This document shows positions 1 through 64,000 of a DNA stretch of 64,000 nucleotides, in pieces. The position numbers were made by a program, and so were the translations under genes. The notes beneath the pieces are model-generated. The model made no database searches. It saw nothing but the letters and a program-made list of their open reading frames with translations, and was not told where the DNA came from. The stretch is taken from the IMG/VR virus record IMGVR_UViG_3300017971_004694. One strand, given 5' to 3'. Source of the stretch: a virus. How positions within the stretch are numbered: the stretch's first letter is position 1; every line of letters begins with the position of its first letter.

Positions 1-757
1 TGCCAGCTCCAACGTCTATAGCTCCTACATTTAAGTTTAGCTCTCCGCCGCCCACACCATGCCATACACCAATAAGACTTGTATGACTACCCTGTGCTAC
101 GACATGTTCAACGCTTCCCACAATACTAGAGCCGCCGTAATTTGCAATTCCTATAGCACTATCGGCAGTTAGATAAATATCGCCCACATGAACGTGCATA
201 TGACCGCCGTCTGACGACTGCGCCCCAACGCCAATTCTGCCAGTATATACGGCACCTACTCTAGCAATAATAACAGCTGGCTCGGGGACGACACCAACAT
301 CAAAATTAAGAATGCCCGAGCCAACCCCAGTTTGCACAATCTTGTCTGCATGTAGCCAGTTAGTTCCACCATTTCCTGATGCGGTTTTCAAAACTGCGCT
401 TTGCCCAGTAGATTCTATTTTGCGAAACACAGCAGTTGACTGATCACCAGAAAATTGTACAGTTCCGACACCATATCCTCCACTAGTTGGTCCAATAATA
501 GTGGCATTTGGAGCATGCACTGAGATATTTGCGGGGATTGTGATGCCTTCTAAGTAAACACCATTGTCCAAACACACAACTGTAAAACCAGCACTACTGG
601 CCGCTATTGCCGCCGTGAACGTTAGAAAAGCCTTTTCGATTGTTTTACCATCGTTAGAATCACTACCGTGTTTCCCAACCCACCTCATATATTGATTATT
701 TACAAGAGGTGCGAAAGAAGAGCTTATACTACTTGGTATTCCAAGAAAACCACTCAT
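1..757 (-). CDS. Parallel beta-helix (pectate-lyase-like/DUF1565-type) virion protein, possibly tailspike/fibre; truncated at window edge and absent from the ORF track
   Basis: Manual translation from ATG at 757: MSGFLGIPSSISSSFAPLVNNQYMRWVGKHGSDSNDGKTIEKAFLTFTAAIAAS..., open for 252 codons to base 1. The VGKHGSDSNDG...AF-T---AI motif and G/V/I/S-rich strands are typical of beta-helix N-termini. Confidence 0.6.
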   Translation of the reverse strand, partial: MSGFLGIPSSISSSFAPLVNNQYMRWVGKHGSDSNDGKTIEKAFLTFTAAIAASSAGFTVVCLDNGVYLEGITIPANISVHAPNATIIGPTSGGYGVGTVQFSGDQSTAVFRKIESTGQSAVLKTASGNGGTNWLHADKIVQTGVGSGILNFDVGVVPEPAVIIARVGAVYTGRIGVGAQSSDGGHMHVHVGDIYLTADSAIGIANYGGSSIVGSVEHVVAQGSHTSLIGVWHGVGGGELNLNVGAIDVGAG

Positions 758-799
758 AGCGGCCCCCAAAATTAAAGTATCGTTGCATGTATATCATAT

Positions 800-807
800 T
801 ATTAATA
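800..807 (-). promoter_or_regulatory. Putative late promoter TATTAATA
   Basis: Exact TATTAATA in the intergenic gap 43 nt upstream of the ATG at 757; the same motif recurs in other structural-module gaps. Confidence 0.45.
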
Positions 808-830
808 GCTCCACAAACTCCGGAGCCAAA

Positions 831-870
831 ATAAAAAACGGGCTACCTATCAAAGATAGCCCGTTTTTAT
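831..870 (-). terminator. Rho-independent terminator after the capsid gene (probably bidirectional)
   Basis: Inverted repeat AAAAACGGGCTA/TAGCCCGTTTTT with an 11-nt loop and A/T tracts on both sides, about 20 nt after the capsid stop. Confidence 0.85.
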
Positions 871-891
871 TAGGTTTTTAGCTACTGGGTA

Positions 892-1929
892 TTAGCCAAC
901 GGCTACGGACTTGCGACCAACAGCGCAACCTCTTGGGTTGACGATGCCGATTCCGATGATCTCGGAAATAACCCAACCAAGCTTAAGCTGCTTTGGTTCG
1001 TCTGCTGGGAGCACCTCGATGTCCTGACGGACAGGCATAACACCAACAAACTCTGGGTCAGCCGTGCCGAACACGGTTCCGGCTGGGACGATCTTGGAAA
1101 CGATAATGTCGGCTCCCCAGATGTGGGCATAAAGACCAGTCTGAAGAATCTCTCTCATCGTAACAGGATCAACCTCGCCGCCACCAGTTCCCTGGCCACC
1201 ACCAGTTGCCCAATTCAGAATGTCATTGAACTCAATGATATTCATGAGGAACTTGGTAGTTACAAGGTCCCAGCGGTCAACCTGAACCTTGATCTCGGAG
1301 AGATCGCGCTTCAGGAGGCCAGCGTCCGCAATGTCCTGAGCGGTGTTCTCGCCGCCAAGAGTAGCGTCGGCTGCGAAATCCAAAGCTGCGAAGATGTTCG
1401 CATCCTCTTGAGCCTGGATTTCCTGACGAGCCTTTTGCTGCGCACGGTCGATGACGTTGAAACGACGCCTTCTGACTTCCGCGATACGAACGGTTGGGTT
1501 GGAAACAACCTCAAACTCTGGAACGGTCACACGGTCACCAAATACGCGGCTCTCTGGAGCCGAACCGTTGCTGGAAACAACAACAGCCGCGACATCAATA
1601 TCTCGGTCATACACAGGCAGAGCGCCCTGAGGAAGTGGGTCTACAACAAGAACTCTACGTCCAACACCCTGATAATCCAAGTTCCTACGGATTGGATTAG
1701 CCATGGCCTGGCCAAGAGCAATCTTGCCTTCCTGCGTCATAAGGGCACGCTTAATAAGCTCGTCTCTTTGCTGATCAGTAAAAGATGGATTCTGAGCTAG
1801 ACCGGTATTAGCTGGCTGAAGCTCCTCCAAGACACTAGCATACTTTACAATATTTGATAGGGCATCTTTAACAGAGCTAGCATTCTGTTCACCCTGGCTT
1901 CCATATGTGCTGAAAAGAGACATAAGCAT
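892..1929 (-). CDS. Major capsid protein (HK97 fold)
   Basis: 345 aa, strong SD (AAGGAGG), last gene before a terminator, downstream of protease/scaffold. Sequence (LGQAMANPIRRNLDYQGVGRR..., P-domain-like PEFEVVSNPTVRI, C-terminal IGIGIVNPRG) fits HK97-type capsids. N-terminal leader carries IVKYA and LIKRA motifs. Confidence 0.85.
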   Translation of the reverse strand: MLMSLFSTYGSQGEQNASSVKDALSNIVKYASVLEELQPANTGLAQNPSFTDQQRDELIKRALMTQEGKIALGQAMANPIRRNLDYQGVGRRVLVVDPLPQGALPVYDRDIDVAAVVVSSNGSAPESRVFGDRVTVPEFEVVSNPTVRIAEVRRRRFNVIDRAQQKARQEIQAQEDANIFAALDFAADATLGGENTAQDIADAGLLKRDLSEIKVQVDRWDLVTTKFLMNIIEFNDILNWATGGGQGTGGGEVDPVTMREILQTGLYAHIWGADIIVSKIVPAGTVFGTADPEFVGVMPVRQDIEVLPADEPKQLKLGWVISEIIGIGIVNPRGCAVGRKSVAVG

Positions 1930-1982
1930 TGTCCTCCTTGTGTAGTTTAGATTTGACTTTCTCTTTCATTTCTATGCGTAAT

Positions 1983-1990
1983 TATTAGTA
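1983..1990 (-). promoter_or_regulatory. Putative late promoter variant TACTAATA upstream of the capsid gene
   Basis: One mismatch to TATTAATA, in the 90-bp gap, about 55 nt upstream of the capsid start. Confidence 0.4.
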
Positions 1991-2020
1991 GATTTTCTGG
2001 AAATATATTAGGCACTTATC

Positions 2021-3415
2021 TTATTCTTTAGCCTTTTTCTTCATGGCTTGACTAATAAGATGAAGTATCCTTTCTAACTTGCTGGGATCAATAACGATTT
2101 TACCCCCTCTTACCACCTTTCCTTTGAAGCTGCCTTTGCCTTTTATTCCAAGTTTATTAAGGGCTTCGTCTATGTTTTCCTCTAGTTTTGCCGCCGCTGC
2201 GACTGTTTTCATGTCCATTTCGCCCGTTACATCAACACCGAGTATTTCTTGTAGCTTTCTAGTATTATCTTCTGGTTTAATATCTGGGGTTTCCACGGCT
2301 CTACGAGCCACATAATCCATCTTCTTTCCTAGACCTTGTGCTTTTGCTATAAGAGCTTTGGTCTCCTCTATCACATCAACAAAATCTTCATACTTCTCAT
2401 CCAAGCGAGAAGCAATGTCGAACCCAAAATGATACCATCTTCCTGTCCCAAGCTCTATTTTTACTCTAGCCATCAGGGCTTGTAGTCTTGGGAATACTGT
2501 TTGTAGTTGATTAAAGTTCGCCACAAATTTTTTGAAGTTCTTTTCATCCAAAGGCTTTGCTAGTTTTCCCATGAACGGCTTCAATATGAGTGCAGCATCT
2601 CCCGCACTTTTCGAACCTTTGCCCTTGGCAGTTTGTAGAATATCGTGAAGGTCTTTAAGATCTGTTTTCAAATCTTCTTTGCGGCTCGTTATTTTGTTTC
2701 CAAAGGCACTAAGAAGAGTCATAGCTCCGCCAAGAGCCATAGCTCCTTTGCCCCATCTACCCATGGGTGCCTTACCTTTCATAGTTTTAGTTGTGGTTCT
2801 GCCACCAGTACCCTTTTTTCTTTCAGTCGTAGTAGTTTCACCACCACCCAAGTATTTGAAAGCCATGGGGGCGACCATTGAGACGAGCCCGATTACTGCA
2901 CCAATCCAGGCCGTCTTGTGAAGACGGCCATCAACGAAAGGGAGGTCAGCGATCCTCCTGATTGTCTTATCAACCCGGAGCGCTTCCTTAACCTTACCTT
3001 CTTCCTCAAGTTGATTTGCCTTCTTGGCCAGCTCTTTTACAAGCTCCGCATGAATACCAAAAAGAGCACCGCTAGGCATCCTAGTAGCAATCTCAATATC
3101 TTTTTTCTGTTGCTCCACTTGGTTCTCTACAACGCCACCGGCACCCATCGCATCAGCAAGCACTGCCGTCTCAGGATGAGCTTTTTCGATAAGCTCTTCG
3201 CCAGTTCCTTTAGTTACGTCGTATAGTCCAGCATCCTTCCTTTCCTTATCAGTCATACTTACGCCATTGTCTCGGAAAGGACCGACGGGCGATTCACTAG
3301 GATTGCCGACCAAATCTTTCTTTTTTGGATTGAGGTCGGTAGTAATCAAACCAGCGTCGGCAGCAATCTTTTCAAATTCCGCCATGACCGAACTGCCATT
3401 CCATTGTTTGCTCAT
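2021..3415 (-). CDS. Head-associated protein with hydrophobic segments and a peptidoglycan-binding-like motif
   Basis: Likely start MSKQWNG at 3415 (AAGGAG SD). Contains LHKTA followed by WIGAVIGLVSMVAPMAF, and KLQEILGVDVTGEMDMKT (PG_binding_1-like). Confidence 0.55.
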   Translation of the reverse strand: MSKQWNGSSVMAEFEKIAADAGLITTDLNPKKKDLVGNPSESPVGPFRDNGVSMTDKERKDAGLYDVTKGTGEELIEKAHPETAVLADAMGAGGVVENQVEQQKKDIEIATRMPSGALFGIHAELVKELAKKANQLEEEGKVKEALRVDKTIRRIADLPFVDGRLHKTAWIGAVIGLVSMVAPMAFKYLGGGETTTTERKKGTGGRTTTKTMKGKAPMGRWGKGAMALGGAMTLLSAFGNKITSRKEDLKTDLKDLHDILQTAKGKGSKSAGDAALILKPFMGKLAKPLDEKNFKKFVANFNQLQTVFPRLQALMARVKIELGTGRWYHFGFDIASRLDEKYEDFVDVIEETKALIAKAQGLGKKMDYVARRAVETPDIKPEDNTRKLQEILGVDVTGEMDMKTVAAAAKLEENIDEALNKLGIKGKGSFKGKVVRGGKIVIDPSKLERILHLISQAMKKKAKE

Positions 3416-3419
3416 ATCA

Positions 3420-4490
3420 TTACGCTCCTTGTAAGAGTTCTTGTAGCTTCTTAGCCGGTGCGCCACCTTTTGGCTTTGGCATCGCCGTGGGTTTTGCGGC
3501 AGGAGCCGGCTCCCCTATCTTCTCGTATTTTGCTTCTGGTAGAAGCGAACTAGCTATTAATGTCACCGGAGGAATAAGAAAAGCTTGTTCCCTGTTCAAT
3601 CTCCGAAGTCTTTTGCCATTCAGTCTTTCTATAACCGAAAGTCTCCCCATCATCTCAGGGGAGCCTTTAAGTGGCCTTCTTTTCACCTGTCTGAAGGCTT
3701 GAGAGAAACCTTCTATGGTTGAATTAAGAAAGTGGATTAATGTGTCTTCAACATTTCCTTTCTCATTTACAATATAAAGATTCCCGGCACGCGCTGCACC
3801 AGGGACACCGCTGGGCTTTCTACCACTAAGAAGACCACTTATCGAGGGCCCTTCGCCAGGAGCAGCAGCCTCTGGAAGGCCAACTCCAAACTGCCTTTTA
3901 GCCAAACCACTAACAGCGCCAACAAGACCAAGACCAGCTAAGCCGCCAGCGAATAGTTTTAAAAGAGCATATAGGACATTAGTGAATCCCAATTTCTTTC
4001 CACCCTTAACGGCGCTGAGGAATTTCCTAAAATATCCACCCCTACCTATAGCTTGTTTCTCTATGGTTTCCGCTGGGAAATATTTGTTTGCACATGCAAT
4101 AGCAACCAAATCGTGCTCGTCCAACGTTCCCTTAATTTCAATCATATCTTCCAACATGCTGGTGGACTTGAGCCCTATTGCGCCTTTAACTTTATCCACA
4201 ACGCTTCCGGCAACATTTTTAAGACTACCCAAAGAAAGCGCTTGGCCTGGTTTCCAATTCAATTCGTCATCAACCAACCCACCAAGTTTTCCTGGTCCAA
4301 ATCCAACATACTCTGCAAGAAGAAGCAACAGTCCTATTTTCCAGCCGAAAATCTTCCAGCCAAGTATAGGGCCAATCGCTCCAAAGATCGTCTCAAATGG
4401 ATGATCCTTGAAATCTACTTTCTTAACTACCGTTCCCAGAAAATCTCGGATCATATCCTGACCTTCTTTGACGATAACTTTATCGGACAC
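3420..4490 (-). CDS. Head-associated protein with putative membrane-inserting helices
   Basis: GTG start at 4490 with GGAGG 5 nt upstream. Hydrophobic stretches IFGAIGPILGWKIFGWKIGLLLLLA and VLYALLKLFAGGLAGLGLVGAVSGL. Confidence 0.55.
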   Translation of the reverse strand: MSDKVIVKEGQDMIRDFLGTVVKKVDFKDHPFETIFGAIGPILGWKIFGWKIGLLLLLAEYVGFGPGKLGGLVDDELNWKPGQALSLGSLKNVAGSVVDKVKGAIGLKSTSMLEDMIEIKGTLDEHDLVAIACANKYFPAETIEKQAIGRGGYFRKFLSAVKGGKKLGFTNVLYALLKLFAGGLAGLGLVGAVSGLAKRQFGVGLPEAAAPGEGPSISGLLSGRKPSGVPGAARAGNLYIVNEKGNVEDTLIHFLNSTIEGFSQAFRQVKRRPLKGSPEMMGRLSVIERLNGKRLRRLNREQAFLIPPVTLIASSLLPEAKYEKIGEPAPAAKPTAMPKPKGGAPAKKLQELLQGA

Positions 4491-7400
4491 GATAGCCTCC
4501 AGGTGCTGGCGTTGGAGTTGTAGCCTTGGCCACAAGCTTTTCATGCAGCACTCTAAGATCGTTTAGATAATTTATAGCATCTGTCCGCATCTTGTTTACG
4601 AACGCCTTGGCCTCGCCTGATAGTGGCTGGGTTTTAAGGCTTTCCACTTGCCTTAAAATCTTTCCTACTTCGCCTCGCAATTGTCTTGCGTAACCTACTG
4701 GTGATTTACCACCAGAGAAAGCCTCGAAAGCACTTAGACTTTCTATAATTTCCCAATCTGGAAGCTTATCGAAATAGCTTTGCACACTATCTAGAGCAGC
4801 CTTTTCACGAGGTCTGCCACGCAGACCATAAAAAGCACCTCTATCTACCCCAGGCTTTCTGCCTCCAGCAGCAGGTGGGACCGCACCAGGTGCAGCTCCA
4901 GGAGCCCCAGGTCTCTCAGTTCCTGGAATTGGTTTAGCCGCAGGTGCTTTCCATCCACCAGCCAACTGGTTGTAAAGTTTCTGCATCATGCTTACAATCT
5001 GGTCAAATTTACCAGGGCTCTCCAAATCCATCATGGCCTTTTGAGGTTGAATAGCTCCATACATTTCCTGCAACAGCTTGGCTGGGACATCATCATGCTC
5101 GCTATCTGGGTCAAACAACTTCTGTAGTCGAAGCTCGGCAACAAAAGCCTGTGGGCTTTGTAGTGATTTCAAACTAACTTTCTTGCCCCTGAAGTCTATA
5201 TCGCCAGTAATAGCGGGAGCAGTCTTCTGTAGATATGCAGCTACTCTCTGTCCAAGATTGAGAACGTTTGCCGGCGGCTTTGCTGATGTAACAGTCGGAG
5301 TCTTAAACGCAGGCATGAGACCTTTGAGCTTGGCCATCATTTGATTATAAGCGCCGGCAGTATCTTTACCCCATGCTCCATCAACTCCATGTTTGCCCAC
5401 ATCAAAGCCAGCGGCAACCATAGCCCGCTGTAGAGCTTCAACCTGCGCATCTTTCGCCTTGGCTGGAGCCCTTCTCCTGCCTCTGTATTTGGTGGGTCTT
5501 TTGCCTTTCGCAGCCCGCTGCCTTTCTTTTAAGCGAGTAAGTAGGCTGCCCAAATCTGCAACTTTGACCAAACTGATGTTTTTCTTACCAGCAAGCTTCT
5601 TTAACACATTGTGATATAAATATTTATTTAGAAGCTTCATCTCATTTAAGCTTCTTTTGCGTGCCTTGAGCACAGCCAGCTCTTCCCTTAAGTTCTTTTT
5701 CCACTCCTCGGCGTCTTCTCCAAAAACCTTTGGGTTTGCATCTACTTTGGGAAGAATTTTGTTAATAGTCCCAACTAGAGCATTTTGAGCATTCTTAAAT
5801 TCTTTCTCGAACTTTTTATAAAGGTCTTCCCTTGGTGACACTTTTTCTTTCCCAGGCTCTTTTTTCTTCTCTAATTCTCTACTCAAAGGTCTTGTCGAAA
5901 TAAACATATCTAAATTATCAAATGCAGATGACCAAAGATCATATCCTTGGGCGCCCCAGCTTCCAGAATGTGGCTCTTCAGCAGACTCCGCATATTCGTA
6001 ATACTTTTTTATTTTTTGAAGAGTATTTTCAATCGTATTGGCAATTTTTAATAGCCTATCAAGCAATTTTTGATCCGCAGCGATTTCTTCAGCTTTTTGC
6101 ATATAACTAGCTATTCGCCTGTATGCACCCACTATAAACTCGTCGTATTCGGCATTTGGATCTTTATCGCCCCCAGGAAATGGATTAGAAATTAAAAATC
6201 CCTGTGGTTTTGCGGTAAAAGCGGTTTCTTCATCTGTTTGATCAGATACTGATCCTTCCATGGCTCTTAAACCGCTATTCATAGACTTAAGAATACTATA
6301 AAGTCTTCTTGCATCTTGAGCTTCCTTCTTAAGCGAGGCATCATTCTCCTCGGAGCCAGCCGCCTCGGAAGCTGAGCCCCTATTTACGAAAGGGTCTTCT
6401 CCTTCTAACAGTTTATCTCGCAATGAAGCAATTGTCTTATCTACAATCTGGGCTGCCTCAACATCGCCGTCTTCCTCCAGCAAATTAGCAGTTGCGACGA
6501 GCTTAGTCATCATCTCAGCATATTTGCCAGTAGGGTTCTTCAGCGCTTTTTCAACAACCTTCTTGTGCTCTTCAATAAGGGTCTCAACCTTTCCACCCTC
6601 TTCCTTTGCTGGAACGATGGTTGGTCCGCCGCCTGGGTGCGCCTGGTTAACAAGATCATCACCAGTCTCACCGGTCACATCATAAAGCTTATCGGCAGCT
6701 TCCTTGTAAAGAACAATCTGCTTGTCTACGGCAGTCGCGGCACCAGTCTCACCCATTTCCTCAAGGTCATTGGCCAGAGAAATGAGTTCGTTTATTGCTG
6801 AAGAGACAATAGCCATATCATCTGCTGCTGCCCATTCGGGGAGCTTAAGTTTTGTCTCTGGCTTTGGGCCTGGAGTCTTCTGCCATTTTTGGTGTATGGT
6901 TGGCCTTGCAACACCAATTGGTGGGCCACCACCTTTTTCTCTTTCTTCCATTTCTCTCATAGTTTTCCTCGCCATTTCCTCAACATCAAGGCCAGTCATA
7001 AGTTCTTTCATATCTAGTTTAGGCATAGTCTCTGACCAATGAGCATATGGATCAACCCATTTTGGAGTAATGGGTTTGAAGCCGGTCTCCTCAGATGGAA
7101 CTAATCCTGGTTTTGGCAACGGCTTTTCGGCAAACAGCCTTGGATATTTTGTTTTTGCGTATTCTAAAGCATCGCCTGGGTTCAGACCACGCAAATCCAT
7201 AAGTCTTTGAACTACTGTCTTTTGCTGCGGAGTAAGAGTCATAGCAGCCTCCTTGTTCACAAAATTGTCGTCTGCTGCCCCACCACGAGGCTTTGTAACA
7301 TCGCCGCCCACTTCGCGCATCTTCTTCTTTAGCTCATACTGACGGCGTTCACCAGCATCCATTTTGGCCCACTGTTCAGGGGTAGGCTCGTGACCGACAG

Positions 7401-8205
7401 CTTGCGGAACAGGCTTTGGCTTGGCAGCAGGCGGCGGGCCGGGCTTGGCAGCAGGTTTGGCAGCAGGTTTGGCAGCAGGTTTGGCAGCAGGTTTGGCAGC
7501 AGGTTTCCTTTTCGCAGTCTGCTGTTTTGCTGCATATGGCACCCACTTTTCAAGTAAATACTTCATATCTTCAGCTGAAGGAGCTTTTCTACCACGTATG
7601 GGTTTTAGACCAGCACTCTCTACTAAACTTGGATTCTTTTCCAAATAAGCATTCCAGGCCGCAGTAGAACGTCCACCCCAAGCTCCATCTGGATTACCTT
7701 TGTGAGGCCCCTTGGGATTGCTGGTTGCTATCCCAGTAGCCTTTTGTATAACAGATTGCACTTGTTTGATAAGCGGCGAGCTTTTCGGCTTTGCCCTGGT
7801 CCTACCCGCTCTACCCGATTCCGTCCCAGGCGTTACAAACTGAGGAGATTTAAGCCATGCTTGATAATCAGCTTTCCACTGTCCCATTACTGTTTCATTA
7901 GCCTTCTCTTCACTAATACCTGCACCCACCATTGTTTCGCGGGCAGCCCTATAAGCTTTATATTTTAGCTGGCCATCTGGATGGGTCCTAAGCCATTTAT
8001 TAAACTCTTCTCTGGCATCGGGCGTATCCTTCATAGATCCCCCTTCCTCTTCTGGCGCTGTAGCACCAGCGGGACCACCAGTTTCCCAACTCCAAGGCAC
8101 ACCCTTTCCTCCTTGAGATTCTTTTACGATCCAGCCCTTCTCAAGAGCCATTTTTGCAAATTCGTCCATTACGGAGCCGCCTAAAAGGTTATCGATTTTA
8201 ACCAT
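4480..8205 (-). CDS. Large (1241 aa) internal-head/ejection-like protein with two peptidoglycan-binding-like motifs
   Basis: Two DGxWGxxT motifs preceded by VxxVQ/VxxLQ helices (IKQVQSVIQ...PDGAWGGRST; VEALQRAMV...VDGAWGKDT), a KPAA repeat and two helical-hairpin motifs. Confidence 0.55.
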   Translation of the reverse strand: MVKIDNLLGGSVMDEFAKMALEKGWIVKESQGGKGVPWSWETGGPAGATAPEEEGGSMKDTPDAREEFNKWLRTHPDGQLKYKAYRAARETMVGAGISEEKANETVMGQWKADYQAWLKSPQFVTPGTESGRAGRTRAKPKSSPLIKQVQSVIQKATGIATSNPKGPHKGNPDGAWGGRSTAAWNAYLEKNPSLVESAGLKPIRGRKAPSAEDMKYLLEKWVPYAAKQQTAKRKPAAKPAAKPAAKPAAKPAAKPGPPPAAKPKPVPQAVGHEPTPEQWAKMDAGERRQYELKKKMREVGGDVTKPRGGAADDNFVNKEAAMTLTPQQKTVVQRLMDLRGLNPGDALEYAKTKYPRLFAEKPLPKPGLVPSEETGFKPITPKWVDPYAHWSETMPKLDMKELMTGLDVEEMARKTMREMEEREKGGGPPIGVARPTIHQKWQKTPGPKPETKLKLPEWAAADDMAIVSSAINELISLANDLEEMGETGAATAVDKQIVLYKEAADKLYDVTGETGDDLVNQAHPGGGPTIVPAKEEGGKVETLIEEHKKVVEKALKNPTGKYAEMMTKLVATANLLEEDGDVEAAQIVDKTIASLRDKLLEGEDPFVNRGSASEAAGSEENDASLKKEAQDARRLYSILKSMNSGLRAMEGSVSDQTDEETAFTAKPQGFLISNPFPGGDKDPNAEYDEFIVGAYRRIASYMQKAEEIAADQKLLDRLLKIANTIENTLQKIKKYYEYAESAEEPHSGSWGAQGYDLWSSAFDNLDMFISTRPLSRELEKKKEPGKEKVSPREDLYKKFEKEFKNAQNALVGTINKILPKVDANPKVFGEDAEEWKKNLREELAVLKARKRSLNEMKLLNKYLYHNVLKKLAGKKNISLVKVADLGSLLTRLKERQRAAKGKRPTKYRGRRRAPAKAKDAQVEALQRAMVAAGFDVGKHGVDGAWGKDTAGAYNQMMAKLKGLMPAFKTPTVTSAKPPANVLNLGQRVAAYLQKTAPAITGDIDFRGKKVSLKSLQSPQAFVAELRLQKLFDPDSEHDDVPAKLLQEMYGAIQPQKAMMDLESPGKFDQIVSMMQKLYNQLAGGWKAPAAKPIPGTERPGAPGAAPGAVPPAAGGRKPGVDRGAFYGLRGRPREKAALDSVQSYFDKLPDWEIIESLSAFEAFSGGKSPVGYARQLRGEVGKILRQVESLKTQPLSGEAKAFVNKMRTDAINYLNDLRVLHEKLVAKATTPTPAPGGYRVR
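7445..7504. repeat. 12-nt coding tandem repeat x5 (KPAA)
   Basis: ttggcagcaggt occurs five times in tandem. Confidence 0.95.
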
Positions 8206-8594
8206 TATTCTCCCTCCTTGAATAGATCTTCAAGCTCGTGTAGGGCCATCTCAACCCTGTAAGCTGCCTTCACGTTCTTGCCATCTGCGAGTTCATTGGC
8301 GATCTTCTCAAGATTCTCAATAAGCATCTTGTCGTAAGCTGTCTTAAGCTCTGCCACCAAGGTTGGCTTTTCAAACTGCTCTAGAGCCTCATCGAACCTT
8401 TTCATAGGTTCCTCTTCCTCCCAGAACTTTTCCTCTTCCTCTTTAGTTACCTTTGCCTCTTTCTCAAGAGGAAGGGGCTCAAAAGCCTCGGGAGGTGGGC
8501 CCTCAAGGACATTATCCTTTTGGGCAACCTTCTCAAGCTCCTTCATAACCTCGCTGTCGAGCCAAGCAGCTTTATCTTCTTTTGAGAAACTCAT
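8205..8594 (-). CDS. Acidic head-module protein (129 aa)
   Basis: Operon-coupled ORF with SD; shares the SxVMxE[FL]xKxA motif with the 2021 and 4480 genes and carries a helical-hairpin motif. Confidence 0.7.
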   Translation of the reverse strand: MSFSKEDKAAWLDSEVMKELEKVAQKDNVLEGPPPEAFEPLPLEKEAKVTKEEEEKFWEEEEPMKRFDEALEQFEKPTLVAELKTAYDKMLIENLEKIANELADGKNVKAAYRVEMALHELEDLFKEGE

Positions 8595-8615
8595 AGACGC
8601 CTCCGCGTAAAATAT

Positions 8616-9317
8616 TTACAGCCACATAAACTCAAGCGTGTTAACTATAGCACTGGGTGGCCCGGTGACTATCGCTACGCCTGGATGTGTCTCTGTTAAT
8701 TGACTTGTCGTAAGTTGTCCCGTTGCGTTGACGAACAATGTAGCGTTCACCGGGTATCTCTGTAATGTATCATACTGATCCGTCGCAAAAATACCACGCT
8801 GAAACCAAATCGTCGCCCTATTGCTTCCAATGGTCGAATCATCACCAGGAAGCGATGGGACCTGATAAACATAATTCACTACTGTTCTTACACTATCGTT
8901 TTTTCCATTCCCAGTGCTATCATAATTTAGCCTACTATCCTTGGGCAAGGTCAAAATTCCATTAACAGGATTGAGAATCAAACCCTCATAGTCGGCCACG
9001 AAACTGCTTTGTATCAAACCACCATTAGCTAGTGGTGCAGTGAAATCCACGCTGTTGAAAAAATTGTATCCATCGGTGTAGATCAAACTTGGATCGGGAG
9101 CCGATAGAAGCACGATTTCATCAACCACGGGCATCGTGAAAGCATTAGTTCTTACATCATCAATAATTCCAAGTGGCGCAGTTCCGTCAGATAAGCCCAA
9201 AACTATATCCTGGCCAACCAGTTTAAGCTGACCTATGGCCCCTGGCTGAAACGAAGCCGAGGGGTCAACTGGATATGAGAACGGCAGGGCGTTGCCCGTT
9301 TGAATAAGTCTTAACAT
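8616..9317 (-). CDS. Probable capsid decoration/cement protein
   Basis: Beta-rich 233 aa between scaffold and capsid genes; xQPGxIGQL...PLGII and GIFATDQYD...LFVNATGQLTT patterns resemble beta-tulip decoration proteins. Assignment relies partly on position. Confidence 0.45.
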   Translation of the reverse strand: MLRLIQTGNALPFSYPVDPSASFQPGAIGQLKLVGQDIVLGLSDGTAPLGIIDDVRTNAFTMPVVDEIVLLSAPDPSLIYTDGYNFFNSVDFTAPLANGGLIQSSFVADYEGLILNPVNGILTLPKDSRLNYDSTGNGKNDSVRTVVNYVYQVPSLPGDDSTIGSNRATIWFQRGIFATDQYDTLQRYPVNATLFVNATGQLTTSQLTETHPGVAIVTGPPSAIVNTLEFMWL

Positions 9318-9332
9318 ACTTCCTCCTATTTG

Positions 9333-9983
9333 TTAACGGGGCATACCTCGCTCTTTTAACATTTTAAAAGTTGCGTTGGCCGCTTCTAATTCTTTTTGAA
9401 GCTCTAATAATCTTTCATAATCAGGTTCCTCTTCCCTATAAACCATTCCTATTGCGTCCAAAACGCCTAGTGCCTTGGCCTTGGCCTCAACAATGTCAGG
9501 CTCTCCAGTAGCCTCATACTCTTCCGCAGCCTCAAACCTTTCCTCAGCTTCGGCCTCTTCTTTTCTTTGTTCAGCAAAATACTCTGGGCTTATAGCCACC
9601 TTTTCAATAGATTCGTCGAGAATATTAGCAAGCTCAGTGAAACCTTGCTTGTCAAGAGTATCGGCAACGGCAGCAAGGCTTTTCAAAGCATATTCCTCGG
9701 CTTCTGCCTTTTTACAAACATCACACACTTTTGCGCCAGGGCACTCATGGGTATCTGCTTTTTGCTCTTTATTTTTCTTTTCTTTCTTTTTCTTCATTTC
9801 TTCTTTATATTTCTTCACTTTTTGACAATTCTTTTGCTCGTGGCCAAACTTTCCACAAAAAGTACACGGCCCCATACCAGCAGTCTTATGGAAAAGCTCT
9901 TTTAAAGAATCGCTGCCTAGATTGTCTACCATAGCCTCTACAATCTCGTCAACGCTATGCTTTTTTGTAACAGTCATTTGCAT
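9333..9983 (-). CDS. Head-module protein with CCHC zinc knuckle
   Basis: CTFCGKFGHEQKNC (C-x2-C-x4-H-x4-C) at 9825-9866, directly after FHKTA; N-terminal leader and ADTLDKQGF hairpin are paralogous to the 10002-10731 gene. Confidence 0.75.
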   Translation of the reverse strand: MQMTVTKKHSVDEIVEAMVDNLGSDSLKELFHKTAGMGPCTFCGKFGHEQKNCQKVKKYKEEMKKKKEKKNKEQKADTHECPGAKVCDVCKKAEAEEYALKSLAAVADTLDKQGFTELANILDESIEKVAISPEYFAEQRKEEAEAEERFEAAEEYEATGEPDIVEAKAKALGVLDAIGMVYREEEPDYERLLELQKELEAANATFKMLKERGMPR

Positions 9984-10001
9984 TTCTCCTTGGCAGGCTC
10001 A

Positions 10002-10731
10002 TTAGTCTTTCTTCTTTTTCTTGTCTTTCTTACCATAGCGCTTTTTGATTTCAGCGCGTTTCTTGTCGCTAAGCTCATTGTCCCAGATGTCGCCAACAAT
10101 TTCACTAACTCTCTTGGTGGAATAATCTGGATTTTTCTTCTTCACATCTTTCACAGTTTTATCCCACCACCCCTTTGGTGCTTTTTCCTCAGCGCCCTCT
10201 GGCGGCTTTTCATCTTTGCCCTTCCAAGTTTTATACTTAGTCTTCTTTACTTTTTTTTTTTGCTACTCTCTCGATTGTCTCATCAAGAAGACTGGCCATT
10301 GCGTCAAAGCCCTGTTTGTCGAGGGTGTCGGCAACCTTAACCAAGTGCTTCAGCGCAAAGTCCGCTGCAATAGCCTCACGGTCATCAACTAGCTGGCCGT
10401 CGGCTGCGGCAGGAGGCATTGTCTCGCCTGGCTTCTTAAGTTCTTTGAGTTTGTCTTGTCTTGCTTGAGTAGCCGCATCAACATTGCCGCCTGCTCCCGC
10501 CTCCTTATCCGCTGCTTTCAATGCGTCCAAGTGCTTGTTATAAATTTGCGTAACCTGATTTGCGTCTTTCGCGCCCGCAAGCTCCTTCTTAAAAGCAGCG
10601 AGTGCTCCAGCAGCTTCCTTCTTAAGAGAAGCCTCTTTGTGAAACAGATCCGTAAAAGACTCGTCGCCTAGCTGTTCAGCCATAGCTTCAAGAATCTCAT
10701 CTGCATGTTTATTTTTAAGGCTGGTGCTCAT
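10002..10731 (-). CDS. Head-module protein (about 242 aa) with C-terminal HMG-box-like domain; frame broken at an A11 run
   Basis: Track ORF 10237-10731 stops soon after an A11 run (plus T11, 10251-10261). Removing one A continues into KVKKTKY...PKGWWDKTVKDVKKKNPDYSTKRVSEIVGDIWDNELSDKKRAEIKKRY...KD* (stop 10002-10004), filling an otherwise empty 250-bp gap. Confidence 0.7.
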
Positions 10732-10748
10732 ATTAAGCCTCCTAATAT

Positions 10749-10916
10749 TTATTTGTTTTCTTCCTTAGAACCTATATTTATCACTCTTATACCATCTGCT
10801 ATTTCCTTGACTTCTTCAATATGCTCATCAAAAAACTCAAGGAAGCCTTCAATTTCCTCGTCGGTCAACCCAAAATCTTTCTTAAGAGAATCAACTTCAT
10901 CATTAGGATAATTCAT
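10749..10916 (-). CDS. Small acidic protein (55 aa), not in ORF track
   Basis: ATG at 10916 with GAGGAG SD; MNYPNDEVDSLKKDFGLTDEEIEGFLEFFDEHIEEVKEIADGIRVINIGSKEENK*. Confidence 0.65.
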   Translation of the reverse strand: MNYPNDEVDSLKKDFGLTDEEIEGFLEFFDEHIEEVKEIADGIRVINIGSKEENK

Positions 10917-10930
10917 AAGTTCTCCTCAGA

Positions 10931-10968
10931 AATAAGAAGAGGTCCCGGAGCCCAATTGCTCCGGGACC
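10931..10968 (-). terminator. Rho-independent terminator after the scaffold gene
   Basis: Perfect 11-bp stem GGTCCCGGAGC/GCTCCGGGACC (10941-10968), 6-nt loop, followed on the minus strand by TCTTCTTATTT. Confidence 0.75.
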
Positions 10969-10978
10969 GTATTAACAA

Positions 10979-12975
10979 TTAATCCCACAGTTTAAGAACT
11001 TGAGTGGAAAGATCTTCCGACACTACGCCTTCACCAAGGTCGTCGCTCGTCACGCCAACCTGAAGTGCTGGGGCAGCAGTCTTAACTGGAGATGGCTTCG
11101 TTGCGCGGCCAAGGGCACGCTTAAACGATTCAAAGCTCTCAGCATCGATCTTCATGAGATCGTCTACCTGCTTGTCAAGAGCAGCCTTCCCATCAGGAAG
11201 AAGGCCCTTCTCTTGCATCTCAAGAGCAACAGCAAAGGCTCTCTTCATGCGAACCTTCTGCTCCTCAAGATCCGAAGCTGTTTTCTTCTGGGCATATTCC
11301 TTGGTCAGTTCGGCGCCGAAAGTCTTGCTCTCGGAATCTCCCTCACCAAAATAATCCTTCCAGTATTTAGCAGCGGCAGGATCTACTGCAAAAGCCTTAA
11401 GCTTCTCTTCATCGCTTAGGTCTCCCAGATTTAGAGCACCCTCTTTAAGCAATCCACCAAGGTGTTCCATGGCTTCGCGGACCTTTGGAAGATTCTGAAC
11501 TGCCTTCATAATCTCCTCATGCATCTCCACGAGGCCCTCCACAGTGGCTTCTGGGGTCTTAGTATCAAGCTGACCAAGACCAAAGCTCTTACCAAGCGGC
11601 ATGTCTGTATCTACCGTGGTCTGTGGATCCAACTTGAGCTGATACTTGGCTCCAACCTCGGCTGCGATCTTCTCACGCCACGCGCGGCGGTCTTCAGCGG
11701 TGACTTCAAGATCATCAGCTTCGGCTTCATCAAGCATCTGAATAAGCTCGTCATCGAGCATATTTACATCATCAGCAAGCTGCTCATCATCGGCCATACC
11801 TTCAAGCTCTCCCTCAAGCAGAGCCTCTGGTTCTTCGTCTTCCATAACCTCGACTCCTGCCATCTCTGGGCCACCATGCTCCTCTTCCTTCATTTCCTCT
11901 TCCATGAATTCTTCGGTAAGACCCTTCTCTTCTAGAACCTTCTCTACAATCGCCTTGATGGCTTCCTCGTCTGCGGCCATGCACTCACCACTACCCTCTT
12001 CCCCTTCCTGAGCTTGACGGACCATTTCACGACGACGCTCGGCGCGAGCCTCTAGAAGCTTCTCAACGATAAGCTCAGCCTTGCTCTTTTTCTTATCCTC
12101 TTTCTCTTCCTTCTTTTCTTTCTTTTCCTTCTTTTTCTCTATGGCTTCCTCAAGAGCAGGAGGCAGTTTGCCCTTTTTGCCCTTCTTCTTTTTCTTTGGC
12201 TTCTCTTCCTTTTCTTCCTTCTCTTCCTTCTCTTCCTTCTCTTCCTTCTCTTCCTTTTCTCCATTCTCTTCCTCTTCTTCCTTCTCTTCCCCCTTAGCTG
12301 CATCAACTATCAACGAGGCCTCTTTACGAAGCTCAACGTTTTCGTCAACAGCATCCTTGGAAAGTCTAAGAAGCTCGGCTACAACAATATCTTCCTCGCC
12401 CTTTCCAGCCTTCTTGCGGCTTTCAAGCGATTCGGCAAGCATAGCGAGTTCATCTGCACTCTCATCGAGAGCGGCGTAGGTGGACTGAATTTTATCGGTC
12501 ACTTCAGCAGTAGCCAGCATTTCTGGGTCATCGGCAGCGTCGTCTGCATCGTCGGCGTCATCTGCATCGTCAGCCTCAGTTGGAGATGGAAGCTCGGCCT
12601 CACCCTTTCCGGTAGTTTCCTCAAGGGCATCCTTGAGATCGCCAAGGGCCTTCTCAGCCTCTTCCAGATTTTCAGTAAGGGTCTCAACAGCCTGATCCAC
12701 TGGATCTTTTGCAGGCTCTTTTTCCTCTACTTCTTCTGGGCCAGGTTCACCACCGAGATCCATTGGGGGCATCTCTGGGGCACCAGCGGCAGGTGGGGGT
12801 GCTGGAGGTGCTGGAGGTGCAGGTGGTTGGGCGGTCTTAGTAAGACCGTCGCCCTTAAGAACGTAAGCCACCTTTGCAAGACCATCCTTACGAATAGCCT
12901 TAAGAACCTCGCGACCATAGCGTTTGCTGGTAAAAATATCCCACTGGTCATCAAGCTGATCTTCCCAAACCTCGC
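10979..12975 (-). CDS. Capsid scaffolding protein (acidic coiled coil); probably the C-terminal part of a protease-scaffold fusion
   Basis: E/K-rich helical sequence ending in a short helix (STQVLKLWD). The track start at 12871 has no SD; the frame is open further up (EVWEDQLDDQWDIFTSKRYGREVLKAIRKDGLAKVAY) until TGA at 12986-12988. Confidence 0.7.
12201..12254. repeat. 9-nt coding tandem repeat x6 (KEE)
   Basis: ttctcttcc/ttttcttcc units. Confidence 0.9.
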
Positions 12976-15090
12976 ACCAGTAGCCTCAAGAACCTTGTCG
13001 GGACCAGCATAAACTTCCCAACGAGACTTCTCCTTGTTCACAGAGGTCTTCGCATCGTCATTGAAAGCCATGACGAACTTGGCGCGAAGCTTCTGGTCAG
13101 CGCGGAGGTGCTTCTTCTTCTCAGCAAGCTCAGCTGCGCCGCCACCAAGATTCTCTGGATTCTCGTCCAGATACATACCAACCATCTGCTTGTCTTCTTT
13201 CTTTTTGACATTATCATTGGTTGGATCGACCGGATAGGTCTGTGGCTCATTGACGCCACCGCCGCCCTGGTGATAGGCCCTCTTCTCACCGAAGACCTCT
13301 TCCATTGAATAGGCATTCTGCTCTGGATCATCAACGGCATCGTCGGCTGCACCGGAAGCGACTTCCTTATAGACGGTTTTTCCATCGGCGCCTTGCATAG
13401 GAACCAACTTCTTTCCATCGGTGGTGGTAATCATACCCTCGCCGCTAGAAAGAAAAGCGTGCCTCTTCAGCCTGCGCTCCTCAAGCTCTGCCCTAGACAG
13501 TTGCTTCTTAAGTCCAAGTTCCTTAGAACCACCACCAAGGTTCTCTGGATTTTCATCGAGATACATCCCGACCATTTGCTTATCTTCTTTCGCTTTCACT
13601 TGATCGTTCAATGGGTCCACTGGGTAGGTCTGTGGTTCATTTGCTCCACCACCTCCCTGATGATAAGCGGACTTCTTGAACTCTGCACGACGGGCCTCAG
13701 CCCTTTCACGAAGCTCTTTTTCAGACATAGTATGCTCCTCCTTTTTTATCTGGACGCCACTGGCTAAGTCTCCAAGTGCATTTTCCAAAGCGTCCACTTT
13801 GTTATATATATTAGTTACTTCACTTGCGAATCGAACATCAAATCCCGTTGGGTCGTTATAGTTGTCGGGGCCGGATTTAAGATCCTGTATGTATCCATGG
13901 CCGCCCCTACCGCTGGTCATCGCTTTATTCCCAGCAAGACCATACGGTGGATGTATTACTTCCACGTCTGCCGCCTGGGCTACTGGAGGCGTTGGGGGCG
14001 CCTCTGGTGCTGCTTCTTCTGGTGGCCCCTCAGCAGATGCTAATTCAACAATCTTATTCATTAGCATCTCTCTAACCTGAGGAGGCAGATCCGGATTATC
14101 CTTGAGGATGTTGCTCCAGTTACGTGCCTCTTCATCAGCTCCAGCAGCTTCCTTGACTAAGCCCTGTGATAAATTGGCGACAGTCTCGCGAAGGTCTTTA
14201 ACATCCTTGGCCAAACTATCAAGTTCGCCAGGAGTAACACAACCAGCAGCCCTAAGCTCATTAATTCTATCTTCCTTTTCCTCAGAATATTTATTGAGGC
14301 TGGCTATTACGCTTCTTAGTTGTGCGCCTGGATCTGCGCCGGTCACCACGAGGCCAAGCTCAATTGGAGAAAGATCAACGTTAATTTCTCCATATGTTTG
14401 CTTACCCTTAACACAAGGACAATAATCGGCTTCTACCTTTGCGACATTGCCGCACTCAAAACAGATAGACTTTCCAACAGCCGTTCCCATAGAGACGTTA
14501 TTGGCATATCCCGTAGAAACCTTTCTGGCCAAGTCCGGATAGTTAATCTTATCCAAAGCACATAGGGCGATGACGCGTTTGCGGGTTTCATCATAGTGAG
14601 TGTCAATTATGATGCCCCTAATTCCATCGACAGAGCTGCTTTGGTGATCTTTGCAGAGGGGCCTTCCAATCCATTTCCTATAGGCTAATTTAAGTTCTGA
14701 CTCTGGGAAAATATCGCCATTGTTGTTTTTGTATGGCTTGATGCTTGAATCACTACATTTCCATTTCCAAGAGCCGTTCTTTTTGTTGACGACCCACTCA
14801 CAAGTAACTGGATCATCACCAACTTTTTTGATTTCTCCATTTGCATCTAACAAAGCGGCTTCTGCCGCATGCATCATTACGCAACTGAAATACAAAAAAT
14901 CTTTAGCCTTTGGTGCTACGCGCTTCAAATGATTAGCATATTTCAAGAAGCGCTTTCTGATTTGTGCGTCCGCCTCTGCAACTTTGGGACTAAGCAATAG
15001 TTCTTTTACGTCAGGATTAGACAACGCCGAACAGGGAGAGTGAATCTCATCAGTGCTGAATTGTGCTTCAGCATATTTAATTATGGACAT
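12727..15090 (-). CDS. Prohead (maturation) serine protease, HK97-gp4/assemblin-like fold, N-terminal part of a probable about 1370-aa protease-scaffold precursor
   Basis: Start MSIIKYA at 15090 with GGAG SD. Motifs NNNGDIFPESEL, PLCKDH (catalytic His candidate), VSMG (catalytic Ser candidate), CFEC...CPC Zn site and ELGLVVTGADP. The last about 80 aa of this frame look out of frame. Confidence 0.8.
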   Translation of the reverse strand: MSIIKYAEAQFSTDEIHSPCSALSNPDVKELLLSPKVAEADAQIRKRFLKYANHLKRVAPKAKDFLYFSCVMMHAAEAALLDANGEIKKVGDDPVTCEWVVNKKNGSWKWKCSDSSIKPYKNNNGDIFPESELKLAYRKWIGRPLCKDHQSSSVDGIRGIIIDTHYDETRKRVIALCALDKINYPDLARKVSTGYANNVSMGTAVGKSICFECGNVAKVEADYCPCVKGKQTYGEINVDLSPIELGLVVTGADPGAQLRSVIASLNKYSEEKEDRINELRAAGCVTPGELDSLAKDVKDLRETVANLSQGLVKEAAGADEEARNWSNILKDNPDLPPQVREMLMNKIVELASAEGPPEEAAPEAPPTPPVAQAADVEVIHPPYGLAGNKAMTSGRGGHGYIQDLKSGPDNYNDPTGFDVRFASEVTNIYNKVDALENALGDLASGVQIKKEEHTMSEKELRERAEARRAEFKKSAYHQGGGGANEPQTYPVDPLNDQVKAKEDKQMVGMYLDENPENLGGGSKELGLKKQLSRAELEERRLKRHAFLSSGEGMITTTDGKKLVPMQGADGKTVYKEVASGAADDAVDDPEQNAYSMEEVFGEKRAYHQGGGGVNEPQTYPVDPTNDNVKKKEDKQMVGMYLDENPENLGGGAAELAEKKKHLRADQKLRAKFVMAFNDDAKTSVNKEKSRWEVYAGPDKVLEATGARFGKISLMTSGIFLPANAMVARFLRLFVRMVLQRWLTFLRATVLLRPPNHLHLQHLQHPHLPLVPQRCPQWISVVNLAQKK
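13099..13665 (-). repeat. Internal duplication: two 59-aa peptides (13489-13665 and 13099-13275)
   Basis: YHQGGGG[AV]NEPQTYPVDP.ND.VK.KEDKQMVGMYLDENPENLGGG..EL..KK.L.RA-like sequence in both copies. Confidence 0.95.
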
Positions 15091-15232
15091 TGCGTTCTCC
15101 GCCGTTTGGATTTTCTTTCTCTTTCTCTGTTTTCTCATCGTCAAGGCCAGCTTGTTTTCTAATTTCCTTTTCTGCTTCTTCTTTGTCGTCATAGACATTA
15201 TCGATTTTGGTTGTGGATCTTTTGATAATCAT
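15077..15232 (-). CDS. Small charged protein (51 aa), not in ORF track
   Basis: MIIKRSTTKIDNVYDDKEEAEKEIRKQAGLDDEKTEKEKENPNGGERNVHN*; starts 4 nt after the upstream stop, overlaps the protease start and contains IRKQA. Confidence 0.55.
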   Translation of the reverse strand: MIIKRSTTKIDNVYDDKEEAEKEIRKQAGLDDEKTEKEKENPNGGERNVHN

Positions 15233-15235
15233 AGC

Positions 15236-15880
15236 TTAACGCTCCATCATTTTAATCAAACGGGCACGCCTAATAATATGCCCACGGATTTCACTAGCGT
15301 TTTTTCTTCCCAAAATGTTCTTACGAAAGTGAGTTTTCATTTGTTTGTCTATAATATTTTCGATACTCCTAATTATCTTGTCAGCCCTGTCCGAGGTGGC
15401 CATGATCTTGTTCACCTGTTCTGGATCTCCAAAGTCTTCGAAAGCCTCGATGAACTCCTCCAGAAACTCAGTAAGCTGTTGCATGCCATCCTGAAGAGCT
15501 GACTTAATTTGTCTTGTAGCAGTATCTTTTTCTAAAGGTTTAAGGATATGAATATATCCTGTATTTTGTTGAGGGGTTTCGGTCAAATCTTTTTCTTCTT
15601 CTTTTTGACCAGCGAAATCAATAATCAGTTTTGTATATCTATCTTTAACTTCTCTTTGAAATCTTCGAAGCAAATGTCTTATGCCGTATAGGTCTTCAGT
15701 GGAGGCAACCTGATTTTTCTTCAGCACATTAATGAGCCTATTGTCATGCTGTCTCGCAGCCCAAAGGTCTTTCAGGAATTTATCAAACATACGAATAGCC
15801 TCTTTGGCCGTCTGCTTTTCGGCATCAGAAATCTCGTATGAACGAAGTAAAGGTTGTTGAGCTTGCTTGTCAATACCCAT
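15236..15880 (-). CDS. Hypothetical helical head-module protein
   Basis: 214-aa ORF starting MGIDKQA; helical/coiled composition. Confidence 0.7.
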   Translation of the reverse strand: MGIDKQAQQPLLRSYEISDAEKQTAKEAIRMFDKFLKDLWAARQHDNRLINVLKKNQVASTEDLYGIRHLLRRFQREVKDRYTKLIIDFAGQKEEEKDLTETPQQNTGYIHILKPLEKDTATRQIKSALQDGMQQLTEFLEEFIEAFEDFGDPEQVNKIMATSDRADKIIRSIENIIDKQMKTHFRKNILGRKNASEIRGHIIRRARLIKMMER

Positions 15881-15929
15881 TAACAGACCTCGCGTATCAA
15901 AATATAACTCGTCAAAATTAATGGATAAA

Positions 15930-15937
15930 TATTAATA
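15930..15937 (-). promoter_or_regulatory. Putative late promoter TATTAATA
   Basis: Exact motif in an 86-bp gap, 50 nt upstream of the 15880 start. Confidence 0.45.
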
Positions 15938-15966
15938 GATTTCAGCTATTTCCATCTAACAAAATG

Positions 15967-16227
15967 CTACTGTGTGCTAATGTATTGGGAGGAAAATCCT
16001 TCCCAGGCAAACCCTTGATTCATGTCTTGAACAGTGCTGTCTCTTAAACCTACGATATTTTTAGCAAGTTCCGCGACCTCTTTATTATACTCTGGATCGT
16101 TGGTTTCGTTCTCCATGATGAAGCTGTGCAGAATATCCGTAACAACAGATGCGGCGCGTATGAATTTTTTGCGGCTTAGCTCATCAATTAGGTTAGACAG
16201 ATCGCCTATGACCTCGTTTTTTATCAT
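15967..16227 (-). CDS. Hypothetical protein (86 aa)
   Basis: Start overlaps upstream stop (ATGA); weak helical-hairpin motif. Confidence 0.65.
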   Translation of the reverse strand: MIKNEVIGDLSNLIDELSRKKFIRAASVVTDILHSFIMENETNDPEYNKEVAELAKNIVGLRDSTVQDMNQGFAWEGFSSQYISTQ

Positions 16228-17750
16228 TTTATGCCGCCTCCTGGTGCAAACGGTATAGACATGATTCCAGTTGGAACCGTGCTAGTTATGTAGGTTGTGT
16301 ATCCAACACTGGCGGGCTCCGGGAAAGGAACGTCGTTTCTTGCGGGTGTTGGGAGGGAACATTCTTGCTCTTGCTCTTCTAACTCTGGATTTTCATAAGG
16401 TTCTTTATCACCCAATGATTCTCTAATCTTATCTGTATCAACTGGCTTTTCGCCGCAAGGCTCAGAGAACCAATCGATGAGATCGACAAACATATCTTTA
16501 AATCCATAAGCTTTTGCTTCGGCGTATGCTGCCTTACATGGCCATCCGTTCTCGGTTCTAAATCTGGCTATGACGCCGCCCGTTCTATCTTGGCCAAAAT
16601 AGCAATGAACATAACAGGGTTTTTGAACTAAAAGCTTTGTGACGCAGTTTCCAAGAATATTTCTGCCGTATTCTTCTGGGCGTCCGCTCTCTAGAAATGC
16701 TGGGACATGCTCTAAGCCTACATCGTTGCACATTCGAGCGATGTCTGGATTCGCATGCAACGAGATCACCCTTTCTACTCCAAGTGATTTCATAGCTTCC
16801 AATTGTGCGTGGTCATCAATCATTCCGCCCCTATACACCATCCCAGGAACGACCACTGCAAAATTCCTGGGAAGCGACCTAGGGTTTGGTCTCAAATCTC
16901 CAATTTTATTCAAGGTTTCTACATCGAGCTTTCCTGTGGGTTGCAAGCCACTCTTTGCCTGCCAGCTAGCCAGCCCAACCACAAAATCAGCATCTAGTTG
17001 GGCAGTCTTACAAATATCTGTAATTATTCCAAACAAATCCATAACTGTCTTGCTGTGGGAAACTTTTTGATTAAATTCTACAGCATCCTCTATATCAAAC
17101 GCTGCAAGTCTCGGCTCACCTTTTAACAAAAGTGCGACACCTGTTTTGACCATCTGGTATTGATTCTTGTTAGCCGTGTGAGCTACAAATTCCAGATCCG
17201 GCTCGCCTATTGGGCTGTCGGGCAAATATTTCTGCCTGATGTCTTCAAGCTGCGAAGCAGCTTCTACGAGAGACGCCATAGCTCTTGGACGCATTCTGAG
17301 TCTTTGCATGAATTGTCTCGCCTCTGTCTCCGCCTCTGGCTCTCCTAGGAATGGAGATGTGACAGGGCGCGGTGCGCCCCTTCCAAGATGGCCCATCTCA
17401 TGAACGATGGTTTCCATCAAGCCGTCGAGAACAGCGTTTTCAAGCTCGCCTGAAGTTACAGTCTGCTTTGTTGCTTGGCCAGAATTGCGCATTGTGATCT
17501 CTCTAATCCTATCCTTGAAGATGTGGATCTCGCGCGGGTTTTTATTGGGGCCACTTTCCACATGACCCAATTGCCCAGAGCCACCTCCAGAGTGAACCTT
17601 GATTCTTATGTCTGGAGGCAGAAGACCTGGGCTGATTTGGTCAATCATATTCACTGCCTTATCAACAGCGGGATCCCAAGGCTCAATGACTATCCTGGCT
17701 GCTCGTTTGCTAAATGAAAAGCTCACTTCAATCTCCTTATACGGTTCCAA
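16224..17750 (-). CDS. Multidomain protein: zincin-like HExxH domain, PG-binding-like motif and cysteine-based tyrosine/dual-specificity phosphatase
   Basis: HEMGH (17388-17402); WQAKSGLQPTGKLDVET; NFAVVVPGMVYRGG...VERVISL...HCYFGQDRTG (16578-16607, CX5R loop). Confidence 0.75.
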   Translation of the reverse strand: MEPYKEIEVSFSFSKRAARIVIEPWDPAVDKAVNMIDQISPGLLPPDIRIKVHSGGGSGQLGHVESGPNKNPREIHIFKDRIREITMRNSGQATKQTVTSGELENAVLDGLMETIVHEMGHLGRGAPRPVTSPFLGEPEAETEARQFMQRLRMRPRAMASLVEAASQLEDIRQKYLPDSPIGEPDLEFVAHTANKNQYQMVKTGVALLLKGEPRLAAFDIEDAVEFNQKVSHSKTVMDLFGIITDICKTAQLDADFVVGLASWQAKSGLQPTGKLDVETLNKIGDLRPNPRSLPRNFAVVVPGMVYRGGMIDDHAQLEAMKSLGVERVISLHANPDIARMCNDVGLEHVPAFLESGRPEEYGRNILGNCVTKLLVQKPCYVHCYFGQDRTGGVIARFRTENGWPCKAAYAEAKAYGFKDMFVDLIDWFSEPCGEKPVDTDKIRESLGDKEPYENPELEEQEQECSLPTPARNDVPFPEPASVGYTTYITSTVPTGIMSIPFAPGGGIK

Positions 17751-18063
17751 GTATTTTGCCCAACTCGATTATCACCTGACCAACGAACCCTGGGTCAAGG
17801 CCCATTAGCAAGTTTTTGGTAATTCCAATAGCCTGACCAATAGCCGATGATGGCGGCAACCTTTTAGCACCCAGATCAACAGAAGATATTCTAAGCACTT
17901 TGCCTCTTAGCCTGCGCAAAAAGCGCCCGCGAAGTCTTACTGGAACACGGTGAAACATAAACTGAATAATCTTAAAGATAGACGCAGCCGCTTGGTCGGG
18001 TCTTGTGCCCGGCTGCTGAGCTTCCTTGCAAATGTCTCTTATGGAAAGTTTAATATCGGTCAT
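17737..18063 (-). CDS. Hypothetical basic protein (108 aa)
   Basis: Operon-coupled ORF; ICKEA motif near the N-terminus. Confidence 0.7.
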   Translation of the reverse strand: MTDIKLSIRDICKEAQQPGTRPDQAAASIFKIIQFMFHRVPVRLRGRFLRRLRGKVLRISSVDLGAKRLPPSSAIGQAIGITKNLLMGLDPGFVGQVIIELGKILGTV

Positions 18064-19734
18064 TTATTCATCAACCCTTTTGCCCTTTCTCCACTGATAG
18101 CAAGACCAGTATTTTGCTTTCGTTTTATTCTTGGCAGATTCGGTGTCACATTTGTGCCTAGCTCTGAAAGATTTACGACGCTTGGGGTCATCCCTCTTTA
18201 TTTCGAGTCCAGGATCGCCAAATTGAACCTTCTTTACCTTTTTTGTTTTGGGATCCATCACAAACACATGAAACTTCTTTTTACTACCAGATGGATTTCT
18301 TATTGGGTCATTAAGTTTCACCTTTTTGCCTTGATATTCGGCAGCTAGCACAGTTTTCTTCTTTGCAGATTTGTCTATACCATCATCAGCCCTAAAATCT
18401 TCTTCAGTAAGTTCTTGCGGCATATCCTTTTGTGTAAGTTCTTGCGGCATATCTCTTCGTGTAAGCGGCTGCGGAAACTGTCCCCTCTGTGGAGCAGGAG
18501 CAGGCTGCTTTTGCTGCTGTTGTTGTTGCTGTTGCGGCTGTTTTCCATACATTCTTCTCATATATTCCTGAAACTTAGCCGGATCTCTCAAACTCGTGCT
18601 TGGCCTAGCAGGAGGCTGTTGTTTAGCTGGTTGAGGAGCCGGTTGTCTTGGCTGTGGTTGAGGAGCCGGTTGTCTTGGCTGTGGTTGAGGTGCTGGTTGA
18701 GGTGCTGGTTGAGGTGCCGGCTGCCTCTGAGCTGGTTGCTGCTGTTGCCTCGCTCTGGTATTCTGAAGCCTAAAGTGATTGGCCCACTGATGAGCAAGAC
18801 CTTTATTTCTTATTGCCCTCACCCTTCTCTTTTGTTCCTCGGTCAACCCCTCCAGGTTTTGAGCCTCTTTTTCTATCCCATCGTCGGATTTTTGCCGTGA
18901 TTCAGCACGCATTATGTTTTGAAACACACCTTCAACCACCGCTTTACCTTTTTGTTCCCACATTTTTCTTAAAAGATCAAGAGCATTTGCGATTTTTGCT
19001 GGCTTGTAGCGCAGCATTAAGGCCTGAAAATATGTAATGTCCTGACTGTTAAGCCACTTGTCGAACTCAGTGTTTTTATTTACAAATTCTTTTCTCCATT
19101 GCATCCATTTTGCTTCTTGTTGTGCTGGTTTCGTCGGTTGATTGCGTTTTGCTTGCTGGGGCGCTTTCCATGGCGTACCAGGATATCCTAAATAACTATG
19201 CAACATTTTCCTAGTCAAATCTTTGATACGCCCTTTTTTCAAACTCGAAATTATATCTACTCCAGTTGCTTCCTGATATTGCTTAGCTCTCTGTGCCATT
19301 TCCGGGTTGGCTTTAAAGTATCTATCAACCCAATCTCCCTGAGCCTCTTTTTCTATGCCCAAAGAAGCCATAACATCCATAACATCTTGCTCTCCTTCAA
19401 ACAAATCCAGAAGATCGTATTCGGATCCACTGATCTCCTCTTCCTCTTCTATTTCATATGCAGGGGCTTCCTCCATAAAGGGAAGGACGCTTCTCTCTTT
19501 TTCCCTCTCTTCTTCCTCACGCCTTCCTTCATGGCGCTCAAACAAATAGGGCAGATCAAAGGGCTTTTTATTAGCAAGCCGCTTAAGGCGAATAGCTCTT
19601 GCTTCTTTTCTGCCTTGCTCTTCCAAAACCTTTGTGTGCTTTTTGACATATTCATCAATAATATCAGCCGCGTCAAAGAATCCCCTCTTATCGAGATAGT
19701 TTGCTAGGGCCACAAAATCTTTTAAGTTACTCAT
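18064..19734 (-). CDS. Modular head protein with Q/P-rich repeats and a basic C-terminal domain
   Basis: N-terminal hairpin motif, IEKEA x2, IDKSA. C-terminal AEYQGKKVKLN...VKKVQFGDP...RRKSFRARHKC...KYWSC domain resembles one I recall from T4-like cyanophages and giant viruses. Confidence 0.7.
   Translation of the reverse strand: MSNLKDFVALANYLDKRGFFDAADIIDEYVKKHTKVLEEQGRKEARAIRLKRLANKKPFDLPYLFERHEGRREEEEREKERSVLPFMEEAPAYEIEEEEEISGSEYDLLDLFEGEQDVMDVMASLGIEKEAQGDWVDRYFKANPEMAQRAKQYQEATGVDIISSLKKGRIKDLTRKMLHSYLGYPGTPWKAPQQAKRNQPTKPAQQEAKWMQWRKEFVNKNTEFDKWLNSQDITYFQALMLRYKPAKIANALDLLRKMWEQKGKAVVEGVFQNIMRAESRQKSDDGIEKEAQNLEGLTEEQKRRVRAIRNKGLAHQWANHFRLQNTRARQQQQPAQRQPAPQPAPQPAPQPQPRQPAPQPQPRQPAPQPAKQQPPARPSTSLRDPAKFQEYMRRMYGKQPQQQQQQQQKQPAPAPQRGQFPQPLTRRDMPQELTQKDMPQELTEEDFRADDGIDKSAKKKTVLAAEYQGKKVKLNDPIRNPSGSKKKFHVFVMDPKTKKVKKVQFGDPGLEIKRDDPKRRKSFRARHKCDTESAKNKTKAKYWSCYQWRKGKRVDE
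18629..18718. repeat. Coding tandem repeats: 27-nt x2 plus 12-nt x3 (QPRQPAPQP/APQP)
   Basis: ggttgaggagccggttgtcttggctgt x2, then ggttgaggtgc(t/c) x3. Confidence 0.9.
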
Positions 19735-20405
19735 TTATTTACCCCTTTTTTGCAGAAGTGCTCCCACCAATTGTCCGCATCCTTGGGCAATGCCCTATAG
19801 CTTTTTGGTGGCGGAAGTAAGAACCCAGTCCTAAGCATAGAAATTAACTCTTTCATCTTTTCGTATTCAAAGTCTCTATCATCAATCAAACCAACTGTAT
19901 ATTTGTCGTATAGCTTTGAAGCCATTAAGTATGCTCTGTCCGCAGAAACCATTTTGCGAGTCTTTGGTTTTTTAACAACTTCACCAAAGTCTTCAAACTC
20001 CAACACTTCAGGAACAAGAGCATCAATTCTTTCCGACAGATCCGTTTCGCCCTTGCTTTCCAAAAGGCTGGCCACTTTGCCCAGCCCAATAAGACATTCT
20101 TCTTTGGGTTTGCCTGATATAAAATGTTCTATACAATTGTTTATGGCATCGGCTATATGAACCATACCTTTATTTTCCAAAGCGTCTGAGACATAAGTCA
20201 TAGAGTCAAGAATAGAAGCTTTTGAATATTTAAAACCACGCACTTGTTTTAAGCGCTCTTCTGCCCGCTTTTTACCCGATTCTCCACCATAACAGCCAAA
20301 TTCTTGGTATTTGCCCTTCTTGGTTTTTTTATGTCCTATGACACAATAAACCGTTTTGCCTTTTCTTTTCCTAGTGACTATCTTGGCGAGCTTCGTAATA
20401 CTCAT
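19731..20405 (-). CDS. Head-module protein with basic N-terminal domain and two helical hairpins
   Basis: Likely start MSITKLA at 20405 (GGAGAGG SD); KTVYCV...EFGCY...KRAEERLKQV basic domain. Confidence 0.7.
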   Translation of the reverse strand: MSITKLAKIVTRKRKGKTVYCVIGHKKTKKGKYQEFGCYGGESGKKRAEERLKQVRGFKYSKASILDSMTYVSDALENKGMVHIADAINNCIEHFISGKPKEECLIGLGKVASLLESKGETDLSERIDALVPEVLEFEDFGEVVKKPKTRKMVSADRAYLMASKLYDKYTVGLIDDRDFEYEKMKELISMLRTGFLLPPPKSYRALPKDADNWWEHFCKKGVNK

Positions 20406-20415
20406 ATCCTCTCCA

Positions 20416-20757
20416 TTATTTATTATACTTTCTGGAACCAAACATTTTATTAGTCAAAGAAGCATTTACGGCCTTATGGAAATCAAACTCAGGAAGCCAT
20501 ATTGCTTTAATGTTTCCTCCAGATGAATCACAGTTTATGTAAATTTCTCCAACATCGGGCACGTCAAGGGTCAACATATCACTATCAATATCCACATCTA
20601 CAACCGTTCCTCTAAAGAAACCGGTGTTATTCAGTGAGAACTGGTCAAAGTTAATGGATTCAATGTCTACACCCATCCACACACATATTTCTCTACCTAA
20701 AAATTTATCTCTAATGAAAGTAGCCATACCCATGATTATGCCCTCATAAGTCTTCAA
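20416..20757 (-). CDS. Small beta-barrel protein (Sm/SH3-like?)
   Basis: LGREICVWM...FRGTVVDVD...MLTLDV..GEIYIN...IKAIW pattern of short beta strands. Confidence 0.4.
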   Translation of the reverse strand: MKTYEGIIMGMATFIRDKFLGREICVWMGVDIESINFDQFSLNNTGFFRGTVVDVDIDSDMLTLDVPDVGEIYINCDSSGGNIKAIWLPEFDFHKAVNASLTNKMFGSRKYNK

Positions 20758-20782
20758 TTTCTATGATCATTTATTATAAGAT

Positions 20783-23700
20783 TTATGCCGCCAAAAGTCT
20801 CTGCAATTTTCCCTTTAAGTTCAAATACCTGGGGACATTTTCTCTAAACTCATACACCAAGGCCCATCTTCTTCCTGCTGCGCTTGGGTGTTTGTCTTTT
20901 TTGGCTTCTTCGTATCTGGACTTCAGCCTTTCAATCTCTTCTTCTATAGACTCAATCATGCCAGAAATCTCTTCTTTTTTTAAGAACCTTATCCTTTCAT
21001 CTGGATCTGGAACATTCAAAAGATTTTTCCATCTTTTCACAACATTAGGTTCTCTTTGCTCGGGTCTTATATAGAGCGGATCCCAACGAAGTGGGCGCTC
21101 CCTATCTAAAATCTTCCCGGCAGTTTTCTGATCTATTTTGCCCAAAAACTTAATGTCTTTTTTATACTTGTTCCAGATCTCCTCCGAGAATAATATCTCA
21201 TGGACACCCTCTAATTTATGCAAGCCGCCGGCTTCTTTAATCATTTTCATAGGAACTTTATATGTATAGACATTTCCAAAAATGCCGTGGCGTGGGCCAA
21301 CTGTTCTCCAATTGGAAGTCATAAATAAGCCTACACTAATGGGCTCTTCTGTTTGCCTTGATCTTACCCAAGAGTGCTGACCAAGTTCAGCGTATTCTGG
21401 GTCTATCTTTTCCCAAAGCTCAGGATCAGGCAACCATCGTGTCTTGGGTCTGGGAATAGGTGGTCTTGGCCCTACGTGATACAATATTTTGTATTCTCCT
21501 TCCCTACGCACAGCCTCTTTCACAAACTCCCCTTTAGCAAATAGAAAGTCGTCCGCCATGTCCTCGCTTTCACCTATCTTGCTCCAATCCGCATCTGGCG
21601 GCATTAACCTATGTTTTTTGTATAGGTCTAGTTTGACTTCTTTATATCTTTCCATATCCCCTTCTTGTAATGCCCTGTGCTTTTCAAGTATTTGTCTATG
21701 CCTCTCTTCAACCGGGGCATCTAAGATGCGCTTGAGACCTTTAAGCTGATATTCCACATGCTCTTTGGGTCTTACTTTAAGATCTATAGAAATCCCTTCA
21801 GATGTCTCATATGTGTGCTCAACATAAGCGCCCTCTTTCACATTGGAAAATGGTATGCCCGCCTCTGTTAGCATCTTGCTGGTTCTCTCAACATCGTCGG
21901 TTCCAACTTGAAAGTCTATGTCCGATACGCCGGGGATGTTAATTCCAGCCGCCGTTGAACTAACACAAACAGGATCAATCCCAAGTTCCTTGAGTCTCTC
22001 TTGCTCTCTTTTCATTATCCTGAACATCTTGCGGCGTTCTCTGGCGCTCTTTAGCAAGACTTCATATTCTTCTTTGGTGTATTTTGCCGCTTTCTTGAAT
22101 AGTTCTTTTTTCCTGTCCTCATCTATTCTTGCGGCATCCATCTGCTTGTCTGTGGCCACCACCGCCTTGATGGTCTTTTTCTTCTGCATCACGGCTTTGG
22201 CTAGTCGATGGTAGCCGTCAATAACCTCGCCCTTATATACCAAGATCGGATATTTCAAATCCGCGTCCTTTATTCTTTTAGTATCATCCTTATATTTCTT
22301 AGGATTCTCAAGCACCTCTTCTGGACTATGGGCACCCTTCCCTGGACCAACCTCATCACCCCATACTTTTTCTTTCATGTTCCATTCAAGAGTGCTAATG
22401 GGGACATTCTCCGCTTTGTTGTCCGCAGTGATTTCTATTAACATATCCACGGAATATGCTCTATCACTATCCGTGTAAGTCTGCCCAGCCTTCTTCTCAA
22501 GATCATCTTCCTTGGCTTCCATGATCATCCACTTGTTTCCATCAGTCTTGAAGACCTTGTAGGCGCCCTTTTCCTTTTTGCCCTTCAACTTAAAGACAAT
22601 TTTGCTGCCGCTCCAGGAGATTTCATTATAGGTTCCAGAGTCATAAACTTCCACTTTTCCAGCACCATATTCGCCCTTGGGAATCTCTCCCTTGAACTTC
22701 ATGTATGAAATTGGGTGATCTTCCGTCTTCATGGCCAACAGCTTTTCTTTGCCTTTGGGAAGCTTGTGTTTTGGGATTGCCCATGAAGACATAGCACCCT
22801 GATCGTTTTCAAGTCTCAAATCGAAGTGTTCCCCAGCCCTCTCAGCCTTGTGGCGTTGAATTACAAACCTGTGCTTATTCTTTCCTTCTTCTTTGCCCTC
22901 TGGTTCTGGGGTCTCTTCAAACTCTCTTTTTTTTTTGTAAGTTGAAAGCGGGTCTTTCGCTGCCAATCTCAATTGGGCTTTCTTTCTACCCTTCATTTTG
23001 AAAAGTTCCATATCCAGAATATCCTCTATATTATATGGATATTCCTTCATAGTTCTTTCAATCTGCTTAGAGAACCTGGCCCAGAATTCTGGATTGTCTT
23101 TTTGAAGCACAACAAGCTCATGGAACTTATCCCAGAAATCAGCACCTATCTTATTATTCTCAAGCTCGTTTATCGCCTTGATTGGCATCCAGTCATACTT
23201 CCCAGGCATTACCAAAGCTCTCACAAGCATATATTTGCCCGGAGTAAACTGATTGGTCTTGGTGGTTAATGAGATTCCATTGTAGTCGTGTTCTTTCATG
23301 CCGCTAATGTCATCTTCCTTACCAGCCACCATTTTCTCAGCTTGCCATTTTGGTACAGCCTCAAGGCCGCCAATTTGTCTTGGTTCCAATCCTTCCAGAT
23401 CGGTTTCGTCTAAGTTCCAGATGTCCAATACTCTAAGCAACCTTGGCGTAGTTCCTTTTCTCCTCTGGCGTATTTCTTTACCCTGTAGGTTAAACCTGGC
23501 ACCAAGCGGAATGGCATCCTTGCGAGGAAGCTTCAGTCCATCTTCAACTTTCGTTATGAAATATGTGCCTGGGCCATCAGAGGATATACCATCTCTCTTC
23601 ATGGATACAAGCCACTCATCTAAACCAAACCTTTCATATGGGTTCTCAACGGACAACATTTTATCCACCCAACGCTGAAGTAGAGGTATAGAAACTTCTT

Positions 23701-26700
23701 GTTTTTTGAATTTCTCATTGATCTTCTTCTTCCTCTCTTCAAGTTTGTTCTGCATTTCCGACGAGCCCGTGCCCTTATTTTTCTTGACCTCTGCCTCAAG
23801 CATAGCCCTGGCCATCCAACCAACATAATGTAGTGGATCGTCAAAGGCATAGTCCTTTGTGGCACTCAAAAGAAATAGTTTTCTCAGAAGAGCAGCTCGT
23901 CTCTTTGCGGATGGCGCTTTAACCTCCCCTTCCTCTATTTTCTCTTGTAGGAAACTCAGCTCGTCATAATAGTCATAGTATTGTCGAACGGCACAGCTTT
24001 GGCCTATTGGAGCCACTTCGTTAAAAGCAACCATCAAATCTGCATGAGGATTTTGCTCTCTATGCTCTTGCGGAATCTCTTCCCTTCTCAGCTCTTTTTC
24101 AACCGTTCCCCACATATCTCTTGTGTGAGGTCCCCACAAAAAACCAGCAGCCGGAACCTTTTGTTCCTTTCTGGCTCGGCCAATGGTAAATCTTACACCA
24201 TCATGCGGACAGATAAAGGGAACCTCGTCCAGCCATGCTGGCGGAGTTCTTCCCTCTCCCTCGGGAGATGGCACAGCCTCTTCTTCTCTGGCTTCCTGTT
24301 CTGTTATTTCTTCTTCCATTGGGGGCACAAGTCCGTAATATCTTTTAAGCTTTGCTTTGATTTCCTGGCCTCTGCCTGTTTTCCAAATGTGGTGGTTCCA
24401 ATCAATAGAATTCAAGGGAACCCTACCACCTGGACAAGTTGGATTTGGGCACCAAGTATGAGACCAAGGCACTGCGGCTTGGGCTGAATATATTCCCATC
24501 TTTCTTTCTATATCTTTTTTCTCCTGCGCCAATCCACTTATTTTTTCATTAAGGTTTGTGAGCAATCTGTTCAGATCTCGTATCTTGCGCTCACCACTTT
24601 CTTTATCTTTAGGATCTGTATATGTGTCCTTGGCCTTGGAAAAGAATCTCAAAAGCTTGTTGGCTTTCTCTTGTTCTCTTTGCATAGTAGTTAATTTGCT
24701 ATCCAAGCGAGGCAGTTCTACGTTCCTCAGGCCTTCTACTCTTCCGGCGCAGTCTGGACACGCCCAGGTGCGTTTTTTTGTCTTTTGCATCTTGGGTGGA
24801 AGGGAGTTTTTCTCAAGGGTTTTACATATAGAGCACACTGGATTTTTTGATACTGTGTAGCCCTTATCCTTGGCCACTTCCTTGACCATCTGTCTGTCCA
24901 GGATTTTATAAATCCATTTATCCATGTTTATTGGTTCTACATTAGCCCTGTCCTCAGAGAAATATTCATTGGCCAAATCTGTGGTTTTCTCTATAATCTT
25001 CTGGATATAAGGTTTGGCCTCAGGCTGCTCTTCGAAATCAAGTTCTTGATTTCTTAGTTTTCTGGCCCTCTTCGTATCTATATCATCAAACATGCCAAAT
25101 GGCGCGTCAGGGAAAGTTCCAAATTGCTTGTTCAACCTGCCAGAATTTCTTATAAACCACATGCGACCTATAGATCTAACTATGTAAGGCAGAATCCAGC
25201 TCTGTAGGAGATGAGGCTCCTTCTTCAATATTTCCCAAGCTTTTGGATCATTAAGCAATTTTCTAAACTTAGGCCCTTCTTCCATTTTGTCTGGTGTAAA
25301 AAAGTCAAGCGCCTCCGAGGACATAGGGGGCGGATCTGGTTCTTTCCAAGTAGCCGTGCCCTTTTCGTCCACAGGAACCTCAAGTTTGGGGGCAAAGTAT
25401 GGCTTTGCCTCCGCAAGATGCCTTGCCTCTTCTTCTAGAGCTTCCATGCTATATTCTTCTACTACGTCCTCTTCTTCTTCCTTTTTGGCTTCTTTCTCCT
25501 CCTCGGACATCAGTTTTGAAATTTCTTCCCAGCGCTCTTCGAACTTTTCAGGATTGGCAAGCTCAACAAGCTCGCCGGCCATCTTTCCAGGGACAGCGGC
25601 GTATAGCTCAAAGCCGTTCATCATTCTATTATATCCCTTCTCCGCTTCTATGTCGGCTGCTTCTATATCATCCATATCAATGAAGGATTTGTTTAAATAC
25701 TCCGTTAAAGCTTCTGGATCAAGCGTCATTATTCTCTTCACTTCCTCATTGGCCTTACGAGCAAGGTATTCGTCTATTAGTTTTTTGATGGTGTGCTTTT
25801 GTTTTTCTGTAATCTCTCTGACTGCAGGAGGAACAACCTCTTTCTCCCTTTCAGCTTTTCTTTCTCGTCCAAGCAAATATGCAACCTCTTCTGGAGTCAA
25901 ATCTTCTAGTTCTGTAAATTCTTCCTCTTCTTCCAGCTCCTCTTCTTCCTCTTCAGGAATGGCAACTTCTTCCAGCTCTTCTTCCTCAAAAGCAACCTCT
26001 TCTGGCTCTGGCTCTGGCTCTGGCTCTGGCTCAGGTTCTGGCTTGGGAGCTTCTTCTACAACCGGAGGCTTTTCCTTAATCTCTTCTGGAACGGGAGCTG
26101 GAATTGGCTCCTCGCTTACATCCTCCCATTCGTCATCCTCCTCTTCCTCGGAGATTTCCTCAAGAAACTCCTCTTCCTCTTTCGGAAGCTCTTCAGGGAG
26201 CGCCTCTTCCTCTTCAAGTTTGGCCAACTCCTCTTCCTTTTCTTTTAGAAACTCCTGGTATGGTTGCTTCATGCCCTCAAGCAAACCCTGTTCTTCTTTT
26301 TCTTTTCTCCACTTCAGAAACTCATCAAGTTCTTCTTTACCTGGCGCCTCTCTTTTTGGCTTGGGCTCTACCCCTTCTTCCTCAAGTTCTTCGTATGTTC
26401 CACCATAGGGCTTCATCTTTTCGCCAAACATCTCAACGGCTTTTTCGCTTGGAAGTGGTCTTGGCTCAGTTGGCTCCACGAAGCCCTCTTCTTCCCTTTC
26501 GCGTCTTTGTTCCCCTTTAAGCCTCTCGATTTCAGCTTCGTCAAGCCCAGCTGCGAATTTTTCTATTCTATCTAAAACCTCACTAGCTTTTAGCCATGCT
26601 TCATATTTTTGTTTGGCTGGCCCCAAAGTCTCTGCGCCATTAAGGAAATTGGCGAACACCCAGGCAAAATTCTCTGAGTCGTCTGGGCCAATAGCCGTGA

Positions 26701-29700
26701 ACAACAAACCATCTTTTTCAATAGGGAGCCCCGTCCAAATACCCTTGGAACGGCGGACACTGCCCATAATCTCTGGCCAACCAGTAACTTCTCTTCCTTT
26801 CATAACGCCTGCCTCGGCAGCAAGAAGTGGGGCGTGGCAAATCATAGCGACGGGTTTCTTCTGACGCACGAATTTCCTAAGGAGTTTCTGTGCTTTCTTA
26901 TCCTTGGAATATTTAACCATGCCCATGCCGCCAACTACAAAGAGGGCATCATAATCTCCAACATCAACACTAGCAACCTTTTTGCTTATATCTACGGCTG
27001 TGCCCCTATCTCCAGTGGCTTTCAGCCCAGATGAAGCAGTATCAACATCAAACTTAAACTTCTCTACAAATAGATTGAGCGGAGTGGTATATTCAATCTC
27101 ACAAAAATCTTCTGGAGAAAGTATCATTAAAATCTTTTTGGCTTTGGCCTCTTTTATTATTTCTCTTCTAGATAAAGCCATTTTATCATCCGCATCAAAA
27201 TAAGTGCCGATTTCGCCAAAATCCACTCCCTTGGTTGGGAAGAAAGGAATTGCTCCCGTGTCTAAGCCACCGGGCTCTTTATCAAGATTTTCTGGGAGCA
27301 TGGTGTATTTCTTTCCATATGATTGTGGGAACTGATCCGAATCATCCTGCTTTCCGCCCATTGGCCCTTTCACTTTGCCTTGGGTCTCTCCAATGGAACC
27401 GGGAACACGGATGCTGCCTTTATTATGGAGCGTAGAAATATCACTCCTCATGCCGTCGCCTTTTACGACGCCAGTCTTCACATCTGGCCAATCCTCATTA
27501 AGCTCGTTCAGAAGCGTTTTAAGCTCTGCTCTGAGCTTATCGATTCCAACCTCTTTGTCGAGCTTGAACTCTACGTGTAGCCCCGTTCCGCCACTCTGGA
27601 AGATGGTTGGCGTGGAACCATACTTGGCCTTCAGCTTTTTGGCGAGCGCCCTGGCATACTTCTTGGCTTGGTCTAATGAATATTTGCCGTGAATATCCAA
27701 ATCAACAAAGCCCAGGTTTGTCTTTGTTCCGAATACCTGGTGGAACGAAAGAATGCGCCTTTTGACCCAGTAGAAATAGTTGTTTGGGTTCTCGGAGTTT
27801 CCAGGGTCATCGTTGGTTATTTTGATTTCTTTTCCATCATGATTTCTCTTGAGTATTTTCTGGTTCTTGCCTATGCCAATATACACCAATACCGGCTTGT
27901 CTTTGATGCGAGACATGATTTTCTTACGGATTTCCGGCTTTTCATAATGGCTTTTAATCTGACCACGAGTAAGCTTGGTTCCTTCTTTGTCAATTAGCAC
28001 CTCAGACATTTTCTCCTGATCTTCATCGCCATCGTCATCCGCCATCTGAACGCCTTCATAAACATCAAATCTAATAACCATATAACGCTTATTAGTACCG
28101 AATCTTCTTTCAAGCGCCTTGGCTATACGCTTGCCAAAAGCCTTTTCTATGCGCTTGCTGCTCATCCTCTCTTTGGCAGTAATAAGCAGATCACAAACAT
28201 GCGCTCCGCCATAAGTGCGACACTTCACCACTTCTTCGACACTCACGGGAACGTCACTTGTGCGAATAGTCATCCTGCGCTTCCCGTTTTTAATCGCATC
28301 TACATATTGAGAAGGGAAATAAAGAGCACCTGGCTCGGCATAAATGGCAGCGTGTTTAGACAAAGTTAGGCTCGCCTCTCTTCTTTCTTCACCGCTCCAC
28401 TTTCCAGGGGCAAACTTATCCTTTAAAGTTTCCCAATTTTCCAATACAAAATTAGCTATTTCTCTGCTAAGATAATAACCAAACTCCTCATCTGTGATTT
28501 CTTTACCATATATTTGACTATACTCTTTGCGAGCCTGCTCTTTGAGAGCCGGGTTCATCTCAAACTCTTTTTCGGTCTTATGATATAGTTCACCAATCAC
28601 TTCTCGCTGAATAGGATTAATGACAATTTCCATCGTGTCTTCTTCCACAAACTCGTCTTCATCCTGCGCTCTTTTACTAAGTATCGAAAGCTCGCCTACC
28701 AGTCGTCTGGATGGAAATCCACCCATACCACGACCACCTGGAACACCCCTTAGCAACTCGCTTGCTATAGGAGCCAGGTCGGGTTGGGTTTGCATCAGCT
28801 TGGTAAGAACTTTCTTGAACCTGGAAGAATATAGATAATGTAGGTGTCCTGGTCCAAAAGGTTTTCTGCCATACAGGAATCTCTGCACACGACCAGGGCC
28901 GCTTCCATTGGATATGATGATTAACTGGTAGATATTGTAGGCGTTGGGCGCAGTAGTATCATAGCCAGACTTTTGCACATATCTGGTTGTAGCTCTAATC
29001 TTGTTCATAAAATCTTGTCTTGAAGTGTTTTCTATTAGATTGCCTACAGCCTTATCTTTTCTTATGTTTTTGGAGTTAAACTTACGCTTAAACTTGGCGA
29101 AGGAACTTGGGTTATTCTTCATCACGATGAGCCCTGCAAGCTTACTGCGTGCTACATTTCCCGTAATGTAAGTTGTGAATATTTTTTGCACCTCTCTTCT
29201 AACGGCAGGTGAGTCCGCGCCCAATTGCCTAAGAATCTCTGGCTTAAGTGTCTTGCCGACATACCTTCCATCCTTTTCCAACACAACCATGTTTGGGCTG
29301 TATCTTATGAAAGTTCCTTCTCTGCGCCTTACTCTGGATCTTGGGTTCTTTTCTAAGAAGGCTTTGATAATTCTTGGATTAATGTCTTGATAATCCCAAA
29401 TATTTTGCTTGCGAACCGCCTTCAAAGCCCTCTTCCAATCACTAGACATTTTCTTAAATTCGCTAGGAGAAATGCCAGTTGCGCTTTGAGCATTGGGCAT
29501 TCTAGAAAGCATCCCCATAAAATACGGACCATGAACCTGAGTTGGGCCAAAGGAAGTTCCAGAGTCTCCAATAACATGCGTTCTTCCACCCGATTCCAAC
29601 TGAGCCATGATTCTAAACATTTTTTCGCCATCGACACCGCCTATCGTCCCAAGCCTGCCCGGAGCATGCGTGATGCCCAGCATCTTTTCAAGCCTTCGTA

Positions 29701-30190
29701 TAATAGTATCTACATAAGAGGCAGTCTTAACAAGCATAGCTCTTTTGGATAGATGCTCTTTAAGCAATTCAATATCTCCCTGATCCTTTGGCCTGTTCAT
29801 TTTCTCCTTCCACTCTAATACATGTTCGGGCGCCCAATGTTTGAATCCAAGATGTTCTCTGGTAGTGACACCCTCGCTCATAAAATCTTTGTCTCCCACC
29901 ATCCAAGGCCCAGTAAATATTTCTATTTCTCCCACATCAGTTTGGAAAGACGCCCTGGGATTTCCTGGTCTTATTTCATCAACGACCGCATCGGGATGCT
30001 GCTCAATTTTCTTAAACTCATCTGGGTCCGCATGGACATCTAAATCATTAATGCTTTTTACACCCAAGGCCCCAAGAACGCCGCTTCCACCAATAGTGAT
30101 TTTGTTGATGTCTACTCCAACCTCATCGAGTATTTCCTTGAGGTTTCTAATGAACGCCTCGTGCTTTTCTTTTTCTGGATCTCTGGGCAA
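20783..30190 (-). CDS. 3135-aa polyvalent/polyprotein: NTase, lysozyme-like, ASCH, LigD primase-polymerase, DJ-1/PfpI, acidic plus Zn-finger region, LigD 3'-phosphoesterase, ParB-like, second NTase, ART-like
   Basis: GGSGVLG...NDLDV; QLESGG...SFGPTQ; LYFPSQYVDAIKNGKRRMTIR; FVDLDI...QSGGTGLHV...IRVPGS; YDALFVVGG...AMICHAP; TYKKKREFEETPEP...FVIQRH...HFDLRLE...SWAIPK...TEDHP; ADLKYPILV...IDGYHRL; SSTAAGINIPGVSDIDF; LYHVG...LFMTSN...VYTYKV...EIL. Confidence 0.85.
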   Translation of the reverse strand: MPRDPEKEKHEAFIRNLKEILDEVGVDINKITIGGSGVLGALGVKSINDLDVHADPDEFKKIEQHPDAVVDEIRPGNPRASFQTDVGEIEIFTGPWMVGDKDFMSEGVTTREHLGFKHWAPEHVLEWKEKMNRPKDQGDIELLKEHLSKRAMLVKTASYVDTIIRRLEKMLGITHAPGRLGTIGGVDGEKMFRIMAQLESGGRTHVIGDSGTSFGPTQVHGPYFMGMLSRMPNAQSATGISPSEFKKMSSDWKRALKAVRKQNIWDYQDINPRIIKAFLEKNPRSRVRRREGTFIRYSPNMVVLEKDGRYVGKTLKPEILRQLGADSPAVRREVQKIFTTYITGNVARSKLAGLIVMKNNPSSFAKFKRKFNSKNIRKDKAVGNLIENTSRQDFMNKIRATTRYVQKSGYDTTAPNAYNIYQLIIISNGSGPGRVQRFLYGRKPFGPGHLHYLYSSRFKKVLTKLMQTQPDLAPIASELLRGVPGGRGMGGFPSRRLVGELSILSKRAQDEDEFVEEDTMEIVINPIQREVIGELYHKTEKEFEMNPALKEQARKEYSQIYGKEITDEEFGYYLSREIANFVLENWETLKDKFAPGKWSGEERREASLTLSKHAAIYAEPGALYFPSQYVDAIKNGKRRMTIRTSDVPVSVEEVVKCRTYGGAHVCDLLITAKERMSSKRIEKAFGKRIAKALERRFGTNKRYMVIRFDVYEGVQMADDDGDEDQEKMSEVLIDKEGTKLTRGQIKSHYEKPEIRKKIMSRIKDKPVLVYIGIGKNQKILKRNHDGKEIKITNDDPGNSENPNNYFYWVKRRILSFHQVFGTKTNLGFVDLDIHGKYSLDQAKKYARALAKKLKAKYGSTPTIFQSGGTGLHVEFKLDKEVGIDKLRAELKTLLNELNEDWPDVKTGVVKGDGMRSDISTLHNKGSIRVPGSIGETQGKVKGPMGGKQDDSDQFPQSYGKKYTMLPENLDKEPGGLDTGAIPFFPTKGVDFGEIGTYFDADDKMALSRREIIKEAKAKKILMILSPEDFCEIEYTTPLNLFVEKFKFDVDTASSGLKATGDRGTAVDISKKVASVDVGDYDALFVVGGMGMVKYSKDKKAQKLLRKFVRQKKPVAMICHAPLLAAEAGVMKGREVTGWPEIMGSVRRSKGIWTGLPIEKDGLLFTAIGPDDSENFAWVFANFLNGAETLGPAKQKYEAWLKASEVLDRIEKFAAGLDEAEIERLKGEQRREREEEGFVEPTEPRPLPSEKAVEMFGEKMKPYGGTYEELEEEGVEPKPKREAPGKEELDEFLKWRKEKEEQGLLEGMKQPYQEFLKEKEEELAKLEEEEALPEELPKEEEEFLEEISEEEEDDEWEDVSEEPIPAPVPEEIKEKPPVVEEAPKPEPEPEPEPEPEPEEVAFEEEELEEVAIPEEEEEELEEEEEFTELEDLTPEEVAYLLGRERKAEREKEVVPPAVREITEKQKHTIKKLIDEYLARKANEEVKRIMTLDPEALTEYLNKSFIDMDDIEAADIEAEKGYNRMMNGFELYAAVPGKMAGELVELANPEKFEERWEEISKLMSEEEKEAKKEEEEDVVEEYSMEALEEEARHLAEAKPYFAPKLEVPVDEKGTATWKEPDPPPMSSEALDFFTPDKMEEGPKFRKLLNDPKAWEILKKEPHLLQSWILPYIVRSIGRMWFIRNSGRLNKQFGTFPDAPFGMFDDIDTKRARKLRNQELDFEEQPEAKPYIQKIIEKTTDLANEYFSEDRANVEPINMDKWIYKILDRQMVKEVAKDKGYTVSKNPVCSICKTLEKNSLPPKMQKTKKRTWACPDCAGRVEGLRNVELPRLDSKLTTMQREQEKANKLLRFFSKAKDTYTDPKDKESGERKIRDLNRLLTNLNEKISGLAQEKKDIERKMGIYSAQAAVPWSHTWCPNPTCPGGRVPLNSIDWNHHIWKTGRGQEIKAKLKRYYGLVPPMEEEITEQEAREEEAVPSPEGEGRTPPAWLDEVPFICPHDGVRFTIGRARKEQKVPAAGFLWGPHTRDMWGTVEKELRREEIPQEHREQNPHADLMVAFNEVAPIGQSCAVRQYYDYYDELSFLQEKIEEGEVKAPSAKRRAALLRKLFLLSATKDYAFDDPLHYVGWMARAMLEAEVKKNKGTGSSEMQNKLEERKKKINEKFKKQEVSIPLLQRWVDKMLSVENPYERFGLDEWLVSMKRDGISSDGPGTYFITKVEDGLKLPRKDAIPLGARFNLQGKEIRQRRKGTTPRLLRVLDIWNLDETDLEGLEPRQIGGLEAVPKWQAEKMVAGKEDDISGMKEHDYNGISLTTKTNQFTPGKYMLVRALVMPGKYDWMPIKAINELENNKIGADFWDKFHELVVLQKDNPEFWARFSKQIERTMKEYPYNIEDILDMELFKMKGRKKAQLRLAAKDPLSTYKKKREFEETPEPEGKEEGKNKHRFVIQRHKAERAGEHFDLRLENDQGAMSSWAIPKHKLPKGKEKLLAMKTEDHPISYMKFKGEIPKGEYGAGKVEVYDSGTYNEISWSGSKIVFKLKGKKEKGAYKVFKTDGNKWMIMEAKEDDLEKKAGQTYTDSDRAYSVDMLIEITADNKAENVPISTLEWNMKEKVWGDEVGPGKGAHSPEEVLENPKKYKDDTKRIKDADLKYPILVYKGEVIDGYHRLAKAVMQKKKTIKAVVATDKQMDAARIDEDRKKELFKKAAKYTKEEYEVLLKSARERRKMFRIMKREQERLKELGIDPVCVSSTAAGINIPGVSDIDFQVGTDDVERTSKMLTEAGIPFSNVKEGAYVEHTYETSEGISIDLKVRPKEHVEYQLKGLKRILDAPVEERHRQILEKHRALQEGDMERYKEVKLDLYKKHRLMPPDADWSKIGESEDMADDFLFAKGEFVKEAVRREGEYKILYHVGPRPPIPRPKTRWLPDPELWEKIDPEYAELGQHSWVRSRQTEEPISVGLFMTSNWRTVGPRHGIFGNVYTYKVPMKMIKEAGGLHKLEGVHEILFSEEIWNKYKKDIKFLGKIDQKTAGKILDRERPLRWDPLYIRPEQREPNVVKRWKNLLNVPDPDERIRFLKKEEISGMIESIEEEIERLKSRYEEAKKDKHPSAAGRRWALVYEFRENVPRYLNLKGKLQRLLAA

Positions 30191-30228
30191 ATCATCGGCG
30201 TCACTCTTTTTAGCTTCCTTGAACTTAT

Positions 30229-31206
30229 CTATGTTTTAGAATGAAACTCATGCATGGTTGCGTCCTTAGGGCTTTTGTCTTCCCTGAATCTCACAAACTT
30301 TTGGTGCCTAAGACCGCCAGGCTGTCGCTCTTGGAAACCTATCTCAATTACAAAAGGCCCTTTCTTGAGCTTACTTTTAATCTTCCCCTCGTCTTCTTTG
30401 GAGAAGTTGCTAATCTCGCTCATATGATAGAGCTTCCCTTTATAATATTGCCCATAGAGAGCCTTTAGCTTATCTTTTTCGCTCATCTCGTAATCAAATA
30501 CGACATAATCATCACTTTCGCTTTTACCAGCACCACCTTTATATTTATACATAATCTTAGGTGGCTTGGGCTCAGTTTCACCCTTGCTCTTATATTCATA
30601 TGGTTTATCTTTCAGCTTTAGCACAATACCTTCTCCGCCAGTGTTGACGGCTGTGTTCATGGCTTTCTGCCAATCTCCAAAGCTATAATTCTTAGTAAGT
30701 TTTACCTTATCACTCTCTTTCACAAGACTTTGTAGTGCCTTGCGGCGCTCTCCAAAGCCCTTGTCTGCTACTTTGTTGCCCTTGCTCCAAAGCACATCGT
30801 AGAGATGTATCTTCACGGAACCCGGAAGTTCCTTGGCCTTTTCAGCAGATTTTTCTGGCGAACTACCAGCTAAAGAAGTGACCTTGCCTACGTCTTGTTT
30901 ATTTTTATCCCAATATACCAACTCACCTTCAACGTGCGTTCCTTCAGGAAGAAAGCTAAGCGCCTCAACAAGCTCGGGGAAGTTTTCGGTTTTCTCATCA
31001 CCTCTGCGGCTATAAAGACGAACCTTTCCACCAGTTCTGATGATCTGAACTTTCCAGCCATCCAACTTCTCTTCTACCACAATATTTTCACGATTGAAAT
31101 CCTTTAGGAGTTCATCCACATCTTTAATCTCAGTGAGACGCATTAAGGACACTGGCCCAAGGCCATCTGGAGACGCTCGTAGAGATAAGGCAAGCTTGGT
31201 AGTCAT
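30229..31206 (-). CDS. ATP-dependent DNA ligase (LigD/LigC-type ligase domain, standalone)
   Basis: Motif I EEKLDG, III VEGELV, IIIa LYDVL, IV EGIVLK, V YKYK; OB domain ending LRHQKFVRFREDKSP. Confidence 0.92.
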   Translation of the reverse strand: MTTKLALSLRASPDGLGPVSLMRLTEIKDVDELLKDFNRENIVVEEKLDGWKVQIIRTGGKVRLYSRRGDEKTENFPELVEALSFLPEGTHVEGELVYWDKNKQDVGKVTSLAGSSPEKSAEKAKELPGSVKIHLYDVLWSKGNKVADKGFGERRKALQSLVKESDKVKLTKNYSFGDWQKAMNTAVNTGGEGIVLKLKDKPYEYKSKGETEPKPPKIMYKYKGGAGKSESDDYVVFDYEMSEKDKLKALYGQYYKGKLYHMSEISNFSKEDEGKIKSKLKKGPFVIEIGFQERQPGGLRHQKFVRFREDKSPKDATMHEFHSKT

Positions 31207-31212
31207 GTTTAT

Positions 31213-32553
31213 TTACTCCTTAGCTTGTTTCATTATAGATATTAGCCTCAACATACGGGCCGTTCTTTCTGGGGCTTCAGGTGCTTCAGGCTTAACTTCA
31301 ACCTCTTCTCTAATATCTTCAGGCTTAACTGGCCTTAATCTTCTACCCTCGTAAGTTCTAATAAACCATTCGTTAAGCTTTTTGATAAAATCTTCATCTG
31401 TGATCAACTCGTGGTAAATGCCCTTGGGCTGTTTGACCAGAGCTATTCTACCAGCATATTGGCTTCCAGGCTTATATACAACCCATCTCCTACTCTTGAG
31501 TATGTCTTCCGCTGTGACTTCCTCTTTTGGTGCTTCTTCAGGCTTCGCTGCCTCTTCAGGCGGAGGCGGAGCCAGGCTTGGTTCTGGAATCTCTGATGGC
31601 GGCGGAACTTCAGGCTTGGCTTCTTCGGGTTTAGCCTCTTCCGGTTCTTTACCTTTAATCTTGGTAAGCTCGTCCACTTTCATCAAATATACCCATTTTG
31701 AATCTTGCAGGACAACCTGCCAGAGTGTTCCCTTACCAAATATTTTTGCAAACCCAACTGGGTATTTTCCTTCGTGTGGAATTACCTTAACCACATCATT
31801 TTCTGGGTCATCTTCTACAATGTGTCTGCCCAAGTATTTGTTAAACCTTTCCTTACTCACTCTTACTTGTCCAAGAGCGTCATTTTTCTCTACAGAGCTG
31901 ACTCGTGGATCTGGAGTATACCAACCCTTTTCTCTTTTCAGCCCTTCCTCTGGAGCAGAAACTTCTGGTTTGCCAGGCTCACTGACCTTTTCCTCTTCTA
32001 TGTCTTTGGGATCTTCGCCGCTTTCAGTCACCCAAGAAGGCTGCGGAACTTTTTCAAGCTCGCTTTTTGGAACAAGCCCCTTCTTTTCCGCTTGCTCTTT
32101 TACGCCAAGCAGATAAGCAGCAATCTTGCTATAGCCTTCGTCAAAATCTCTCATGATTTTGGGCACATCTTTCGTGTAGAAGTTTTGAAGTTCGGCAACC
32201 TTATTTCTCCAATCAAAAAGCTCATGGTTTTTAAGGTGCTTCTTAATCTCCTTGTTTATATTTTGCATATCATCAAGGCGCTCTTCTAATTCTTCTTGTG
32301 CCTCCTTGGCTCTTCTAAACAACTCTTTATATTCGCCATAGAAGAACATTTTGATTTTGCCTTTAAGGCGTTTCCAAATGGTTGAAAAAATACCTGCCTG
32401 CTTTTTGAGATCGCCATCAAACGCGGCGCACTTAACAACATACTCATCTAGTAGGCTGGCTGCCTCAACCTCACCAATTTCATCGAAGAAGTTGGCCATG
32501 GCCACTGCCTCTTCAGGTGTAGGTGGTTCAGGAACTCCTCTTTTATAAGCCAT
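31213..32553 (-). CDS. Head-module protein (446 aa)
   Basis: N-terminal hairpin ANFFDEIGEVEAASLLDEY then LKKQA; coiled coil; P/E-rich linkers. Confidence 0.7.
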   Translation of the reverse strand: MAYKRGVPEPPTPEEAVAMANFFDEIGEVEAASLLDEYVVKCAAFDGDLKKQAGIFSTIWKRLKGKIKMFFYGEYKELFRRAKEAQEELEERLDDMQNINKEIKKHLKNHELFDWRNKVAELQNFYTKDVPKIMRDFDEGYSKIAAYLLGVKEQAEKKGLVPKSELEKVPQPSWVTESGEDPKDIEEEKVSEPGKPEVSAPEEGLKREKGWYTPDPRVSSVEKNDALGQVRVSKERFNKYLGRHIVEDDPENDVVKVIPHEGKYPVGFAKIFGKGTLWQVVLQDSKWVYLMKVDELTKIKGKEPEEAKPEEAKPEVPPPSEIPEPSLAPPPPEEAAKPEEAPKEEVTAEDILKSRRWVVYKPGSQYAGRIALVKQPKGIYHELITDEDFIKKLNEWFIRTYEGRRLRPVKPEDIREEVEVKPEAPEAPERTARMLRLISIMKQAKE

Positions 32554-32565
32554 AAGTTTCCTCCA

Positions 32566-34536
32566 TTATATTCCTCCGAGGCCACCGCCTCCACCGCCGC
32601 CTGGGCCACCAGGACCAAGTGGCGGGGCTCCGCCTGGAACTTCTGGTGCGCCACCGCCAGGAGGCCCACCACCCATCTCTCCACCAGGAGGCGGCGCAAG
32701 TTCGCCAAGACCACCAGGCATTGCCATCTCTCCGCCAGGAGGCGGCATGCCAGGCATTCCAGCTGCCTCTGGCGGAGCACCAGCTGCTGCGCGTTCCTTA
32801 TCATCGATGGGTTCCATAACTTCCTTCTCTGGATCTAGAGTTCTAAGCTCAGCAATTGTCATCTTCCTGAGACTTTCATTTTCTCTGTTTCTAATTTCAT
32901 CATTGATCATCTCTTGCCTGATACTGACTCTTTCATCCTCATAGCTAAGACCAAGGCTCTTGTATAGAGTCTGTAGCGACACCTGCTTGTTGGCCACAAG
33001 ACCAGAGATGTTGGCAATGTAATCCTGAAGGTCATATAGATTCATTTGGTTCCACTCAACCTCGGGAACAATAAGTCTCTTTGTGCCACCCTCGTAGTCA
33101 TAGAAGTCATTAATCTCGCTAATAGGCGCGAAGATTTTACTCTGTAGCCACTGAGCCATCATATGCCTGCAGTTAAAGTAGCGCTGTCTCAATACTTCCA
33201 AACCAATGGAAGCAGAGGCATACACTGCACTCTCAGTATCTACGACCGCTGGGGGCACCATCAAACCTGTGTAGATGTTTTTGATGATTAGCTCCATGTC
33301 GGGGCCAATATCTAATACCTGACCAGAAGCGCCGACTCTTTCCACGGTGACACCGGCATGTGTGATCAACTTGAAATCTTTATCATATTGGGCTTCCTCA
33401 AACATTTGGCGGAAAAATTCCAAGTCTTCCTGAGTTGCTCTGTATTCACCATCAGTGTTTCCGCCAACCTTAACGATGGTTATTGGATTAACAAGGCCGT
33501 CTGCCTGGGCAAACTTGGCCTCTCTTAGTTTATCATAAAGCATTAGGTCTTTGAAGGTGCTTACAATAACACTCGTCCCTCTAACATCATACGGGCTCGA
33601 AAGCATCTTCAAATGCGAAACATTAAAGTTGTCCAAAGGAATATCTTCACCCTTTCTTACGTGATAGATAATCTTCTCTGGTATTTGCTTTCTAAGCTGA
33701 ACATCCGCAGGGTTGCTACTCATCACAAGCCTTTGGAGAACAGCGTCAGGCTTTAGTGAAACAATTGGCTCGCCTGATAGAACCGTCTTCTTGACGTGTA
33801 TATAGTCTGGGTTCTGGATTACAATATTGCTCCACTTACCCGTTTCCTCGTTAAGTTCTGCATATGGGAACACTTCTCCCATCTTCCAGTATTCCAACGA
33901 CAAATCTCCAAGCGCCTGCATAAGTGACATCTCTTCAGCCATATCTTCAAAGAATTGAAGAACCTTTTTGTTGTGGCACTTGAAGTTAATCTTGCTTATT
34001 GGATATGTCGCGTGCAACGTAATTGCGTTTCTAACTATTGGGTGCAACTGGAAAAAGTTTCTAATCCAGGCATTTACCGTAATCCTGTCTCGCGGCAGGT
34101 TAAGGTTGGCCATTATAAACAATGGCGAATAAACTTCTGGAGCAAGTCGCTCAACAGAAGAGCCCGCTGTAGTTCCAGCGCCAGTACTTGAAGAGCTAAA
34201 GGCTGCCCCTTGTGCTTGTTTAACAAAAGCTTCGCTGTGGGCAATAGCACCTACAGCAGTGGCGGTGTTGCTAAACGATTTCTTATCTTCGCTCCTTCCT
34301 GGAAGCCAAGCCCCACGTTGTAGATTTTCTGGGTCGGTGGTTCGTGGTGCATCACCACTTTTGTAAAGATTGCTTGCACCATAATTTCTTCCCTCTTGCA
34401 TATCTCCACCTTCAATTTCTCTTTCAATTGCCTCCTTTCTAAATTGAGACAGACCATCAGCAGACTTTGGGGAGATCCTCAAAGTTTGCTTTTGGTCGGT
34501 GGGTCCTCTGGACCCTCTTCTCTTACCATCGATCAT
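32566..34536 (-). CDS. Portal protein
   Basis: Directly downstream of terminase; conserved-looking core (FFQLHPIVRNAI...LEYWKMGEVFPY...FNVSHLK...YDVRGTS...KLREA...LITH); N-terminal extension and Pro/Gly-rich tail. Confidence 0.85.
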   Translation of the reverse strand: MIDGKRRGSRGPTDQKQTLRISPKSADGLSQFRKEAIEREIEGGDMQEGRNYGASNLYKSGDAPRTTDPENLQRGAWLPGRSEDKKSFSNTATAVGAIAHSEAFVKQAQGAAFSSSSTGAGTTAGSSVERLAPEVYSPLFIMANLNLPRDRITVNAWIRNFFQLHPIVRNAITLHATYPISKINFKCHNKKVLQFFEDMAEEMSLMQALGDLSLEYWKMGEVFPYAELNEETGKWSNIVIQNPDYIHVKKTVLSGEPIVSLKPDAVLQRLVMSSNPADVQLRKQIPEKIIYHVRKGEDIPLDNFNVSHLKMLSSPYDVRGTSVIVSTFKDLMLYDKLREAKFAQADGLVNPITIVKVGGNTDGEYRATQEDLEFFRQMFEEAQYDKDFKLITHAGVTVERVGASGQVLDIGPDMELIIKNIYTGLMVPPAVVDTESAVYASASIGLEVLRQRYFNCRHMMAQWLQSKIFAPISEINDFYDYEGGTKRLIVPEVEWNQMNLYDLQDYIANISGLVANKQVSLQTLYKSLGLSYEDERVSIRQEMINDEIRNRENESLRKMTIAELRTLDPEKEVMEPIDDKERAAAGAPPEAAGMPGMPPPGGEMAMPGGLGELAPPPGGEMGGGPPGGGAPEVPGGAPPLGPGGPGGGGGGGLGGI

Positions 34537-34549
34537 TAGTATTCACCTC

Positions 34550-36400
34550 TTACAGTCTTTTTGGAAAATAAGCCAAAATTGGCTTGGGAAGCATAGAGCG
34601 CTCGGCTGCGTGGGCAGTTAGTTTAAAACCTTTGGTCTTATCATACTTATACGCCAGATAGGCATATATGAGCGCCATGAGCCCGTCGTTCTGGCTCTTT
34701 CCCTTTACATATGTTTTATGCGGCTCACCCCTACGGGTGACCCATTTGCTCTCCATGGAAGTGCAGTGCTTCACGAGCCAAGCAATTCTTTCATAACTGG
34801 CCCAAGGAAATCTAAACCTGCCCTTTCTGAGGAGAGCGAAAATCTCTTCAATAATCTTGTCTTTATCTACCACTACTTCCATCTCATCTTTGTTATACTT
34901 AACGCCGCCAGCAACCATGCTTGAACTCCTAACGGTCTTATATTTTTCTCCATAAGTAACTTTCAATTCTCCCGAGAGATCCTCGGCAAAGCCGATGTCG
35001 CCCATGGCTGAGCGAGCACCATAAAGTCTAAACATATTGTCCACAAACTCTTTCTTGGATTCAAAATTAGATTGCTTGAGCTTGGCTGCATACTCAATTA
35101 CGAATCTTTCGTCGTGATCGACAGACAGGACCAAGCCACAAGAGAAAGAGTGGCCTCGCTTAACACCATCAATATCAGGCTTACCACCCCAGTCAAACCC
35201 CAAATATACGTGCTTGTCGCCGTGTGGGATGGACTTAGCCATGTGTCTGTCGGGATCCCTGCACATAGTATAAATCTCTTCGAAGGTAATGGGCATCCCT
35301 TCACCAGAGTGAAACTCTCCTAAAACCTCATTATTCCAAGCGATCTCAGAGTTAATTGGGTTATTTTCTGGCTTCTCCTTAACGATTACTTCTTTCGTGA
35401 ATTCTGGAATAAATAGCTGATTGAAATGAAAACCAATTACATCAGCGTTTTCTCTGCCCGGTGTTGCAATCCACTTGCCTCTTTCTACTGCATCAATTTT
35501 ACTCTGCTCTTCTCCACAAGAGGGACACTTAACCATATTCTCATACAACCATATTTCAGTTTCCCACTTGTCGGATCCTGGTGTGTAAAGAAGGAAGTAG
35601 GCATTGCAGTTTCCACACTTAAGATAGTATCTGCGCTGATCCGAGTTCTCCCACATACGCCAGAAGAAAGTTCCTTTTTGTCGCGGAGTTCCAAAAAATA
35701 CTTGAACGCCGCCAGGTTGCGGGCCAAACTGGGCACGAGTGAGACACTTAATAGTCTTACCAATCGCCACCTCGGTCATATCCTGAACCTCGTCAAAGAA
35801 TATAACGTCAAGGGTTCTACCAAGAACTCTGGTTCCCTCATTACCAATGGAATCACACCAGAGCGTATTGGCGTGCTTGAATTGCTTATAAAGCAACGTG
35901 TCGGTTGAATCTTTTGTGCCCGCTTTTTGAGCCTCTACGAAAGGTCTCAGTTTTCCAGGTTGTCTCTTGAAATCAAAATCAGGAGTGGCCACAGAGTTAT
36001 TAATCATCTTTTCAAGTTTGTCTTTTGAGAAAGAGTGCATGATTTCCAACTGTGGAAAAGCGTGTAACACTCTCACCGGAGGAATATTATTCACTCCAAA
36101 CATCCCACTGGAAACTAAGTAAAGTTCCACTGCTGAAGCCATGGTTGTAGCGCCCACCTGACGGCCCTTAACTATTACGATGGGTTTTCCGCTGTTTGAC
36201 ATCGCCACGGTCACAATGTGGCGATAAATATCGGCAATGAATTTCCATCCATTGTTCGTAATTCGCATAGGAGCGCCGTCCAATGTAAGATAGGTCTCCG
36301 CAAAGGAGACCGGATCCAACTTCATTAGCTCTCTTTTTAATGAATCAAAACTGTTTTCTGGGCGCCAAATATCATTGGCGTTCAACATCTTGGTAACCAT
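34550..36400 (-). CDS. terL: Terminase large subunit (GpA-like with Zn finger)
   Basis: Walker A VKGRQVGATT, Walker B IFFDEVQ, coupling motif FGTP, CGNC...CPSC and nuclease LGFDWG; likely start MVTKM at 36400. Confidence 0.9.
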   Translation of the reverse strand: MVTKMLNANDIWRPENSFDSLKRELMKLDPVSFAETYLTLDGAPMRITNNGWKFIADIYRHIVTVAMSNSGKPIVIVKGRQVGATTMASAVELYLVSSGMFGVNNIPPVRVLHAFPQLEIMHSFSKDKLEKMINNSVATPDFDFKRQPGKLRPFVEAQKAGTKDSTDTLLYKQFKHANTLWCDSIGNEGTRVLGRTLDVIFFDEVQDMTEVAIGKTIKCLTRAQFGPQPGGVQVFFGTPRQKGTFFWRMWENSDQRRYYLKCGNCNAYFLLYTPGSDKWETEIWLYENMVKCPSCGEEQSKIDAVERGKWIATPGRENADVIGFHFNQLFIPEFTKEVIVKEKPENNPINSEIAWNNEVLGEFHSGEGMPITFEEIYTMCRDPDRHMAKSIPHGDKHVYLGFDWGGKPDIDGVKRGHSFSCGLVLSVDHDERFVIEYAAKLKQSNFESKKEFVDNMFRLYGARSAMGDIGFAEDLSGELKVTYGEKYKTVRSSSMVAGGVKYNKDEMEVVVDKDKIIEEIFALLRKGRFRFPWASYERIAWLVKHCTSMESKWVTRRGEPHKTYVKGKSQNDGLMALIYAYLAYKYDKTKGFKLTAHAAERSMLPKPILAYFPKRL

Positions 36401-36401
36401 T

Positions 36402-39017
36402 TTACACCTTGGCCGGCATGCTGAATACCTCGGCATTCTGATCGTCGTTCATATCCACTTCTTCGCTTCCACGACCAATTACATCATCGTCTTTGGAAGG
36501 TTTAGCTTCCGGCTTATTTTCTTTAATTTGTTCTTTCACATACTCCTTAATCTCCTCTAATTCTTTGTCCGTTAAATTCTCTGGGCGACTCTTGATCATC
36601 TGCATAAGAGCAGGAGTGTCTACATGACCCTCACGAGATTCGCAAACATTTTTAATATGCTTCTTGATTCCTGGGTGCTTTTCGAATACGCTTTTCTCGT
36701 CACCATCACCATCATTAGCCATTTGTCCATCGTCGGCTTCTTCATCACTTAGATCAGTTATACCATACACATCCTCGAACTTGCCTAGGCCCCAATCCTT
36801 AATATTTTGAAGTAGGTCGCGTATTTCAAGCTCCCTTTCTCTCATTCTTTCTATAACGTGTTTCGGTAAAACTTCAGACAACTTTTCTCTATGAGAGGCC
36901 CACTTGTAATCCTCTAGGTCTTTGACATCTTTATCAAGCAGCTCAGGATCTATTGGCTCTTTGGTGTTAAATGGCTTGACCCATACAGCAATATTCGCAA
37001 TATTTCCCCTAATGCCTCTGAAATCATAATTGTCGCGAAGGTTTTCCATTTTTGCTGCAAATTCCAACCCTTTGCCTCTTGTTGCTGGTGTGGAAAACAA
37101 AATTTCATATACTATGTCTGGACCTCTTGAAGTCTCAACCATGAAAGCTCGTTTTAGCTCCCCAAAGTCACCAAGAGCATCTAAATCTTCAGAATATATG
37201 TTTATTGGAACGCCCCCAACACCTAGAAGCCAGTATGAGTTTTCACCATGAACCTCCTCCAGCGTGGGTTTTTCTTCCATTGGGGTTGGTTCTGGCTCTG
37301 GTTCCTCAAACCTTTCCCTTTCTTTTCTGGCCTCATACTCTTCAACCGTAGGGAAGGGGGACTTGGGCTGAAGCATCGTGCCCGCTCTAGGAGGCAGCTT
37401 ATGGCTTCTCCATGGCCCTGCCACGGGTGCGGTTTCTCTTGGCGTATACCACTTGATTGCTCGCTTTGAAAGTTGGAATCCAACATCCCTGCTGGAAAGT
37501 CTAACATCATCAGCCATCTCGCTTGGATCCCACTTCTTTCCTTTGTGGCGCTCATAATCAACCTTTTTGGCCACTCTCTGTGCAGCATCTTCCACAAACT
37601 CACCCTGAGCATCAGCTTCCCCTGCGTGCTGCTCGGAAAGCGCGTCATCAAAAACATCCAAAAATTCCTCTGGAGAAGCATCTATGTTTTCGTATGCCTT
37701 GCGGGCAGTTTGCCTTGTTGGCTTAGCCCCCTTAACTTGTGCATCTGGAACGGGCTCAAAGCCGTCTGGAGCCTTGTACACACCCATGGCTTTTTCCGCA
37801 TATTCCTTTCGTGCTTTGTTATTGCGATCTGGCCTCAATATATTTTCGACTTCTTTGTTAGTATATTCCCGAATCTTACGGCTGTCTGTTCCTATATCAA
37901 TCCAGTAATATGCCTCATCATCTATTCTCTGGCGTATCTCACTCTTTTTATAAGGAAAGGCTTCTGGAAACTCTCCTGTTTCTGCAAACTCTCTAACAAG
38001 CTGAGCCTTAGTAAGCTCAGCCTGCGACTTGCTGTTAAAGAAACCCATGGGTTCGTGGCCCCAAGTTAAAAGGAACCAGCCGCGTTCCACGCCCCACTCG
38101 CCAATATCCGTTGGTCTTAGCCCCACTCGCTTTGCTTTTTCTTTCACTCTTGTCTCAAATGTCGCCTTAGCTTTTTCCCATTTGGCTTTTTCTTCTGGGC
38201 TCGTAGCCAATCCTGGATTCTTTACAACTTGAGCAAGTTGCAGATCGGACCACATTTCCACAGGCATAATGGGCATGCGCGTCAGTTCTTCTAATATGAT
38301 TTCATCAGCAAGCTTCCTGATTCTACTATCTATTAATATGGCTGCTTTGAATTTACCCTCATCCTCCAGCTTATTGGCCAACACAATAAGATCTTCAATA
38401 AGATCTGCCTTCACTTCGGCTTCTTCAGCGTCTTCCTTGGTCTTATGAATCGTGCCATCTGGGTGATTCGGTGGGCTATAGATCGTATACATTTTTAGTG
38501 GCTTAGTTTTCGAGGCGTTTATTACATTGTGCTTTGTGCCACCAGGAACGATGATTGCCTCATCTTCCTTAACACTCTTTTTAGTGCCGTTCAAGACAAA
38601 AGTTGCCTCACCTTCCTCGACGCGGAAGAACTGATCAACGGTTTTATGCACCTCTTCACCAATCTCTTCCCCTCCTTGTAAAGTCATCAACACAAGCTGA
38701 GCATGTTTTCCTGTGAACAGCACTTTGCGGAAAGATTTATTTTTCTCCGTTTGCTCTTCAATTGGTCCAACATAGCCAGCAGCGCTCTCGCTTTTCAACG
38801 ACGCTTGCTTTTCAATCATATTTAGCCCAACACGATCACACAACTCTTCCACCTTGGCCTCAACAGCCTCCTTGGCTTCCTTGTGTTTGTTCTTCCCCCT
38901 GAAAATCTCTTTGATGTCATCAAAGGGGGAGCTACTTTTAAGCTGCTTGTCCGCAAAGCCTTTCAACCAATCAGGCAAAGGCGCAGATGGAGCATACTCA
39001 CGATCATTAGAACCCAT
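36402..39017 (-). CDS. Modular head protein containing a cupin domain
   Basis: FRKVLFTGKHAQLVLMTL...IGEEVH...DQFFRVEEG...IVPGGTKHNVIN...MYTIYSPPNH (about 38430-38780); hairpin motif; IEKQA and LSKRA boundaries; likely start 39017. Confidence 0.8.
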   Translation of the reverse strand: MGSNDREYAPSAPLPDWLKGFADKQLKSSSPFDDIKEIFRGKNKHKEAKEAVEAKVEELCDRVGLNMIEKQASLKSESAAGYVGPIEEQTEKNKSFRKVLFTGKHAQLVLMTLQGGEEIGEEVHKTVDQFFRVEEGEATFVLNGTKKSVKEDEAIIVPGGTKHNVINASKTKPLKMYTIYSPPNHPDGTIHKTKEDAEEAEVKADLIEDLIVLANKLEDEGKFKAAILIDSRIRKLADEIILEELTRMPIMPVEMWSDLQLAQVVKNPGLATSPEEKAKWEKAKATFETRVKEKAKRVGLRPTDIGEWGVERGWFLLTWGHEPMGFFNSKSQAELTKAQLVREFAETGEFPEAFPYKKSEIRQRIDDEAYYWIDIGTDSRKIREYTNKEVENILRPDRNNKARKEYAEKAMGVYKAPDGFEPVPDAQVKGAKPTRQTARKAYENIDASPEEFLDVFDDALSEQHAGEADAQGEFVEDAAQRVAKKVDYERHKGKKWDPSEMADDVRLSSRDVGFQLSKRAIKWYTPRETAPVAGPWRSHKLPPRAGTMLQPKSPFPTVEEYEARKERERFEEPEPEPTPMEEKPTLEEVHGENSYWLLGVGGVPINIYSEDLDALGDFGELKRAFMVETSRGPDIVYEILFSTPATRGKGLEFAAKMENLRDNYDFRGIRGNIANIAVWVKPFNTKEPIDPELLDKDVKDLEDYKWASHREKLSEVLPKHVIERMRERELEIRDLLQNIKDWGLGKFEDVYGITDLSDEEADDGQMANDGDGDEKSVFEKHPGIKKHIKNVCESREGHVDTPALMQMIKSRPENLTDKELEEIKEYVKEQIKENKPEAKPSKDDDVIGRGSEEVDMNDDQNAEVFSMPAKV

Positions 39018-39032
39018 TTTCAGCACTCTCCA

Positions 39033-39854
39033 TTATCCGTAGTATTGGCTCTGCCATTCTCCAAACCCTTCGGTTCTGGTAGGATCATTATCGTCGCCAA
39101 GACGCAGACGATCTTTGAACTCTGGGTATCCCATATCAGCTAGAATCTGAAGAATTTCCAACTCCTCACGATCCTCCATCTTGTACTTCTTTTTGGCATC
39201 CTTCCAAAGCTCTTCAAGATTTCTACCACCAGACACCTTGCCGTTAATCAAAGCGCTAGCAATGGCCCTCTGGAACGGCGTAATGAGCATTTGGAATCCA
39301 TTGAAGTGTGGAGCCGTAGCTTCCTTCTTAAGATCAGGATCCTCTTCTTCGCCGCGACGACGCATCTTTTTCCTTTCCTTCTTGAGGTTCTTAAGACCCT
39401 CAAGCGCATCTTCTAGCTCATCAATATTTTGCTCTATGACCTTACGCATGGCGTCAATGCTCTTAACATTGATGACGCCATCGTAATCAGAATGCATAGC
39501 ATTTGAGATATAAGCATTGAGCTTTTTGAACTGCCCAAGTGCCCTTTCCATCTCGGACAAATTACCCCTAATTTGAGATGGCTTAGGGATGCGCTGTAGG
39601 TCTTTAGTCAAGAAGACCAGGAAGTGCTCGGGTTTCTTGGAAACACGCCAATCCTTACTTTCCTCTTTTTTTGGACATGGAGCATTGCCAAAGCCACGGG
39701 GACCAAGACCAAGGCCCATTCCTGGGCCAAGACCAAACCCATCTACGGCTTCTGCCGTTAGAGGAGATTCAATCTCATCCTCGGCAATGGAGATGACCTC
39801 TTTTTCCAAATCGTTTTCGCCTACTGTGAAGACACTCTCTTCTTTTACCATCAT
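39033..39854 (-). CDS. Hypothetical head-module protein
   Basis: GGAGG SD before the ATG at 39854; LKKEA precedes a compact C-terminal domain. Confidence 0.7.
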   Translation of the reverse strand: MMVKEESVFTVGENDLEKEVISIAEDEIESPLTAEAVDGFGLGPGMGLGLGPRGFGNAPCPKKEESKDWRVSKKPEHFLVFLTKDLQRIPKPSQIRGNLSEMERALGQFKKLNAYISNAMHSDYDGVINVKSIDAMRKVIEQNIDELEDALEGLKNLKKERKKMRRRGEEEDPDLKKEATAPHFNGFQMLITPFQRAIASALINGKVSGGRNLEELWKDAKKKYKMEDREELEILQILADMGYPEFKDRLRLGDDNDPTRTEGFGEWQSQYYG

Positions 39855-39865
39855 TATTTCCTCCA

Positions 39866-40039
39866 TTACATGGATAGTTTTTCTATAACTTTTTCGAGAT
39901 CTTCAATAACTCTCTTCTGTAATTCCAATAATTCATCGACCTTTCCATTTAGGGATCGTTCCAAAACCTCAACAATGGAGAGGGCTCTTGGTTCTTTACT
40001 CTTTGCAGCAAGAGCCAGCATCTCTTCTCCGTTGGCCAT
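39866..40039 (-). CDS. Small coiled-coil protein (57 aa), not in ORF track
   Basis: TAATG coupling to the upstream gene; MANGEEMLALAAKSKEPRALSIVEVLERSLNGKVDELLELQKRVIEDLEKVIEKLSM*. Confidence 0.65.
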   Translation of the reverse strand: MANGEEMLALAAKSKEPRALSIVEVLERSLNGKVDELLELQKRVIEDLEKVIEKLSM

Positions 40040-40476
40040 TATTTTGAACCTCCATTAGGAAACTTTCTCAAAGCAGAAATCAAGTCTCCCAATCGCTCAG
40101 TCATTATCTTATTGGAACTGATAAGATCGGTCATTTTATCTACAACAATAGATTGTCCGCCCTTTATATCGTCCAAGTTGTCGTCTAACTCTTTCTTAAC
40201 CATTTCCAGACAACTGTGATTTTCTCTAATTAGTTTCATAAGCTCCGGTGGAATGATCCACATTGGGGTGCGATTCTCGTCATAAACATCATGCATTTCG
40301 AAAAGGTTTTTGGAATAATCGCGAGATTCCTGGAGCAACTCCTCTTGTTTTTCAGTAAGGCCTGGTTCGGGTTCCTTACTTTTCTTATACTTTGTTATAA
40401 AAAACTCCACCACCCTGATCAAAGCCCAAGCCATGCCCAAAAAAAGCGCTGTTAAAGCAGGACCCTCGATAGTCAT
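40039..40476 (-). CDS. Membrane-anchored coiled-coil protein (holin-like?)
   Basis: Single N-terminal hydrophobic helix ALTALFLGMAWALIRVVEFFI followed by a basic patch and coiled coil. Confidence 0.45.
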   Translation of the reverse strand: MTIEGPALTALFLGMAWALIRVVEFFITKYKKSKEPEPGLTEKQEELLQESRDYSKNLFEMHDVYDENRTPMWIIPPELMKLIRENHSCLEMVKKELDDNLDDIKGGQSIVVDKMTDLISSNKIMTERLGDLISALRKFPNGGSK

Positions 40477-40485
40477 ATAACCCTC

Positions 40486-41109
40486 CTAATTTTTGCCTTG
40501 CTCTCTGGATAGTTGGCCTGCCTTTGCTGGATCCGTTCTCTCATCCTCAAACTTTCGCTTACACGCATCCATTTTATTTTCCAGATCCAATCTTTCTTCG
40601 GTAGTTAATTTCTCGCCAGTCTCAAGCTTTCTCTTAATTTCCTTGGAGAGAGCCTCTTTAACAAGTTTGCCATGCTCCGTGCCTATCAACGAGAATAAAC
40701 CCTCGAAAAGATTACGGCTTTGATTGTTGTCCGCATAAAAGCCAAGCGGAAAAGCATATAGGCCATCGAGACCGATCCCGGCAAAAGTCTGTGCATATAG
40801 AGGACTTCCCTGAAATGCTGGAGCATGCATTCCGGCACCCACATCTCCAAAGTCACAATTTACCGCGTCTTTGCCTTCAATTATGTCAGCGGCGTATAAA
40901 CAACGGCTATTAGTTTTGTGGTATATATAAACTCTCTGATTTGCTTTCTTGGTCTGCTCGCGCCTTTCTTCAGGCACCATTTCTAACGGGCACATGTGAG
41001 CAACGCAGTTGCCCGCATAATTGCACCCTCCAGTGATAGGGAGCCCGAAAGGGCATTGCCTATCTCCTTTTGTGTCGCTGCGAATATAGCACTTCTTTTT
41101 AATGGTCAT
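40486..41109 (-). CDS. Cys-rich hypothetical protein
   Basis: CPFGLPITGGC...CVAHMCP...C...C in the N-terminal half; LVKEA near the C-terminus. Confidence 0.65.
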   Translation of the reverse strand: MTIKKKCYIRSDTKGDRQCPFGLPITGGCNYAGNCVAHMCPLEMVPEERREQTKKANQRVYIYHKTNSRCLYAADIIEGKDAVNCDFGDVGAGMHAPAFQGSPLYAQTFAGIGLDGLYAFPLGFYADNNQSRNLFEGLFSLIGTEHGKLVKEALSKEIKRKLETGEKLTTEERLDLENKMDACKRKFEDERTDPAKAGQLSREQGKN

Positions 41110-41113
41110 TGTT

Positions 41114-42250
41114 TTATCCCTTCTGCTCTTTCACTACTGACACATTTTTATATTTATTCTTCCATTCAGCAATTTTGGTCTGCCTCTGTTGTTCTAATTT
41201 AGAAGCATCCGTGCCCTGCACCTTAAGCGCATCGACAACAGCAGAAGTTTCGTTATTTACCAATCTTGCCATAAGCACTATGGATCCCATAATCTTGAGG
41301 TCGCTGGTAAATGCCGTATAAGTGTTTGCTTGTGCGGCCTTCTTCATCTTTCCCTTTACTTTCTCCAAGCATTTTTCAAGACACTTAAGATTGGTCTTCA
41401 ATATTTCATCAGCGCCCTTCTTTGTGCCTTTGTCATCTTTTGCCTTTCCAAGTTCAAACATCCTGCCCTCAAGTGCTATTTTTAGGGCTTGTAGATCTTT
41501 TGCACTCAAGCCATCTAAATCTTTATCTTTCAAAGGCTTCAGGTCATCTATTTGCTTTCTTAGCTTGTTCACTTTGGCCTTATTTTCTTTAATGTCCAGG
41601 GCGGCTCTCTTTTTCCTGCCCCTTCTCTTTTTCCTTATCTCTGGAACCTTCTGAAGCAGTTTCGAGTAATCTATAAATTCTTTGACCACATCTCTGCTCA
41701 CATCTCTGGCTTCCGACTCGCGCCACCTCTTTCTTTCTTTTCTGAACTCTTCGATACTTCCAACCTCTTCCAGCCCCTCATCGGAGTATAGAAGCGGCTC
41801 CTTTTCAAACTTCTTCACATCATCGGGGCCAATGGGGACAAAGTGGCCGTCTTTAGAGATTCCAGTAAGTTCCGTTATTCTCTTCATCCTTTCCTTCACA
41901 GAAGCTTTCTTGAGTCCCATCTCGCCCTTGGTTGGTCCCTCGCTCCACATCTGGTTACGCTCTTTTTTGGTCTCCTCTCTCCACTCCCTCCACTCTTTAA
42001 TGCCTCCTGGGAATCTTGCCAAGAAGTCACCTACCTTTCCGTAATAAGGAGAGTTCTCATAAGACGCATAATCCATTTGCCTTCTCCAAGGATTTGGAGT
42101 TTTACCATCGTTATGTGGCCTGTAGTGCGCTATACAATGTTTCCTGGCAAAACATTCAAACTGAGCTTCAAGGCGTTTGATAGACGTTTCATCCTCGGAA
42201 TCATATACAGCCTCGGCCAATTTTAACAAACGATACAAAGAGTTAGACAT
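41114..42250 (-). CDS. Hypothetical basic head-module protein
   Basis: 378-aa ORF coupled to its neighbours; RKKRA and MKKAA motifs. Confidence 0.65.
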   Translation of the reverse strand: MSNSLYRLLKLAEAVYDSEDETSIKRLEAQFECFARKHCIAHYRPHNDGKTPNPWRRQMDYASYENSPYYGKVGDFLARFPGGIKEWREWREETKKERNQMWSEGPTKGEMGLKKASVKERMKRITELTGISKDGHFVPIGPDDVKKFEKEPLLYSDEGLEEVGSIEEFRKERKRWRESEARDVSRDVVKEFIDYSKLLQKVPEIRKKRRGRKKRAALDIKENKAKVNKLRKQIDDLKPLKDKDLDGLSAKDLQALKIALEGRMFELGKAKDDKGTKKGADEILKTNLKCLEKCLEKVKGKMKKAAQANTYTAFTSDLKIMGSIVLMARLVNNETSAVVDALKVQGTDASKLEQQRQTKIAEWKNKYKNVSVVKEQKG

Positions 42251-43030
42251 TTATATCTCCCATCCATCAAGTAAGTGTTGAACCATTCTTTTCTTAGCCA
42301 GCTCTACAGTCATTAACTTACTCAGCGGCAACACTGGTAGTAATTTAAACTCTACTAATAAATCAAGAGCTTTTTGTGAATCAGCTTTCAACATTTCATT
42401 AACTTGCTTTTTGATATATCCCAGAGAAATATCTTTGATATTCCCCTTATATTTCTCAATAGCGTCCTTAAGTTCATCGTCAATTTTAAGGTCAAACTTA
42501 ATAGACAATTTGAGCGCTCGAATGATTCTGCGAGGATCGTATCCTATTGTAAGCTCTGCATTTACCGGCGTTCTTAGCACTCGATTTTTAATATCTTCCA
42601 ATCCCTTACCTGTTCTATCTATGAGATCTTTTTTCAAATCAGTGGGTTGGAGCAAAGTATTTATGGTGAAGTCTCTACTATACACTTCTTTGTCCAAGTC
42701 AGTCGGATCCTCTATACCCATCTTTTTGAGTTCCTCGGTTATTCCAGGAAGCACAAAGTTGTTAGAGAAATCCAACCTAATGTTCTTGAAGTCCAAAGAA
42801 GAGTGGCCATCTTCATACGATCTGTAATTGGCGGCGGGCCATTCTTTGCTGGCCATAAGACCCAACACATATGATCCTCTATCTCCGGTGGTGATGTCAA
42901 TATCACTAGCGCCTGAGATGTCCATGCCAAAAGCCTTGTCTCTTGGCAGACCGCCAACTATATAAGGAGTGGCTAGATCCTTCCCCTTTGCTATTGCTTC
43001 TAGCGTGCTTAGAAGATCCTGAACAAGCAT
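42251..43030 (-). CDS. Class II nucleotidyltransferase (CCA-adding/poly(A) polymerase family), short form
   Basis: YIVGGLPRD...DIDITT (motif A), SRDFTIN (motif B), GLEDIKNRVLRT, YDPRRIIRA (motif D position); 259 aa, no HD domain. Confidence 0.85.
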   Translation of the reverse strand: MLVQDLLSTLEAIAKGKDLATPYIVGGLPRDKAFGMDISGASDIDITTGDRGSYVLGLMASKEWPAANYRSYEDGHSSLDFKNIRLDFSNNFVLPGITEELKKMGIEDPTDLDKEVYSRDFTINTLLQPTDLKKDLIDRTGKGLEDIKNRVLRTPVNAELTIGYDPRRIIRALKLSIKFDLKIDDELKDAIEKYKGNIKDISLGYIKKQVNEMLKADSQKALDLLVEFKLLPVLPLSKLMTVELAKKRMVQHLLDGWEI

Positions 43031-43033
43031 TTA

Positions 43034-44689
43034 TTACGCTCCTGGTACTGGGGGCGCCCCTTCTGCTGGAGGTGCCTCTGGAGGAGGTGCCTCTGGAGGA
43101 GGTGCAGCCATCTCTGCCGCTGTCTCAGCTGGAACAGGCGCTTCTTCTTCCTCAACCTCAAACATCTCTTCTTCCTTCATTTCTACTGATGGTGCCTCGG
43201 CACCTTCTTCGCCCTCTTCTTTAAGTCCGCCCTTCAACTTATTAATTATTTTTTCAATTCTCGTAGCCACATATAGATTAAGCTCCAGGGCTTTTGCCTG
43301 AGCCTCACCCAGTTCTGGAAAGTGTGATGCAATATTCAAGCCGTCAAGCATCATGTCTGCTTTGGACAATTCCCTGACGAACTCTCTTTCGCTAAGCTTT
43401 TGAGCCAAAGGCTCAAGAACGCCCAGAACATCTTTGACGGTCTTGCCCTCAAAGGGGCCACCCTCGGCTGCTTCTGGTGGCGCCTCTTCCTCCGGAGGTG
43501 GTGGCGGCGCTTCAGGTGGCGGCAGTTTTTCTTCTACGCCTGCGGGCACGCCCGCACCTTCCTCTGCCCCTTCCTCGGCTGGAGGAGGAGGTGGCAACTC
43601 TTCCATACCACCCATCATCTCTTCCATAGGAGGCATACCTTCCTCTTCTGGCTTCTTTTTGCTTTCGTATTCCCTTCCAGTGAGGGCCTTCTCGATTTGT
43701 GAAGCCACATCACCAGCGGGTGCTGGCGGCTGTGCTACTTTGCGAAGTGCATGCGCTCCCTCATAAAAACCCTCTTTTTCAAGCTTATTTGCCGTGCGAA
43801 TTATACAATCTTGCATGGTCGTTGCAGTTTTAAGAGGAATGATTTCCCTCTGCAAAAACGAAAGCATTTCATCAAGATGAGTCCATTTATCAACGGGCCA
43901 AACATTAGCGAACTCTCTAAGCAGCTTTCTTGCTGAATCAAGCCTGCTTATTAACCCACGCTTAGAATCATCTACCGTTCTTTCCACCTTTCTTGGTCTG
44001 CCCGGTCTTCTTGTCTTGGCCAGTTCTATTTTTGGTTCCACTTCTGCCTTAGGTTTTGACTCCGGTTCTGGCTTTTGTTCTTCTTCAAATATTTCCCCTT
44101 TAAAAGGAATAGAGGGCGGAGTAAACTCGGCGGCAGATTTTTGTAGATTATACTTTTCCTGATCGCCGTTTTCATAATATCTTGCCCAACCTTCAAAGTC
44201 GAATTTTTCCATTGGGTCCCATCCCTCCGTAACTTTTTGAGTGGCTTCAGCACGACCTTTACCCCTCTTCATGGCGGCGTATATAGAAGCAAGCGCTTGG
44301 ATCCATTTAGCTATATCTCTGAGCGGCCCTTTGTTTGAGCTTCTTATTCCAATATTGTTGGGATAAGCGACCGTCTCTTTATTTTGCAGGGCCTCATGAA
44401 CCGCCCTGCGAATGTCGGTTAGATCTACTTTCTCTTCATCGCGAAGTTTGGCGAAGGCACAAGCGAGCACCTTTTCTTTGGGCACAGCCTCTTCCAGCTC
44501 AAACTCCTCAACCAAATCTTCATAAAAGTTGTCCAAATAAAAATATAGGTTTCTTTCTCTGTCGCTCTTGGCTCCCAATTCTGACAGCATGCCAGCATCA
44601 CCATGAGCCAATTCCCACAGCTCTTCGGTCATGCCTTCGTCGGACATATTAATCAAAACATCTTTAGCATAATTAGTCGCCATATCCAT
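43034..44689 (-). CDS. Head-module protein with Pro/Glu-rich segments
   Basis: 551 aa; LQKSA and LRKVA motifs; hairpin ANKLEKEGFYEGA. Confidence 0.7.
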   Translation of the reverse strand: MDMATNYAKDVLINMSDEGMTEELWELAHGDAGMLSELGAKSDRERNLYFYLDNFYEDLVEEFELEEAVPKEKVLACAFAKLRDEEKVDLTDIRRAVHEALQNKETVAYPNNIGIRSSNKGPLRDIAKWIQALASIYAAMKRGKGRAEATQKVTEGWDPMEKFDFEGWARYYENGDQEKYNLQKSAAEFTPPSIPFKGEIFEEEQKPEPESKPKAEVEPKIELAKTRRPGRPRKVERTVDDSKRGLISRLDSARKLLREFANVWPVDKWTHLDEMLSFLQREIIPLKTATTMQDCIIRTANKLEKEGFYEGAHALRKVAQPPAPAGDVASQIEKALTGREYESKKKPEEEGMPPMEEMMGGMEELPPPPPAEEGAEEGAGVPAGVEEKLPPPEAPPPPPEEEAPPEAAEGGPFEGKTVKDVLGVLEPLAQKLSEREFVRELSKADMMLDGLNIASHFPELGEAQAKALELNLYVATRIEKIINKLKGGLKEEGEEGAEAPSVEMKEEEMFEVEEEEAPVPAETAAEMAAPPPEAPPPEAPPAEGAPPVPGA

Positions 44690-45455
44690 CCTCTATTTCG
44701 GCTTCCAGCATTTTCACATCTGTATGTATTTTCTCAAACTTGGCTGGCTTATTGCGATATGAAAGATCCCTCATCTTCACGTCCAGCCTTTCAAGGAACT
44801 TCGCCGCCAGTCCAGGATCCATCTCCATCATCGTCTCTCTTACAGCCTCTCTAATCAAGGCCATCTGGTCTTCAATAACAGTCACATTAATATTGGTCTC
44901 TATCCTTTGGTCGGCAACCTTGTCTATATATTTAGCCCACTTCTCAATTACCGCAATATAAGTGGTGAAATATCCCTGCAAGTTTCTTTCTTGGTTTGTA
45001 GTCGCCTCACCATCTTGAGCCTTGTTGAAAAGATCTTCCATTCGGGACTCAATTACTAAAGAAAGCTTTGCCAATTGCTCTCTAATATCCAGGTGTAAAT
45101 CTACAGCCTCTTTAACTTTCTCTTTGTAAGAAGGTAGATACTTAACTTGCGTGTGCTCCTTTTTAACATCCTTTTCTAACTTTTGTTCTCTGGCCACGTC
45201 TTTCATGTATTTGAGAGCTTCACCATCAACCGCCAGATGCTCTTTTCTAAACTTCTGCAATGTGCCGGGAGAAAGCCACTTGTCTTTTTCATCTGGAAAC
45301 ATTTCCTTAAGTGCTTCCGACAGCTTCCTTACTCCCATTGGCCCCTTGAGCATCTTCACAATCCAATTTTTTTTCGGATGCCCCATCACTTTCGGGAACG
45401 TTTGTTTTTTCTTTTTAGGCATTTTTTCTCTCATAAAAAAGGCCCAACTAGACAC
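44673..45455 (-). CDS. Possible terminase small subunit (HTH plus coiled coil)
   Basis: N-terminal helical DNA-binding-like region, long coiled coil and IETNINVT strand; lies in the packaging module. Assignment is architectural only. Confidence 0.35.
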   Translation of the reverse strand: MSSWAFFMREKMPKKKKQTFPKVMGHPKKNWIVKMLKGPMGVRKLSEALKEMFPDEKDKWLSPGTLQKFRKEHLAVDGEALKYMKDVAREQKLEKDVKKEHTQVKYLPSYKEKVKEAVDLHLDIREQLAKLSLVIESRMEDLFNKAQDGEATTNQERNLQGYFTTYIAVIEKWAKYIDKVADQRIETNINVTVIEDQMALIREAVRETMMEMDPGLAAKFLERLDVKMRDLSYRNKPAKFEKIHTDVKMLEAEIEDGYGD

Positions 45456-45499
45456 TCTTACTGTAATGCCTATAAGAGATCCAATTGGGCGTTCTCACC

Positions 45500-46516
45500 T
45501 TAAGTAAGTCTGGACAACACATCTGATCTTGAATCGTAAAAGCGCATAGGTATTCCGCCATAATTGCTTTCCATGGGTGTCTGCGCCGCTACGCTGCCGC
45601 CCGGAACCCCTTGGCCCTCATAATTAACATAGCCGGTCTCATAATTGTATTCCTTGCCGTCTAAAGGACATTGATAAGTATGATCATCGATCCTAACCGC
45701 CTGAACTCCTATGTGATCTGGACAGTATCTTGTAGAGAGCGATCCTTCATGTATGGGCTGAAGCGGAGGTTGGTTCTCACTTGCTTTCCCAGCTTGAGGA
45801 CAATATCCATAATCCTCGGCAGTCTTAATTAGCCCAAGACTCTCATCAACTTTGTCAGCCAGTGCATAGAAACCGTTTTCATCTAACCAATTGGCAAGCC
45901 TAGTTAAATCATAGGTGGCGCTGGAGAAAGTTTGAACATCTTTTATTCTATCAGCGTGTTTCCACAGCACCTTAGCCATGTGACGCATATCTTCGTAAAT
46001 TTTCGGTTTTAATTCTTCAGTTTTGCCCCACTCAAGCTGATCCGCATGTTGCTTCAACCTCTCAGCTATTAGGCCCATCAACGTGGCTAGCACATAACCG
46101 TCGCCTCTGCTCTCCGAAATAACCTCATATTCTTTCTCTTTCTCCTTGCTTTTTCTGGCCTTCTCAATTGGGATAATATCAGCCTCGTCAGCTTTTTTAA
46201 CCAAAGCCACCATGTCAGTAATCTTATCGGCCAGAGCATGAAATCCACTTTCATCAAGATAGTCAGCGAACTTAACCAACTCTTCAACAGAAGAAGAAGC
46301 GACCTTGGCTTTTTGATGCGCTGCCATTAATTTTTGCTGATAGTTCCTCACGAACTGCCCAAGATGGCCAACATTTTCAACCATCCTGTTAATGGCGGCT
46401 TGCCGCTGCTGAGGAGTTCCAGTATTTACCTGCCTCGTCAGCGGCACAAGATTCATACCATGGAACTGGGTTAAGTTCCTTAGCAGTTCTTGCAGAACCT
46501 CCTGATAAGGATTCAT
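45500..46516 (-). CDS. Head-module protein with two helical hairpins and a C-terminal CPDH...CPLD metal-binding-like domain
   Basis: ADYLDESGFHALADKI and ANWLDENGFYALADKVD; LVKKA, LIKTA. Confidence 0.7.
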   Translation of the reverse strand: MNPYQEVLQELLRNLTQFHGMNLVPLTRQVNTGTPQQRQAAINRMVENVGHLGQFVRNYQQKLMAAHQKAKVASSSVEELVKFADYLDESGFHALADKITDMVALVKKADEADIIPIEKARKSKEKEKEYEVISESRGDGYVLATLMGLIAERLKQHADQLEWGKTEELKPKIYEDMRHMAKVLWKHADRIKDVQTFSSATYDLTRLANWLDENGFYALADKVDESLGLIKTAEDYGYCPQAGKASENQPPLQPIHEGSLSTRYCPDHIGVQAVRIDDHTYQCPLDGKEYNYETGYVNYEGQGVPGGSVAAQTPMESNYGGIPMRFYDSRSDVLSRLT

Positions 46517-46518
46517 TA

Positions 46519-48198
46519 TTAGTCACCTACCAAAACCTTAGCGTTGCTGAAGAAAGCTCCCTCCTCATTTTGCTTCTGTCTGGCATCATAAGTGGACTTA
46601 AGGTGATAAACACCATTTTCATCCCTTACAAGATCATGAGCGGGGCGACCCAACTTCTTATGGATTGGGTAAAGTGAGTTAGGCGTCCTAACAAACTGGC
46701 TACTATCGTCAAAAGACTGGGCCAATTTTTCTCTAACATCACCAATATTCATAAGCATTTCGTGGTAATCAGCAATCACATTTCTGTAGGTTTCCTCATC
46801 AAACTTCTGGGCAACAACTTCAATTGCCTCATCACAAGCTGGGAAGTTATTTTCCATAGCGGACTTCACAATAACATCCTTAAGTTCTGACAGGTTAAGG
46901 CCATAGAGACTGCTGTCGCTAGCGACGATAGTCTCGTTCCTCATGCCAGTTTTACTCAGCACGAAGGCTTGAAGTTTCGCGGCGGAGAAATCATCAACGT
47001 AATTGCCATGAGCAAACACAGAAGGTAGAAGTGGAATACCACCGTTCATTTCCGTGGGAAGCTCAATGGTTAGTTTGCCGTTAGGCGTGTGTAGATCGGC
47101 TTCGCAGATAAAGCCATCTGACATAGATGCGGCTACTCTAATCTGGGATCCCTTGAATCCCATGGAGGCAAGTTCAGCAACCAACATCCCTTTTGCCAAC
47201 CTCACAGAAGCCTGCGGGTAACCAAGTGTGGTTTCCAGCACACTCTCCTCGACCTCAGATGCAATAACCTTGAGTGGCTCAGGTGGCGCAGTCCTGGGGA
47301 TTTCCACGTCTTTAAGGTCATTAGACGGATCTGGCAAAGAAGCGAAGACACCAGTTCCAGAGAGACCTTCACTGCCGTTGGCTTCGGGGATTCCGGAAGC
47401 AACCTTGGTGAATTCCTCTTCGGATACGGCATTTTTCACATTGCCAGTAATAACGTCTAGGGAGTTGAGAATTGTTGATACTTCTGGTAGGCGCTCTTCG
47501 CGAAGTGATGCTCTTGATATATAGTTGTCTAGGTTTGGTCTGCTAAGTTCATCGAAACGATCTCCAGCTACAAACACGCTAGGAAGCTGCTGTCCAGATG
47601 CATCAGCCGGGACATAGACTCTCACGGCGCCCTGGTTGGTGTCCAAATCGGACGCAAACACTAGGAACCTTGAATTCCCACCGGCTAGTTTTACTCTGGC
47701 TCTATCAAAACCCAGGGTTCTTAATTCCATTTCCACTTTGCTCCGGGCGAAGACAGCATTTTGTGGATCATACTTATTAGATGTGGGCTCAAAAAAGTGA
47801 TCAAATCCTTCCTTAACTTCTTGTTCAATATCATAGTTAAGAAAGCCTTCGGTCGGATCTCTCATTTTCCCAATATACTCCTCATTAACCACCTGAGCCT
47901 TAGGCCCTTCGGATATGAGTAAGTCTCCAAGAACCTCTCTAAATCGGGTTCCAGAAGCATTGAGTCCAACTAACTCTTGATAGAGCTTCTCCACATCGCC
48001 CTGACTAATAAGCTGTTCAGGGTTTTTAGTATGGATTTGATCCACAACATTCGCCATAGCCTTAATTACAGTGTCCTGGGGGTTTTCTTCCGCAGCCACT
48101 TGCAGCCTTTCGTTAAGATCACTAAGCAGAAACCTCTTGCCTTCCGTTAATTTAGCCAGCGCCAACTCTGCTTGTTCTTTTAGAGAGGTAATACTCAT
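46519..48198 (-). CDS. Hypothetical protein with internal domain duplication
   Basis: Start MSITSL at 48198 (GGAGG SD); two copies of ELxxxGF...xxLPSVF. Confidence 0.7.
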   Translation of the reverse strand: MSITSLKEQAELALAKLTEGKRFLLSDLNERLQVAAEENPQDTVIKAMANVVDQIHTKNPEQLISQGDVEKLYQELVGLNASGTRFREVLGDLLISEGPKAQVVNEEYIGKMRDPTEGFLNYDIEQEVKEGFDHFFEPTSNKYDPQNAVFARSKVEMELRTLGFDRARVKLAGGNSRFLVFASDLDTNQGAVRVYVPADASGQQLPSVFVAGDRFDELSRPNLDNYISRASLREERLPEVSTILNSLDVITGNVKNAVSEEEFTKVASGIPEANGSEGLSGTGVFASLPDPSNDLKDVEIPRTAPPEPLKVIASEVEESVLETTLGYPQASVRLAKGMLVAELASMGFKGSQIRVAASMSDGFICEADLHTPNGKLTIELPTEMNGGIPLLPSVFAHGNYVDDFSAAKLQAFVLSKTGMRNETIVASDSSLYGLNLSELKDVIVKSAMENNFPACDEAIEVVAQKFDEETYRNVIADYHEMLMNIGDVREKLAQSFDDSSQFVRTPNSLYPIHKKLGRPAHDLVRDENGVYHLKSTYDARQKQNEEGAFFSNAKVLVGD

Positions 48199-48238
48199 TT
48201 TACTCGCCTCCAAGTATATTTAGTCTTTCGATTTGCTA

Positions 48239-48246
48239 TATTAATA
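48239..48246 (-). promoter_or_regulatory. Putative late promoter TATTAATA
   Basis: Exact motif in a 100-bp gap, 41 nt upstream of the ATG at 48198. Confidence 0.45.
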
Positions 48247-48297
48247 TATGTCTTTATCAATTTTTTCAACTTCTCTTTCCATTGTTATTCTGAGATA

Positions 48298-50466
48298 TTA
48301 TTCGTCATCCGCCTCAAGCTCTTCAAAGTATTCTTCAGCGGTCGGCAGAAACTCTGATTTTGAGAAACCCTTGCTGTGATATAGATGGGTTGGCTTCTTG
48401 GTGCCAAACTCACTTTCAGCAATGTCGGCAAGCTCCATCTTAAGTTCGTTCAGTTTTTCTCTGAGGATGCTCTTCTCATTTTCAGGCGTATCTTGTCTTC
48501 TAAGCCTGTGCTTGATGTCCCTCATATCGTCCAGTATTTCATCGATTCTTTCAGCACCAGGCTTTTCCTCTTCTTCCTCAAAGGACAGTTCTTCTCCTGG
48601 TTCCAACTGCTCCTCTTCCGCAAGCTCTCTGAAACTAAGAGGAACCCCCTCAGGTTCGTCCACGAGCTGCATCCCTTCCTCATCGGGCTCCTCTTCCTTA
48701 GCCTCTTCTCTTTCTTCAAGCTCTTCTACCATTCTTCTAAGCATGCCCACATTGCCAGAGCCTGCTTCCACATCATATATAAGACCAGACAAATCAACAG
48801 CTTCCTCGCTGCCTGGGTCTAAGTAATGTTCAAGAGCGTAATAGGCTTTCTCCAAAAGCTCTTCGTCTTTGTCTTCAACTTTCTGCTCACACTGGCCACA
48901 CATGGATCTTTTAGAAAGACAAAGATCATCGGCGGCTTTGACAGGGATTCCAACACAATCGCATTCGCCTGGGGAACCACCACATATATTACATTTGGGG
49001 CACATACATCCCTCTGGTGATTTTCCACACTTGGGGCAATTTTTACACTTACACAATTTGCCAGGGTCGCCACATTTGGGGCAGATGCACTCACACAATT
49101 CTTTGGGACTACCACACTGCAAACAAGTTTTTATGTCTTCAGCCATTTTGGAAAGCTCAAGATCTAAGAAAGCAAGGCTCCATTGATCGGCGGCAAGGAG
49201 TCCAGGCTCCATACACTCGCTCTCGGTTTCTTCTATACCAAGCTCGGATTCTCCGGTTTCCACGCTAGATGGTTCTTTCGAATACTCTGGATCCCAAGGA
49301 ATATATCTACCATCATCTTCCATCTCTTTTTTCCAAACCTTAAATGCTCGCTCAGGTGCATCTTTAATGGCGTTGGCCATTCTCCATCGCAGCTTTTCTA
49401 TTTTTTCTGGAGTGTTTACATCATACTTAACTTCACTCCAGGACTGATAAGCAATAAATATTCTCTTCTGGTCGTGGGTGAGATCCAACTCTTCCAGTAT
49501 TTCTTCTGCGGTGGGCTCCTTTTCCTTTTCACCAAAAGGCCAAACCGCATGCTTTTTGAGCCTAATCATATGATTGGCCATGGCCCATTGATCGGAAGCT
49601 TCGGCTTCGTCTTCCTCGTCATATTCGTCCCACCACGCATGGGGCTGCTCAAGCATCGGCAAGCTGCCATATTCAAGCGTCCCCAATCTTTTGCCAACCG
49701 CAGCAAGCTCAGAAACATCAACAATAAATACACCCTGCTCATCATTGGAGACCCCAATCATTCTGGGATTCACATCTTTGCCTTCTGCATCTTTCACCAT
49801 GCACTCAACCGAATCCCACCTCTCGCCTTCCAATGGTTCCTCTTTGACTGAAACATCACCCATGCCCTCACCATAAGGAATAGAGCTAAGTTTGTATCCA
49901 TTAGGATAAGAAGTTAAATAGCTGAATCCATGAGTGGTTGGCCTATATTCTACGGAGCCACCACTCTGCTCTAAAATAGACTTTATCTCCTCGGCTGTAA
50001 AATCATCCCAGGCGACAATCTCTTTTAAAGCGGCTTGCTTATCAGAAGGAAGACTAAAATAAAAACTCCTAATAAACTTCTGGTCGCTATTAAGTCTCTC
50101 ATAAATGGTATCCCTAAGCATCCAAGCTTCTTTTGTATTAGTGGCTCCATACTCTTTACAGGCCACGCGCTTGATAGGAATATTTTGATAAGCGACAGTG
50201 ATGTTCTCTTCTTTCTTATCGAGCATAACTTTCCAGTTGCTCGTCACCACATTTTCCTCATCGCCTATATCAAAAGTGCGAACAAGGAACTCGCCATCGT
50301 CATTAGACTGAATCTGCCAGAGTTCCTCGGGGCCACTGTCTTTAAATCGCACCATATCAAAAGCAACTCTAATGATACGGTGCTCGTTCCCCTTTAGTGG
50401 GATGCGGCTTGTGTCCGGATCCACGACATTGCTAAGGGACTTATAATCTAGTTCAAACTTTTCCAT
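48298..50466 (-). CDS. Modular protein with a Cys-rich 4x CxxCGx5CxC module
   Basis: 16 Cys in 57 aa (48955-49125); LKKHA, LSKMA, AADD and ASD linkers; first gene of the structural module. Confidence 0.75.
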   Translation of the reverse strand: MEKFELDYKSLSNVVDPDTSRIPLKGNEHRIIRVAFDMVRFKDSGPEELWQIQSNDDGEFLVRTFDIGDEENVVTSNWKVMLDKKEENITVAYQNIPIKRVACKEYGATNTKEAWMLRDTIYERLNSDQKFIRSFYFSLPSDKQAALKEIVAWDDFTAEEIKSILEQSGGSVEYRPTTHGFSYLTSYPNGYKLSSIPYGEGMGDVSVKEEPLEGERWDSVECMVKDAEGKDVNPRMIGVSNDEQGVFIVDVSELAAVGKRLGTLEYGSLPMLEQPHAWWDEYDEEDEAEASDQWAMANHMIRLKKHAVWPFGEKEKEPTAEEILEELDLTHDQKRIFIAYQSWSEVKYDVNTPEKIEKLRWRMANAIKDAPERAFKVWKKEMEDDGRYIPWDPEYSKEPSSVETGESELGIEETESECMEPGLLAADQWSLAFLDLELSKMAEDIKTCLQCGSPKELCECICPKCGDPGKLCKCKNCPKCGKSPEGCMCPKCNICGGSPGECDCVGIPVKAADDLCLSKRSMCGQCEQKVEDKDEELLEKAYYALEHYLDPGSEEAVDLSGLIYDVEAGSGNVGMLRRMVEELEEREEAKEEEPDEEGMQLVDEPEGVPLSFRELAEEEQLEPGEELSFEEEEEKPGAERIDEILDDMRDIKHRLRRQDTPENEKSILREKLNELKMELADIAESEFGTKKPTHLYHSKGFSKSEFLPTAEEYFEELEADDE

Positions 50467-50708
50467 AGTGAATGATCTCCTAATGAAAAATAATTACACG
50501 TATTCGTTAATAATATTGGGATATTGATAGAAACTCATACACAATGTTCAGCACTCCGCTGCGCGTATCAGTGTTTTGGCCAGCAATCTAATACGCGTAA
50601 AATCCCGAAATTAAAGAAAATGATATAAATCCGCGATATTATTGTTTTGACGCACCGAGTCGCATACGATTTTTGAGCAAAAAATGGCCATGGCTGTGGC
50701 ATGAAGAC

Positions 50709-50741
50709 AAAAAAATGGCCGGGGCGCGTGGCCCCGGCCAT
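50709..50741 (-). terminator. Rho-independent terminator ending the replication module
   Basis: 11-bp stem ATGGCCGGGGC/GCCCCGGCCAT, 5-nt loop, T-tract on the minus strand. Confidence 0.85.
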
Positions 50742-50761
50742 ATAAGCGTAATTATTAAATT

Positions 50762-51301
50762 TTATTCTTCCCAACTATCTTCTAGAGGATCTCGCGTTCT
50801 CAAGTCTTCTATTTTGCTAAGTATTTCCAATATATTTTCGTCATCAGCACAGAGCTTCTTGAGTTTCTTTATAGCGCCGCCATACCGCTTTTTGCCGTTG
50901 GCGTAATCTATATTTCCCATGAGAAGCTTATGAACCGTGGTTTGATGTATTCCTAAATCCTCAGCTATTTGAGTTTGTGTTTTGCCCTGCAACCGCAACA
51001 GCACTACCTCTCGCTGTCGCTTCGTAAGGTCATTATTCACAATCCTCAAGACTTCCTCTATAAGTTGTTGTCTCAAGTCGTAGAATTCCTCCGAATATTT
51101 TGCAAGATTAACCTGTGCCCCCAAGCCATTGGCCATAGGGAAGTCATTTAAGATGACTGGATCCACAGAAATCTCAACAATTTTATATTGATAAGAGTCC
51201 GATTTGTTTTTTTTACGGGGCATTAACAAAACCTCAGCGGTAGTAATATTATCTTTCACACTTTCTTCTTCATCACTCCCATAAGGGTTCAACATTATCA
51301 T
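50762..51301 (-). CDS. Sigma-70 region 4/LuxR-type HTH protein (candidate late transcription factor)
   Basis: LTKRQREVVLLRLQGKTQTQIAEDLGIHQTTVHKLL; probable real start MPRKK at 51223 (GAGG SD). Confidence 0.75.
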   Translation of the reverse strand: MIMLNPYGSDEEESVKDNITTAEVLLMPRKKNKSDSYQYKIVEISVDPVILNDFPMANGLGAQVNLAKYSEEFYDLRQQLIEEVLRIVNNDLTKRQREVVLLRLQGKTQTQIAEDLGIHQTTVHKLLMGNIDYANGKKRYGGAIKKLKKLCADDENILEILSKIEDLRTRDPLEDSWEE

Positions 51302-52043
51302 AACTTTCCTTTTCCTCTAATTTAGAAAGCAGATTTTCCAAAGGGTGTGTTCTAAGATATTGATCTATATCCTTAATGTCCTTGGGAAACGGGTTTGCCG
51401 CTCGCAGTGTGATTCCATCATATTGTCTTCTGTTGACTATTTTGGTGGCCTTTTCCTGTGCATCTTCTTCGTTGTCCAGCAAAAGAACAATGCTGTCTGT
51501 ATAGCGAGAGAGCAAAGCTATGTGCCTTGCGGATAGGAACGAGCCACAAGTGGCCGCAACGTTCTCCATGCCCTTCTGATGCGGCATAATTACGTCGTAG
51601 TATCCTTCTACCACATAAACTTTGTTTTCCTTGATTACGCTGTCCTTCGCAAAGTTGAGGCCATACAAGTGTTGAGTCTTTGGATAGACTGAGTTCATGT
51701 ATTTGGGGATGCCCTGGCGGTCTCTCTCCTCTTCAGACATCATTGTTCTGCCCGCTAGTGCTACATAGTTCCCATATACATCTCTGATAGGCATCACCAG
51801 GTTCCAAAGCCTAAACATACTCTTAGACGCATGCTTAATAAGACCCGCTGCTCGTAGCTCCTTGGGATCTACTATTTCAAACAATTCCCTCAAATCATGA
51901 GGGAATAGTCCAATCTGAAACTTCTCAATAGAATCAAGAGTAAGTTGCCTCTTCTCCGTCAAATATTTTAAAGTCTTGTCATCTTTCAGCAGCCTTTTCC
52001 GACAAAATTTCGCCACTTGCTCAACAATTTTGTCTTGTTCCAC
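51273..52043 (-). CDS. dnaG: DNA primase catalytic core (DnaG, TOPRIM) without a Zn-binding domain
   Basis: YLTEKR...FQIG, LVMPIRD...ALAGR, PKYMNS, LYGL, VVEGYYDV, VVLLLDNE-type TOPRIM (VLLLDNE), KDID. Confidence 0.88.
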   Translation of the reverse strand: MEQDKIVEQVAKFCRKRLLKDDKTLKYLTEKRQLTLDSIEKFQIGLFPHDLRELFEIVDPKELRAAGLIKHASKSMFRLWNLVMPIRDVYGNYVALAGRTMMSEEERDRQGIPKYMNSVYPKTQHLYGLNFAKDSVIKENKVYVVEGYYDVIMPHQKGMENVAATCGSFLSARHIALLSRYTDSIVLLLDNEEDAQEKATKIVNRRQYDGITLRAANPFPKDIKDIDQYLRTHPLENLLSKLEEKESYDNVEPLWE

Positions 52044-52373
52044 TTATTCCTCTTTTTCTTCATCTTCCAAGTGCATCTCCAAGCCTTTTAGAAATGCGGC
52101 AGTCACCCGAACTTGCGTTCCGCAAGTCTTACAGAACGCCTGACCATTTTCGATATAGAGTGGCCTGCCCGCTCTACACTGGTGGCACTGTGCCTGGAAG
52201 GCCGTCTTAGGGCTGCGCATAACTTGCTTGGCATCCTCAAGCGCCTTCTTGATAAAACTTGTGATTCCCTCAATTGGATTCTCACATGCTTCACAAATCA
52301 CCTCGCCGGTTGCTTTGTTAAGCTTTGCTTCAGTTTGCTGTAGGCAGCCTTTCTTCGTGCAGTTAATTAACAT
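52044..52373 (-). CDS. Double Zn-ribbon protein
   Basis: CTKKGC...CEAC and CHQC...CKTC. Confidence 0.7.
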   Translation of the reverse strand: MLINCTKKGCLQQTEAKLNKATGEVICEACENPIEGITSFIKKALEDAKQVMRSPKTAFQAQCHQCRAGRPLYIENGQAFCKTCGTQVRVTAAFLKGLEMHLEDEEKEE

Positions 52374-53479
52374 TACTCTTCCTCCTCTATTGGTTCCTCT
52401 GCTTTTGCACCAGAGGCTCTTGCTTCATTAGCCTTTTGAACAAGTTCCTCAGTAATTCCCTTTTGTTCAATATAATCATAAAAGTTTTTCTTTCCCTTTA
52501 TCTTCTGGTCGCCATATTCATACATCACATTGTTTGGTCTTACCACTACTCCATATTTTATAGCCAAGTCCGCCGCTTCAATGTGTCTATTGGTCAAACC
52601 CTCTGTATATCTAATATCAAACTCCCCAGAACGGAAAGGGGGCGCAACCTTATTCTTATCTATACGAGCCTTTACTCTGTGGCCAACTTGCACATCACCT
52701 TCCGTAATCCTAGTGTCAGCGGACGACAAGGGCAAGAAGTGAACCATTACAGAGCAGTAGTGCTTCCAAGCAGAGCCGCCCGTTGTGGTGGTTGGATCGC
52801 CCCACATCTTACCAGGGTCGGTCCTAACTTGATTGATGGCGATGAACACAACTCCGGTCTCAGACAGCAATGGCGTTAGTTTCCTAAGCTCTGGCGGCAA
52901 GAATCTTCCCATCAGGGCCATGTTGTTTTTACCAGACACGCTCGCTAGCTCCATCGGAGGAGCCACAGCAGCTATACTGTCCAATATAATTAGGCCAAGC
53001 CCCGACTCCTCTGCGCCGCCCTGAACTCTAACCAAATCCAGAAGGCCAGGTTTCAGTTTATTTTTGCCTGGTTCCTTATGCGGAACTCCACATAGCCTAG
53101 AGAATATCTTTGCGCCGTTATTTTCTTTATACAATATCAAACGATCAGGGCTTGTATCCACTCCAAGTAGCTTGGCCCAATCCATATCGAAAGTATATTC
53201 TGCGTCTATAAAGAGAACATAGTTTTTTGGATCCTTCTGCTGCCACTCTCTAGCGGCCATGAGACTCATGAGAGTCTTGCCGCTGCTCTCTTTTCCGGCA
53301 TACTGAGTAATCCTGCCCATGGGCAAGCCACCAACCCCCAGGGCGTCATCTACGGCTGGGCTCCCTGATGTTATTGCTTTTACATCAGCAATCAGGTCGT
53401 CATCTCCTCTATAAAATCCATCATCTCCATATTGTTTGATCATCTCGGACCATAGTGCTTCTACTTTGCTTTTAGCCAT
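52373..53479 (-). CDS. recA: RecA/UvsX recombinase
   Basis: SGSPAVDDALGVGGLPMGRITQYAGKESSGKT, FIDAE, IILDS, FIAINQVR, TTGGSAWK, KNKVAPPFR. Confidence 0.95.
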   Translation of the reverse strand: MAKSKVEALWSEMIKQYGDDGFYRGDDDLIADVKAITSGSPAVDDALGVGGLPMGRITQYAGKESSGKTLMSLMAAREWQQKDPKNYVLFIDAEYTFDMDWAKLLGVDTSPDRLILYKENNGAKIFSRLCGVPHKEPGKNKLKPGLLDLVRVQGGAEESGLGLIILDSIAAVAPPMELASVSGKNNMALMGRFLPPELRKLTPLLSETGVVFIAINQVRTDPGKMWGDPTTTTGGSAWKHYCSVMVHFLPLSSADTRITEGDVQVGHRVKARIDKNKVAPPFRSGEFDIRYTEGLTNRHIEAADLAIKYGVVVRPNNVMYEYGDQKIKGKKNFYDYIEQKGITEELVQKANEARASGAKAEEPIEEEE

Positions 53480-54441
53480 TATTTTTGTTCTCCTTTTTCT
53501 AATGATTTTTTAAGCTTACTGAGCAATTCGGTTTGTTCTTCAGTGAGATTTTTGGGCAATTCTATTTTAACTTCTATTAGGTGATCACCCCAATGGCCAA
53601 ATTTATCCTTCATACCTCCGTCTTTAATTCGTATGACTGAGCTGGGTTGTGTGCCTGGAGCAATCTTTAGTTTCTTTTTACCTCCCAGAGTTTTTATTTC
53701 TATCGTATTTCCAAGTAAAGCATCAAACATACTTATTTTTAGTGAACTTAATATATCAGATCCATTATCCATCAGGCGGAACTCTTTGTGCGGAGCGTAT
53801 ATTACCACAAAGTCAATTTCTTTCGTGGCTGGTATTACCTGACCATACGCTGTGCCCGCAGGGATCGAGATTTCTATTTCATCTGAAACAATCTTGCCCC
53901 CACGACCATTGCACTCTTCACAATGACCCTTAACTTCTTTACCCATGCCCCTGCAATATCCGCAGGAGCTTCGCATCTTAATGACACCCCTATCTACAAT
54001 CTGCTCACCAAGTCCGTTGCAATTAGGGCAGTTCTTGTCTCCAAAGAGGATGCCCTGGGTGCATTTATCGCAATTAACCGTAGTGTCTATCCTAACCTTC
54101 TTCTTGCCGCCATTAAAAGCATCTTCCATGGGGACGGCAATATTTGCCGTTCTTTTCCGTTGTCTTCTAACTCTTGGGTTTTGAAACGGGCTTTGAAAGC
54201 CAAAACCCCCAAATGTTTGACTAAACAGATCGTTTAAGTCTTGCATGGGGTTAGGGCCATGAACCGTGCCATTCTTAATCGAATCATAAGCGGCATTGAT
54301 TTCTTTGAACTTTTCTTCTGCGTCCTTGCTTCCCTGATTCTTATCAGGATGCCATTTCTGGGCAAGCTCTTTCCAAGCTTTCTTGGCATCTTCCTTAGAG
54401 GCTCCTGGGCTCAAGCCTAGCACTTTATACGGATCTTGCAT
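53479..54441 (-). CDS. dnaJ: DnaJ chaperone
   Basis: J domain with WHPD; CxxCxG-type Zn-finger repeats; C-terminal peptide-binding domain. Confidence 0.93.
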   Translation of the reverse strand: MQDPYKVLGLSPGASKEDAKKAWKELAQKWHPDKNQGSKDAEEKFKEINAAYDSIKNGTVHGPNPMQDLNDLFSQTFGGFGFQSPFQNPRVRRQRKRTANIAVPMEDAFNGGKKKVRIDTTVNCDKCTQGILFGDKNCPNCNGLGEQIVDRGVIKMRSSCGYCRGMGKEVKGHCEECNGRGGKIVSDEIEISIPAGTAYGQVIPATKEIDFVVIYAPHKEFRLMDNGSDILSSLKISMFDALLGNTIEIKTLGGKKKLKIAPGTQPSSVIRIKDGGMKDKFGHWGDHLIEVKIELPKNLTEEQTELLSKLKKSLEKGEQK

Positions 54442-55042
54442 CTTTCAACTCCAGAACACATGCCCAAGCGGCTGCAATTCCATCAGCCTCGTCATAAGCT
54501 TCTTTGGCTACATTGCCCTTTCTATTTATGAGTGTTTCAAATGTCGGTTCCAGTTTGTCGATAATCAGATCTGGTATTCCTTCTTTTTCTATCTTCTTGG
54601 GAAGCTTACAAGCATTCTTGATAATCTTTCTAATCGTCTGGGACGGATAGAATATAATCTCTGCATCGCTATTTTTATGAGCAGAGAGGGCTGCGACTCT
54701 GTTGAACGTAGCTAAAATCGTGATTGTCTTTGCCTGAGACTTCCCTTTCATGAATAACAATATGTCTTCTATGGAAACGTGCGTGGGCTCAAGCTCCTCG
54801 CACAGGGTCTTTATAGTTTCATAGACGCCATCCAGTCGCTCTATAAGTCCATGTTTGCTGTCGAGCGGCTTGATATGGCCATAAGCTAATAGATGGGGCT
54901 CGTCGTTCAAGTCAACAAGACCCCATCCAATTGTAGATGAACTACAATCTAATCCCAATACTTTAATGTCAGCTTTAGAATCGGCTACTTTAACGAGCCG
55001 ACTCTTTTTTATACATTTCTCTTCTTTTTCTAATTTCCTCAT
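54425..55042 (-). CDS. RuvC-like Holliday junction resolvase
   Basis: VLGLDCS, VSIED and DEADGIA acidic triad; start uncertain (52-nt overlap with the upstream gene). Confidence 0.8.
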   Translation of the reverse strand: MRKLEKEEKCIKKSRLVKVADSKADIKVLGLDCSSSTIGWGLVDLNDEPHLLAYGHIKPLDSKHGLIERLDGVYETIKTLCEELEPTHVSIEDILLFMKGKSQAKTITILATFNRVAALSAHKNSDAEIIFYPSQTIRKIIKNACKLPKKIEKEGIPDLIIDKLEPTFETLINRKGNVAKEAYDEADGIAAAWACVLELKDARSV

Positions 55043-55427
55043 TAATATCTAATCTGTGAAAGACTCCCATGGTTTTACCTTCTAAGACCCTTTTATCATA
55101 CAACCTTTTCATATTAACTATATCATTGACGCGCCTCTGGTCGATATTACCACACCTCTCAACCTCGGGCTCTACTTTGCACAGCTTAGAAAGAGCATCA
55201 ATTATATAATCCCTATGTTCGCCAGACATAAATTCAAGTAGATTATCTATGTGTTCCCATTTACTCCAATAAGAACTCACTCTTTCTTTTGCTTTGGACA
55301 TCTTTTTGTCCCAAGTTTCCTTGTCGTCATCAACATTTAGGTCGCTGATCAATGCCTTCATAAATTCTTCAAACATCTCTCTTTCGTTTTCCCACCTTCT
55401 CATTTCTTCTATCCAATTGTCAGACAT
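54990..55427 (-). CDS. Hypothetical protein, paralog of 55429-55755
   Basis: MKALxxLNxDDDxxxW...GxFHR shared; identical initiation region. Confidence 0.7.
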   Translation of the reverse strand: MSDNWIEEMRRWENEREMFEEFMKALISDLNVDDDKETWDKKMSKAKERVSSYWSKWEHIDNLLEFMSGEHRDYIIDALSKLCKVEPEVERCGNIDQRRVNDIVNMKRLYDKRVLEGKTMGVFHRLDINEEIRKRREMYKKESAR

Positions 55428-55428
55428 C

Positions 55429-55755
55429 TCAATCACCTTCTTCGGGGTCTATTCTATGAAAGCACCCTATACTACCCTTTTTTATATGTCTTTTATCACT
55501 ATCTCTTTTTGCATTGATAAGCTTATCTATAATCTTTTGATCCACAACACTGTCAAAGGATTCCATGCGATTCGCAAAGTCGGCTATTTTCAACAAAGTT
55601 TCTTCGACATTTTCTACATTAGTGCTTTTCATCCCAACAAGTTGTCGAACTTCGTCCATCGTTTTGCGCCACCCCTCGTCATCGTCTGGGTTCAAATTTT
55701 TCAGAGCTTTCATTACTTTTCGAATTCTTTCAATTTCTTTATCATTTTCAGACAT
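55429..55755 (-). CDS. Hypothetical protein, paralog of 54990-55427
   Basis: As above; AGGTGA SD. Confidence 0.7.
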   Translation of the reverse strand: MSENDKEIERIRKVMKALKNLNPDDDEGWRKTMDEVRQLVGMKSTNVENVEETLLKIADFANRMESFDSVVDQKIIDKLINAKRDSDKRHIKKGSIGCFHRIDPEEGD

Positions 55756-55765
55756 CTCAATCACC

Positions 55766-56365
55766 TCAGTTGGGCTCGGGATCTGCTTCCTCAAGCTCAT
55801 TTATTAAATCACTCAGTTTATGACCTATAAGACCAATGTCTTTCTCATTTATTTTCTCGAACTCCTGACAACTCTTAACGAAATCAGCTTCAAGCTTTCT
55901 GCCTGAGCCCATTAAAGATTTGTGTAAGTCTGCCCAAGAGCCGTTGTAGTTCTGATCCCTGATGGCCGCGAGCCTTTCAGGATAGAACTCTTGTATGTTG
56001 AATTCTGAGAACATAGATAAATCTACCACTGAGAAGTCCAGCTGCTTATTAAAGTCATCTGCGAACTTTTTGATGTCTGCTAAACACGCGCATATCTTAT
56101 GTAAATACTTATTAAGCGACCTTGAGGTGGGCATTATTGTTCCTACATAGAAGGTCATTATGGGGTCATCTGGACTATCAAAATTGGGTGGAGAGCACCC
56201 AAAGCCATGACTGTGAGTGATTTCCATAATCTTGAATATCAACTTCTGACTTATGTGATCGCGATCAAATATAACCTGTGCCTCAATCCTTGGGGGCCTG
56301 GACATAAAGTGAAGCACATTAAACTCTTCCAGCTCAATTATCTCTACATCAATAGGTTTGTCCAT
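55766..56365 (-). CDS. Hypothetical protein (199 aa)
   Basis: Long ORF filling the operon; no motif recognised. Confidence 0.65.
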   Translation of the reverse strand: MDKPIDVEIIELEEFNVLHFMSRPPRIEAQVIFDRDHISQKLIFKIMEITHSHGFGCSPPNFDSPDDPIMTFYVGTIMPTSRSLNKYLHKICACLADIKKFADDFNKQLDFSVVDLSMFSEFNIQEFYPERLAAIRDQNYNGSWADLHKSLMGSGRKLEADFVKSCQEFEKINEKDIGLIGHKLSDLINELEEADPEPN

Positions 56366-56379
56366 ATATTATACTCACA

Positions 56380-56435
56380 AAATAAGTGCCGCTGGGCTCC
56401 AGGCCACGTTGAAGTTTGGAGCCCAGCGGCTTTTT
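56380..56435 (-). terminator. Strong hairpin (terminator/stabiliser) after ssb
   Basis: Perfect 14-bp stem GCCGCTGGGCTCCA/TGGAGCCCAGCGGC (56388-56430), 15-nt loop, followed by ACTTATTTT on minus and TTTTT on plus. Confidence 0.75.
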
Positions 56436-56449
56436 GCTACTATTGCTGC

Positions 56450-57097
56450 TTACAGTTCATCTCCGAAGTTGAAATCATCGTCACTAATGGACGGCTTCGA
56501 ATCAGCTGAAACGGTCTTGGTTCCAACGGCATACTGGGCACCAGTCCCATTATCACCGGAGGCTCCCATCTTTTCCAGCACTTCTTCGGGAGTGAGTGGC
56601 TGGGTGAACTTGGTAATGTCCACGCGCTCGAAAAAGCCCTTGGCCAGCGCCTTCTCCTCATCGGTCAATGGAGACTTGTTAGGATCACCCATCACCGTGT
56701 AAAGAGGCTGAGAGCCCTTAGGGCCCCTGTTGACGCTGATATCATAGGCAGTCACGTCTCCCCACTTGGGGTTGTTCACATGCTTCTTGATACCCAGATA
56801 AATCTGACTGGAAATCTCCAGAATCTTGGGCTGACCGGATTTGCGATCCAGAACACCCAGGTACCAACGGCACTGAGTCTTCTCACCCTTTTTGCAAAGG
56901 GGGCAATTCTCAATAGCGCAACGAATCTTACGAGTCGATCCGCTAGCGTCCTTAACCCAATGGACGACGAACTGGTAAGGCTTAGTAAGGACTCTCACCT
57001 CATTATCACCTTGCTCCAAGTTCATGAAATCATTTCCACCAGAAACATTTCCTTCGTCCCAATCTACCTGTCCGTATTTAATCTCTGCGTTTGCCAT
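56450..57097 (-). CDS. T4 gp32-like single-stranded DNA-binding protein
   Basis: Start MANAEI at 57097 (AAGGAG); NEVRVL, HW, CAIENCPLC Zn site, YDISVNR and acidic tail DDDFNFGDEL. Confidence 0.75.
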   Translation of the reverse strand: MANAEIKYGQVDWDEGNVSGGNDFMNLEQGDNEVRVLTKPYQFVVHWVKDASGSTRKIRCAIENCPLCKKGEKTQCRWYLGVLDRKSGQPKILEISSQIYLGIKKHVNNPKWGDVTAYDISVNRGPKGSQPLYTVMGDPNKSPLTDEEKALAKGFFERVDITKFTQPLTPEEVLEKMGASGDNGTGAQYAVGTKTVSADSKPSISDDDFNFGDEL

Positions 57098-57120
57098 AAT
57101 TTTTCTCCTTGTTGCCCTTG

Positions 57121-57214
57121 GTGCTCTCTCGGCACATAATCGGGCGGTTAGATTTTTGATATGTTTTGCAAAAGACTTCAACTCCTTTGACGAACATATC
57201 TTTCAACGTGGCCT
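57121..57214 (-). promoter_or_regulatory. Structured 5' leader of ssb
   Basis: Hairpin GATATGTT/AACATATC (57158-57200) with inner stem, small GNRA-type hairpin (57121-57135) and a 13-nt element at 57202-57214. Confidence 0.5.
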
Positions 57215-57458
57215 ATCTTTGTTTATACATTAAACTTCTTACATGATCAATGTTACTTCCGTGAATCCATTCTTCAACGAGGTCTCGCTCGCCAGGCTCT
57301 GCAAGTTTCTTCTCCATATCCGGATCTGAAACCCAAAATCCAACTCCATGAAACCATGAACCCTCAAAAGGAGGCCCCTTCTTTACAACAACGAACACCT
57401 TCTTGGTTTCCTTCGTATATGCAGCCCAATATAAATCTTCTCTTTTTATCTCTACCAT
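57213..57458 (-). CDS. Hypothetical protein (81 aa)
   Basis: Operon-coupled ORF. Confidence 0.6.
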   Translation of the reverse strand: MVEIKREDLYWAAYTKETKKVFVVVKKGPPFEGSWFHGVGFWVSDPDMEKKLAEPGERDLVEEWIHGSNIDHVRSLMYKQR

Positions 57459-57970
57459 TCTTTCTCTCCCCAGCTTGTTTTATCGGTGGTTACTTCAGAA
57501 AAGCCAGCAGATCGCATATGTTGCTGCTCCGCCTTGAGCTTATCTTTCATATACTGATGTGATTTCAGAAACCACTTATGCTTGTCTTCAAACCAGTGCT
57601 TCACAGTCTCGGCTTTCATCAAAGCCTCACAAGCCTCTACATAATCAGGATGACTTTCAGCATAAGCCTTTCTTTCCTCTACTGTCTTATGCCCCTCACC
57701 CTTGGCTGCTAAATATAGCTTCTGTCTCGTTGTATTTTTCTCAAGCTTCATCTTTTGCGTATGATGAATAAGAGCCGAATGAATTTCGCTACATCTATCA
57801 GCCGCCCTCAGATATACGCCCGCGAGTTTTTCAGCAATGGCTATATCAATATTAGTATCTTGAGGCAATTGCTCCGACATCTCTTTGAACTCCGATATAT
57901 CTATATTCATCGGGTCAAATGTGTCTAGTGCCAATGACTCTTTAAGCGTCAGACTTTTTTCCTCGGTCAT
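57452..57970 (-). CDS. Possible UvsY-like recombination mediator
   Basis: Helical protein with KTVEERKAYAESHPDY...L.KAE; lies next to the gp32-like SSB and RecA. Confidence 0.4.
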   Translation of the reverse strand: MTEEKSLTLKESLALDTFDPMNIDISEFKEMSEQLPQDTNIDIAIAEKLAGVYLRAADRCSEIHSALIHHTQKMKLEKNTTRQKLYLAAKGEGHKTVEERKAYAESHPDYVEACEALMKAETVKHWFEDKHKWFLKSHQYMKDKLKAEQQHMRSAGFSEVTTDKTSWGEKEW

Positions 57971-58235
57971 TTAATATTTCCCTTACCTGTCTTTCTACGC
58001 GCCTAAGGCGCTGGTTTATCATCAGATTTTGCAGAAAAAATATAACGCCCCAGCCAATCTGTCTCCCCGGAGGCGTTTTGATTAGAATAATGCAACCATC
58101 GCCATCCACTTCAAACATGTCTCTAAACTGATCTTTGCCTGAATACGTTCCATAAGTAAAAGACTCAACAATCTTTTTGTATTCTTCGTATTCTGCATTA
58201 GTCATATCGACTTGCTTGTAGTCAACGACTTTCAT
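57942..58235 (-). CDS. Hypothetical protein (97 aa)
   Basis: GGAG-type SD; operon-coupled. Confidence 0.6.
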   Translation of the reverse strand: MKVVDYKQVDMTNAEYEEYKKIVESFTYGTYSGKDQFRDMFEVDGDGCIILIKTPPGRQIGWGVIFFLQNLMINQRLRRVERQVREILNDRGKKSDA

Positions 58236-58858
58236 TAACCACTCCTACGAACCGATCCAGAACCCGACTTCAAAGCCTGCTGCTGTTTGGCCAATCTCAA
58301 CAATCTCTCTTGTTCCAGCCTGGGGTTTCCATCAAGTTCGGAATCGCTCATATGACCGCCACCACCCTTTGCTCCAAGTTGAGATAGGACATTGGCCATA
58401 TTGGCATGTTCATCCTCCACAGGCCCTTCCTGGTCCATCCCAGCAGCCACTACAGCCGCCTGGTCCACCATACTATACTTTTCCCTAACAGCCTGCTCAA
58501 AAAGTTGCTCTCGCGTCTTGGGATCTATACCTTCCATCTGGGAAACATTAATAATGTCTGCGTCTTCCACCTCTTCAGTCACAACTTCTCTATTTGAAAG
58601 TTCCTGTTTCTGCCGCCTTGGCGGAGCCTTACGCTGCACAAGAGGAGAAATTTCATATTTGACCGCCAAGGCAGTCGCCAGCTTCCTCACGGTGCCCTCG
58701 CGCAAGGCCACTTCAGAGGAAATTGTCTGCTCAAGATCTTCTATTAGAGCAAGTAGTTCCTCATCCATGATTTGATTGCCGCAAGAAGGGCATACATTTT
58801 GAGCAATTGCGTGCTTAAGCTCTGGTGATATTTCAAAATTACAAGATCTGCATTTCAT
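58235..58858 (-). CDS. Zn-ribbon hypothetical protein
   Basis: MKCRSC...CPSCG. Confidence 0.7.
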   Translation of the reverse strand: MKCRSCNFEISPELKHAIAQNVCPSCGNQIMDEELLALIEDLEQTISSEVALREGTVRKLATALAVKYEISPLVQRKAPPRRQKQELSNREVVTEEVEDADIINVSQMEGIDPKTREQLFEQAVREKYSMVDQAAVVAAGMDQEGPVEDEHANMANVLSQLGAKGGGGHMSDSELDGNPRLEQERLLRLAKQQQALKSGSGSVRRSG

Positions 58859-58880
58859 TTTCGTTCTACCTCTCTACCAT

Positions 58881-58909
58881 AATTTAATGCCTTATTGATA
58901 GATAGTCAA
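58881..58909 (-). promoter_or_regulatory. Sigma70-type promoter
   Basis: TTGACT (58904-58909), 17-nt spacer, TAAATT (58881-58886) in the gap after dnaE. Confidence 0.55.
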
Positions 58910-58917
58910 GTCTTTTT

Positions 58918-61900
58918 CTACAATCCTTGCGCTTTTTCTATCTCTCGTAGCATAATGGTCTTTACTCCATTAAATTCGCTTACTTGGCATTTTGCTCTGA
59001 TTTGTCTTCCCTCCTTCATAATTTTCTTAGCAATTTCATACTGATCCGGCCAAACAGTCAATTCGGTTTCGCCACCATCCACGTCCGCCACACGATATTT
59101 AATCATCATTTGGCCCTTGTATCTTCCGCTTTTTATTTTGAACTCTCTCAACATATTTTTGACGAGGAACTCAACCATTATATTGTGGCGATCTGGCAGA
59201 ATCTTGAGTCTGGCCATGGGTGTTGTGCCCACACCCGTGAAGAAACCGGGAAACATATCATTTACATTCCCTGTGAGCAACTCTCCCAATACATCCTGCT
59301 CATGTCTCAAAAGCTCCTGTCTTGGCCACTCCTCTTCCTCAACCTTTATAGCGCACTCCTCAACAACCAGCTCGGCACCATAACCATCCTTTTTCTTGTT
59401 CCTGATGAAAGCGGTCATTTTATCTCTGTTCTTTTTAGCCCCATCATGAACTCCTTTGCGAGATAGATTAAAAGAATCAAAGCAACCAGCTTTGGCAAGA
59501 ACTTCCTGCCTGGTCTTGTTTATAATCCTGCCGTCAGTTTTATAGAGAAACTCCATAATGTTGGCGTAGGGCTGTTTATTTACAATTTCTGCAACAGCCT
59601 TTTCACCTAAGCCCTTAATAGCCGCAAAGCCCATAACTATTGATTCCTCATCAAGAACCTCATAGCTGGCTCCGCTTCTGTTAAGATCGGGCGGAATTAT
59701 CTTAATGCCCATTCTGCGGCACTCTTCCTTAGCCATGGCCACTTCTTCGTCCTTGTGAATGCCGCCGCGCTCAGTTTTTACTTTTAGATATGCAGCCAAA
59801 AAAGCTGCTGGATAATGACACTTTAGATATGCTGTGATATATCCATTGATAGAATAGAATACTGCGTGAGACTTATTAAAACCATAGCCGCTGAACTTAC
59901 CCACGACCTGATCCCAAAGATTCTTGGAGAATTCATATTCTACATCGTGTTTCTTCATCAAACCCTCGATGAAGTCCACCTCTAATTGAAGAGCCAGTTC
60001 TGGATTCTTGCCCTTGAGTTTCGTAAGCTTCCTCAAGCCATCCGCCTTATTGAGGTCCCAGCCTGCTACATCTTGGGCCACACCCATCAACTGCTCCTCC
60101 ATGACGCACAATCCATATGTAGGGGTGAGAGATTTTGTCAAACTTGGGTGCAGATATGAGATTTTCTTTCTTCCAAACCTACGATCAATATATTCTTGTC
60201 TTTCCTCCTTAGAACATGACGGACGGCCAAGGGCATTTACCATGGCAATGTCCAAGATATTGTTGGGTTTTACTTTTTTGCAAAGCGTCACCATCATCCC
60301 TGACTTGCCCAACTGGAAAACACATCTGGTATTTCCATTTTGAATCATCTTATAGGTTTCTTCATCGCCCATAGGAATATCTTCCATTCTTTCTGGGCCC
60401 TTCATTCCCAGACGCCTAATATTCTTGAAAGTTTCATCTATAACATCCAAGGTGGAAATGGCCAAGAAGTCCATTTTAATCAACCCAAGAGATTCACACC
60501 TATTCTTCTCATATTGGACGGCGACATCACCGTTCTTATCAACCCTTAGTGGCGCAAATTCGATAATCGGTATGTCTGAAATTACCATAGCCGCCGCATG
60601 TGTGGAGAATTCTTTAGGCATCCCAACAATTTGGTCAGCATATTCCATAAGTTCTGGGCACCTATCGGCAAATTTCCTTAGATCTGCCGAAAGCTCCATC
60701 GCTCTTTCCAGCGTCTTAACCCTCTTTCCTTTATTATCTTGTTCTGGAATAGCTTTCTTAATGGCCTCGGACACTCTCACATAGTTAGTTCCCTCAGGAA
60801 CAAGCCCAGGCATAACGTTCCTCATGGACTTTACCAAATCGGGAATGACACTTTTGGCTGTATATGAATTGATATTAGAAACTGTTGCACAATGATCATG
60901 GCCATATTTCTCTCGAACATAATTCTGAACTGCATCCCTCCCCGAGGAAGTAAAATCCGTATCGATGTCGGGGAGGTCGGTTTTATAAGCATTTTGAAAC
61001 CTCTCAAATAACAGACCATATTCTATTGGATCTACGCCATGAATACCCAGCAAATAAGCAACCATACAACCACCAACACTGCCTCGTCCTACGCCAACCA
61101 GTATGCCATTTTCTCTGGACCAATTGATAAAGTCGGCAGTAACCAACATATAAGATGAGAAGTCATTTGCTTCCAATACCTTAAGCTCATGAACCACCCT
61201 GTCCCAACGCTCTTTCCTTTCTTCTGTAGACATATGCCCAAACTTTTCCTTAAAGCCCTTGACAAGCCTGAAGCGCATGAACTCAACATCTTCCTTGAGC
61301 CCAGATGCCATCTTTGCCGTCTTGCGCCAATCAAGGAACTCATCATAGTCTTTTTCGACTTCAGGTTCGAACACAGGAAGGTGATTACCTGTGGTTTCCA
61401 TATAGTCCGGAGGCTCGCACATACCGGCGATCTTGACCGTATTTCCAAGTGCTTCATCGGCCACTTCAGTTCCATAGTGTTTGGATAGAAAGTCATATAC
61501 CTCTTCACCAGATTTGGCGTAGAACTCGTCTAACCCATATCGATGCCTATTGGGATCATCGACAGGAGCTTTAGAATTTATGGCCATAAGCGTGTCGTGG
61601 TATTTTTCGGAATCTCTGGTTAAGTAGTGTGTATCAACCGAAACCGTCAATGGAATGCCCAGCTTGTTGCCAAGCCTTATAAGACCTTCATTAATTATCT
61701 TTTGGTCTATTCGTTCGTTTTTAAGGTGATGTGGCTGTATCTCTACAAAGAAACGTTCGCCAAAAATATCGAGGAACCTAAGAGCCACTTCCTGTGCCTC
61801 GTCTAGCTTGTCATCCATAATCAGCACAGAAAGAGGGCCACTGCTACAAGCAGAAGTGCAGATAAGACCCTCATTGTGTTTCTCAAGCACTTCCCAGCTT

Positions 61901-62286
61901 ATCCTTGGGAATACCCTGCCCATCATTAAAACAAAATGTTGGAACCCAATATAGTTGGCCTTGAGAAGGTTCTTATAACCAACCTCATTTTGGGCCAAGA
62001 GGATCAGGTGCTTCCGCTTCTCAGTCCTCTTTCTTTTGCCTTCAGCCTGTATGAAATCATAGGAGTGGACAAAATACATCTCACATCCGGGAACAAATTG
62101 AACCCCAGTTCTTTTGTAAGCCTTGTGAGCATCAAAATGAGCTGCTAGGGTGCCGTGATCCGTTATAGCCAGGGCTTTTTGACCAAGTTCTTTCACCCTG
62201 TCAAAAAGCTCGTCAACGCCACACAAAGCATCCAGCATAGAACCCAAATTGGTGTGGGCATGTAGATTTACGAATTCAACGCTCAT
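58918..62286 (-). CDS. dnaE: DNA polymerase III alpha subunit (family C)
   Basis: PHP domain NLHAHT...AITDHG...GCE, GRGSVGGC, PDIDTDF, STHAAA, IKMDFL, GYGFNKSHA, C-terminal OB fold. Confidence 0.97.
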   Translation of the reverse strand: MSVEFVNLHAHTNLGSMLDALCGVDELFDRVKELGQKALAITDHGTLAAHFDAHKAYKRTGVQFVPGCEMYFVHSYDFIQAEGKRKRTEKRKHLILLAQNEVGYKNLLKANYIGFQHFVLMMGRVFPRISWEVLEKHNEGLICTSACSSGPLSVLIMDDKLDEAQEVALRFLDIFGERFFVEIQPHHLKNERIDQKIINEGLIRLGNKLGIPLTVSVDTHYLTRDSEKYHDTLMAINSKAPVDDPNRHRYGLDEFYAKSGEEVYDFLSKHYGTEVADEALGNTVKIAGMCEPPDYMETTGNHLPVFEPEVEKDYDEFLDWRKTAKMASGLKEDVEFMRFRLVKGFKEKFGHMSTEERKERWDRVVHELKVLEANDFSSYMLVTADFINWSRENGILVGVGRGSVGGCMVAYLLGIHGVDPIEYGLLFERFQNAYKTDLPDIDTDFTSSGRDAVQNYVREKYGHDHCATVSNINSYTAKSVIPDLVKSMRNVMPGLVPEGTNYVRVSEAIKKAIPEQDNKGKRVKTLERAMELSADLRKFADRCPELMEYADQIVGMPKEFSTHAAAMVISDIPIIEFAPLRVDKNGDVAVQYEKNRCESLGLIKMDFLAISTLDVIDETFKNIRRLGMKGPERMEDIPMGDEETYKMIQNGNTRCVFQLGKSGMMVTLCKKVKPNNILDIAMVNALGRPSCSKEERQEYIDRRFGRKKISYLHPSLTKSLTPTYGLCVMEEQLMGVAQDVAGWDLNKADGLRKLTKLKGKNPELALQLEVDFIEGLMKKHDVEYEFSKNLWDQVVGKFSGYGFNKSHAVFYSINGYITAYLKCHYPAAFLAAYLKVKTERGGIHKDEEVAMAKEECRRMGIKIIPPDLNRSGASYEVLDEESIVMGFAAIKGLGEKAVAEIVNKQPYANIMEFLYKTDGRIINKTRQEVLAKAGCFDSFNLSRKGVHDGAKKNRDKMTAFIRNKKKDGYGAELVVEECAIKVEEEEWPRQELLRHEQDVLGELLTGNVNDMFPGFFTGVGTTPMARLKILPDRHNIMVEFLVKNMLREFKIKSGRYKGQMMIKYRVADVDGGETELTVWPDQYEIAKKIMKEGRQIRAKCQVSEFNGVKTIMLREIEKAQGL

Positions 62287-62609
62287 TTTCCCTTCTTTCC
62301 GTGGACATAGGCCGCCAAGGCCGTTTCAAACCGTCTGACCACTTCAGCCACGTCTTTACTTTTCTTAAACGTAAGCTTTATTTCTCTCAACTTGTCTATA
62401 CCCACTATAGAGTAATTAGGAGTTTCTATTTTAACCATACGCGTCTTATTGAATGGACGACAATTCTTACCAAATGATTTCATGGCTCCTACTATACTCT
62501 CGTCCAGGCGCACTGGTAGTATATAGGTATATACCAAACTCCTCTTGCTACAAGAGCAACCAGAACGCACTTTGAATCTAACTTTTAGTTTTTTAAGCTG
62601 GTCAAGCAT
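62283..62609 (-). CDS. Hypothetical basic protein
   Basis: 108-aa ORF coupled to dnaE. Confidence 0.6.
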   Translation of the reverse strand: MLDQLKKLKVRFKVRSGCSCSKRSLVYTYILPVRLDESIVGAMKSFGKNCRPFNKTRMVKIETPNYSIVGIDKLREIKLTFKKSKDVAEVVRRFETALAAYVHGKKGK

Positions 62610-62610
62610 A

Positions 62611-63012
62611 TTAAATATCGGCCCTAGCCATAACTAACTCAACGGGGCCATCCTCCCCACGCGCAGAATGAACGGCCAATGACTTAACCAGATCGCCGCC
62701 CTCGTCTTCATCTTCTTTCTCTACCTCAAGCACCAGCTTAATGAAGTCTTGTTTTACGGTGAAAGAAACAACAGTTAGATCATGAGAGTCAGTATCAGTG
62801 TTCTCAAAATCTCTAAGCAAGGAGGCGCTCACCGGAGTGGAATCTGCCGCCGTAGAATGAAGCTCAAGAGACTTTAGCACATCTCCAACATCTCCATCTC
62901 CAGCCCTAATGTCATCCTTGTTTCCCTTAAGAACCGCCTTAATCTTCTCTTTCTTAACCGTGAAAGTATCAACATAAAAACCCTGAACTGCTCTAATATT
63001 CGTGTCTACCAT
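62611..63012 (-). CDS. Hypothetical protein made of two similar about 60-aa halves
   Basis: FTVKxxxIKxVL...GDxxKSLxxHS occurs twice; AGGAG SD. Confidence 0.7.
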   Translation of the reverse strand: MVDTNIRAVQGFYVDTFTVKKEKIKAVLKGNKDDIRAGDGDVGDVLKSLELHSTAADSTPVSASLLRDFENTDTDSHDLTVVSFTVKQDFIKLVLEVEKEDEDEGGDLVKSLAVHSARGEDGPVELVMARADI

Positions 63013-63022
63013 TTTTTGCTCC

Positions 63023-64000
63023 TTATCCCAGCGGATTCTCGGGAATCTCGCAGTTGTCGCCCGCTTCTTCTACGGGTTCTTCCTCAGTCTCGATCTGAGC
63101 CTGATTCAAAATTAGATCAAAAACTTTCCTATGCTTAATGGCGGCTATGACACCATCCATCAAACCTTCTTTTTGAATGTGGTCTTGGAGAGCCAACCTG
63201 CCCATATTCAGCCTCTCAGCTTCAGATTTTATAACCAAATCAAGCTCTTCTTGGGTGACCTTCATATTTTCAGCTTTGTAAATGGCTTCTAGAATAAACG
63301 ACCTTCTAATGTTCCTCTCAGCCATATCCCTGATGCGCTTTTTGGTTTCCTCATCAGGCTGGGATGCTTGAAGCTGGCCATATGTATGTTTCTCTTCATC
63401 TTCAACCCACTGCTCGGGAACTTCAAATTCGTGTGTTTCTACAAGCTTGTCTACAACCTGCTCTTCAAGAACTTGCCTTACTTGGTTCTCAGCTCTCTGC
63501 TTCGCATCCTTCTTGAACAATTCCATAAGCTCTTCATGGGAGGGGGCTTGCATCTTTTCAACAAGTTCCTCCTCATTGGGCTCTCTTCTTTCTGTGGCGA
63601 CAATAAGCTCAATTCTCACATCAGCTTCCTTGCCAGCATGCTCATGACCTTCAGGCATGGTGATTTTCTCAGTCTTCATCTTGCCAACCTTCATGCCAAC
63701 CAGATTCTCGCCAAACGGAGGTTCCTGCCCCTCGGCTATCAAGAAGTTGTTGCCCTCGCCTTTGGTAATCTCCTTTCCATCAATATGGACCCAGAAATTC
63801 ACTGTAGCCACAGAATTGAGCACAACCTCCTCAATCTTGGTCTCAACCATGTGTTGCGACCTTGCCTCTTCTATAATGTGTTCGAGGATGTGTTCTTCAT
63901 CCATTTTGGGTTGTGTAAGTTGCATGCCCACATAGCCACTTGGGACAATCTCGGGCTTGATTTCTGCATATATTTCACAGCAAAAAGTCCCGTCCATTTC
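63023..64000 (-). CDS. tig: Trigger factor (FKBP-type PPIase chaperone), 5'-truncated by the window
   Basis: EIKPEI, VNFWVHIDGKEITKG...FGENLVGMKVG...AGKEADVRIEL (FKBP-like), VVDKLVETHEFEVPEQWVEDE, AERNIRRSFILEAI, VTQEEL. Frame is open to base 64000. Confidence 0.85.
   Translation of the reverse strand, partial: EMDGTFCCEIYAEIKPEIVPSGYVGMQLTQPKMDEEHILEHIIEEARSQHMVETKIEEVVLNSVATVNFWVHIDGKEITKGEGNNFLIAEGQEPPFGENLVGMKVGKMKTEKITMPEGHEHAGKEADVRIELIVATERREPNEEELVEKMQAPSHEELMELFKKDAKQRAENQVRQVLEEQVVDKLVETHEFEVPEQWVEDEEKHTYGQLQASQPDEETKKRIRDMAERNIRRSFILEAIYKAENMKVTQEELDLVIKSEAERLNMGRLALQDHIQKEGLMDGVIAAIKHRKVFDLILNQAQIETEEEPVEEAGDNCEIPENPLG

Follow-up and report, generated by a model that had tools for sequence, protein, structure and literature searches.

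The pentapeptide motif [LIFVM]xKxA occurs about 2.5 times as often as expected by chance in the head genes of an uncultured megaphage, and we consider it probable that the motif is a new code by which the prohead protease would recognize and cut its substrates, serving at the same time as a head-loading tag in the manner of the T4 capsid-targeting sequence. The DNA analyzed (the window; 64,000 nucleotides of the IMG/VR record IMGVR_UViG_3300017971_004694) is the head-assembly and replication region of a member of the Bacillus phage G lineage, and the genes and sites located below lie on its minus strand. Judged from sequence, the distribution of the motif, i.e., specific to head genes, conserved, placed at N-termini and joints, and dense in the protease-scaffold protein, is the pattern that would be expected of a prohead-protease code.

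The motif is overrepresented in head genes

In the head gene set (positions 892-50466; 36 ORFs, 16,384 aa), we counted 80 occurrences of [LIFVM]xKxA against 31.4 ± 5.3 in whole-protein shuffles (z about 9). The replication genes (50568..63997), which by annotation include those for a DNA polymerase, a primase, a UvsX-like recombinase, a RuvC-like resolvase, and SSB and which served as an internal control, had 10 occurrences with about 7.1-7.2 expected, an excess that was not significant. The initial annotation had claimed that the motif recurs throughout the head module and had proposed this comparison; every pentapeptide that it listed is present, and the excess over shuffled proteins (about 31-32 expected) is found in the head genes alone (80/31.4 versus 10/7.2). 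The excess was about 2.6-fold in each of the sub-regions 892-15198, 15236-32553, and 36402-50466, the last of which holds the twelve genes upstream of the terminase gene (36402..50466; 21 sites versus 8.0 expected), including a repeated helical hairpin at 45500-46516. The portal and terminase together reached only 1.2-fold.

All three residues were required jointly, with [^LIFVM]xKxA at 1.01-fold, [LIFVM]x[^K]xA at 0.90-fold, and [LIFVM]xKx[^A] at 1.02-fold, and the K/A pair ranked first in enrichment among all 400 [LIFVM]xXxY patterns (z 8.7). Two-residue sub-patterns, the reversed motif (0.89-fold in head genes), and shifted spacings gave values of 0.7- to 1.1-fold, the maximum being 1.65-fold for HKxA. 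The flanks were unrelated at 79 of the 80 sites, which thus provide 79 independent sequence contexts. A stricter motif (L, I, F, or M without Val at the first position; Q, S, A, G, or D after the Ala) was found 41 times versus 7.1 expected, and Gln stood directly after the motif Ala 12 times versus 1.1 expected. Gly at P1 was left out of the motif definition because [LIFVM]xKxG was not enriched in the window (27 versus 28.5 expected). Since chance alone would yield about 30 of the 80 sites, single sites are unreliable, as with the capsid pentapeptide LIKRA; proposed as a site in the initial annotation, it has S, R, T, or A in place of Lys in relatives and lies within the region aligning to the body of phage G gp27, and is not supported as one.

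The excess recurs across the phage G lineage

Five related megaphage head regions showed a motif excess of 1.7- to 2.1-fold, and the head genes of phage G carried 26 sites versus 9.3 expected, compared with 11 versus 8.5 in neighboring genes. A complete 480-kb relative had 38 sites versus 11.5 expected in one 20-kb bin, extending from the protease to the capsid gene, whereas the remaining 22 bins ranged from 0.6- to 1.8-fold. Among 113 homologues of the protease-scaffold protein, each of which was enriched, there were 1060 sites versus 353 expected (3.0-fold; about 9.4 per protein). The motif was retained among orthologues at a rate of 0.44, versus 0.06 for replication genes and 0.09-0.38 for decoy motifs. 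Conservation in homologous phages, which the initial annotation had put forward as a check, was found as a motif excess in the five head regions, phage G, and the 113 homologues, and as site retention among orthologues. Mycobacterium phage Catera and Erwinia phage phB78, more distant phages with related capsid or protease genes, showed no clear motif excess, and the code thus appears to be limited to the phage G lineage. A literature search returned no paper describing cleavage sites for phage G or related phages, nor any proteomic or biochemical result that demonstrates a cut in this lineage.

The excess could in principle be a functionless by-product of a helical composition rich in Lys, Ala, and Leu or of paralogous duplication, given that head proteins are rich in helix and that [LIFVM]xExL, likewise a helical pattern, shows enrichment both in head genes and in replication genes. 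However, composition-preserving block shuffles (10-50 residues) left the expected count unchanged at 31.6-32.5 (z 8.4-9.0), the sub-patterns, reversed motif, and shifted spacings stayed at or below 1.65-fold, the contexts were unrelated at 79 of 80 sites, motif conservation exceeded that of decoy motifs, and a single genome bin stood out in the 480-kb relative. This explanation is largely refuted, and we assign it only a very small probability.

Sites end short leaders and helix-like stretches in head proteins

The first 40 residues of head ORFs hold 16 sites versus 2.8 expected (about 6-fold overrepresentation), these N-terminal sites being present in 15 of the 36 ORFs; across six head regions, 82 of 338 ORFs have a site within their first 50 residues. 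The shortest tags are M-x-K-x-A at residues 1-5. In the major capsid protein (892..1929; 345 aa; phrog_2522, E 2.7e-76), which is 52% identical to phage G gp27, the site IVKYA at residues 27-31 (1837..1851) is a candidate propeptide end that is kept in orthologues. The form [IL]-x-K-[YF]-A was found at the capsid leader of 80/80 orthologues, and K29 and A31 are invariant in a 26-sequence alignment while the flanks vary; phage G gp27 is without this leader. An AlphaFold model of the capsid protein from the shallow 26-row alignment had a mean pLDDT of 38. The portal protein (32566..34536; phrog_16240, E 4.5e-55) carries FVKQA at residues 104-108 (34213..34227), ahead of a linker rich in Ser and Gly and of the conserved body of the portal, and its orthologues have YLKTA, FRKQA, MKKNA, or VKKYG at this position; in phage G, residues 16-20 of the portal read MAKQA. 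Among the head proteins encoded between the protease and capsid genes (2021..10731), six have leader sites (FEKIA at residue 31, FAKMA at 16, LEKVA at 20, FHKTA at 31, FHKEA at 30, and LKKEA at 36), an arrangement that is also present in the 480-kb relative.

The surroundings of the sites are constrained on both sides. Positions P16 to P2 are helix-like, being depleted of Pro and Gly with hydrophobic positions in a heptad-like order, and P2 is nearly devoid of Pro and Gly. The preferences reach P1' and P2', with Gln enriched 2.7-fold at P1' and Arg and Pro depleted past the Ala. Two proteins (2021-3466 and 31213-32553) have a C-terminal h-x-K-x-A-K-E, at which a cut would remove just two residues. 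A repeated hairpin module, hxKxAD-LD-GF-A-DE-hxKxA, has the motif at both ends and is found in several unrelated proteins and their orthologues.

Because the Lys is the invariant center of a motif restricted to head proteins, it might alternatively be a site of covalent modification or cross-linking of these proteins (isopeptide bond, acylation); HK97-type capsids cross-link through Lys. We think this hardly probable, as no modifying enzyme was found among the head genes, orthologous sites show K-to-R changes, and positions at N-terminal leaders and module joints together with a small P1 residue typify cleavage sites. The motif might also be a loading or docking tag only, in which case the end of the amphipathic helix would bring proteins into the procapsid by binding the scaffold core or the inner wall of the capsid, and the protease would cut elsewhere or at few places. 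The helix-like stretch from P16 to P2 would fit a docking helix no less than a protease site, the C-terminal copies stand where cutting would be pointless, several unrelated proteins contain the hairpin with a motif at each end, and for the T4 capsid-targeting sequence the determinants of targeting can be separated from those of processing (PMC9026906). However, M-x-K-x-A at residues 1-5 is too short for a docking helix, the sequence preferences run on into P1' and P2', and docking alone hardly explains up to 12-13 copies per protein at joints and on both sides of the protease domain, as described below. We regard docking alone as unlikely and prefer the reading as a protease code.

The protease domain is part of a putative protease-scaffold protein and is flanked by sites

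The protease gene lies between those for the portal and the capsid protein (portal, 32566-34536; protease, 10979-15090; capsid, 892-1929), an order shared by relatives and phage G. Read through, the protease-scaffold gene (10979..15090) encodes roughly 1,370 aa, but it appears in the window as two ORFs, 12727-15198 and 10979-12871. Relatives carry it as one ORF of 1,222-1,393 aa, with lengths of 1,040-1,393 aa among the 113 homologues, and it starts at M37 (nt 15090) in relatives and in the database gene call. Three independent run assemblies have TC where the plus strand of the window has G at 12974, and the corrected base restores LEATGG-EVWEDQL in one frame. The split is a sequence error in the window that creates a false frameshift at 12970..12975; a programmed frameshift was rejected because there is no slippery sequence and the extra base is present in all three assemblies. 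The ORF named as the protease in the initial annotation (12727-15090) is the front part only of one gene split by the error.

Residues 158-306 of the 823-aa ORF (14281..14727) matched the head maturation protease profile phrog_18299 (E 1.1e-12) and a second profile, phrog_4523 (E 1.1e-4), while a Pfam search of the protease gave no match at E 0.01 and a phmmer search of the domain against PDB sequences gave no relevant match. An AlphaFold model of the domain (core pLDDT about 90, mean 79) aligned with T4 gp21 (5jbl; Z 9.7, rmsd 2.9 Å over 132 residues) and with the VZV protease (Z 9.7). The VZV, PrV, HSV, CMV, KSHV, and EBV proteases scored Z 6.8-9.7, above unrelated folds; these Z values are from a second look with VIA-align, Foldseek alone giving just E about 0.01. 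By this comparison the domain has the T4 gp21/herpes assemblin fold (MEROPS clan SH), which supports the assemblin relationship proposed earlier from the letters of the sequence. H74, H149, S151, and S200 (numbering from M37) are invariant in 33 sequences and are candidate catalytic residues only.

Just before the protease domain lies FLKYA (14935..14949), where F-x-K-x-A is found in 111 of 113 homologues and phage G gp19 reads LVKTA. This near-invariant site falls in a well-conserved helix of the model, and its conservation could be structural. Just after the domain, LVKEA (14146..14160) ends the model helix 287-313 and precedes a low-confidence linker; 69 of the 113 homologues have a site within residues 265-380, versus 22 when shuffled. 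Farther on, LTKTA (12830..12844) is followed by QPPAPPAPP, and a K-x-A with a Pro-rich linker is present in 96/113 homologues. A relaxed site, VKTA|A (11075..11086), lies about 35 residues from the C-terminus; the homologues have a conserved site about 38 residues from their ends, the last 70 residues containing K-x-A-[SGA] in 83/113 and the relaxed form in 98/113. From its acidic, Pro-rich, and helical make-up, we infer that the C-terminal part may serve as a scaffold. A predicted complex between the protease domain (residues 40-270) and the capsid leader (residues 1-60), run without controls, scored 0.14 against a mark of 0.32 and speaks neither for nor against their interaction.

Some sites coincide with joints of giant multi-module proteins

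Up to 12-13 motif copies are found per protein, with 12 sites in a 3,135-aa multi-module protein (20783..30190). Its Pfam domains are DJ-1/PfpI at residues 1018-1177 and a LigD phosphoesterase at 2445-2547, with a weak LigD Prim-Pol match at 826-906, and its PHROG modules are at 13-150, 1055-1181, and 2566-2685. The double site LSKRA-M-LVKTA at residues 147-157 (29720..29752) lies at a module-swap joint: homology to the G001 giant protein starts at residue 152 (G001 residue 415), directly after G001's own LSKRA (416), and the N-terminal modules of the two proteins differ. IIKEA (residues 1011-1015; 27146..27160) lies three residues ahead of the DJ-1/PfpI domain, whose Pfam match begins at residue 1018 at profile position 1, also a homology breakpoint. 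LEKKA (residues 2564-2568; 22487..22501) lies at the joint at which the match to the G001 homologue stops and additional modules follow. Elsewhere, IDKSA (residues 453-457; 18364..18378) stands directly before a phrog_7595 module, with residues 463-548 matching positions 6-96 of 96 in the profile of this family of stand-alone 96-aa proteins. Overall, 12 of 42 homology breakpoints fell within 12 residues of a site, versus 5.3 expected (p about 0.004), and several Pfam and PHROG domain edges fall at sites, so that the placement of sites at domain boundaries, as first claimed, is confirmed in part.

A-D-D strings, described initially as linkers a few residues before the next site, are all present in the window. 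ADD occurs 19 times versus 5.1 expected (8 of them inside two acidic low-complexity stretches), and a site follows within 20 residues in 5-6 cases versus about 0.3 expected. However, the five relatives show neither an ADD excess nor a coupling to sites, and the one orthologous case reads TDD. We rejected A-D-D as a linker in general use, and a role as a further cut site is not supported.

Proposed mechanism and comparison with known systems

The recognition signal would be hydrophobic-x-Lys-x-Ala, which would usually close an amphipathic helix and have Gln, Ser, Ala, Gly, or Asp as the preferred next residue, and the acting enzyme would be the phage's own assemblin/T4 gp21-fold protease, the N-terminal domain of the protease-scaffold protein of roughly 1,370 aa. 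By analogy with T4, tagged proteins would co-assemble with the scaffold core inside the procapsid, and the protease, once activated, would cut at or beside the tag. By analogy with assemblin, the scissile bond would follow the Ala, with cleavage after the Lys as the alternative. The capsid protein, the portal, and about a dozen internal proteins would lose short N-terminal leaders, the protease would be freed from the scaffold and the C-terminal tail of the latter detached, and the modules of the giant multi-enzyme proteins would be separated. The analysis itself shows the motif statistics, the restriction to head genes, the conservation and positions of the sites, and the protease fold; cleavage, the scissile bond, packaging, and enzyme release are inferred. 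The interpretation in the initial annotation, in which spacers would also be excised, is partly supported. The enzyme domains found are an ATP-dependent ligase, a LigD polymerase and phosphoesterase, DJ-1/PfpI, a phosphatase, and a lysin-like domain. A more tentative reading, which we hold to be possible but somewhat doubtful, is that a previously undescribed Lys-x-Ala "load, then cut" code in the phage G lineage (hundreds of environmental megaphages) packs a changeable enzyme kit and releases it from giant polyproteins within the capsid for injection into the host, new cargo being gained by inserting a module between two tags.

If confirmed, the code would define for the first time what the head protease cuts in the largest cultured phage and its many uncultured relatives, would make mature virion proteins and packaged cargo predictable from megaphage sequence alone, and would explain how multi-enzyme head proteins are built and exchanged in megaphages. 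It would also provide a portable tag for filling very large capsids with foreign proteins, a use for which the T4 capsid-targeting sequence is the precedent; foreign enzymes have been loaded into T4-type heads (PMC9026906, PMC10052503). Phage G, where the same head-restricted excess is found, permits a direct test.

T4 uses L/I-x-E sites and a capsid-targeting sequence, and phiKZ and SPN3US use A-x-E sites (PMC9026906, PMC10052503). As with T4 gp21, phiKZ gp175, and SPN3US gp245, one short motif is common to the capsid protein, scaffold, protease, and internal proteins, i.e., to many unrelated head proteins, with no clear excess in other gene classes. Like in T4, it closes N-terminal leaders of about 5 to 40 residues, the scaffold and protease carry multiple copies, the protease is flanked by sites, and its modeled fold is the same (Z 9.7). 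A code for cutting after Glu (L/I-x-E or A-x-E) was not found in the window: the enriched motif has Lys and Ala, and [LIFVM]xExA reached merely 1.33-fold, which points to a T4-like system with a non-T4 code, having Lys at P3 and Ala at P1 rather than Glu at P1. Also unlike T4, the protease continues into a scaffold-like region some 1,000 residues long, the presumed substrates include proteins of 1,200-3,100 aa with many enzyme modules, and cleavage is here predicted from sequence.

In herpesviruses, pUL26 fuses protease and scaffold and contains a release (R) and a maturation (M) site (PMC4498786). The megaphage protein likewise appears to join, within a single chain, a protease domain of this fold at the N-terminus to a scaffold-like region at the C-terminus, and conserved sites follow the protease domain and lie some tens of residues before the chain end; by sequence position, LVKEA (14146..14160) resembles the R site and VKTA|A (11075..11086) the M site. 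The herpes assemblin consensus is (V/L/I)-x-A|S. The megaphage motif likewise places a small residue, Ala, at the presumed P1, and Ser, Ala, or Gly often comes next, but it has its hydrophobic residue at P5 and Lys at P3 where assemblin has a hydrophobic residue at P3, and the strongest enrichment at P1' is that of Gln; the presumed substrates number dozens, unlike the two in herpesviruses. The HK97 gp4 protease, of a related clan, cuts off the capsid protein delta domain after Lys103. Lys is likewise next to the presumed scissile bond in the megaphage motif, but HK97 is without a defined multi-protein motif, whereas the motif here depends just as much on the Ala, two residues beyond the Lys.

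A Lys-x-Ala motif enriched in head genes

All genes of the window are encoded on the minus strand, among them those for the major capsid protein (892-1929; phrog_2522, E 2.7e-76), an ORF whose residues 158-306 form a head-maturation protease domain (12727-15198; phrog_18299), the portal (32566-34536), and the large terminase (34550-36436), with a DNA polymerase, a primase, a UvsX-like recombinase, a RuvC-like resolvase, and SSB annotated at 50.5-64 kb. The closest cultured relative was Bacillus phage G, as judged by its capsid protein, 52% identical to that of the window, and by its protease. Approximately 400 IMG/VR contigs, some of 340-480 kb, encode a capsid protein that shares 75-95% identity with that of the window, and sediment and seawater metagenome runs contain DNA near-identical to the window.

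The initial annotation proposed that head proteins are cut by the prohead protease at a hydrophobic-x-Lys-x-Ala motif, [LIFVM]xKxA, and all the motif instances and A-D-D strings it listed were found in the window. The motif occurred 80 times in the 36 head-module ORFs (16,384 aa) versus 31.4 +/- 5.3 in whole-protein shuffles (z 9.1), and shuffling within blocks of 10-50 residues, which preserves local composition, gave an expectation of 31.6-32.5 (z 8.4-9.0). In the replication control of 19 ORFs, it occurred 10 times versus 7.2 expected. Among 400 [LIFVM]xXxY patterns, K/A ranked first (z 8.7); the second, ExL, is an ordinary helical pattern equally enriched in replication genes. The observed/expected ratio was close to 1 when one element was changed (1.01 for a non-hydrophobic first residue, 0.90 for non-Lys, and 1.02 for non-Ala), indicating that the excess is a three-way effect needing all three residues; the reversed motif gave 0.89 and other spacings 0.7-1.65. 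Of the 80 sites, 79 had unrelated flanks, so the excess is not due to paralogy. The excess was approximately 2.6-fold in each of the sub-regions 892-15198, 15236-32553, and 36402-50466, and 1.2-fold in the portal and terminase. It was larger for sites with L/I/F/M at the hydrophobic position and Q/S/A/G/D after the Ala (41 versus 7.1), and Gln followed the Ala 12 times versus 1.1.

The motif was likewise conserved in homologous phage contigs, in both excess and retention. It was enriched 1.7- to 2.1-fold in 60-kb head regions from five related contigs, most of whose proteins share 25-60% identity with those of the window, and the K/A pattern ranked first or within the top four in each. In alignments with five relatives, it was kept in 44% of orthologue cells, compared with 6% in replication genes; ten decoy motifs were kept in 9-38%. 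In a complete 480-kb relative, of which 457 kb were scanned in 20-kb bins, the bin running from protease through capsid had 38 sites versus 11.5 expected (z 7.8), 13 of them in the protease-scaffold protein, while the other 22 bins showed ratios of 0.6-1.8; nearly all proteins encoded between the protease-scaffold and capsid genes carried a site at residues 10-38. Phage G had 26 sites versus 9.3 in gp2-gp28 and 11 versus 8.5 in gp29-gp73; its protease is gp19, and its portal, gp14, carries the site MAKQA, ending at residue 20. Mycobacterium phage Catera and Erwinia phage phB78, which are more distant but have related capsid or protease genes, showed no clear motif excess. The motif is a lineage trait restricted to head genes.

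Leaders, the protease-scaffold gene, and module joints

The first 40 residues of the window head ORFs contained 16 sites versus 2.8 expected, and 82 of 338 ORFs from six head regions had one in the first 50 residues. The capsid site IVKYA (residues 27-31) was present as [IL]-x-K-[YF]-A in 80 of 80 orthologues, and a 26-sequence alignment showed invariant K29 and A31 among variable neighbours. Phage G gp27 lacks the 46-residue capsid leader. The second capsid site initially put forward, LIKRA, was not conserved, reading LISRA, LIRRA, or LITRA in relatives and aligning with LISKA inside gp27.

The overlapping ORFs 12727-15198 and 10979-12871 are one gene of 1,222-1,393 aa in all relatives. The frame changes in the window directly past LEATGA; on the plus strand, the G at 12974 of the window is read as TC in contigs of three independent sequencing runs, two with ~170x depth. 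The TC reading (window 12970-12975) gives a single ORF of roughly 1,370 aa, like all relatives; because the three run assemblies agree on a single frame, the split does not reflect biology: the window has either an error or a rare variant here. For residues 37-400, an AlphaFold model (mean pLDDT 79, about 90 in the core) matched T4 gp21 (Z 9.7, rmsd 2.9 A over 132 residues) and herpesvirus proteases (Z 6.8-9.7), all ranking above unrelated folds. H74, H149, S151, and S200 (numbered from M37) are invariant and are candidate catalytic residues.

Full-length homologues of this protein (113) held 1060 sites versus 353 (3.0-fold; 5th percentile, 1.8-fold). A site lay directly before the protease domain in 111 of them, within about 100 residues past it in 69 (versus 22 shuffled), and before a Pro-rich linker in 96; 83 had K-x-A-[SGA] at approximately 38 residues from the C-terminus, and 98 had a relaxed form there. 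A similar arrangement is known from the herpesvirus pUL26 protease-scaffold precursor, with its release and maturation sites (PMC4498786), and from T4, where both the scaffold and gp21 have multiple gp21 sites (PMC9026906).

Sites had also been placed at domain boundaries, an association that proved real but partial: of 42 homology breakpoints, 12 had a site no more than 12 residues away, against 5.3 expected (p about 0.004). In the giant protein (20783-30190), a DJ-1/PfpI domain begins at residue 1018, three residues past IIKEA. The match to phrog_7595, a family of 96-aa proteins, covers residues 463-548 of ORF 18064-19734, directly past IDKSA (453-457). In the giant protein, the match to phrog_12854 stops at about residue 153, the location of LSKRA-M-LVKTA, and that to phrog_17560 is flanked by LEKKA and LFKKA. 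In the related contig G001, the giant protein includes the ligase, which is encoded separately in the window (30229-31206); LSKRA follows the ligase, at the exact point where homology to the window's giant protein restarts.

For the A-D-D linkers, proposed as partitions and perhaps a second cut site, support was confined to the window, where ADD occurred 19 times versus 5.1 and five or six copies lay within 20 residues before a site (about 0.3 expected). The raw count is inflated by the ADDADDADDADDAADD acidic repeat and PPAPPAPPAPPP runs in the scaffold-like part (12560-12590; ORF 10979-12871, residues 100-115), and two low-complexity acidic stretches account for eight copies. In five relatives, ADD was not clearly enriched and preceded a site at most once per genome, and the sole orthologous case reads TDD; we thus rejected it as a general linker or second cut site.

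Cleavage code or docking tag

Numbering the motif Ala as P1, before the presumed scissile bond, we profiled 385 pooled sites. Pro and Gly were depleted from P16 to P2, almost disappearing at P2, with heptad-like hydrophobic positions, Val at P4, and acidic residues mildly preferred at P6, P7, and P10, a feature that was seen beyond the window. From these preferences, the tag usually ends an amphipathic helix, and a flexible stretch often comes next (for example, LTKTA-QPPAPP, LRKVA-QPPAPAG, and ICKEA-QQPG). Such a helical context would also suit the main alternative, a tag for docking only, as would two C-terminal copies (…MKKKAKE and …IMKQAKE) and a repeated hairpin module that begins and ends with the motif. 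However, docking alone is made less likely by the residue preferences past the Ala (Gln, Ala, and Asp enriched at P1'; Arg and Pro depleted at P1' and P2'), by the numerous copies that single proteins carry at module joints, and by the shortest leaders, which are a minimal M-x-K-x-A. The best-supported reading is that the motif is a prohead-protease recognition code that may also serve as, or overlap, a head-loading tag. Cleavage at the motif, after the Ala or possibly after the Lys, would then release enzymes, and the giant proteins would be packaged. The T4 L/I-x-E sites with the capsid-targeting sequence and the A-x-E code of phiKZ and SPN3US are analogous, although their specificity differs (PMC9026906, PMC10052503). 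A literature search found no publication on a Lys-x-Ala code.

Additional features of the head module

The helical hairpin spans about 30 residues (h-x-K-x-A-D-x-L-D-x-x-G-F-x-x-x-A-x-x-x-D-E-x-h-x-K-x-A, where h is hydrophobic). It was found in unrelated head proteins (45500-46516, 10237-10731, and 9333-9983), is conserved in orthologues of the related contigs G001-G003, and may bind the capsid or the scaffold. Two otherwise different proteins (2021-3466 and 31213-32553) have near-identical C-terminal tails, ...LHLISQAMKKKAKE and ...LRLISIMKQAKE, which look like a common C-terminal helix in which the motif stops two residues short of the end.

A DNA end-joining enzyme set is located within the head module. 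The ATP-dependent DNA ligase (PF01068, E 3e-32) adjoins the 3,135-aa giant protein (20783-31206 region), which has a weak LigD Prim-Pol match, a LigD 3'-phosphoesterase (2445-2547), and the DJ-1/PfpI domain (1018-1177); the two are fused in G001-G003. Other motif-bearing head proteins have a dual-specificity/tyrosine phosphatase-like domain (16224-17750, residues 294-418) and an endolysin-like segment (4480-8205, residues 891-955), possibly injected or wall-acting cargo. Lastly, the portal ORFs of G002 (1,421 aa) and G003 (1,056 aa) match the 656-aa window portal in interrupted pieces, and their insertions may be inteins.

Follow-up and report, generated by a model that had tools for sequence, protein, structure and literature searches.

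Does a viral gene that strings a ligase, a muralytic domain, a primase-polymerase and other enzymes into one chain encode a polyprotein that is cut apart, and if so, where and by what? The question is raised by a 3135-aa open reading frame (ORF) at 20783..30190 on the minus strand of a 64-kb window, the whole stretch of viral DNA analysed here. The first-pass annotation took this ORF for a true polyprotein, with regular linkers between its domains, that is released as separate enzymes. With moderate confidence, our analysis favors a cargo polyprotein that an uncultured huge tailed phage packages in its head and that a phage protease cuts. Nothing related to the chain as a whole was found in cultured phages, and no deposited phage has a large terminase more than 25% identical to this one.

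Extent and content of the gene

The ORF exists as annotated but is truncated; it covers the 3' portion of a gene for 3474 aa that starts with a ligase at 31206, which had been missed as part of the same protein. In the join region (30191..30240, minus strand), an A4 run is one base short (T 30234-30237 on the plus strand). Upstream, the polyprotein frame has no stop as far as the ligase join, where it reads NIDKFKEAKKSDADD, and the junction in relatives, MHEFHVENIDNFKVA..., bridges both window frames. Read-derived contigs from runs X1 and X2 (depth about 170) carry an extra T behind 30233, and with the base restored the ORF runs for 3474 aa with no stop. The ligase is fused to the polyprotein in all 26 of the ligase-carrying relatives with the N-terminal part available. 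A programmed -1 frameshift between ligase and polyprotein is unnecessary; the site has no slippery heptamer and reads A5 in the contigs of X1 and X2. Similarly, a second 1-base deletion near 12974 splits the protease/scaffold-like gene described below, and a programmed frameshift is unnecessary there too, the read contigs adding the base at 12973/12974. For annotation, the point is that the window copy carries two single-base deletions splitting real genes. The read contigs break on the repeat of the acidic region (25424..26551).

The modules and junctions of the restored gene are as follows, from the N-terminus, with residues numbered in the 3135-aa ORF.

30229..31206, minus strand: ATP-dependent DNA ligase, the true first module (Pfam DNA_ligase_A_M, PF01068, E 3e-32)
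29753..30190, minus strand: cassette 1, small nucleotidyltransferase (NTase)-like, aa 1-146 (phrog_12854, E 4e-5; GGSG...DLDV motif of pol-beta NTase type)
29720..29752, minus strand: double linker LSKRA-M-LVKTA, aa 147-157 (motif)
28682..29719, minus strand: lysozyme-like/lytic transglycosylase-like domain, aa 158-503 (fold, conserved motif)
28667..28681, minus strand: linker LSKRA, aa 504-508 (in a stretch of pLDDT below 50, aa 495-522; [LI]SK[RK]A in relatives)
28364..28666, minus strand: acidic stretch, then small helical bundle, aa 509-609 (AF2)
28349..28363, minus strand: linker LSKHA, aa 610-614 (in a stretch of pLDDT below 50, aa 597-618)
28055..28348, minus strand: ASCH (PUA-like) domain, aa 615-712 (VIA Z 11.5 to E. 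coli YqfB; Foldseek E 1e-4)
28019..28054, minus strand: acidic 'ADD' junction QMADDDGDEDQEK, aa 713-724 (pLDDT below 50; A717, D718 and D719 nearly invariant)
27311..28018, minus strand: AEP primase-polymerase, LigD Pol type, aa 725-960 (Pfam, Foldseek, VIA)
27146..27310, minus strand: disordered junction with ADD...MALSRREIIKEA, aa 961-1015 (pLDDT below 50; relatives read ...ALSKRxIKKTA)
26567..27145, minus strand: DJ-1/PfpI domain, aa 1016-1208 (Pfam E 8e-30, aa 1018-1177; TIGR01382 E 1e-24)
26552..26566, minus strand: IEKFA element, aa 1209-1213 (IWKxA in relatives, immediately preceding the acidic region)
25424..26551, minus strand: acidic Glu/Pro-rich low-complexity region, aa 1214-1589 (poorly conserved)
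22901..25423, minus strand: conserved core without an assigned fold, aa 1590-2430 (in all relatives; invariant Cys/His)
22502..22900, minus strand: LigD 3'-phosphoesterase, aa 2431-2563 (Pfam LigD_N, PF13298, E 5e-27, aa 2445-2547)
22487..22501, minus strand: linker LEKKA, aa 2564-2568 (degenerate LSKRA; aligned relatives read LSKRA-GQTYT in the same column)
22103..22486, minus strand: ParB/Srx-like cassette, aa 2569-2696 (phrog_17560, E 9e-16; DGYHR motif)
22088..22102, minus strand: linker LFKKA, aa 2697-2701 (motif)
21527..22087, minus strand: second NTase-like cassette, aa 2702-2888 (Pfam NTP_transf_5, E 0.012, below cut-off)
21512..21526, minus strand: linker FVKEA, aa 2889-2893, with MADD before it (LSKEA before the same cassette in relative P0003)
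20786..21511, minus strand: terminal cassette of an unnamed family, aa 2894-3135 (161 relatives, many stand-alone)

At least eight domains are independently identified in this one ORF, in a phage context. The first-pass calls of lysozyme-like, ASCH, AEP primase-polymerase, DJ-1/PfpI and LigD phosphoesterase domains hold by profiles or folds. The ligase ahead of them opens with a short leader, MTTKLA-LSLRA, and carries a KLDG adenylation motif. The lysozyme-like domain (aa 176-491), found in all relatives, is modelled by AF2 at pLDDT 84-95 over aa 170-494; it carries an invariant E199 within an ES...GDSG.SFG.TQV...AYN pattern and resembles chitosanase, Slt, MltC and MltE (VIA Z 6.6-7.8). What had been called an acidic spacer after this domain is indeed acidic in part but also folds, between aa 523 and 596, into a helical bundle (pLDDT about 87 over its helices, aa 526-593). 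ASCH has a Pfam match in 6 of 17 relatives, and in the window copy the fold match spans aa 619-712. The AEP domain matches Pfam LigD_Prim-Pol below the cut-off (E 4e-4), the M. tuberculosis LigD PolDom by Foldseek (E 3e-5) and the P. aeruginosa LigD Pol by VIA (Z 11.3), with DxD, SGGxGxH and RSD motifs nearly invariant among relatives. The DJ-1/PfpI domain, which also has PDB profile matches and an intact Cys-His (MICHAP), is missing from several relatives. In the phosphoesterase the motifs H..H...HxDLRLE and EDHP..Y are intact; it scores 94.7 bits for PF13298 (cut-off 31.1) and 137.5 bits for TIGR02777 (cut-off 144), and matches LigD phosphoesterase structures in the PDB, among them 3p43 (E 2e-43 and, in a second search, 1e-42).

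The 840-aa core contains helical domains, a beta domain and an antiparallel coiled-coil hairpin of 90 residues, together with a zinc ribbon (CxxC...CxxC) and another His/Cys cluster; its AF2 mean pLDDT is 78. PDB profile, Foldseek against PDB, wide VIA and BFVD searches returned only generic coiled-coil hairpin matches for it (CT398 and HP0958 at Z 11-12.5, the Rad50 coiled coil at Z 10.7), and the one phage protein that matched (E 3e-4) is uncharacterised.

Three further calls, both NTases and the ParB-like cassette, stand on motifs or weak matches. The N-terminal NTase is suggested by its GS...DLD motif and phrog_12854; a PDB sequence search gave no match, its Atlas neighbours are unnamed 140-aa proteins or clusters, and the AF2 model of the cassette is unresolved (pLDDT below 50) because few alignment rows covered it. 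The second NTase, suggested by the NTP_transf_5 match and visible SS...G...SDIDF and IDLK motifs, recurs in three relatives (P0002, P0004, P0014). For the ParB-like cassette, the DGYHR motif is joined by tblastn matches to Erwinia jumbo-phage genes annotated 'putative ParB'; a relative of the cassette in phage PA5oct is annotated 'structural protein, ESI-MS/MS', by annotation a detection in virions by mass spectrometry. The terminal cassette had been called ART-like, and its conserved residues (H12, Y82/Y84 and an invariant E105) suggest that it may be an H-Y-E ADP-ribosyltransferase-like domain. However, no Pfam match was found in any of 51 family members nor any match in a PDB profile search, and the Atlas gave a weak PARP lead (score 0.87), so the family is not confirmed as ART.

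Delimiter tags between modules

In 24 related polyproteins (60.8 kaa), the pentapeptide [LIVFM]SKRA was counted 49 times versus 0.3 expected in shuffles, an enrichment of about 160-fold, and 31 of the 49 strict sites have F at -2. Of 33 strict sites, 31 lie outside module interiors (P 2e-16) and two fall at the border between core and phosphoesterase, where the window copy reads LRLAA. A recombination signal at the DNA level is ruled out, as the tag sites comprise 67 different 15-mers at 72 sites and use every Ser, Arg and Ala codon class. Judged from these statistics, the strict tag is selected as a peptide and is not a product of chance. Its canonical form is KKA[ST]F.[LIV]SKRA, and versions degenerate to [LIVF]xKxA are found in the window phage, whose chain has only two canonical linkers plus LSKHA, a point against the favored reading.

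The first-pass annotation had treated all of these linkers as one regular series. That view stands for the strict tag, which is strongly enriched and interdomain, but not for the loose pattern [LIVFM]xKxA, which occurs 12 times in the ORF against 5.2 expected (about 2.4-fold) and twice falls inside conserved folds (LLKSA at 2712 and MIKEA at 2983). Since the loose pattern is enriched everywhere in the window, roughly 2-fold, it was rejected as standalone evidence, and the argument here relies on the strict motif and on positional data alone. Other expectations of that annotation are borne out. Predicted folds do not span LSKRA (aa 504) or LSKHA (aa 610); relatives keep the linkers, often in more canonical form, reading for instance [LIVF]SKRA at the LSKHA site, immediately preceding ...YxEPGxLYFPGQY; and modules are gained, lost or moved between linkers. 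Across 16 proteins and 14 loci, the NTase, ParB, ART and DJ-1 cassettes may be there, missing or relocated, the ParB-like cassette taking three different positions. Cassette 1 sits exactly between ADD and LSKRA; it is found elsewhere in the chain in P0004 and P0006 and is missing from P0003, where only the linker ...ADD-FILSTRVAS-LHKTA is kept.

The acidic ADD element is 3.3-fold enriched in the polyprotein family, and we propose it as a second delimiter beside the SKRA tag. Against the favored reading, LSKRA never occurs at the border between ASCH and primase-polymerase.

In a relative of 442 kb, the chain is encoded by three translationally coupled genes split at module borders, and the third gene starts M-TDPLAKYKSKR where others read LSKRA-KDPLS.YKKKR, so that the start lies exactly after the tag position. 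Counting against the favored reading, the strict tag occurs only 9 times across that genome versus 1.6 expected, with 4 of the 9 outside the head module. The gene split bears on the possibility that the chain is an uncut polyvalent protein, in which LSKRA and ADD are flexible hinges or tags for docking or sorting to the scaffold, portal or ejection channel. Several window junctions do have degenerate tags with no sign of gene decay, and the N4 virion RNA polymerase is packaged unprocessed (PMC5512222). Yet targeting one chain would not need a tag at nearly every module border, with up to four tags per chain, and a folded chain of 3,474 aa would be hard to thread through a tail channel. Together with the position of the gene split, this makes an uncut chain unlikely in our judgment, and we consider it most likely that the five-residue tag is a protease cut mark freeing enzymes carried in the capsid.

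Head-module setting and candidate proteases

The gene lies among head genes, of which the following are needed here.

34550..36436, minus strand: large terminase (PHROG E 8e-57)
32566..34536, minus strand: portal (PHROG portal, E 5e-55)
16224..17750, minus strand: cargo protein with N-terminal FSKRA, zincin-like HEMGH, PG-binding-like and PTP phosphatase parts (Pfam)
10979..15198, minus strand: head-maturation protease plus scaffold-like fusion (fused ORF of 1406 aa; junction LKGDGLTKTA-QPP)

The order terminase, portal, polyprotein, cargo genes, protease is kept in every related locus reaching those genes. The tag extends to these neighbours. Strict tags occur near the reading-frame start (4-25 residues after the preceding stop) of downstream cargo ORFs in relatives, LSKRA lies inside a cupin gene (36402-39026), and a loose tag falls within the first 40 residues of about 13 of 20 head-region ORFs versus 2 of about 24 in the 40-64 kb region. 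A short recognition-like motif is thus common to several head-module proteins and often ends an N-terminal leader. Such N-terminal tags, lying just 3-15 residues into the cargo ORFs, would also fit the targeting signal expected of an uncut chain.

It could be argued that the chain is a cytoplasmic multi-enzyme for repair or replication, which stays out of the virion and whose gene merely happens to lie amid late genes. Its ligase, primase-polymerase and phosphoesterase are activities commonly used in replication and repair, and Pol III alpha and RecA are encoded in the same window. However, the chain lies between the portal and protease/scaffold genes in all loci reaching the flanking genes, its muralytic domain would have no cytoplasmic substrate, and the tag is common to other head-module ORFs and not to the replication region. 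Given the above, this reading is highly improbable.

Under packaging and cleavage, the most likely cutter is the head-maturation protease encoded at 12727-15198. This ORF matches phrog_18299, 'head maturation protease' (E 1e-12, aa 158-264), its sole identification, with no match in Pfam or by PDB sequence search. The protease and scaffold-like genes are fused in two related loci (L007 and L010), and their junction reads L.K.A-QPP, a loose tag, in three phages. Tailed phages normally cleave at this junction, and a tag there speaks against an uncut chain. Alternatively, another protease may cut the chain, either the zincin-like HExxH domain of the cargo protein at 16224-17750 or a host protease, possibly after ejection. 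In five related loci, the cargo proteins share a conserved ETIxHExxHxG...GE pattern and are themselves tagged (one to three LSKRA each), and embedded metallopeptidases have been proposed as processing enzymes of polyvalent proteins (PMC5512222). On the other hand, no peptidase family matched the zincin-like region, and the loose tags at the protease/scaffold-like junction and in small structural-region ORFs point to the maturation protease, so that a different cutter seems quite unlikely. The embedded DJ-1/PfpI domain cannot be the cutter because relatives lacking it retain the tags.

The claim that the chain is a polyprotein released as separate enzymes has gained partial support from the checks on folds, linkers and cassettes, from head synteny and from the gene split, while cleavage, virion location and injection are steps we infer from them, along with the identity of the protease and the biological roles. 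In the favored scheme, the chain would be built into the prohead with the neighbouring tagged cargo proteins, and the phage protease would cut at the tags, probably just after Ala. The freed enzymes would exit the capsid along with the DNA. The muralytic module could then help entry into the host, the ligase, polymerase and phosphoesterase could form a Ku-independent LigD-like kit for end healing and sealing on the incoming genome, and the variable cassettes may act against host defences.

More tentatively, a two-delimiter code (…F.LSKRA| and …ADD) may string interchangeable cassettes into capsid-loaded polyproteins, and cutting may free, among other products, a complete Ku-independent LigD kit that would accompany the DNA into the host and reseal or circularise the genome ahead of all phage gene expression; we find this possible, though the odds lean against it. 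If true, it would be a pre-packaged answer to the nucleases of restriction and CRISPR systems.

Polyproteins are usual in RNA viruses, but for tailed-phage capsid cargo we know of no other use of this strategy, and literature searches on the tag motif and on phage LigD cargo returned nothing relevant. If the tags are cut sites, tailed phages would have a polyprotein strategy in which a simple portable delimiter would let them swap cassettes. The tag would also provide a practical rule to predict the injected proteome of uncultured huge phages by sequence alone, and a defined substrate for determining maturation-protease specificity.

Comparison with known systems

The prohead proteases of T4 and of phiKZ-like phages cut after Glu, at LxE/IxE and at AxE respectively. 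T4 internal proteins and Alt (processed by gp21), and the ejection proteins of phiKZ and SPN3US (processed by gp175 and gp245), carry short maturation-protease motifs, in many cases where an N-terminal leader ends, and are ejected (PMC10052503, PMC7411985). Cargo ORFs tagged near their N-termini match this leader layout, and here too the module encodes a probable maturation protease. Apart from self-cleavage of the protease, every cleavage identified in SPN3US removes an N-terminal propeptide, and no multi-enzyme chain is described (PMC10052503, PMC7411985). In contrast, the tag found here is basic (SKRA) and separates whole enzymes.

As in bacterial LigD, an ATP-dependent ligase, an AEP polymerase and a 3'-phosphoesterase are encoded together with catalytic motifs intact. 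Unlike in LigD, the three modules lie scattered along 3,400 residues, with other, unrelated enzymes and probable cleavage sites in between, and the polymerase and phosphoesterase score below the curated equivalog cut-offs. As Ku (PF02735) was not found in four related phage records, including the 442-kb record rated 100% complete, with a control genome positive, classical NHEJ cannot be assumed. To our knowledge, no other phage unites the three LigD activities in probable virion cargo while lacking Ku; such cargo, if real, would be relevant to how huge phages keep their long genomes safe during entry. A precedent for phage reliance on end joining at genome entry is provided by mycobacteriophages Omega and Corndog, in which, as Pitcher et al. 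2006 are cited in PMC12848934, Ku plus host LigD circularise the genomes. Those phages supply Ku and borrow LigD; the window phage does the opposite.

The closest likeness is to polyvalent proteins, which are found in phages and conjugative elements, combine 2-15 unrelated domains per chain and are proposed to be delivered with DNA and possibly proteolysed (PMC5512222). Like them, the chain is a very large phage multi-enzyme that carries lysozyme, ParB-like, NTase and possibly ART domains and is mosaic between relatives. It differs in that their hub domains (MuF, zincin-like MPTase, virion RNAP, ArdC, SNF2, N6A methylase) were unmatched here in Pfam, PHROGs and NCBIfam; the window chain has no HExxH, the zincin-like motif being in a separate neighbouring protein. 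Conversely, the text of the polyvalent-protein paper contains no 'ligase', LigD, DJ-1 or ASCH and no regular delimiter peptide (PMC5512222). The chain is best read as a variant of the polyvalent proteins, new in its regular delimiter tags and in its LigD/DJ-1/ASCH content.

Extent and setting of the polyprotein gene

The polyprotein ORF is present where the first-pass annotation had placed it, as a 3135-aa stop-free frame with a TTG start (from ORF listing and translation of the window). All long ORFs of the window are on the minus strand, and the genes around the polyprotein are as follows.

Genes of the window around the polyprotein, from upstream to downstream
36402-39026, minus strand, cupin-containing protein, 874 aa, upstream of the terminase
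34550-36436, minus strand, large terminase (PHROG E 8e-57), upstream of the polyprotein
32566-34536, minus strand, portal (PHROG E 5e-55), upstream of the polyprotein
between portal and ligase, minus strand, 446-aa ORF without assigned function
30229-31206, minus strand, ATP-dependent DNA ligase (PF01068 E 3e-32)
20783-30190, minus strand, polyprotein ORF
downstream of the polyprotein, small ORFs without assigned function
16224-17750, minus strand, zincin-like/PG-binding/PTP-phosphatase protein, downstream
12727-15198, minus strand, head-maturation-protease match (phrog_18299 E 1e-12), downstream
892-1929, minus strand, possible capsid protein (weak Phage_capsid_4 match), downstream

This gene content, a terminase with at most 25% identity to any deposited phage and related IMG/VR contigs of up to 442 kb identify the setting as a head module belonging to an uncultured huge phage. 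The runs containing the sequence are sediment and seawater metagenomes. At 52373-63997 the window also encodes RecA, a DnaJ whose J, Zn and C domains are all complete, a protein with a trigger-factor C-terminal domain and a Pol III alpha of the DnaE type that includes a PHP domain; such chaperone and replication genes are typical of huge phages.

While the ORF itself stands, its start is not that of the true gene, which, from fusions in relatives and an extra base in matching contigs, starts with the ligase. Upstream of the TTG the polyprotein frame stays open, reading NIDKFKEAKKSDADD, to a stop overlapping the ligase's final codons (TCT AAA ACA TAG). Among 16 full-length relatives obtained by protein search, 13 have the ligase domain within the same polypeptide, as mapped by Pfam and BLAST (P0012, P0016 and P0017 have no ligase module), and the ligase is fused in 9 IMG/VR loci as well. 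The junction in relatives, ...MHEFHVENIDNFKVAKASFMLSKRA..., matches the window first in the ligase frame (MHEFHSK) and then in the polyprotein frame (NIDKFKEA). Logan contigs (depth ~170) from the sequencing runs X1 and X2, which are perhaps one data set deposited twice and either of which is perhaps the window's source sample, carry an extra T behind plus-strand position 30233, turning an A4 run into A5; the site lies outside the coverage of the contigs of a third run, X3. With the added base the gene encodes 3474 aa with no stop.

A second single-base deletion, near 12974 (window 12960-12990), separates the protease ORF from the next, 630-aa ORF (10979-12871). Here the contigs of X1, X2 and X3 all have one base more (at 12973/12974). 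Once repaired, the protease/scaffold-like frame has 1406 aa; the fused gene is also found in the related loci L007 (1385 aa) and L010. In the window assembly, each deletion is taken to be either an error or a rare variant. Programmed frameshifting was rejected at both, since neither has a slippery site.

Modules of the chain

The lysozyme-like, ASCH, AEP primase-polymerase, DJ-1/PfpI and LigD phosphoesterase calls of the first-pass annotation are backed by profiles and folds. The lysozyme-like domain (aa ~170-494; AF2 pLDDT 84-95) has an invariant Glu199 within an ES...GDSG.SFG.TQV...AYN pattern and VIA Z values of 6.6-7.8 against chitosanase and the lytic transglycosylases Slt, MltC and MltE; since values of this size are moderate where a fold is helical, it is fold and motif jointly that support the call. 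ASCH (aa 619-712) gives Z 11.5 against YqfB, with Pfam ASCH in 6 relatives. The AEP primase-polymerase matches M. tuberculosis LigD PolDom (Foldseek E 3e-5) and P. aeruginosa LigD Pol (VIA Z 11.3), and its catalytic DxD, SGxGxH and D are nearly invariant. Profiles support the DJ-1/PfpI module, with Cys-His intact, and the LigD 3'-phosphoesterase, with an intact His/Asp/Arg motif. The stretch between the lysozyme-like domain and ASCH is acidic, as claimed, but not only a spacer, as AF2 models a small bundle of helices at aa 523-596.

Other calls are less secure. The ParB-like cassette has a DGYHR motif, phrog_17560 and tblastn matches to Erwinia jumbo-phage genes annotated ParB. Both NTases have GS...D.D motifs, and the second also matches NTP_transf_5 weakly. 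The terminal cassette, labelled ART-like, belongs to an unnamed family of 161 representatives, many of them stand-alone. Its conserved His12 and Tyr82/84 and invariant Glu105 would fit an H-Y-E ADP-ribosyltransferase; none of 51 members has a Pfam match, a PDB sequence search gave no match, and from Atlas comes no more than a weak lead to PARP. The conserved 840-aa core (aa 1590-2430; mean pLDDT 78) comprises a CxxC...CxxC ribbon, a second His/Cys cluster, helical domains, a beta domain and a 90-residue antiparallel coiled-coil hairpin, with no informative relative in PDB or BFVD.

An interdomain tag and shuffled cassettes

The modules had been proposed to be separated by regular cleavage linkers. 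The loose pattern behind this proposal, [LIVFM]xKxA, occurs 12 times in the ORF versus 5.2 ± 2.2 in shuffles; a comparable 2-fold excess is found in most window ORFs, and 2 of the 12 matches lie inside conserved folds, so that alone it is weak evidence. The strict tag fares better. Relatives keep the linkers and reveal a canonical form, [LIV]SKRA, mostly after K-K-A-[ST]-F-x. Across 24 polyproteins (60.8 kaa), [LIVFM]SKRA was observed 49 times, where shuffles give 0.3, and 31 of the 49 have Phe at -2. Nearly all strict sites in 16 relatives (31 of 33) fall outside module interiors, which make up 74% of residues (P 2e-16), the remaining two being at the core-to-phosphoesterase border. Around LSKRA-504 and LSKHA-610, AF2 pLDDT drops below 50 between confident domains, and the predicted folds do not cross these linkers. 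The 72 tag sites of the loci and window comprise 67 different 15-mers and use every Ser, Arg and Ala codon class; the tag is therefore selected as a peptide, and selection at the DNA level is ruled out. Together, sequences and models provide evidence that the strict SKRA tag is a selected interdomain peptide.

Several sites are degenerate, in the same alignment columns, in the window and its closest relatives, P0002 and P0003: the window's LEKKA aligns with LSKRA-GQTYT of others and its FVKEA with LSKEA of P0003, and a degenerate LRLAA stands at the core-to-phosphoesterase border. The acidic ADD (MADD in the first-pass annotation; 33 observed versus 10 ± 3.2 expected) is a second delimiter, concentrated at the ligase N-terminal border (ADDS[LI]SP; one relative begins MYADDS...) and at the ASCH-to-primase-polymerase border, where LSKRA never occurs. 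In P0007, P0008, P0010, P0011 and P0012 an extra N-terminal zinc ribbon of 80-100 aa (CSWC...C..CE) precedes the ligase and joins it via ...ADDS[LI]SP.

Comparison of relatives revealed gain and loss of cassettes between linkers. Ligase (except in the three relatives lacking it), transglycosylase-like domain, ASCH, primase-polymerase, core and phosphoesterase form a constant backbone, and most relatives have DJ-1. Presence and position vary for the small NTase, ParB, the second NTase and the terminal cassette; ParB, for one, follows either the ligase or the primase-polymerase, or else is C-terminal. The window's first NTase sits exactly between ...KEAKKSDADD and LSKRA-M-LVKTA, where P0003, without this NTase, reads ...KEAKKNDADD-FILSTRVAS-LHKTA; the unit inserted or lost is thus a domain with its own tag. 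In L009, the locus of the 442-kb relative, the chain is encoded as three genes whose stop and start codons overlap (TGATG, ATGA) and whose ribosome-binding sites are good. The last of the three starts M-TDPLAKYKSKREF, exactly where other members have LSKRA-KDPLS.YKKKR.F. This split shows that the modules can function apart from one another and suggests a new N-terminus just after the tag Ala.

That third gene (L009 16782-18908) encodes the phosphoesterase, then ISKRA, then more modules, one with a pair of H-x-T motifs (HMTLLY and HMTVCY) like those that characterise 2H phosphoesterases, and ends ...PLSKRADSLPLSQR. P0013 (L006 18101-18478) has LAGLIDADG and intein-splicing matches; as its phosphoesterase resumes after ...HN/SHFDLRLE, the intein lies within the catalytic motif. 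Portal ORFs of L003, L006 and L014 are of doubled length (1000-1440 aa), and the portal scanned in L019 (1-1283) has intein/LAGLIDADG matches.

Proposed processing and comparison with known systems

The tag extends to other proteins. Cargo ORFs downstream of the polyprotein in related loci carry LSKRA 4-25 residues past the preceding stop codon and again internally; those tagged include a phosphatase, a CCA/polyA-polymerase-HD protein and further multi-domain proteins. The window's phosphatase protein (16224-17750) begins ...FS-FSKRA, and its cupin protein, with LSKRA at aa 519 (two in the L007 relative), is probably a further tagged cargo chain. A loose tag, typically ...E-[FL]xKxA, is in the first 40 residues of ~13 of 20 head-region ORFs (892-20757 and 31213-34536) and of only 2 of ~24 ORFs at 40-64 kb. 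The terminase has no strict or loose tag; the portal, lacking the strict tag, has two loose ones (aa 32 and 104). The 442-kb genome contains 9 strict motifs where 1.6 are expected. Of these, 5 belong to the head module, another 3 form a second cluster at 250-258 kb and the last lies elsewhere, which is supportive without being exclusive.

Head-region leaders have 10-40 residues ending [FLI]xKxA, and the small ORFs 9333-9983 and 10237-10731 share a near-identical 35-residue leader. The second cluster of the 442-kb genome (249507-258200), far from its head module, includes a 1221-aa ORF with two tags and a 90-aa ORF with one (residue 15). The LSKRA-tagged cargo ORFs at L016 19906-22311 and L020 13108-14181 encode HD-domain nucleotidyltransferases of the PolyA-polymerase/CCA-adding type; in the window, an ORF with a PolyA_pol head domain lies outside the head module, at 42251-43030.

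Read most economically, the chain would be a capsid cargo polyprotein cut at its tags by a phage protease. The head-maturation protease is the favoured candidate, because small ORFs of the structural region have a loose tag in their leaders, and so does the junction of its protease and Pro-rich scaffold-like parts (LKG(D/E)(G/S)(L/F)xKTA-QPP in three phages). A real alternative is that the zincin-like domain of the neighbouring cargo protein (16224-17750), which is also PG-binding-like and a CX5R phosphatase, may do the cutting: its ETIxHExxHxG motif (HEMGH in the window) is kept in five related loci, and this candidate agrees with the processing by metallopeptidases that Iyer et al. propose (PMC5512222). 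DJ-1/PfpI is excluded as processing enzyme, as relatives without it keep the tags. That the chain stays uncut, with the tags serving for docking, is possible but less likely. Head-module synteny together with a muralytic domain makes a non-virion role unlikely. In PA5oct, a protein with 30% identity to the ParB cassette is annotated 'structural protein, ESI-MS/MS', a weak pointer to a virion location. The original observation is confirmed with a correction (3474 aa, ligase first) and its interpretation partly supported: the multi-enzyme chain, interdomain tags and shuffling hold, and cutting at the tags would release separate enzymes.

By sequence and fold, the ligase, primase-polymerase and phosphoesterase modules match the three activities of LigD; no Ku turned up in four related records, one of them the complete 442-kb genome. 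Since end-joining serves the mycobacteriophages Omega and Corndog for genome circularisation upon entry (Pitcher et al. 2006, as related in PMC12848934), end-healing or sealing of the incoming genome would be a reasonable role for the LigD-like trio, which we infer purely by analogy. The polyprotein would work like the polyvalent proteins of Iyer et al. 2017 (PMC5512222). However, it has none of their hub domains (MuF, MPTase, vRNAP); ligase, LigD, DJ-1 and ASCH are absent from the survey text, where Primpol and pol-beta NTase are each reported solely from conjugative-element proteins. A regular delimiter peptide was not described in the literature searched. The tag layout resembles that of processed head cargo of the T4 or phiKZ type. 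In SPN3US, every identified gp245 cleavage except protease self-cleavage yields N-terminal propeptides (PMC10052503, PMC7411985), whereas the chain described here would yield many enzymes.

Follow-up and report, generated by a model that had tools for sequence, protein, structure and literature searches.

A head-module polyprotein of huge phages combines ligase, LigD-like polymerase and phosphoesterase modules and may be delivered with the DNA

The 64-kb stretch of DNA analysed here (the window) contains the head module of a huge phage. Between its portal and prohead protease genes, it encodes an ATP-dependent DNA ligase (LIG), an AEP primase-polymerase (POL) and a LigD-type 3'-phosphoesterase (PE), most probably as domains of one giant polyprotein. 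We propose with moderate confidence that this protein is a processed, polyvalent polyprotein serving a capsid-delivered, Ku-independent, LigD-like repair of the phage's own genome; cleavage, packaging, ejection and substrate are the predicted parts of this proposal. New are the in-frame connection of ligase and polyprotein in relatives, the repeated fusions of the AEP domain to PE and ligase, a junction motif, relatives without Ku or Gam, and a second ligase. In the literature, we found no report of phage virions or jumbo phages with LigD modules.

LigD-like modules in the head module

All coordinates given below are on the minus (-) strand. The large terminase of the GpA type (TerL; 34550..36436; PF05876, 1.3e-17; phrog_675, 8e-57) is followed by the portal (32566..34536; phrog_16240, 4.5e-55), which is 35.5% identical to gp14 of Bacillus phage G. 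For a 446-aa gene after the portal, no similarity was detected to either phage G gp15 or the 395-aa gene of locus L017. The ligase module (30229..31206; 325 aa as sequenced), the 3135-aa multi-domain polyprotein ORF (20783..30190; frame open from 30235), the prohead protease-scaffold gene (10979..15198, with the protease ORF at 12727-15198; phrog_18299) and the major capsid protein (MCP; 892..1929; phrog_2522, 2.7e-76) complete the order TerL, portal, X, LIG-polyprotein, protease, MCP, which is the same in the window and its relatives. The initial annotation had located three LigD-type activities inside the head module, between portal and protease and apart from the replication genes. The phrog and Pfam calls on the neighbours agree with this placement, and the three activities are all represented, with their catalytic residues intact. 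They are distinct from the replication enzymes: elsewhere the window encodes RecA, Pol III alpha and a DnaG-type primase, and relatives have a second ATP ligase.

The ligase module (NTase + OB) carries the nucleotidyltransferase motifs and the OB motif VI of ATP-dependent DNA ligases and matches PF01068 with 3e-32 (phrog_114). Motifs I, III, IIIa, IV, V and VI were all found, as KLDG (K47), EGELV, LYDVL, EGIVLK, YKYK and RFREDK. Its best PDB matches are archaeal and human Lig1 cores (1e-19 to 1e-10), and the LIG domain of Mtb LigD was matched with only 1.4e-4. On TIGR02779, the model for LigD LIG, the ligase scored 81.2 bits, below the cut-off of 227.75 and also below its 96.5 bits on the generic dnl1 model. 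By these cut-offs the ligase is not of the LigD type; its sequence places it with the generic two-domain ATP ligases, closer to archaeal Lig1 cores than to the LIG of LigD. Taken together, LIG, POL and PE would work like LigD, yet the trio is not simply a dismembered LigD.

The AEP domain comprises residues 723-945 of the polyprotein (27356..28024) and was assigned to the LigD POL/Prim-PolC type by its family profile and an AF2 model. As a single sequence it had no match among PDB sequences; the family profile was needed to match the LigD POL structures 2iru, 5dmu and 2fao (2e-9 to 3e-7). PF21686 matched 23 of 24 family members, with 20-25 bits for the window's own domain (25.1 versus a cut-off of 27.4), which reached 18.7 bits on TIGR02778 (cut-off 214.7). 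The AF2 model has a pLDDT of 94, and its top 13 Foldseek matches are LigD POL, Prim-PolC or archaeal NHEJ polymerases, with TM values of 0.68-0.78 to the LigD POL of Mtb and Pae and 0.71-0.73 to Prim-PolC. In BFVD no close viral structural relative was found (best TM 0.50). The key residues are H817, D830, D832, S866, H872 and D917. The AEP polymerase of the initial annotation is thus supported by modelling, and a role as replicative primase is unlikely given the DnaG-type primase and Pol III alpha encoded in the window.

The PE domain (residues 2412-2563; 22502..22957; PF13298, 4.8e-27) had been described as canonical, and it indeed passes the TIGR02777 (LigD_PE) cut-off, with 145.1 versus 144 bits. 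Compared with the PE of Pseudomonas LigD (2lj6), the residues R14, E21, Q40, H42, H48, D50, R52, K66, E82, H84 and Y88 are kept, including the catalytic ones, and two are changed (D15 to E and R76 to L).

Homologous giant proteins of 2200-3800 aa were found in metagenomes. All relatives are uncultivated, and the 50,697 GenBank phage records contained no homologues of the AEP domain, the PE domain or a conserved ~800-aa module described below. Among 150 representatives with the AEP clade, PE is present in 50, the ligase in 21, and all three modules in one chain in 11; compact LIG-AEP-PE proteins of 838 and 952 aa also occur among these representatives. The three modules share one polypeptide in P0003, P0004, P0008, P0009, P0010, P0014, P0017, P0019 and P0069, and in the window only if a 1-base gap at 30234-30237 is read through. 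They are co-inherited in this huge-phage family, always in the head module.

Ku was searched for with PF02735, using the Ku of Corndog as a positive control (1.8e-30). It was found in none of four relatives' records, one of them a 442-kb record rated 100% complete, and Gam was absent from the same four. Within the window, Ku is not among the 20 Pfam families of the large minus-strand ORFs, and phmmer with Corndog Ku against all six frames gave no match, in line with the earlier reading that the window lacks Ku. For the window's own genome, the Ku search covered these 64 kb; a contig of 186.5 kb is listed for the ligase. The suggestion of a phage-encoded end-healing and sealing kit is partly supported, by the three activities, their co-inheritance, their head-module position apart from the replication genes, the Ku- and Gam-less relatives and a junction motif described below; the ligase is not LigD-type by sequence cut-offs and most probably not a separate gene.

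Further units of the polyprotein and a repeated junction motif

The N-terminal unit of the polyprotein ORF (residues 1-150; 29741..30190) is a candidate pol-beta-type nucleotidyltransferase (phrog_12854, 4e-5); it has no Pfam match and a homologue at the N-terminus of P0007. Residues 165-500 (28691..29698; AF2 pLDDT 88) form a lysozyme-superfamily-like unit with an invariant E-S pair. VIA-align places chitosanases and lytic transglycosylases (among them phiKZ gp144 and Slt70) in the top rows, with Z scores of 5.8-8.1, and neither Foldseek nor the PDB sequence profile gave a match. With these middling Z scores, we hold the model-based lysozyme-like assignment with moderate confidence. An ASCH-like unit (residues 620-712; 28055..28333), kept in all giant relatives, matches PF04266 weakly in the window (0.16) and with 7.8e-4 in P0003. 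The DJ-1/PfpI domain (residues 1018-1177; 26660..27139; PF01965, 7.7e-30) has a Cys-His nucleophile elbow (ICHAP) and is also matched by TIGR01382 (1e-25) and PDB entries.

The conserved ~800-aa module (22991..25405; alignment A5, 10 loci) has invariant Cys clusters resembling a Zn ribbon and a coiled coil; Pfam, PDB profile and ESM Atlas searches gave only coiled-coil noise. The 1700-aa gene of L017, considered as a portal, was ruled out as such and is a relative of this module. A unit with a DGYHR motif, possibly ParB/Srx-like (residues 2566-2685; 22136..22495; phrog_17560, 9e-16), has no Pfam match and is shuffled to other positions in relatives. The polyprotein thus has the several disparate activities of a polyvalent protein: ligase, AEP, DJ-1/PfpI and PE are firmly assigned, the lysozyme-like and ASCH units more weakly.

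A short junction motif, [FIL]x[LI]SKR[ASG], was counted 67 times across 27 giant relatives, compared with 1.0 expected from 200 shuffles (maximum 4). Although detected domains make up 48% of the residues, 63 of the 67 strict motifs fall outside them, and the motif is kept at aligned junctions among relatives. In the window it appears as LSKRA at residues 147-151 (29738..29752) and 504-508 (28667..28681) and as LSKHA at residues 610-614 (28349..28363), where 12 of 12 relatives have an aligned xSKRA/S. The motif is also found as an N-terminal leader on ligases and other head-module proteins, and the stand-alone ligases of some relatives stop 6-10 residues past it. The ligase of the window starts with a similar leader, L-S-L-R-A at residues 7-11 (31174..31188). 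Its resemblance to the motif had been noted at the outset, and the ligase N-termini of relatives (MFPLSKRTA, MMTFPLSRRAA, MTFNLSKRAS and MKLSIRAS versus ALSLRAS in the window) provide clear counterparts.

The conserved motif argues for proteolytic processing of the polyprotein at the predicted junctions, and the sharply defined xSKRA is a candidate protease site. The strict SKRA motif was not found in the MCP or the protease-scaffold, both of which have only looser h-x-K-x-A sites, and this makes the connection with the prohead protease an indirect one. Pfam detected no processing peptidase of the zincin-like MPTase type in the chain, where DJ-1/PfpI is the sole peptidase-type match. The latter was ruled out as the processing protease, because several relatives without DJ-1/PfpI still have the motif.

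Proposed delivery and comparison with known systems

In the mechanism we propose, the ligase ORF and the 3135-aa ORF would form a single late head-module gene of ~3470 codons, interrupted here by a single-base indel. Its product would comprise, in this order, a leader, the ligase, the NTase-like, lysozyme-like and ASCH units, the AEP polymerase, DJ-1/PfpI, the 800-aa Zn-ribbon module, PE and additional small units. Cleavage at the [FIL]-x-[LI]-S-K-R-[ASG] junctions would be carried out in trans by a protease, most likely that of the prohead, and would release separate enzymes to be loaded into the capsid and to exit together with the DNA. Of these, PE may clean 3'-phosphate or 3'-ribonucleotide ends, POL may fill short gaps or extend ends, and LIG may seal the nick. 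The set would act on nicks, gaps and blocked ends that arise at the virion stage or are inflicted during entry, and possibly on ends to be joined. By analogy with polyvalent and ejection proteins, packaging and ejection are predicted, and the substrate may lie in circularisation, nick or gap repair, or breaks inflicted by host defence. The presence of a lysozyme-like unit in this chain is consistent with ejection. LigD-type enzymes without Ku join double-strand ends poorly, and for this reason circularisation by end joining is doubtful. The R76 to L change in PE also weighs against the proposal, as do the scores below the cut-offs for the ligase (LigD LIG model) and for the window's AEP domain (PF21686 and TIGR02778). 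More tentatively, we suggest that huge phages package and inject a protease-processed, Ku-independent LigD-like pathway together with a DJ-1-type deglycase, that the Zn-ribbon module may replace Ku, and that an incoming chromosome of 190-440 kb is thereby repaired, or is sealed once host nucleases have attacked it, before phage genes are expressed.

The same enzymes could instead be made late and stay unpackaged, repairing nicks, gaps and blocked 3' ends of concatemers before or during packaging, so that their gene position would reflect timing and quality control. Packaging motors are sensitive to nicks, as the need of T4 for ligase illustrates, and this sensitivity, like the location of the genes between portal and protease and adjoining the terminase, would suit such a role. 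A division of labour is also suggested by the separate ligase that the two most complete relatives encode elsewhere in the genome (in G001 and G002, a second ATP ligase lies 140-300 kb away). Repair without packaging, however, leaves unexplained why the enzymes are fused to a lysozyme-like unit and a dozen unrelated domains, and why the junction motif and leaders are common to head-module proteins, a pattern of capsid cargo. We consider this alternative unlikely and prefer delivery with the DNA.

T4 internal proteins and Alt, as well as ejection proteins of the phiKZ/SPN3US type, are capsid cargo that the prohead protease trims at short motifs. Like this cargo, the modules described here are encoded in the head module and have short leaders at the N-terminus as well as short, putative cleavage motifs that recur; the T4, phiKZ and SPN3US proteins are enzymes delivered with the DNA, as is predicted for the present set. 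The motifs differ, with SKR-A here versus L/I-x-E or S/A/G-x-E there, and the modules are strung on one polyprotein, unlike the T4, phiKZ and SPN3US cargo. We know of no set of ligase, polymerase and phosphoesterase in T4 or in phiKZ/SPN3US-type cargo systems.

Multi-domain proteins injected with the DNA are an established concept (Iyer, Burroughs, Anand, de Souza, & Aravind, 2017; PMC5512222). That survey does not list LigD, PE, DNA ligase or DJ-1 domains, and has PrimPol only in conjugative elements. The phage protein resembles polyvalent proteins in its giant size, its disparate enzymatic activities, its place among virion genes, the shuffling of domains between relatives and the predicted delivery with DNA. 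It differs from them in that a zincin-like MPTase was not found and a short SKRA junction motif is repeated instead.

Bacterial LigD, as in Pseudomonas aeruginosa and Mycobacterium tuberculosis, unites LIG, POL and PE and is the partner of Ku in NHEJ. The phage set shares with it the three activities on one polypeptide (in relatives), a PE with metal and phosphate ligands kept, a modelled AEP domain that superposes on the Mtb and Pae POL, and a ligase of the minimal NTase + OB type. In contrast to LigD, the phage modules are encoded in the head module, lie thousands of residues apart in a ~3470-aa protein with at least eight unrelated units, and come without a detected Ku partner in the window or four relatives, and their ligase, with 81 versus 228 bits on the model for LigD LIG, resembles archaeal Lig1 cores more closely. 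The mycobacterial pair Prim-PolC/LigC, a Ku-independent excision-repair system of an AEP gap-filling polymerase and an ATP ligase, is similar in its two enzymes, and Prim-PolC structures are among the best fold matches. It differs in being cellular, in consisting of separate proteins, and in having neither PE nor a virion context.

The mycobacteriophages Corndog and Omega use a phage Ku to recruit host LigD for circularisation. NHEJ-type chemistry would act on the phage's own genome in both cases, and the present arrangement is the inverse: they bring Ku and borrow LigD, whereas here LigD-like enzymes are encoded and Ku was not found in the window or four relatives. If delivered with the DNA, the enzymes would mirror that strategy and make this the first virus whose particle carries a pathway for repairing DNA breaks and nicks. 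Polyvalent and ejection proteins would thereby gain a new class of cargo. Delivery would also explain in concrete terms how phage genomes of very large size, themselves large targets for damage, survive outside the cell and in the first minutes of infection, and would point to the compact LIG-POL-PE proteins of 838-952 aa as natural enzymes predicted to work without Ku. Even without delivery, LigD-type chemistry leads a life of its own among viruses, as the repeated fusion of this AEP clade to PE and ligase in phages shows.

The ligase-polyprotein boundary and a possible action on RNA

The ligase had been described as lying directly upstream of the polyprotein with AEP and PE; the adjacency holds, but the boundary that made it a separate gene is a 1-base gap relative to seven relatives. 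An A4 run at 30234..30237 is one base short and breaks the frame (alignment A1: CAT TCT AAA-AC ATA GAT in the window versus CAT GTT AAA AAC ATA GAT and similar). In all seven aligned relatives, ligase and polyprotein are in frame and the ORFs span both. A second 1-base gap splits the protease-scaffold gene of the same record near 12974 (alignment A4), and its counterpart in L012 is a single 1385-aa ORF. Because the seven relatives are in frame and the protease-scaffold gene contains this second gap, the split in the window is probably an assembly error, and the polyprotein most probably begins with the ligase as its N-terminal domain.

A genuine split, with a separate 325-aa ligase and a polyprotein that starts at TTG 30190 or is reached through reinitiation or a programmed frameshift, is improbable in our view. 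Splitting as such is tolerated, considering that some relatives have stand-alone ligases of 342-346 aa and others a polyprotein divided after the AEP domain. Natural stand-alone ligases stop after an SKR motif with a conserved tail, however, which is not the case here, and the conserved NIDKFK carries on in the -1 frame exactly where the seven relatives read it in frame. No start codon follows the AAGGAAG box, and the essential protease-scaffold gene is likewise broken by a single base. A programmed -1 frameshift at the ligase stop was excluded, as there is no X XXY YYZ heptamer and the A run has just four bases, and further because the relatives are plainly in frame and the second 1-base gap is unrelated.

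A single in-frame gene acting on DNA is also preferred over RNA healing, in which PE, a 2H phosphoesterase of relatives and the ligase would counter host defence by mending tRNAs or other RNAs cut by host anticodon nucleases or by destroying 2'-5' or cyclic nucleotide signals. This reading draws on a 2H (LigT-like) domain directly after PE in L007 and L008, on 2H domains being known components of polyvalent proteins (PMC5512222), and on a weak match of the ligase to PF09414 (RNA_ligase, 9e-7). It is very improbable, given that Pfam finds no 2H domain in the window itself, that the AEP belongs by its model to the LigD/Prim-PolC type of polymerases, which fill gaps in DNA, and that the ligase, with its OB domain and motif VI, has its best matches among DNA ligases.

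Gene order and reading frame of the ligase-polyprotein locus

Every long ORF in the window is encoded on the minus strand. At this locus, the gene for the large terminase (34550-36436; PF05876, phrog_675) is followed by that for the portal protein (32566-34536; phrog_16240), directly after which lies a 446-aa ORF without relatives. The 325-aa ligase ORF (30229-31206; PF01068) and the 3135-aa polyprotein ORF (20783-30190) come next, then five smaller genes, the prohead protease (12727-15198; phrog_18299), whose protease domain covers residues ~158-306, and, beyond it, the major capsid protein (892-1929; phrog_2522). Ligase and polyprotein are indeed sited between portal and protease, as the initial annotation had stated. 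The nearest cultured virus is Bacillus phage G, whose gp14 shares 35.5% identity with the window portal, and the contigs of IMG/VR relatives span 134-442 kb. Based on the gene set, the phage G-like portal, and the size of these contigs, we assign the window to the head module of a huge phage.

The earlier view of the ligase as a gene separate from the polyprotein very probably does not hold. In seven relatives, a ligase 66-75% identical to that of the window occupies the N-terminal part of a single long ORF. This ORF comprises 2718 aa in the relative's locus L002 and about 1270-1300 aa in loci L007 and L008, whose chain is broken later, past the primase-polymerase (AEP) domain, into two or three genes (L007 13931-19249; L008 17901-19997). 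Alignment of the junction DNA revealed that all seven relatives are in frame (CAT GTx GAA/AAA AAC ATA GAT), while the window reads CAT TCT AAA-AC ATA GAT, its A run at 30234-30237 being one base short. The window peptide NIDKFKEAKK, whose homologue in L002 is NIDEFKMAEKK, runs on in the -1 frame. At this junction, we found neither a slippery heptamer nor a start codon at a workable distance behind the sole good Shine-Dalgarno box. A second 1-base gap was detected in the protease-scaffold gene near 12974 (within 12965-12985) by comparison with L012 and L014. This gene is one 1385-aa ORF in L012 and is split in the window into 823 and 630 aa (ORFs 12727-15198 and 10979-12871), the last ~80 residues of the 823-aa ORF being out-of-frame junk. 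This suggests that the window record carries indel errors. Both 1-base gaps fall in essential genes that are intact in all other respects, which argues for errors of assembly. We therefore regard ligase and polyprotein (20783-31206) as very probably a single gene of some 3470 codons, interrupted by an indel. Stand-alone ligases of 342-346 aa occur naturally in other relatives; they share a conserved tail that stops 6-10 residues past the junction motif, whereas the break in the window lies elsewhere.

Identity and co-inheritance of the three enzyme modules

According to the initial annotation, all three LigD modules are encoded at this locus. This was borne out for the 3'-phosphoesterase (PE), but not for the type of ligase; the polymerase resembles LigD POL by family profile and predicted structure, with its own sequence scoring below the family cut-offs; the domain identities themselves are hardly in doubt. 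PE (polyprotein residues 2412-2563) is a canonical LigD 3'-phosphoesterase (TIGR02777, 145.1 bits at a cut-off of 144). When aligned to the PE of Pseudomonas LigD (2lj6), it retains the equivalents of R14, E21, Q40, H42, H48, D50, R52, K66, E82, H84, and Y88, with D15 replaced by E and R76 by L.

The AEP domain (polyprotein residues 723-945) gave a weak PF21686 match and, as a single-sequence query, no match in the PDB. Scanning 1.84 billion representatives with HMMER yielded 224 relatives. A profile built from 24 of these, of which 23 matched PF21686, retrieved the LigD POL structures 2iru, 5dmu, 5op0, and 2fao with E-values of 2e-9 to 3e-7. The best 13 PDB matches of the AlphaFold model (pLDDT 94.3) were the LigD POL domains of M. 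tuberculosis and Pseudomonas, M. smegmatis Prim-PolC, and the Methanocella NHEJ polymerase, with TM scores of 0.68-0.78 as opposed to 0.5 or below for other primase-polymerases; BFVD contained no close structural relative. The window AEP retains its metal ligands D830, D832, and D917 as well as the SGxGxH motif.

The ligase is ATP-dependent and of the minimal NTase + OB type (PF01068, 3e-32), with K47 in KLDG and motifs III, IIIa, IV, V, and VI preserved. Among solved structures, it best matched the catalytic cores of archaeal and human Lig1 (1e-19 to 1e-10); M. tuberculosis LigD LIG, by comparison, scored 1e-4. It stayed far under every NCBIfam cut-off (dnl1, 96 bits; NHEJ_ligase_lig, 81 versus 228).

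When the 150 best AEP representatives were searched with the window's own domains, PE was found in 50, the ligase in 21, and all three in one chain in 11. The order LIG ... AEP ... PE is common to seven giant proteins. Two compact LIG-AEP-PE proteins of 952 and 838 aa resemble minimal LigDs, and two-domain AEP-PE proteins of 365-650 aa are numerous. This recurrent co-occurrence indicates that the trio is a functional unit in phages rather than a chance neighbourhood. One 365-aa AEP-PE protein (locus L021, 8001-9098, another large-phage contig) lies between split multisubunit RNA polymerase genes (Rpb2_6/Rpb1 domains). Thus, LigD-type modules occur outside head modules, too.

Further polyprotein units and the junction motif

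Among the remaining units, DJ-1/PfpI (polyprotein residues 1018-1177) is a firm assignment. For residues 165-500, the predicted model was confident (pLDDT 88), and the top VIA-align matches were chitosanases and lytic transglycosylases (Z 5.8-8.1), phiKZ gp144 and Slt70 among them. Since Foldseek and sequence profiles found no match, the support for a lysozyme-like fold is graded as moderate. An ASCH unit scored weakly in the window but more strongly in relatives, and a 2H (LigT-like) phosphoesterase follows PE in L007 and L008 but is missing from the window. A conserved module of ~800 residues (22991-25405) carries invariant CxxC clusters and a coiled coil and had no relative in Pfam, the PDB, or the Atlas. 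In L017, it is a 1700-aa gene of its own, upstream of a compact LIG-AEP-PE gene, and it is a candidate DNA-end-binding partner.

Iyer et al. (2017; PMC5512222) defined polyvalent proteins, giant multi-domain proteins among virion genes that are thought to be injected. The unit swapping among the window's relatives, in which a DGYHR-motif unit relocates and DJ-1 comes and goes, is typical of this class. The text of Iyer et al. contains no LigD, PE, DNA ligase, or DJ-1 domain and places PrimPol domains in conjugative elements only. Full-text literature searches gave no relevant account of LigD modules in virions or jumbo phages. When the entire polyprotein of a relative was queried by tblastn against 50,697 GenBank phage records, distant ligases and a DJ-1 were the only hits.

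Alignment of 12 giant relatives revealed a short motif conserved within otherwise variable linkers (FLLSKRA, FNLSKRA, FDISKRA, IMLSKRA, and similar). Copies follow the ligase and the lysozyme-like unit, precede ASCH, and lie on either side of PE. In 27 giant relatives (60,647 residues), [LIVMF]SKR[ASG] was seen 67 times versus 1.0 expected (maximum of 4 in shuffles), and 63 of the 67 copies fell outside detected domains; these domains account for 48% of the residues. The window's proteins contain the motif five times (0.24 expected). Its polyprotein has two strict copies, with LSKHA at a third aligned junction. Further copies are present in a PTP-phosphatase-like head-module protein (16224-17750; FSFSKRA at residue 13, leader-like), a cupin-containing 874-aa multi-domain protein (36402-39026; QLSKRA at residue 519), and a 722-aa multi-domain protein (48298-50466; CLSKRS at residue 517), all of which may be further processed cargo.

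Ligases and other head-module proteins of relatives bear an N-terminal leader, M-x-F-x-L-S-K-R-A. The window ligase starts with MTTKLALSLRAS, in agreement with the previously noted resemblance to the processing motif. Three head-module proteins of relatives (L012 12093-14114, L013 14509-17565, and L014 14112-15824) combine an M-F-Y-[IL]-S-K-R-A start with an internal second copy. Being common to unrelated proteins, the leader looks like a capsid-targeting or cleavage tag. T4 internal proteins and the ejection proteins of phiKZ and SPN3US are capsid cargo cut by the prohead protease. By analogy, the pattern of motif and leader matches that of cargo trimmed in this way (for context, see PMC10052503), and we consider cleavage at the SKRA junctions likely. 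The major capsid protein and the protease-scaffold show looser h-x-K-x-A sites (IVKYA, IIKYA, FKKSA, GEKRA, LSRA), and the link of SKRA to the window's own protease is therefore indirect. The last of these sites flank two near-identical peptides of ~59 residues (13099-13665; protease-scaffold residues about 510-700; YHQGGGG...NPENLGGG...). Each begins right after K-x-A and finishes at L-x-R-A, and the pair resembles small internal head peptides in repeated form.

Ku, replication genes, and a possible role

The absence of Ku from the 64-kb window, claimed earlier, was corroborated by Pfam on the large ORFs and by phmmer with Corndog Ku against six frames. The Pfam Ku model, which detected Corndog Ku at 1.8e-30, likewise found none in the whole records of four relatives (340, 442, 302, and 161 kb; one rated 100% complete), and Mu Gam was absent from the same records. 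The trio works like bacterial LigD but differs from it in ligase type and in the lack of Ku in these sequences.

The enzymes could be packaged in the capsid and ejected with the DNA, a proposal we regard as evenly balanced. Once inside, the modules might repair nicks, gaps, or blocked ends of the incoming genome rather than perform Ku-type end joining, a role that we put forward tentatively. As damage per genome scales with length, large genome size would make such a self-carried repair set plausible.

The trio is located apart from the replication genes, as had been proposed, and appears distinct from the phage's replication enzymes. Other window ORFs encode Pol III alpha, DnaG/Toprim primase, RecA, and RuvC (Pfam); as a set, with a PHP domain in Pol III alpha, they occupy the large ORFs of 39033-63997. 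The two most complete relatives (G001 and G002, the records from which L007 and L008 derive) encode a further ATP ligase at a distance of 140-300 kb from the head module (G001 30439-30873, G002 106567-106992; open frames of 475 and 502 aa), which is probably the replication ligase; no NAD ligase was found in either. Pfam also identified in 39033-63997 a protein with sigma-70 region 4, the head domain of a CCA/poly(A) polymerase, and two chaperone-type proteins, unusual in phage: one is a full DnaJ, the other a C-terminal domain of trigger factor.
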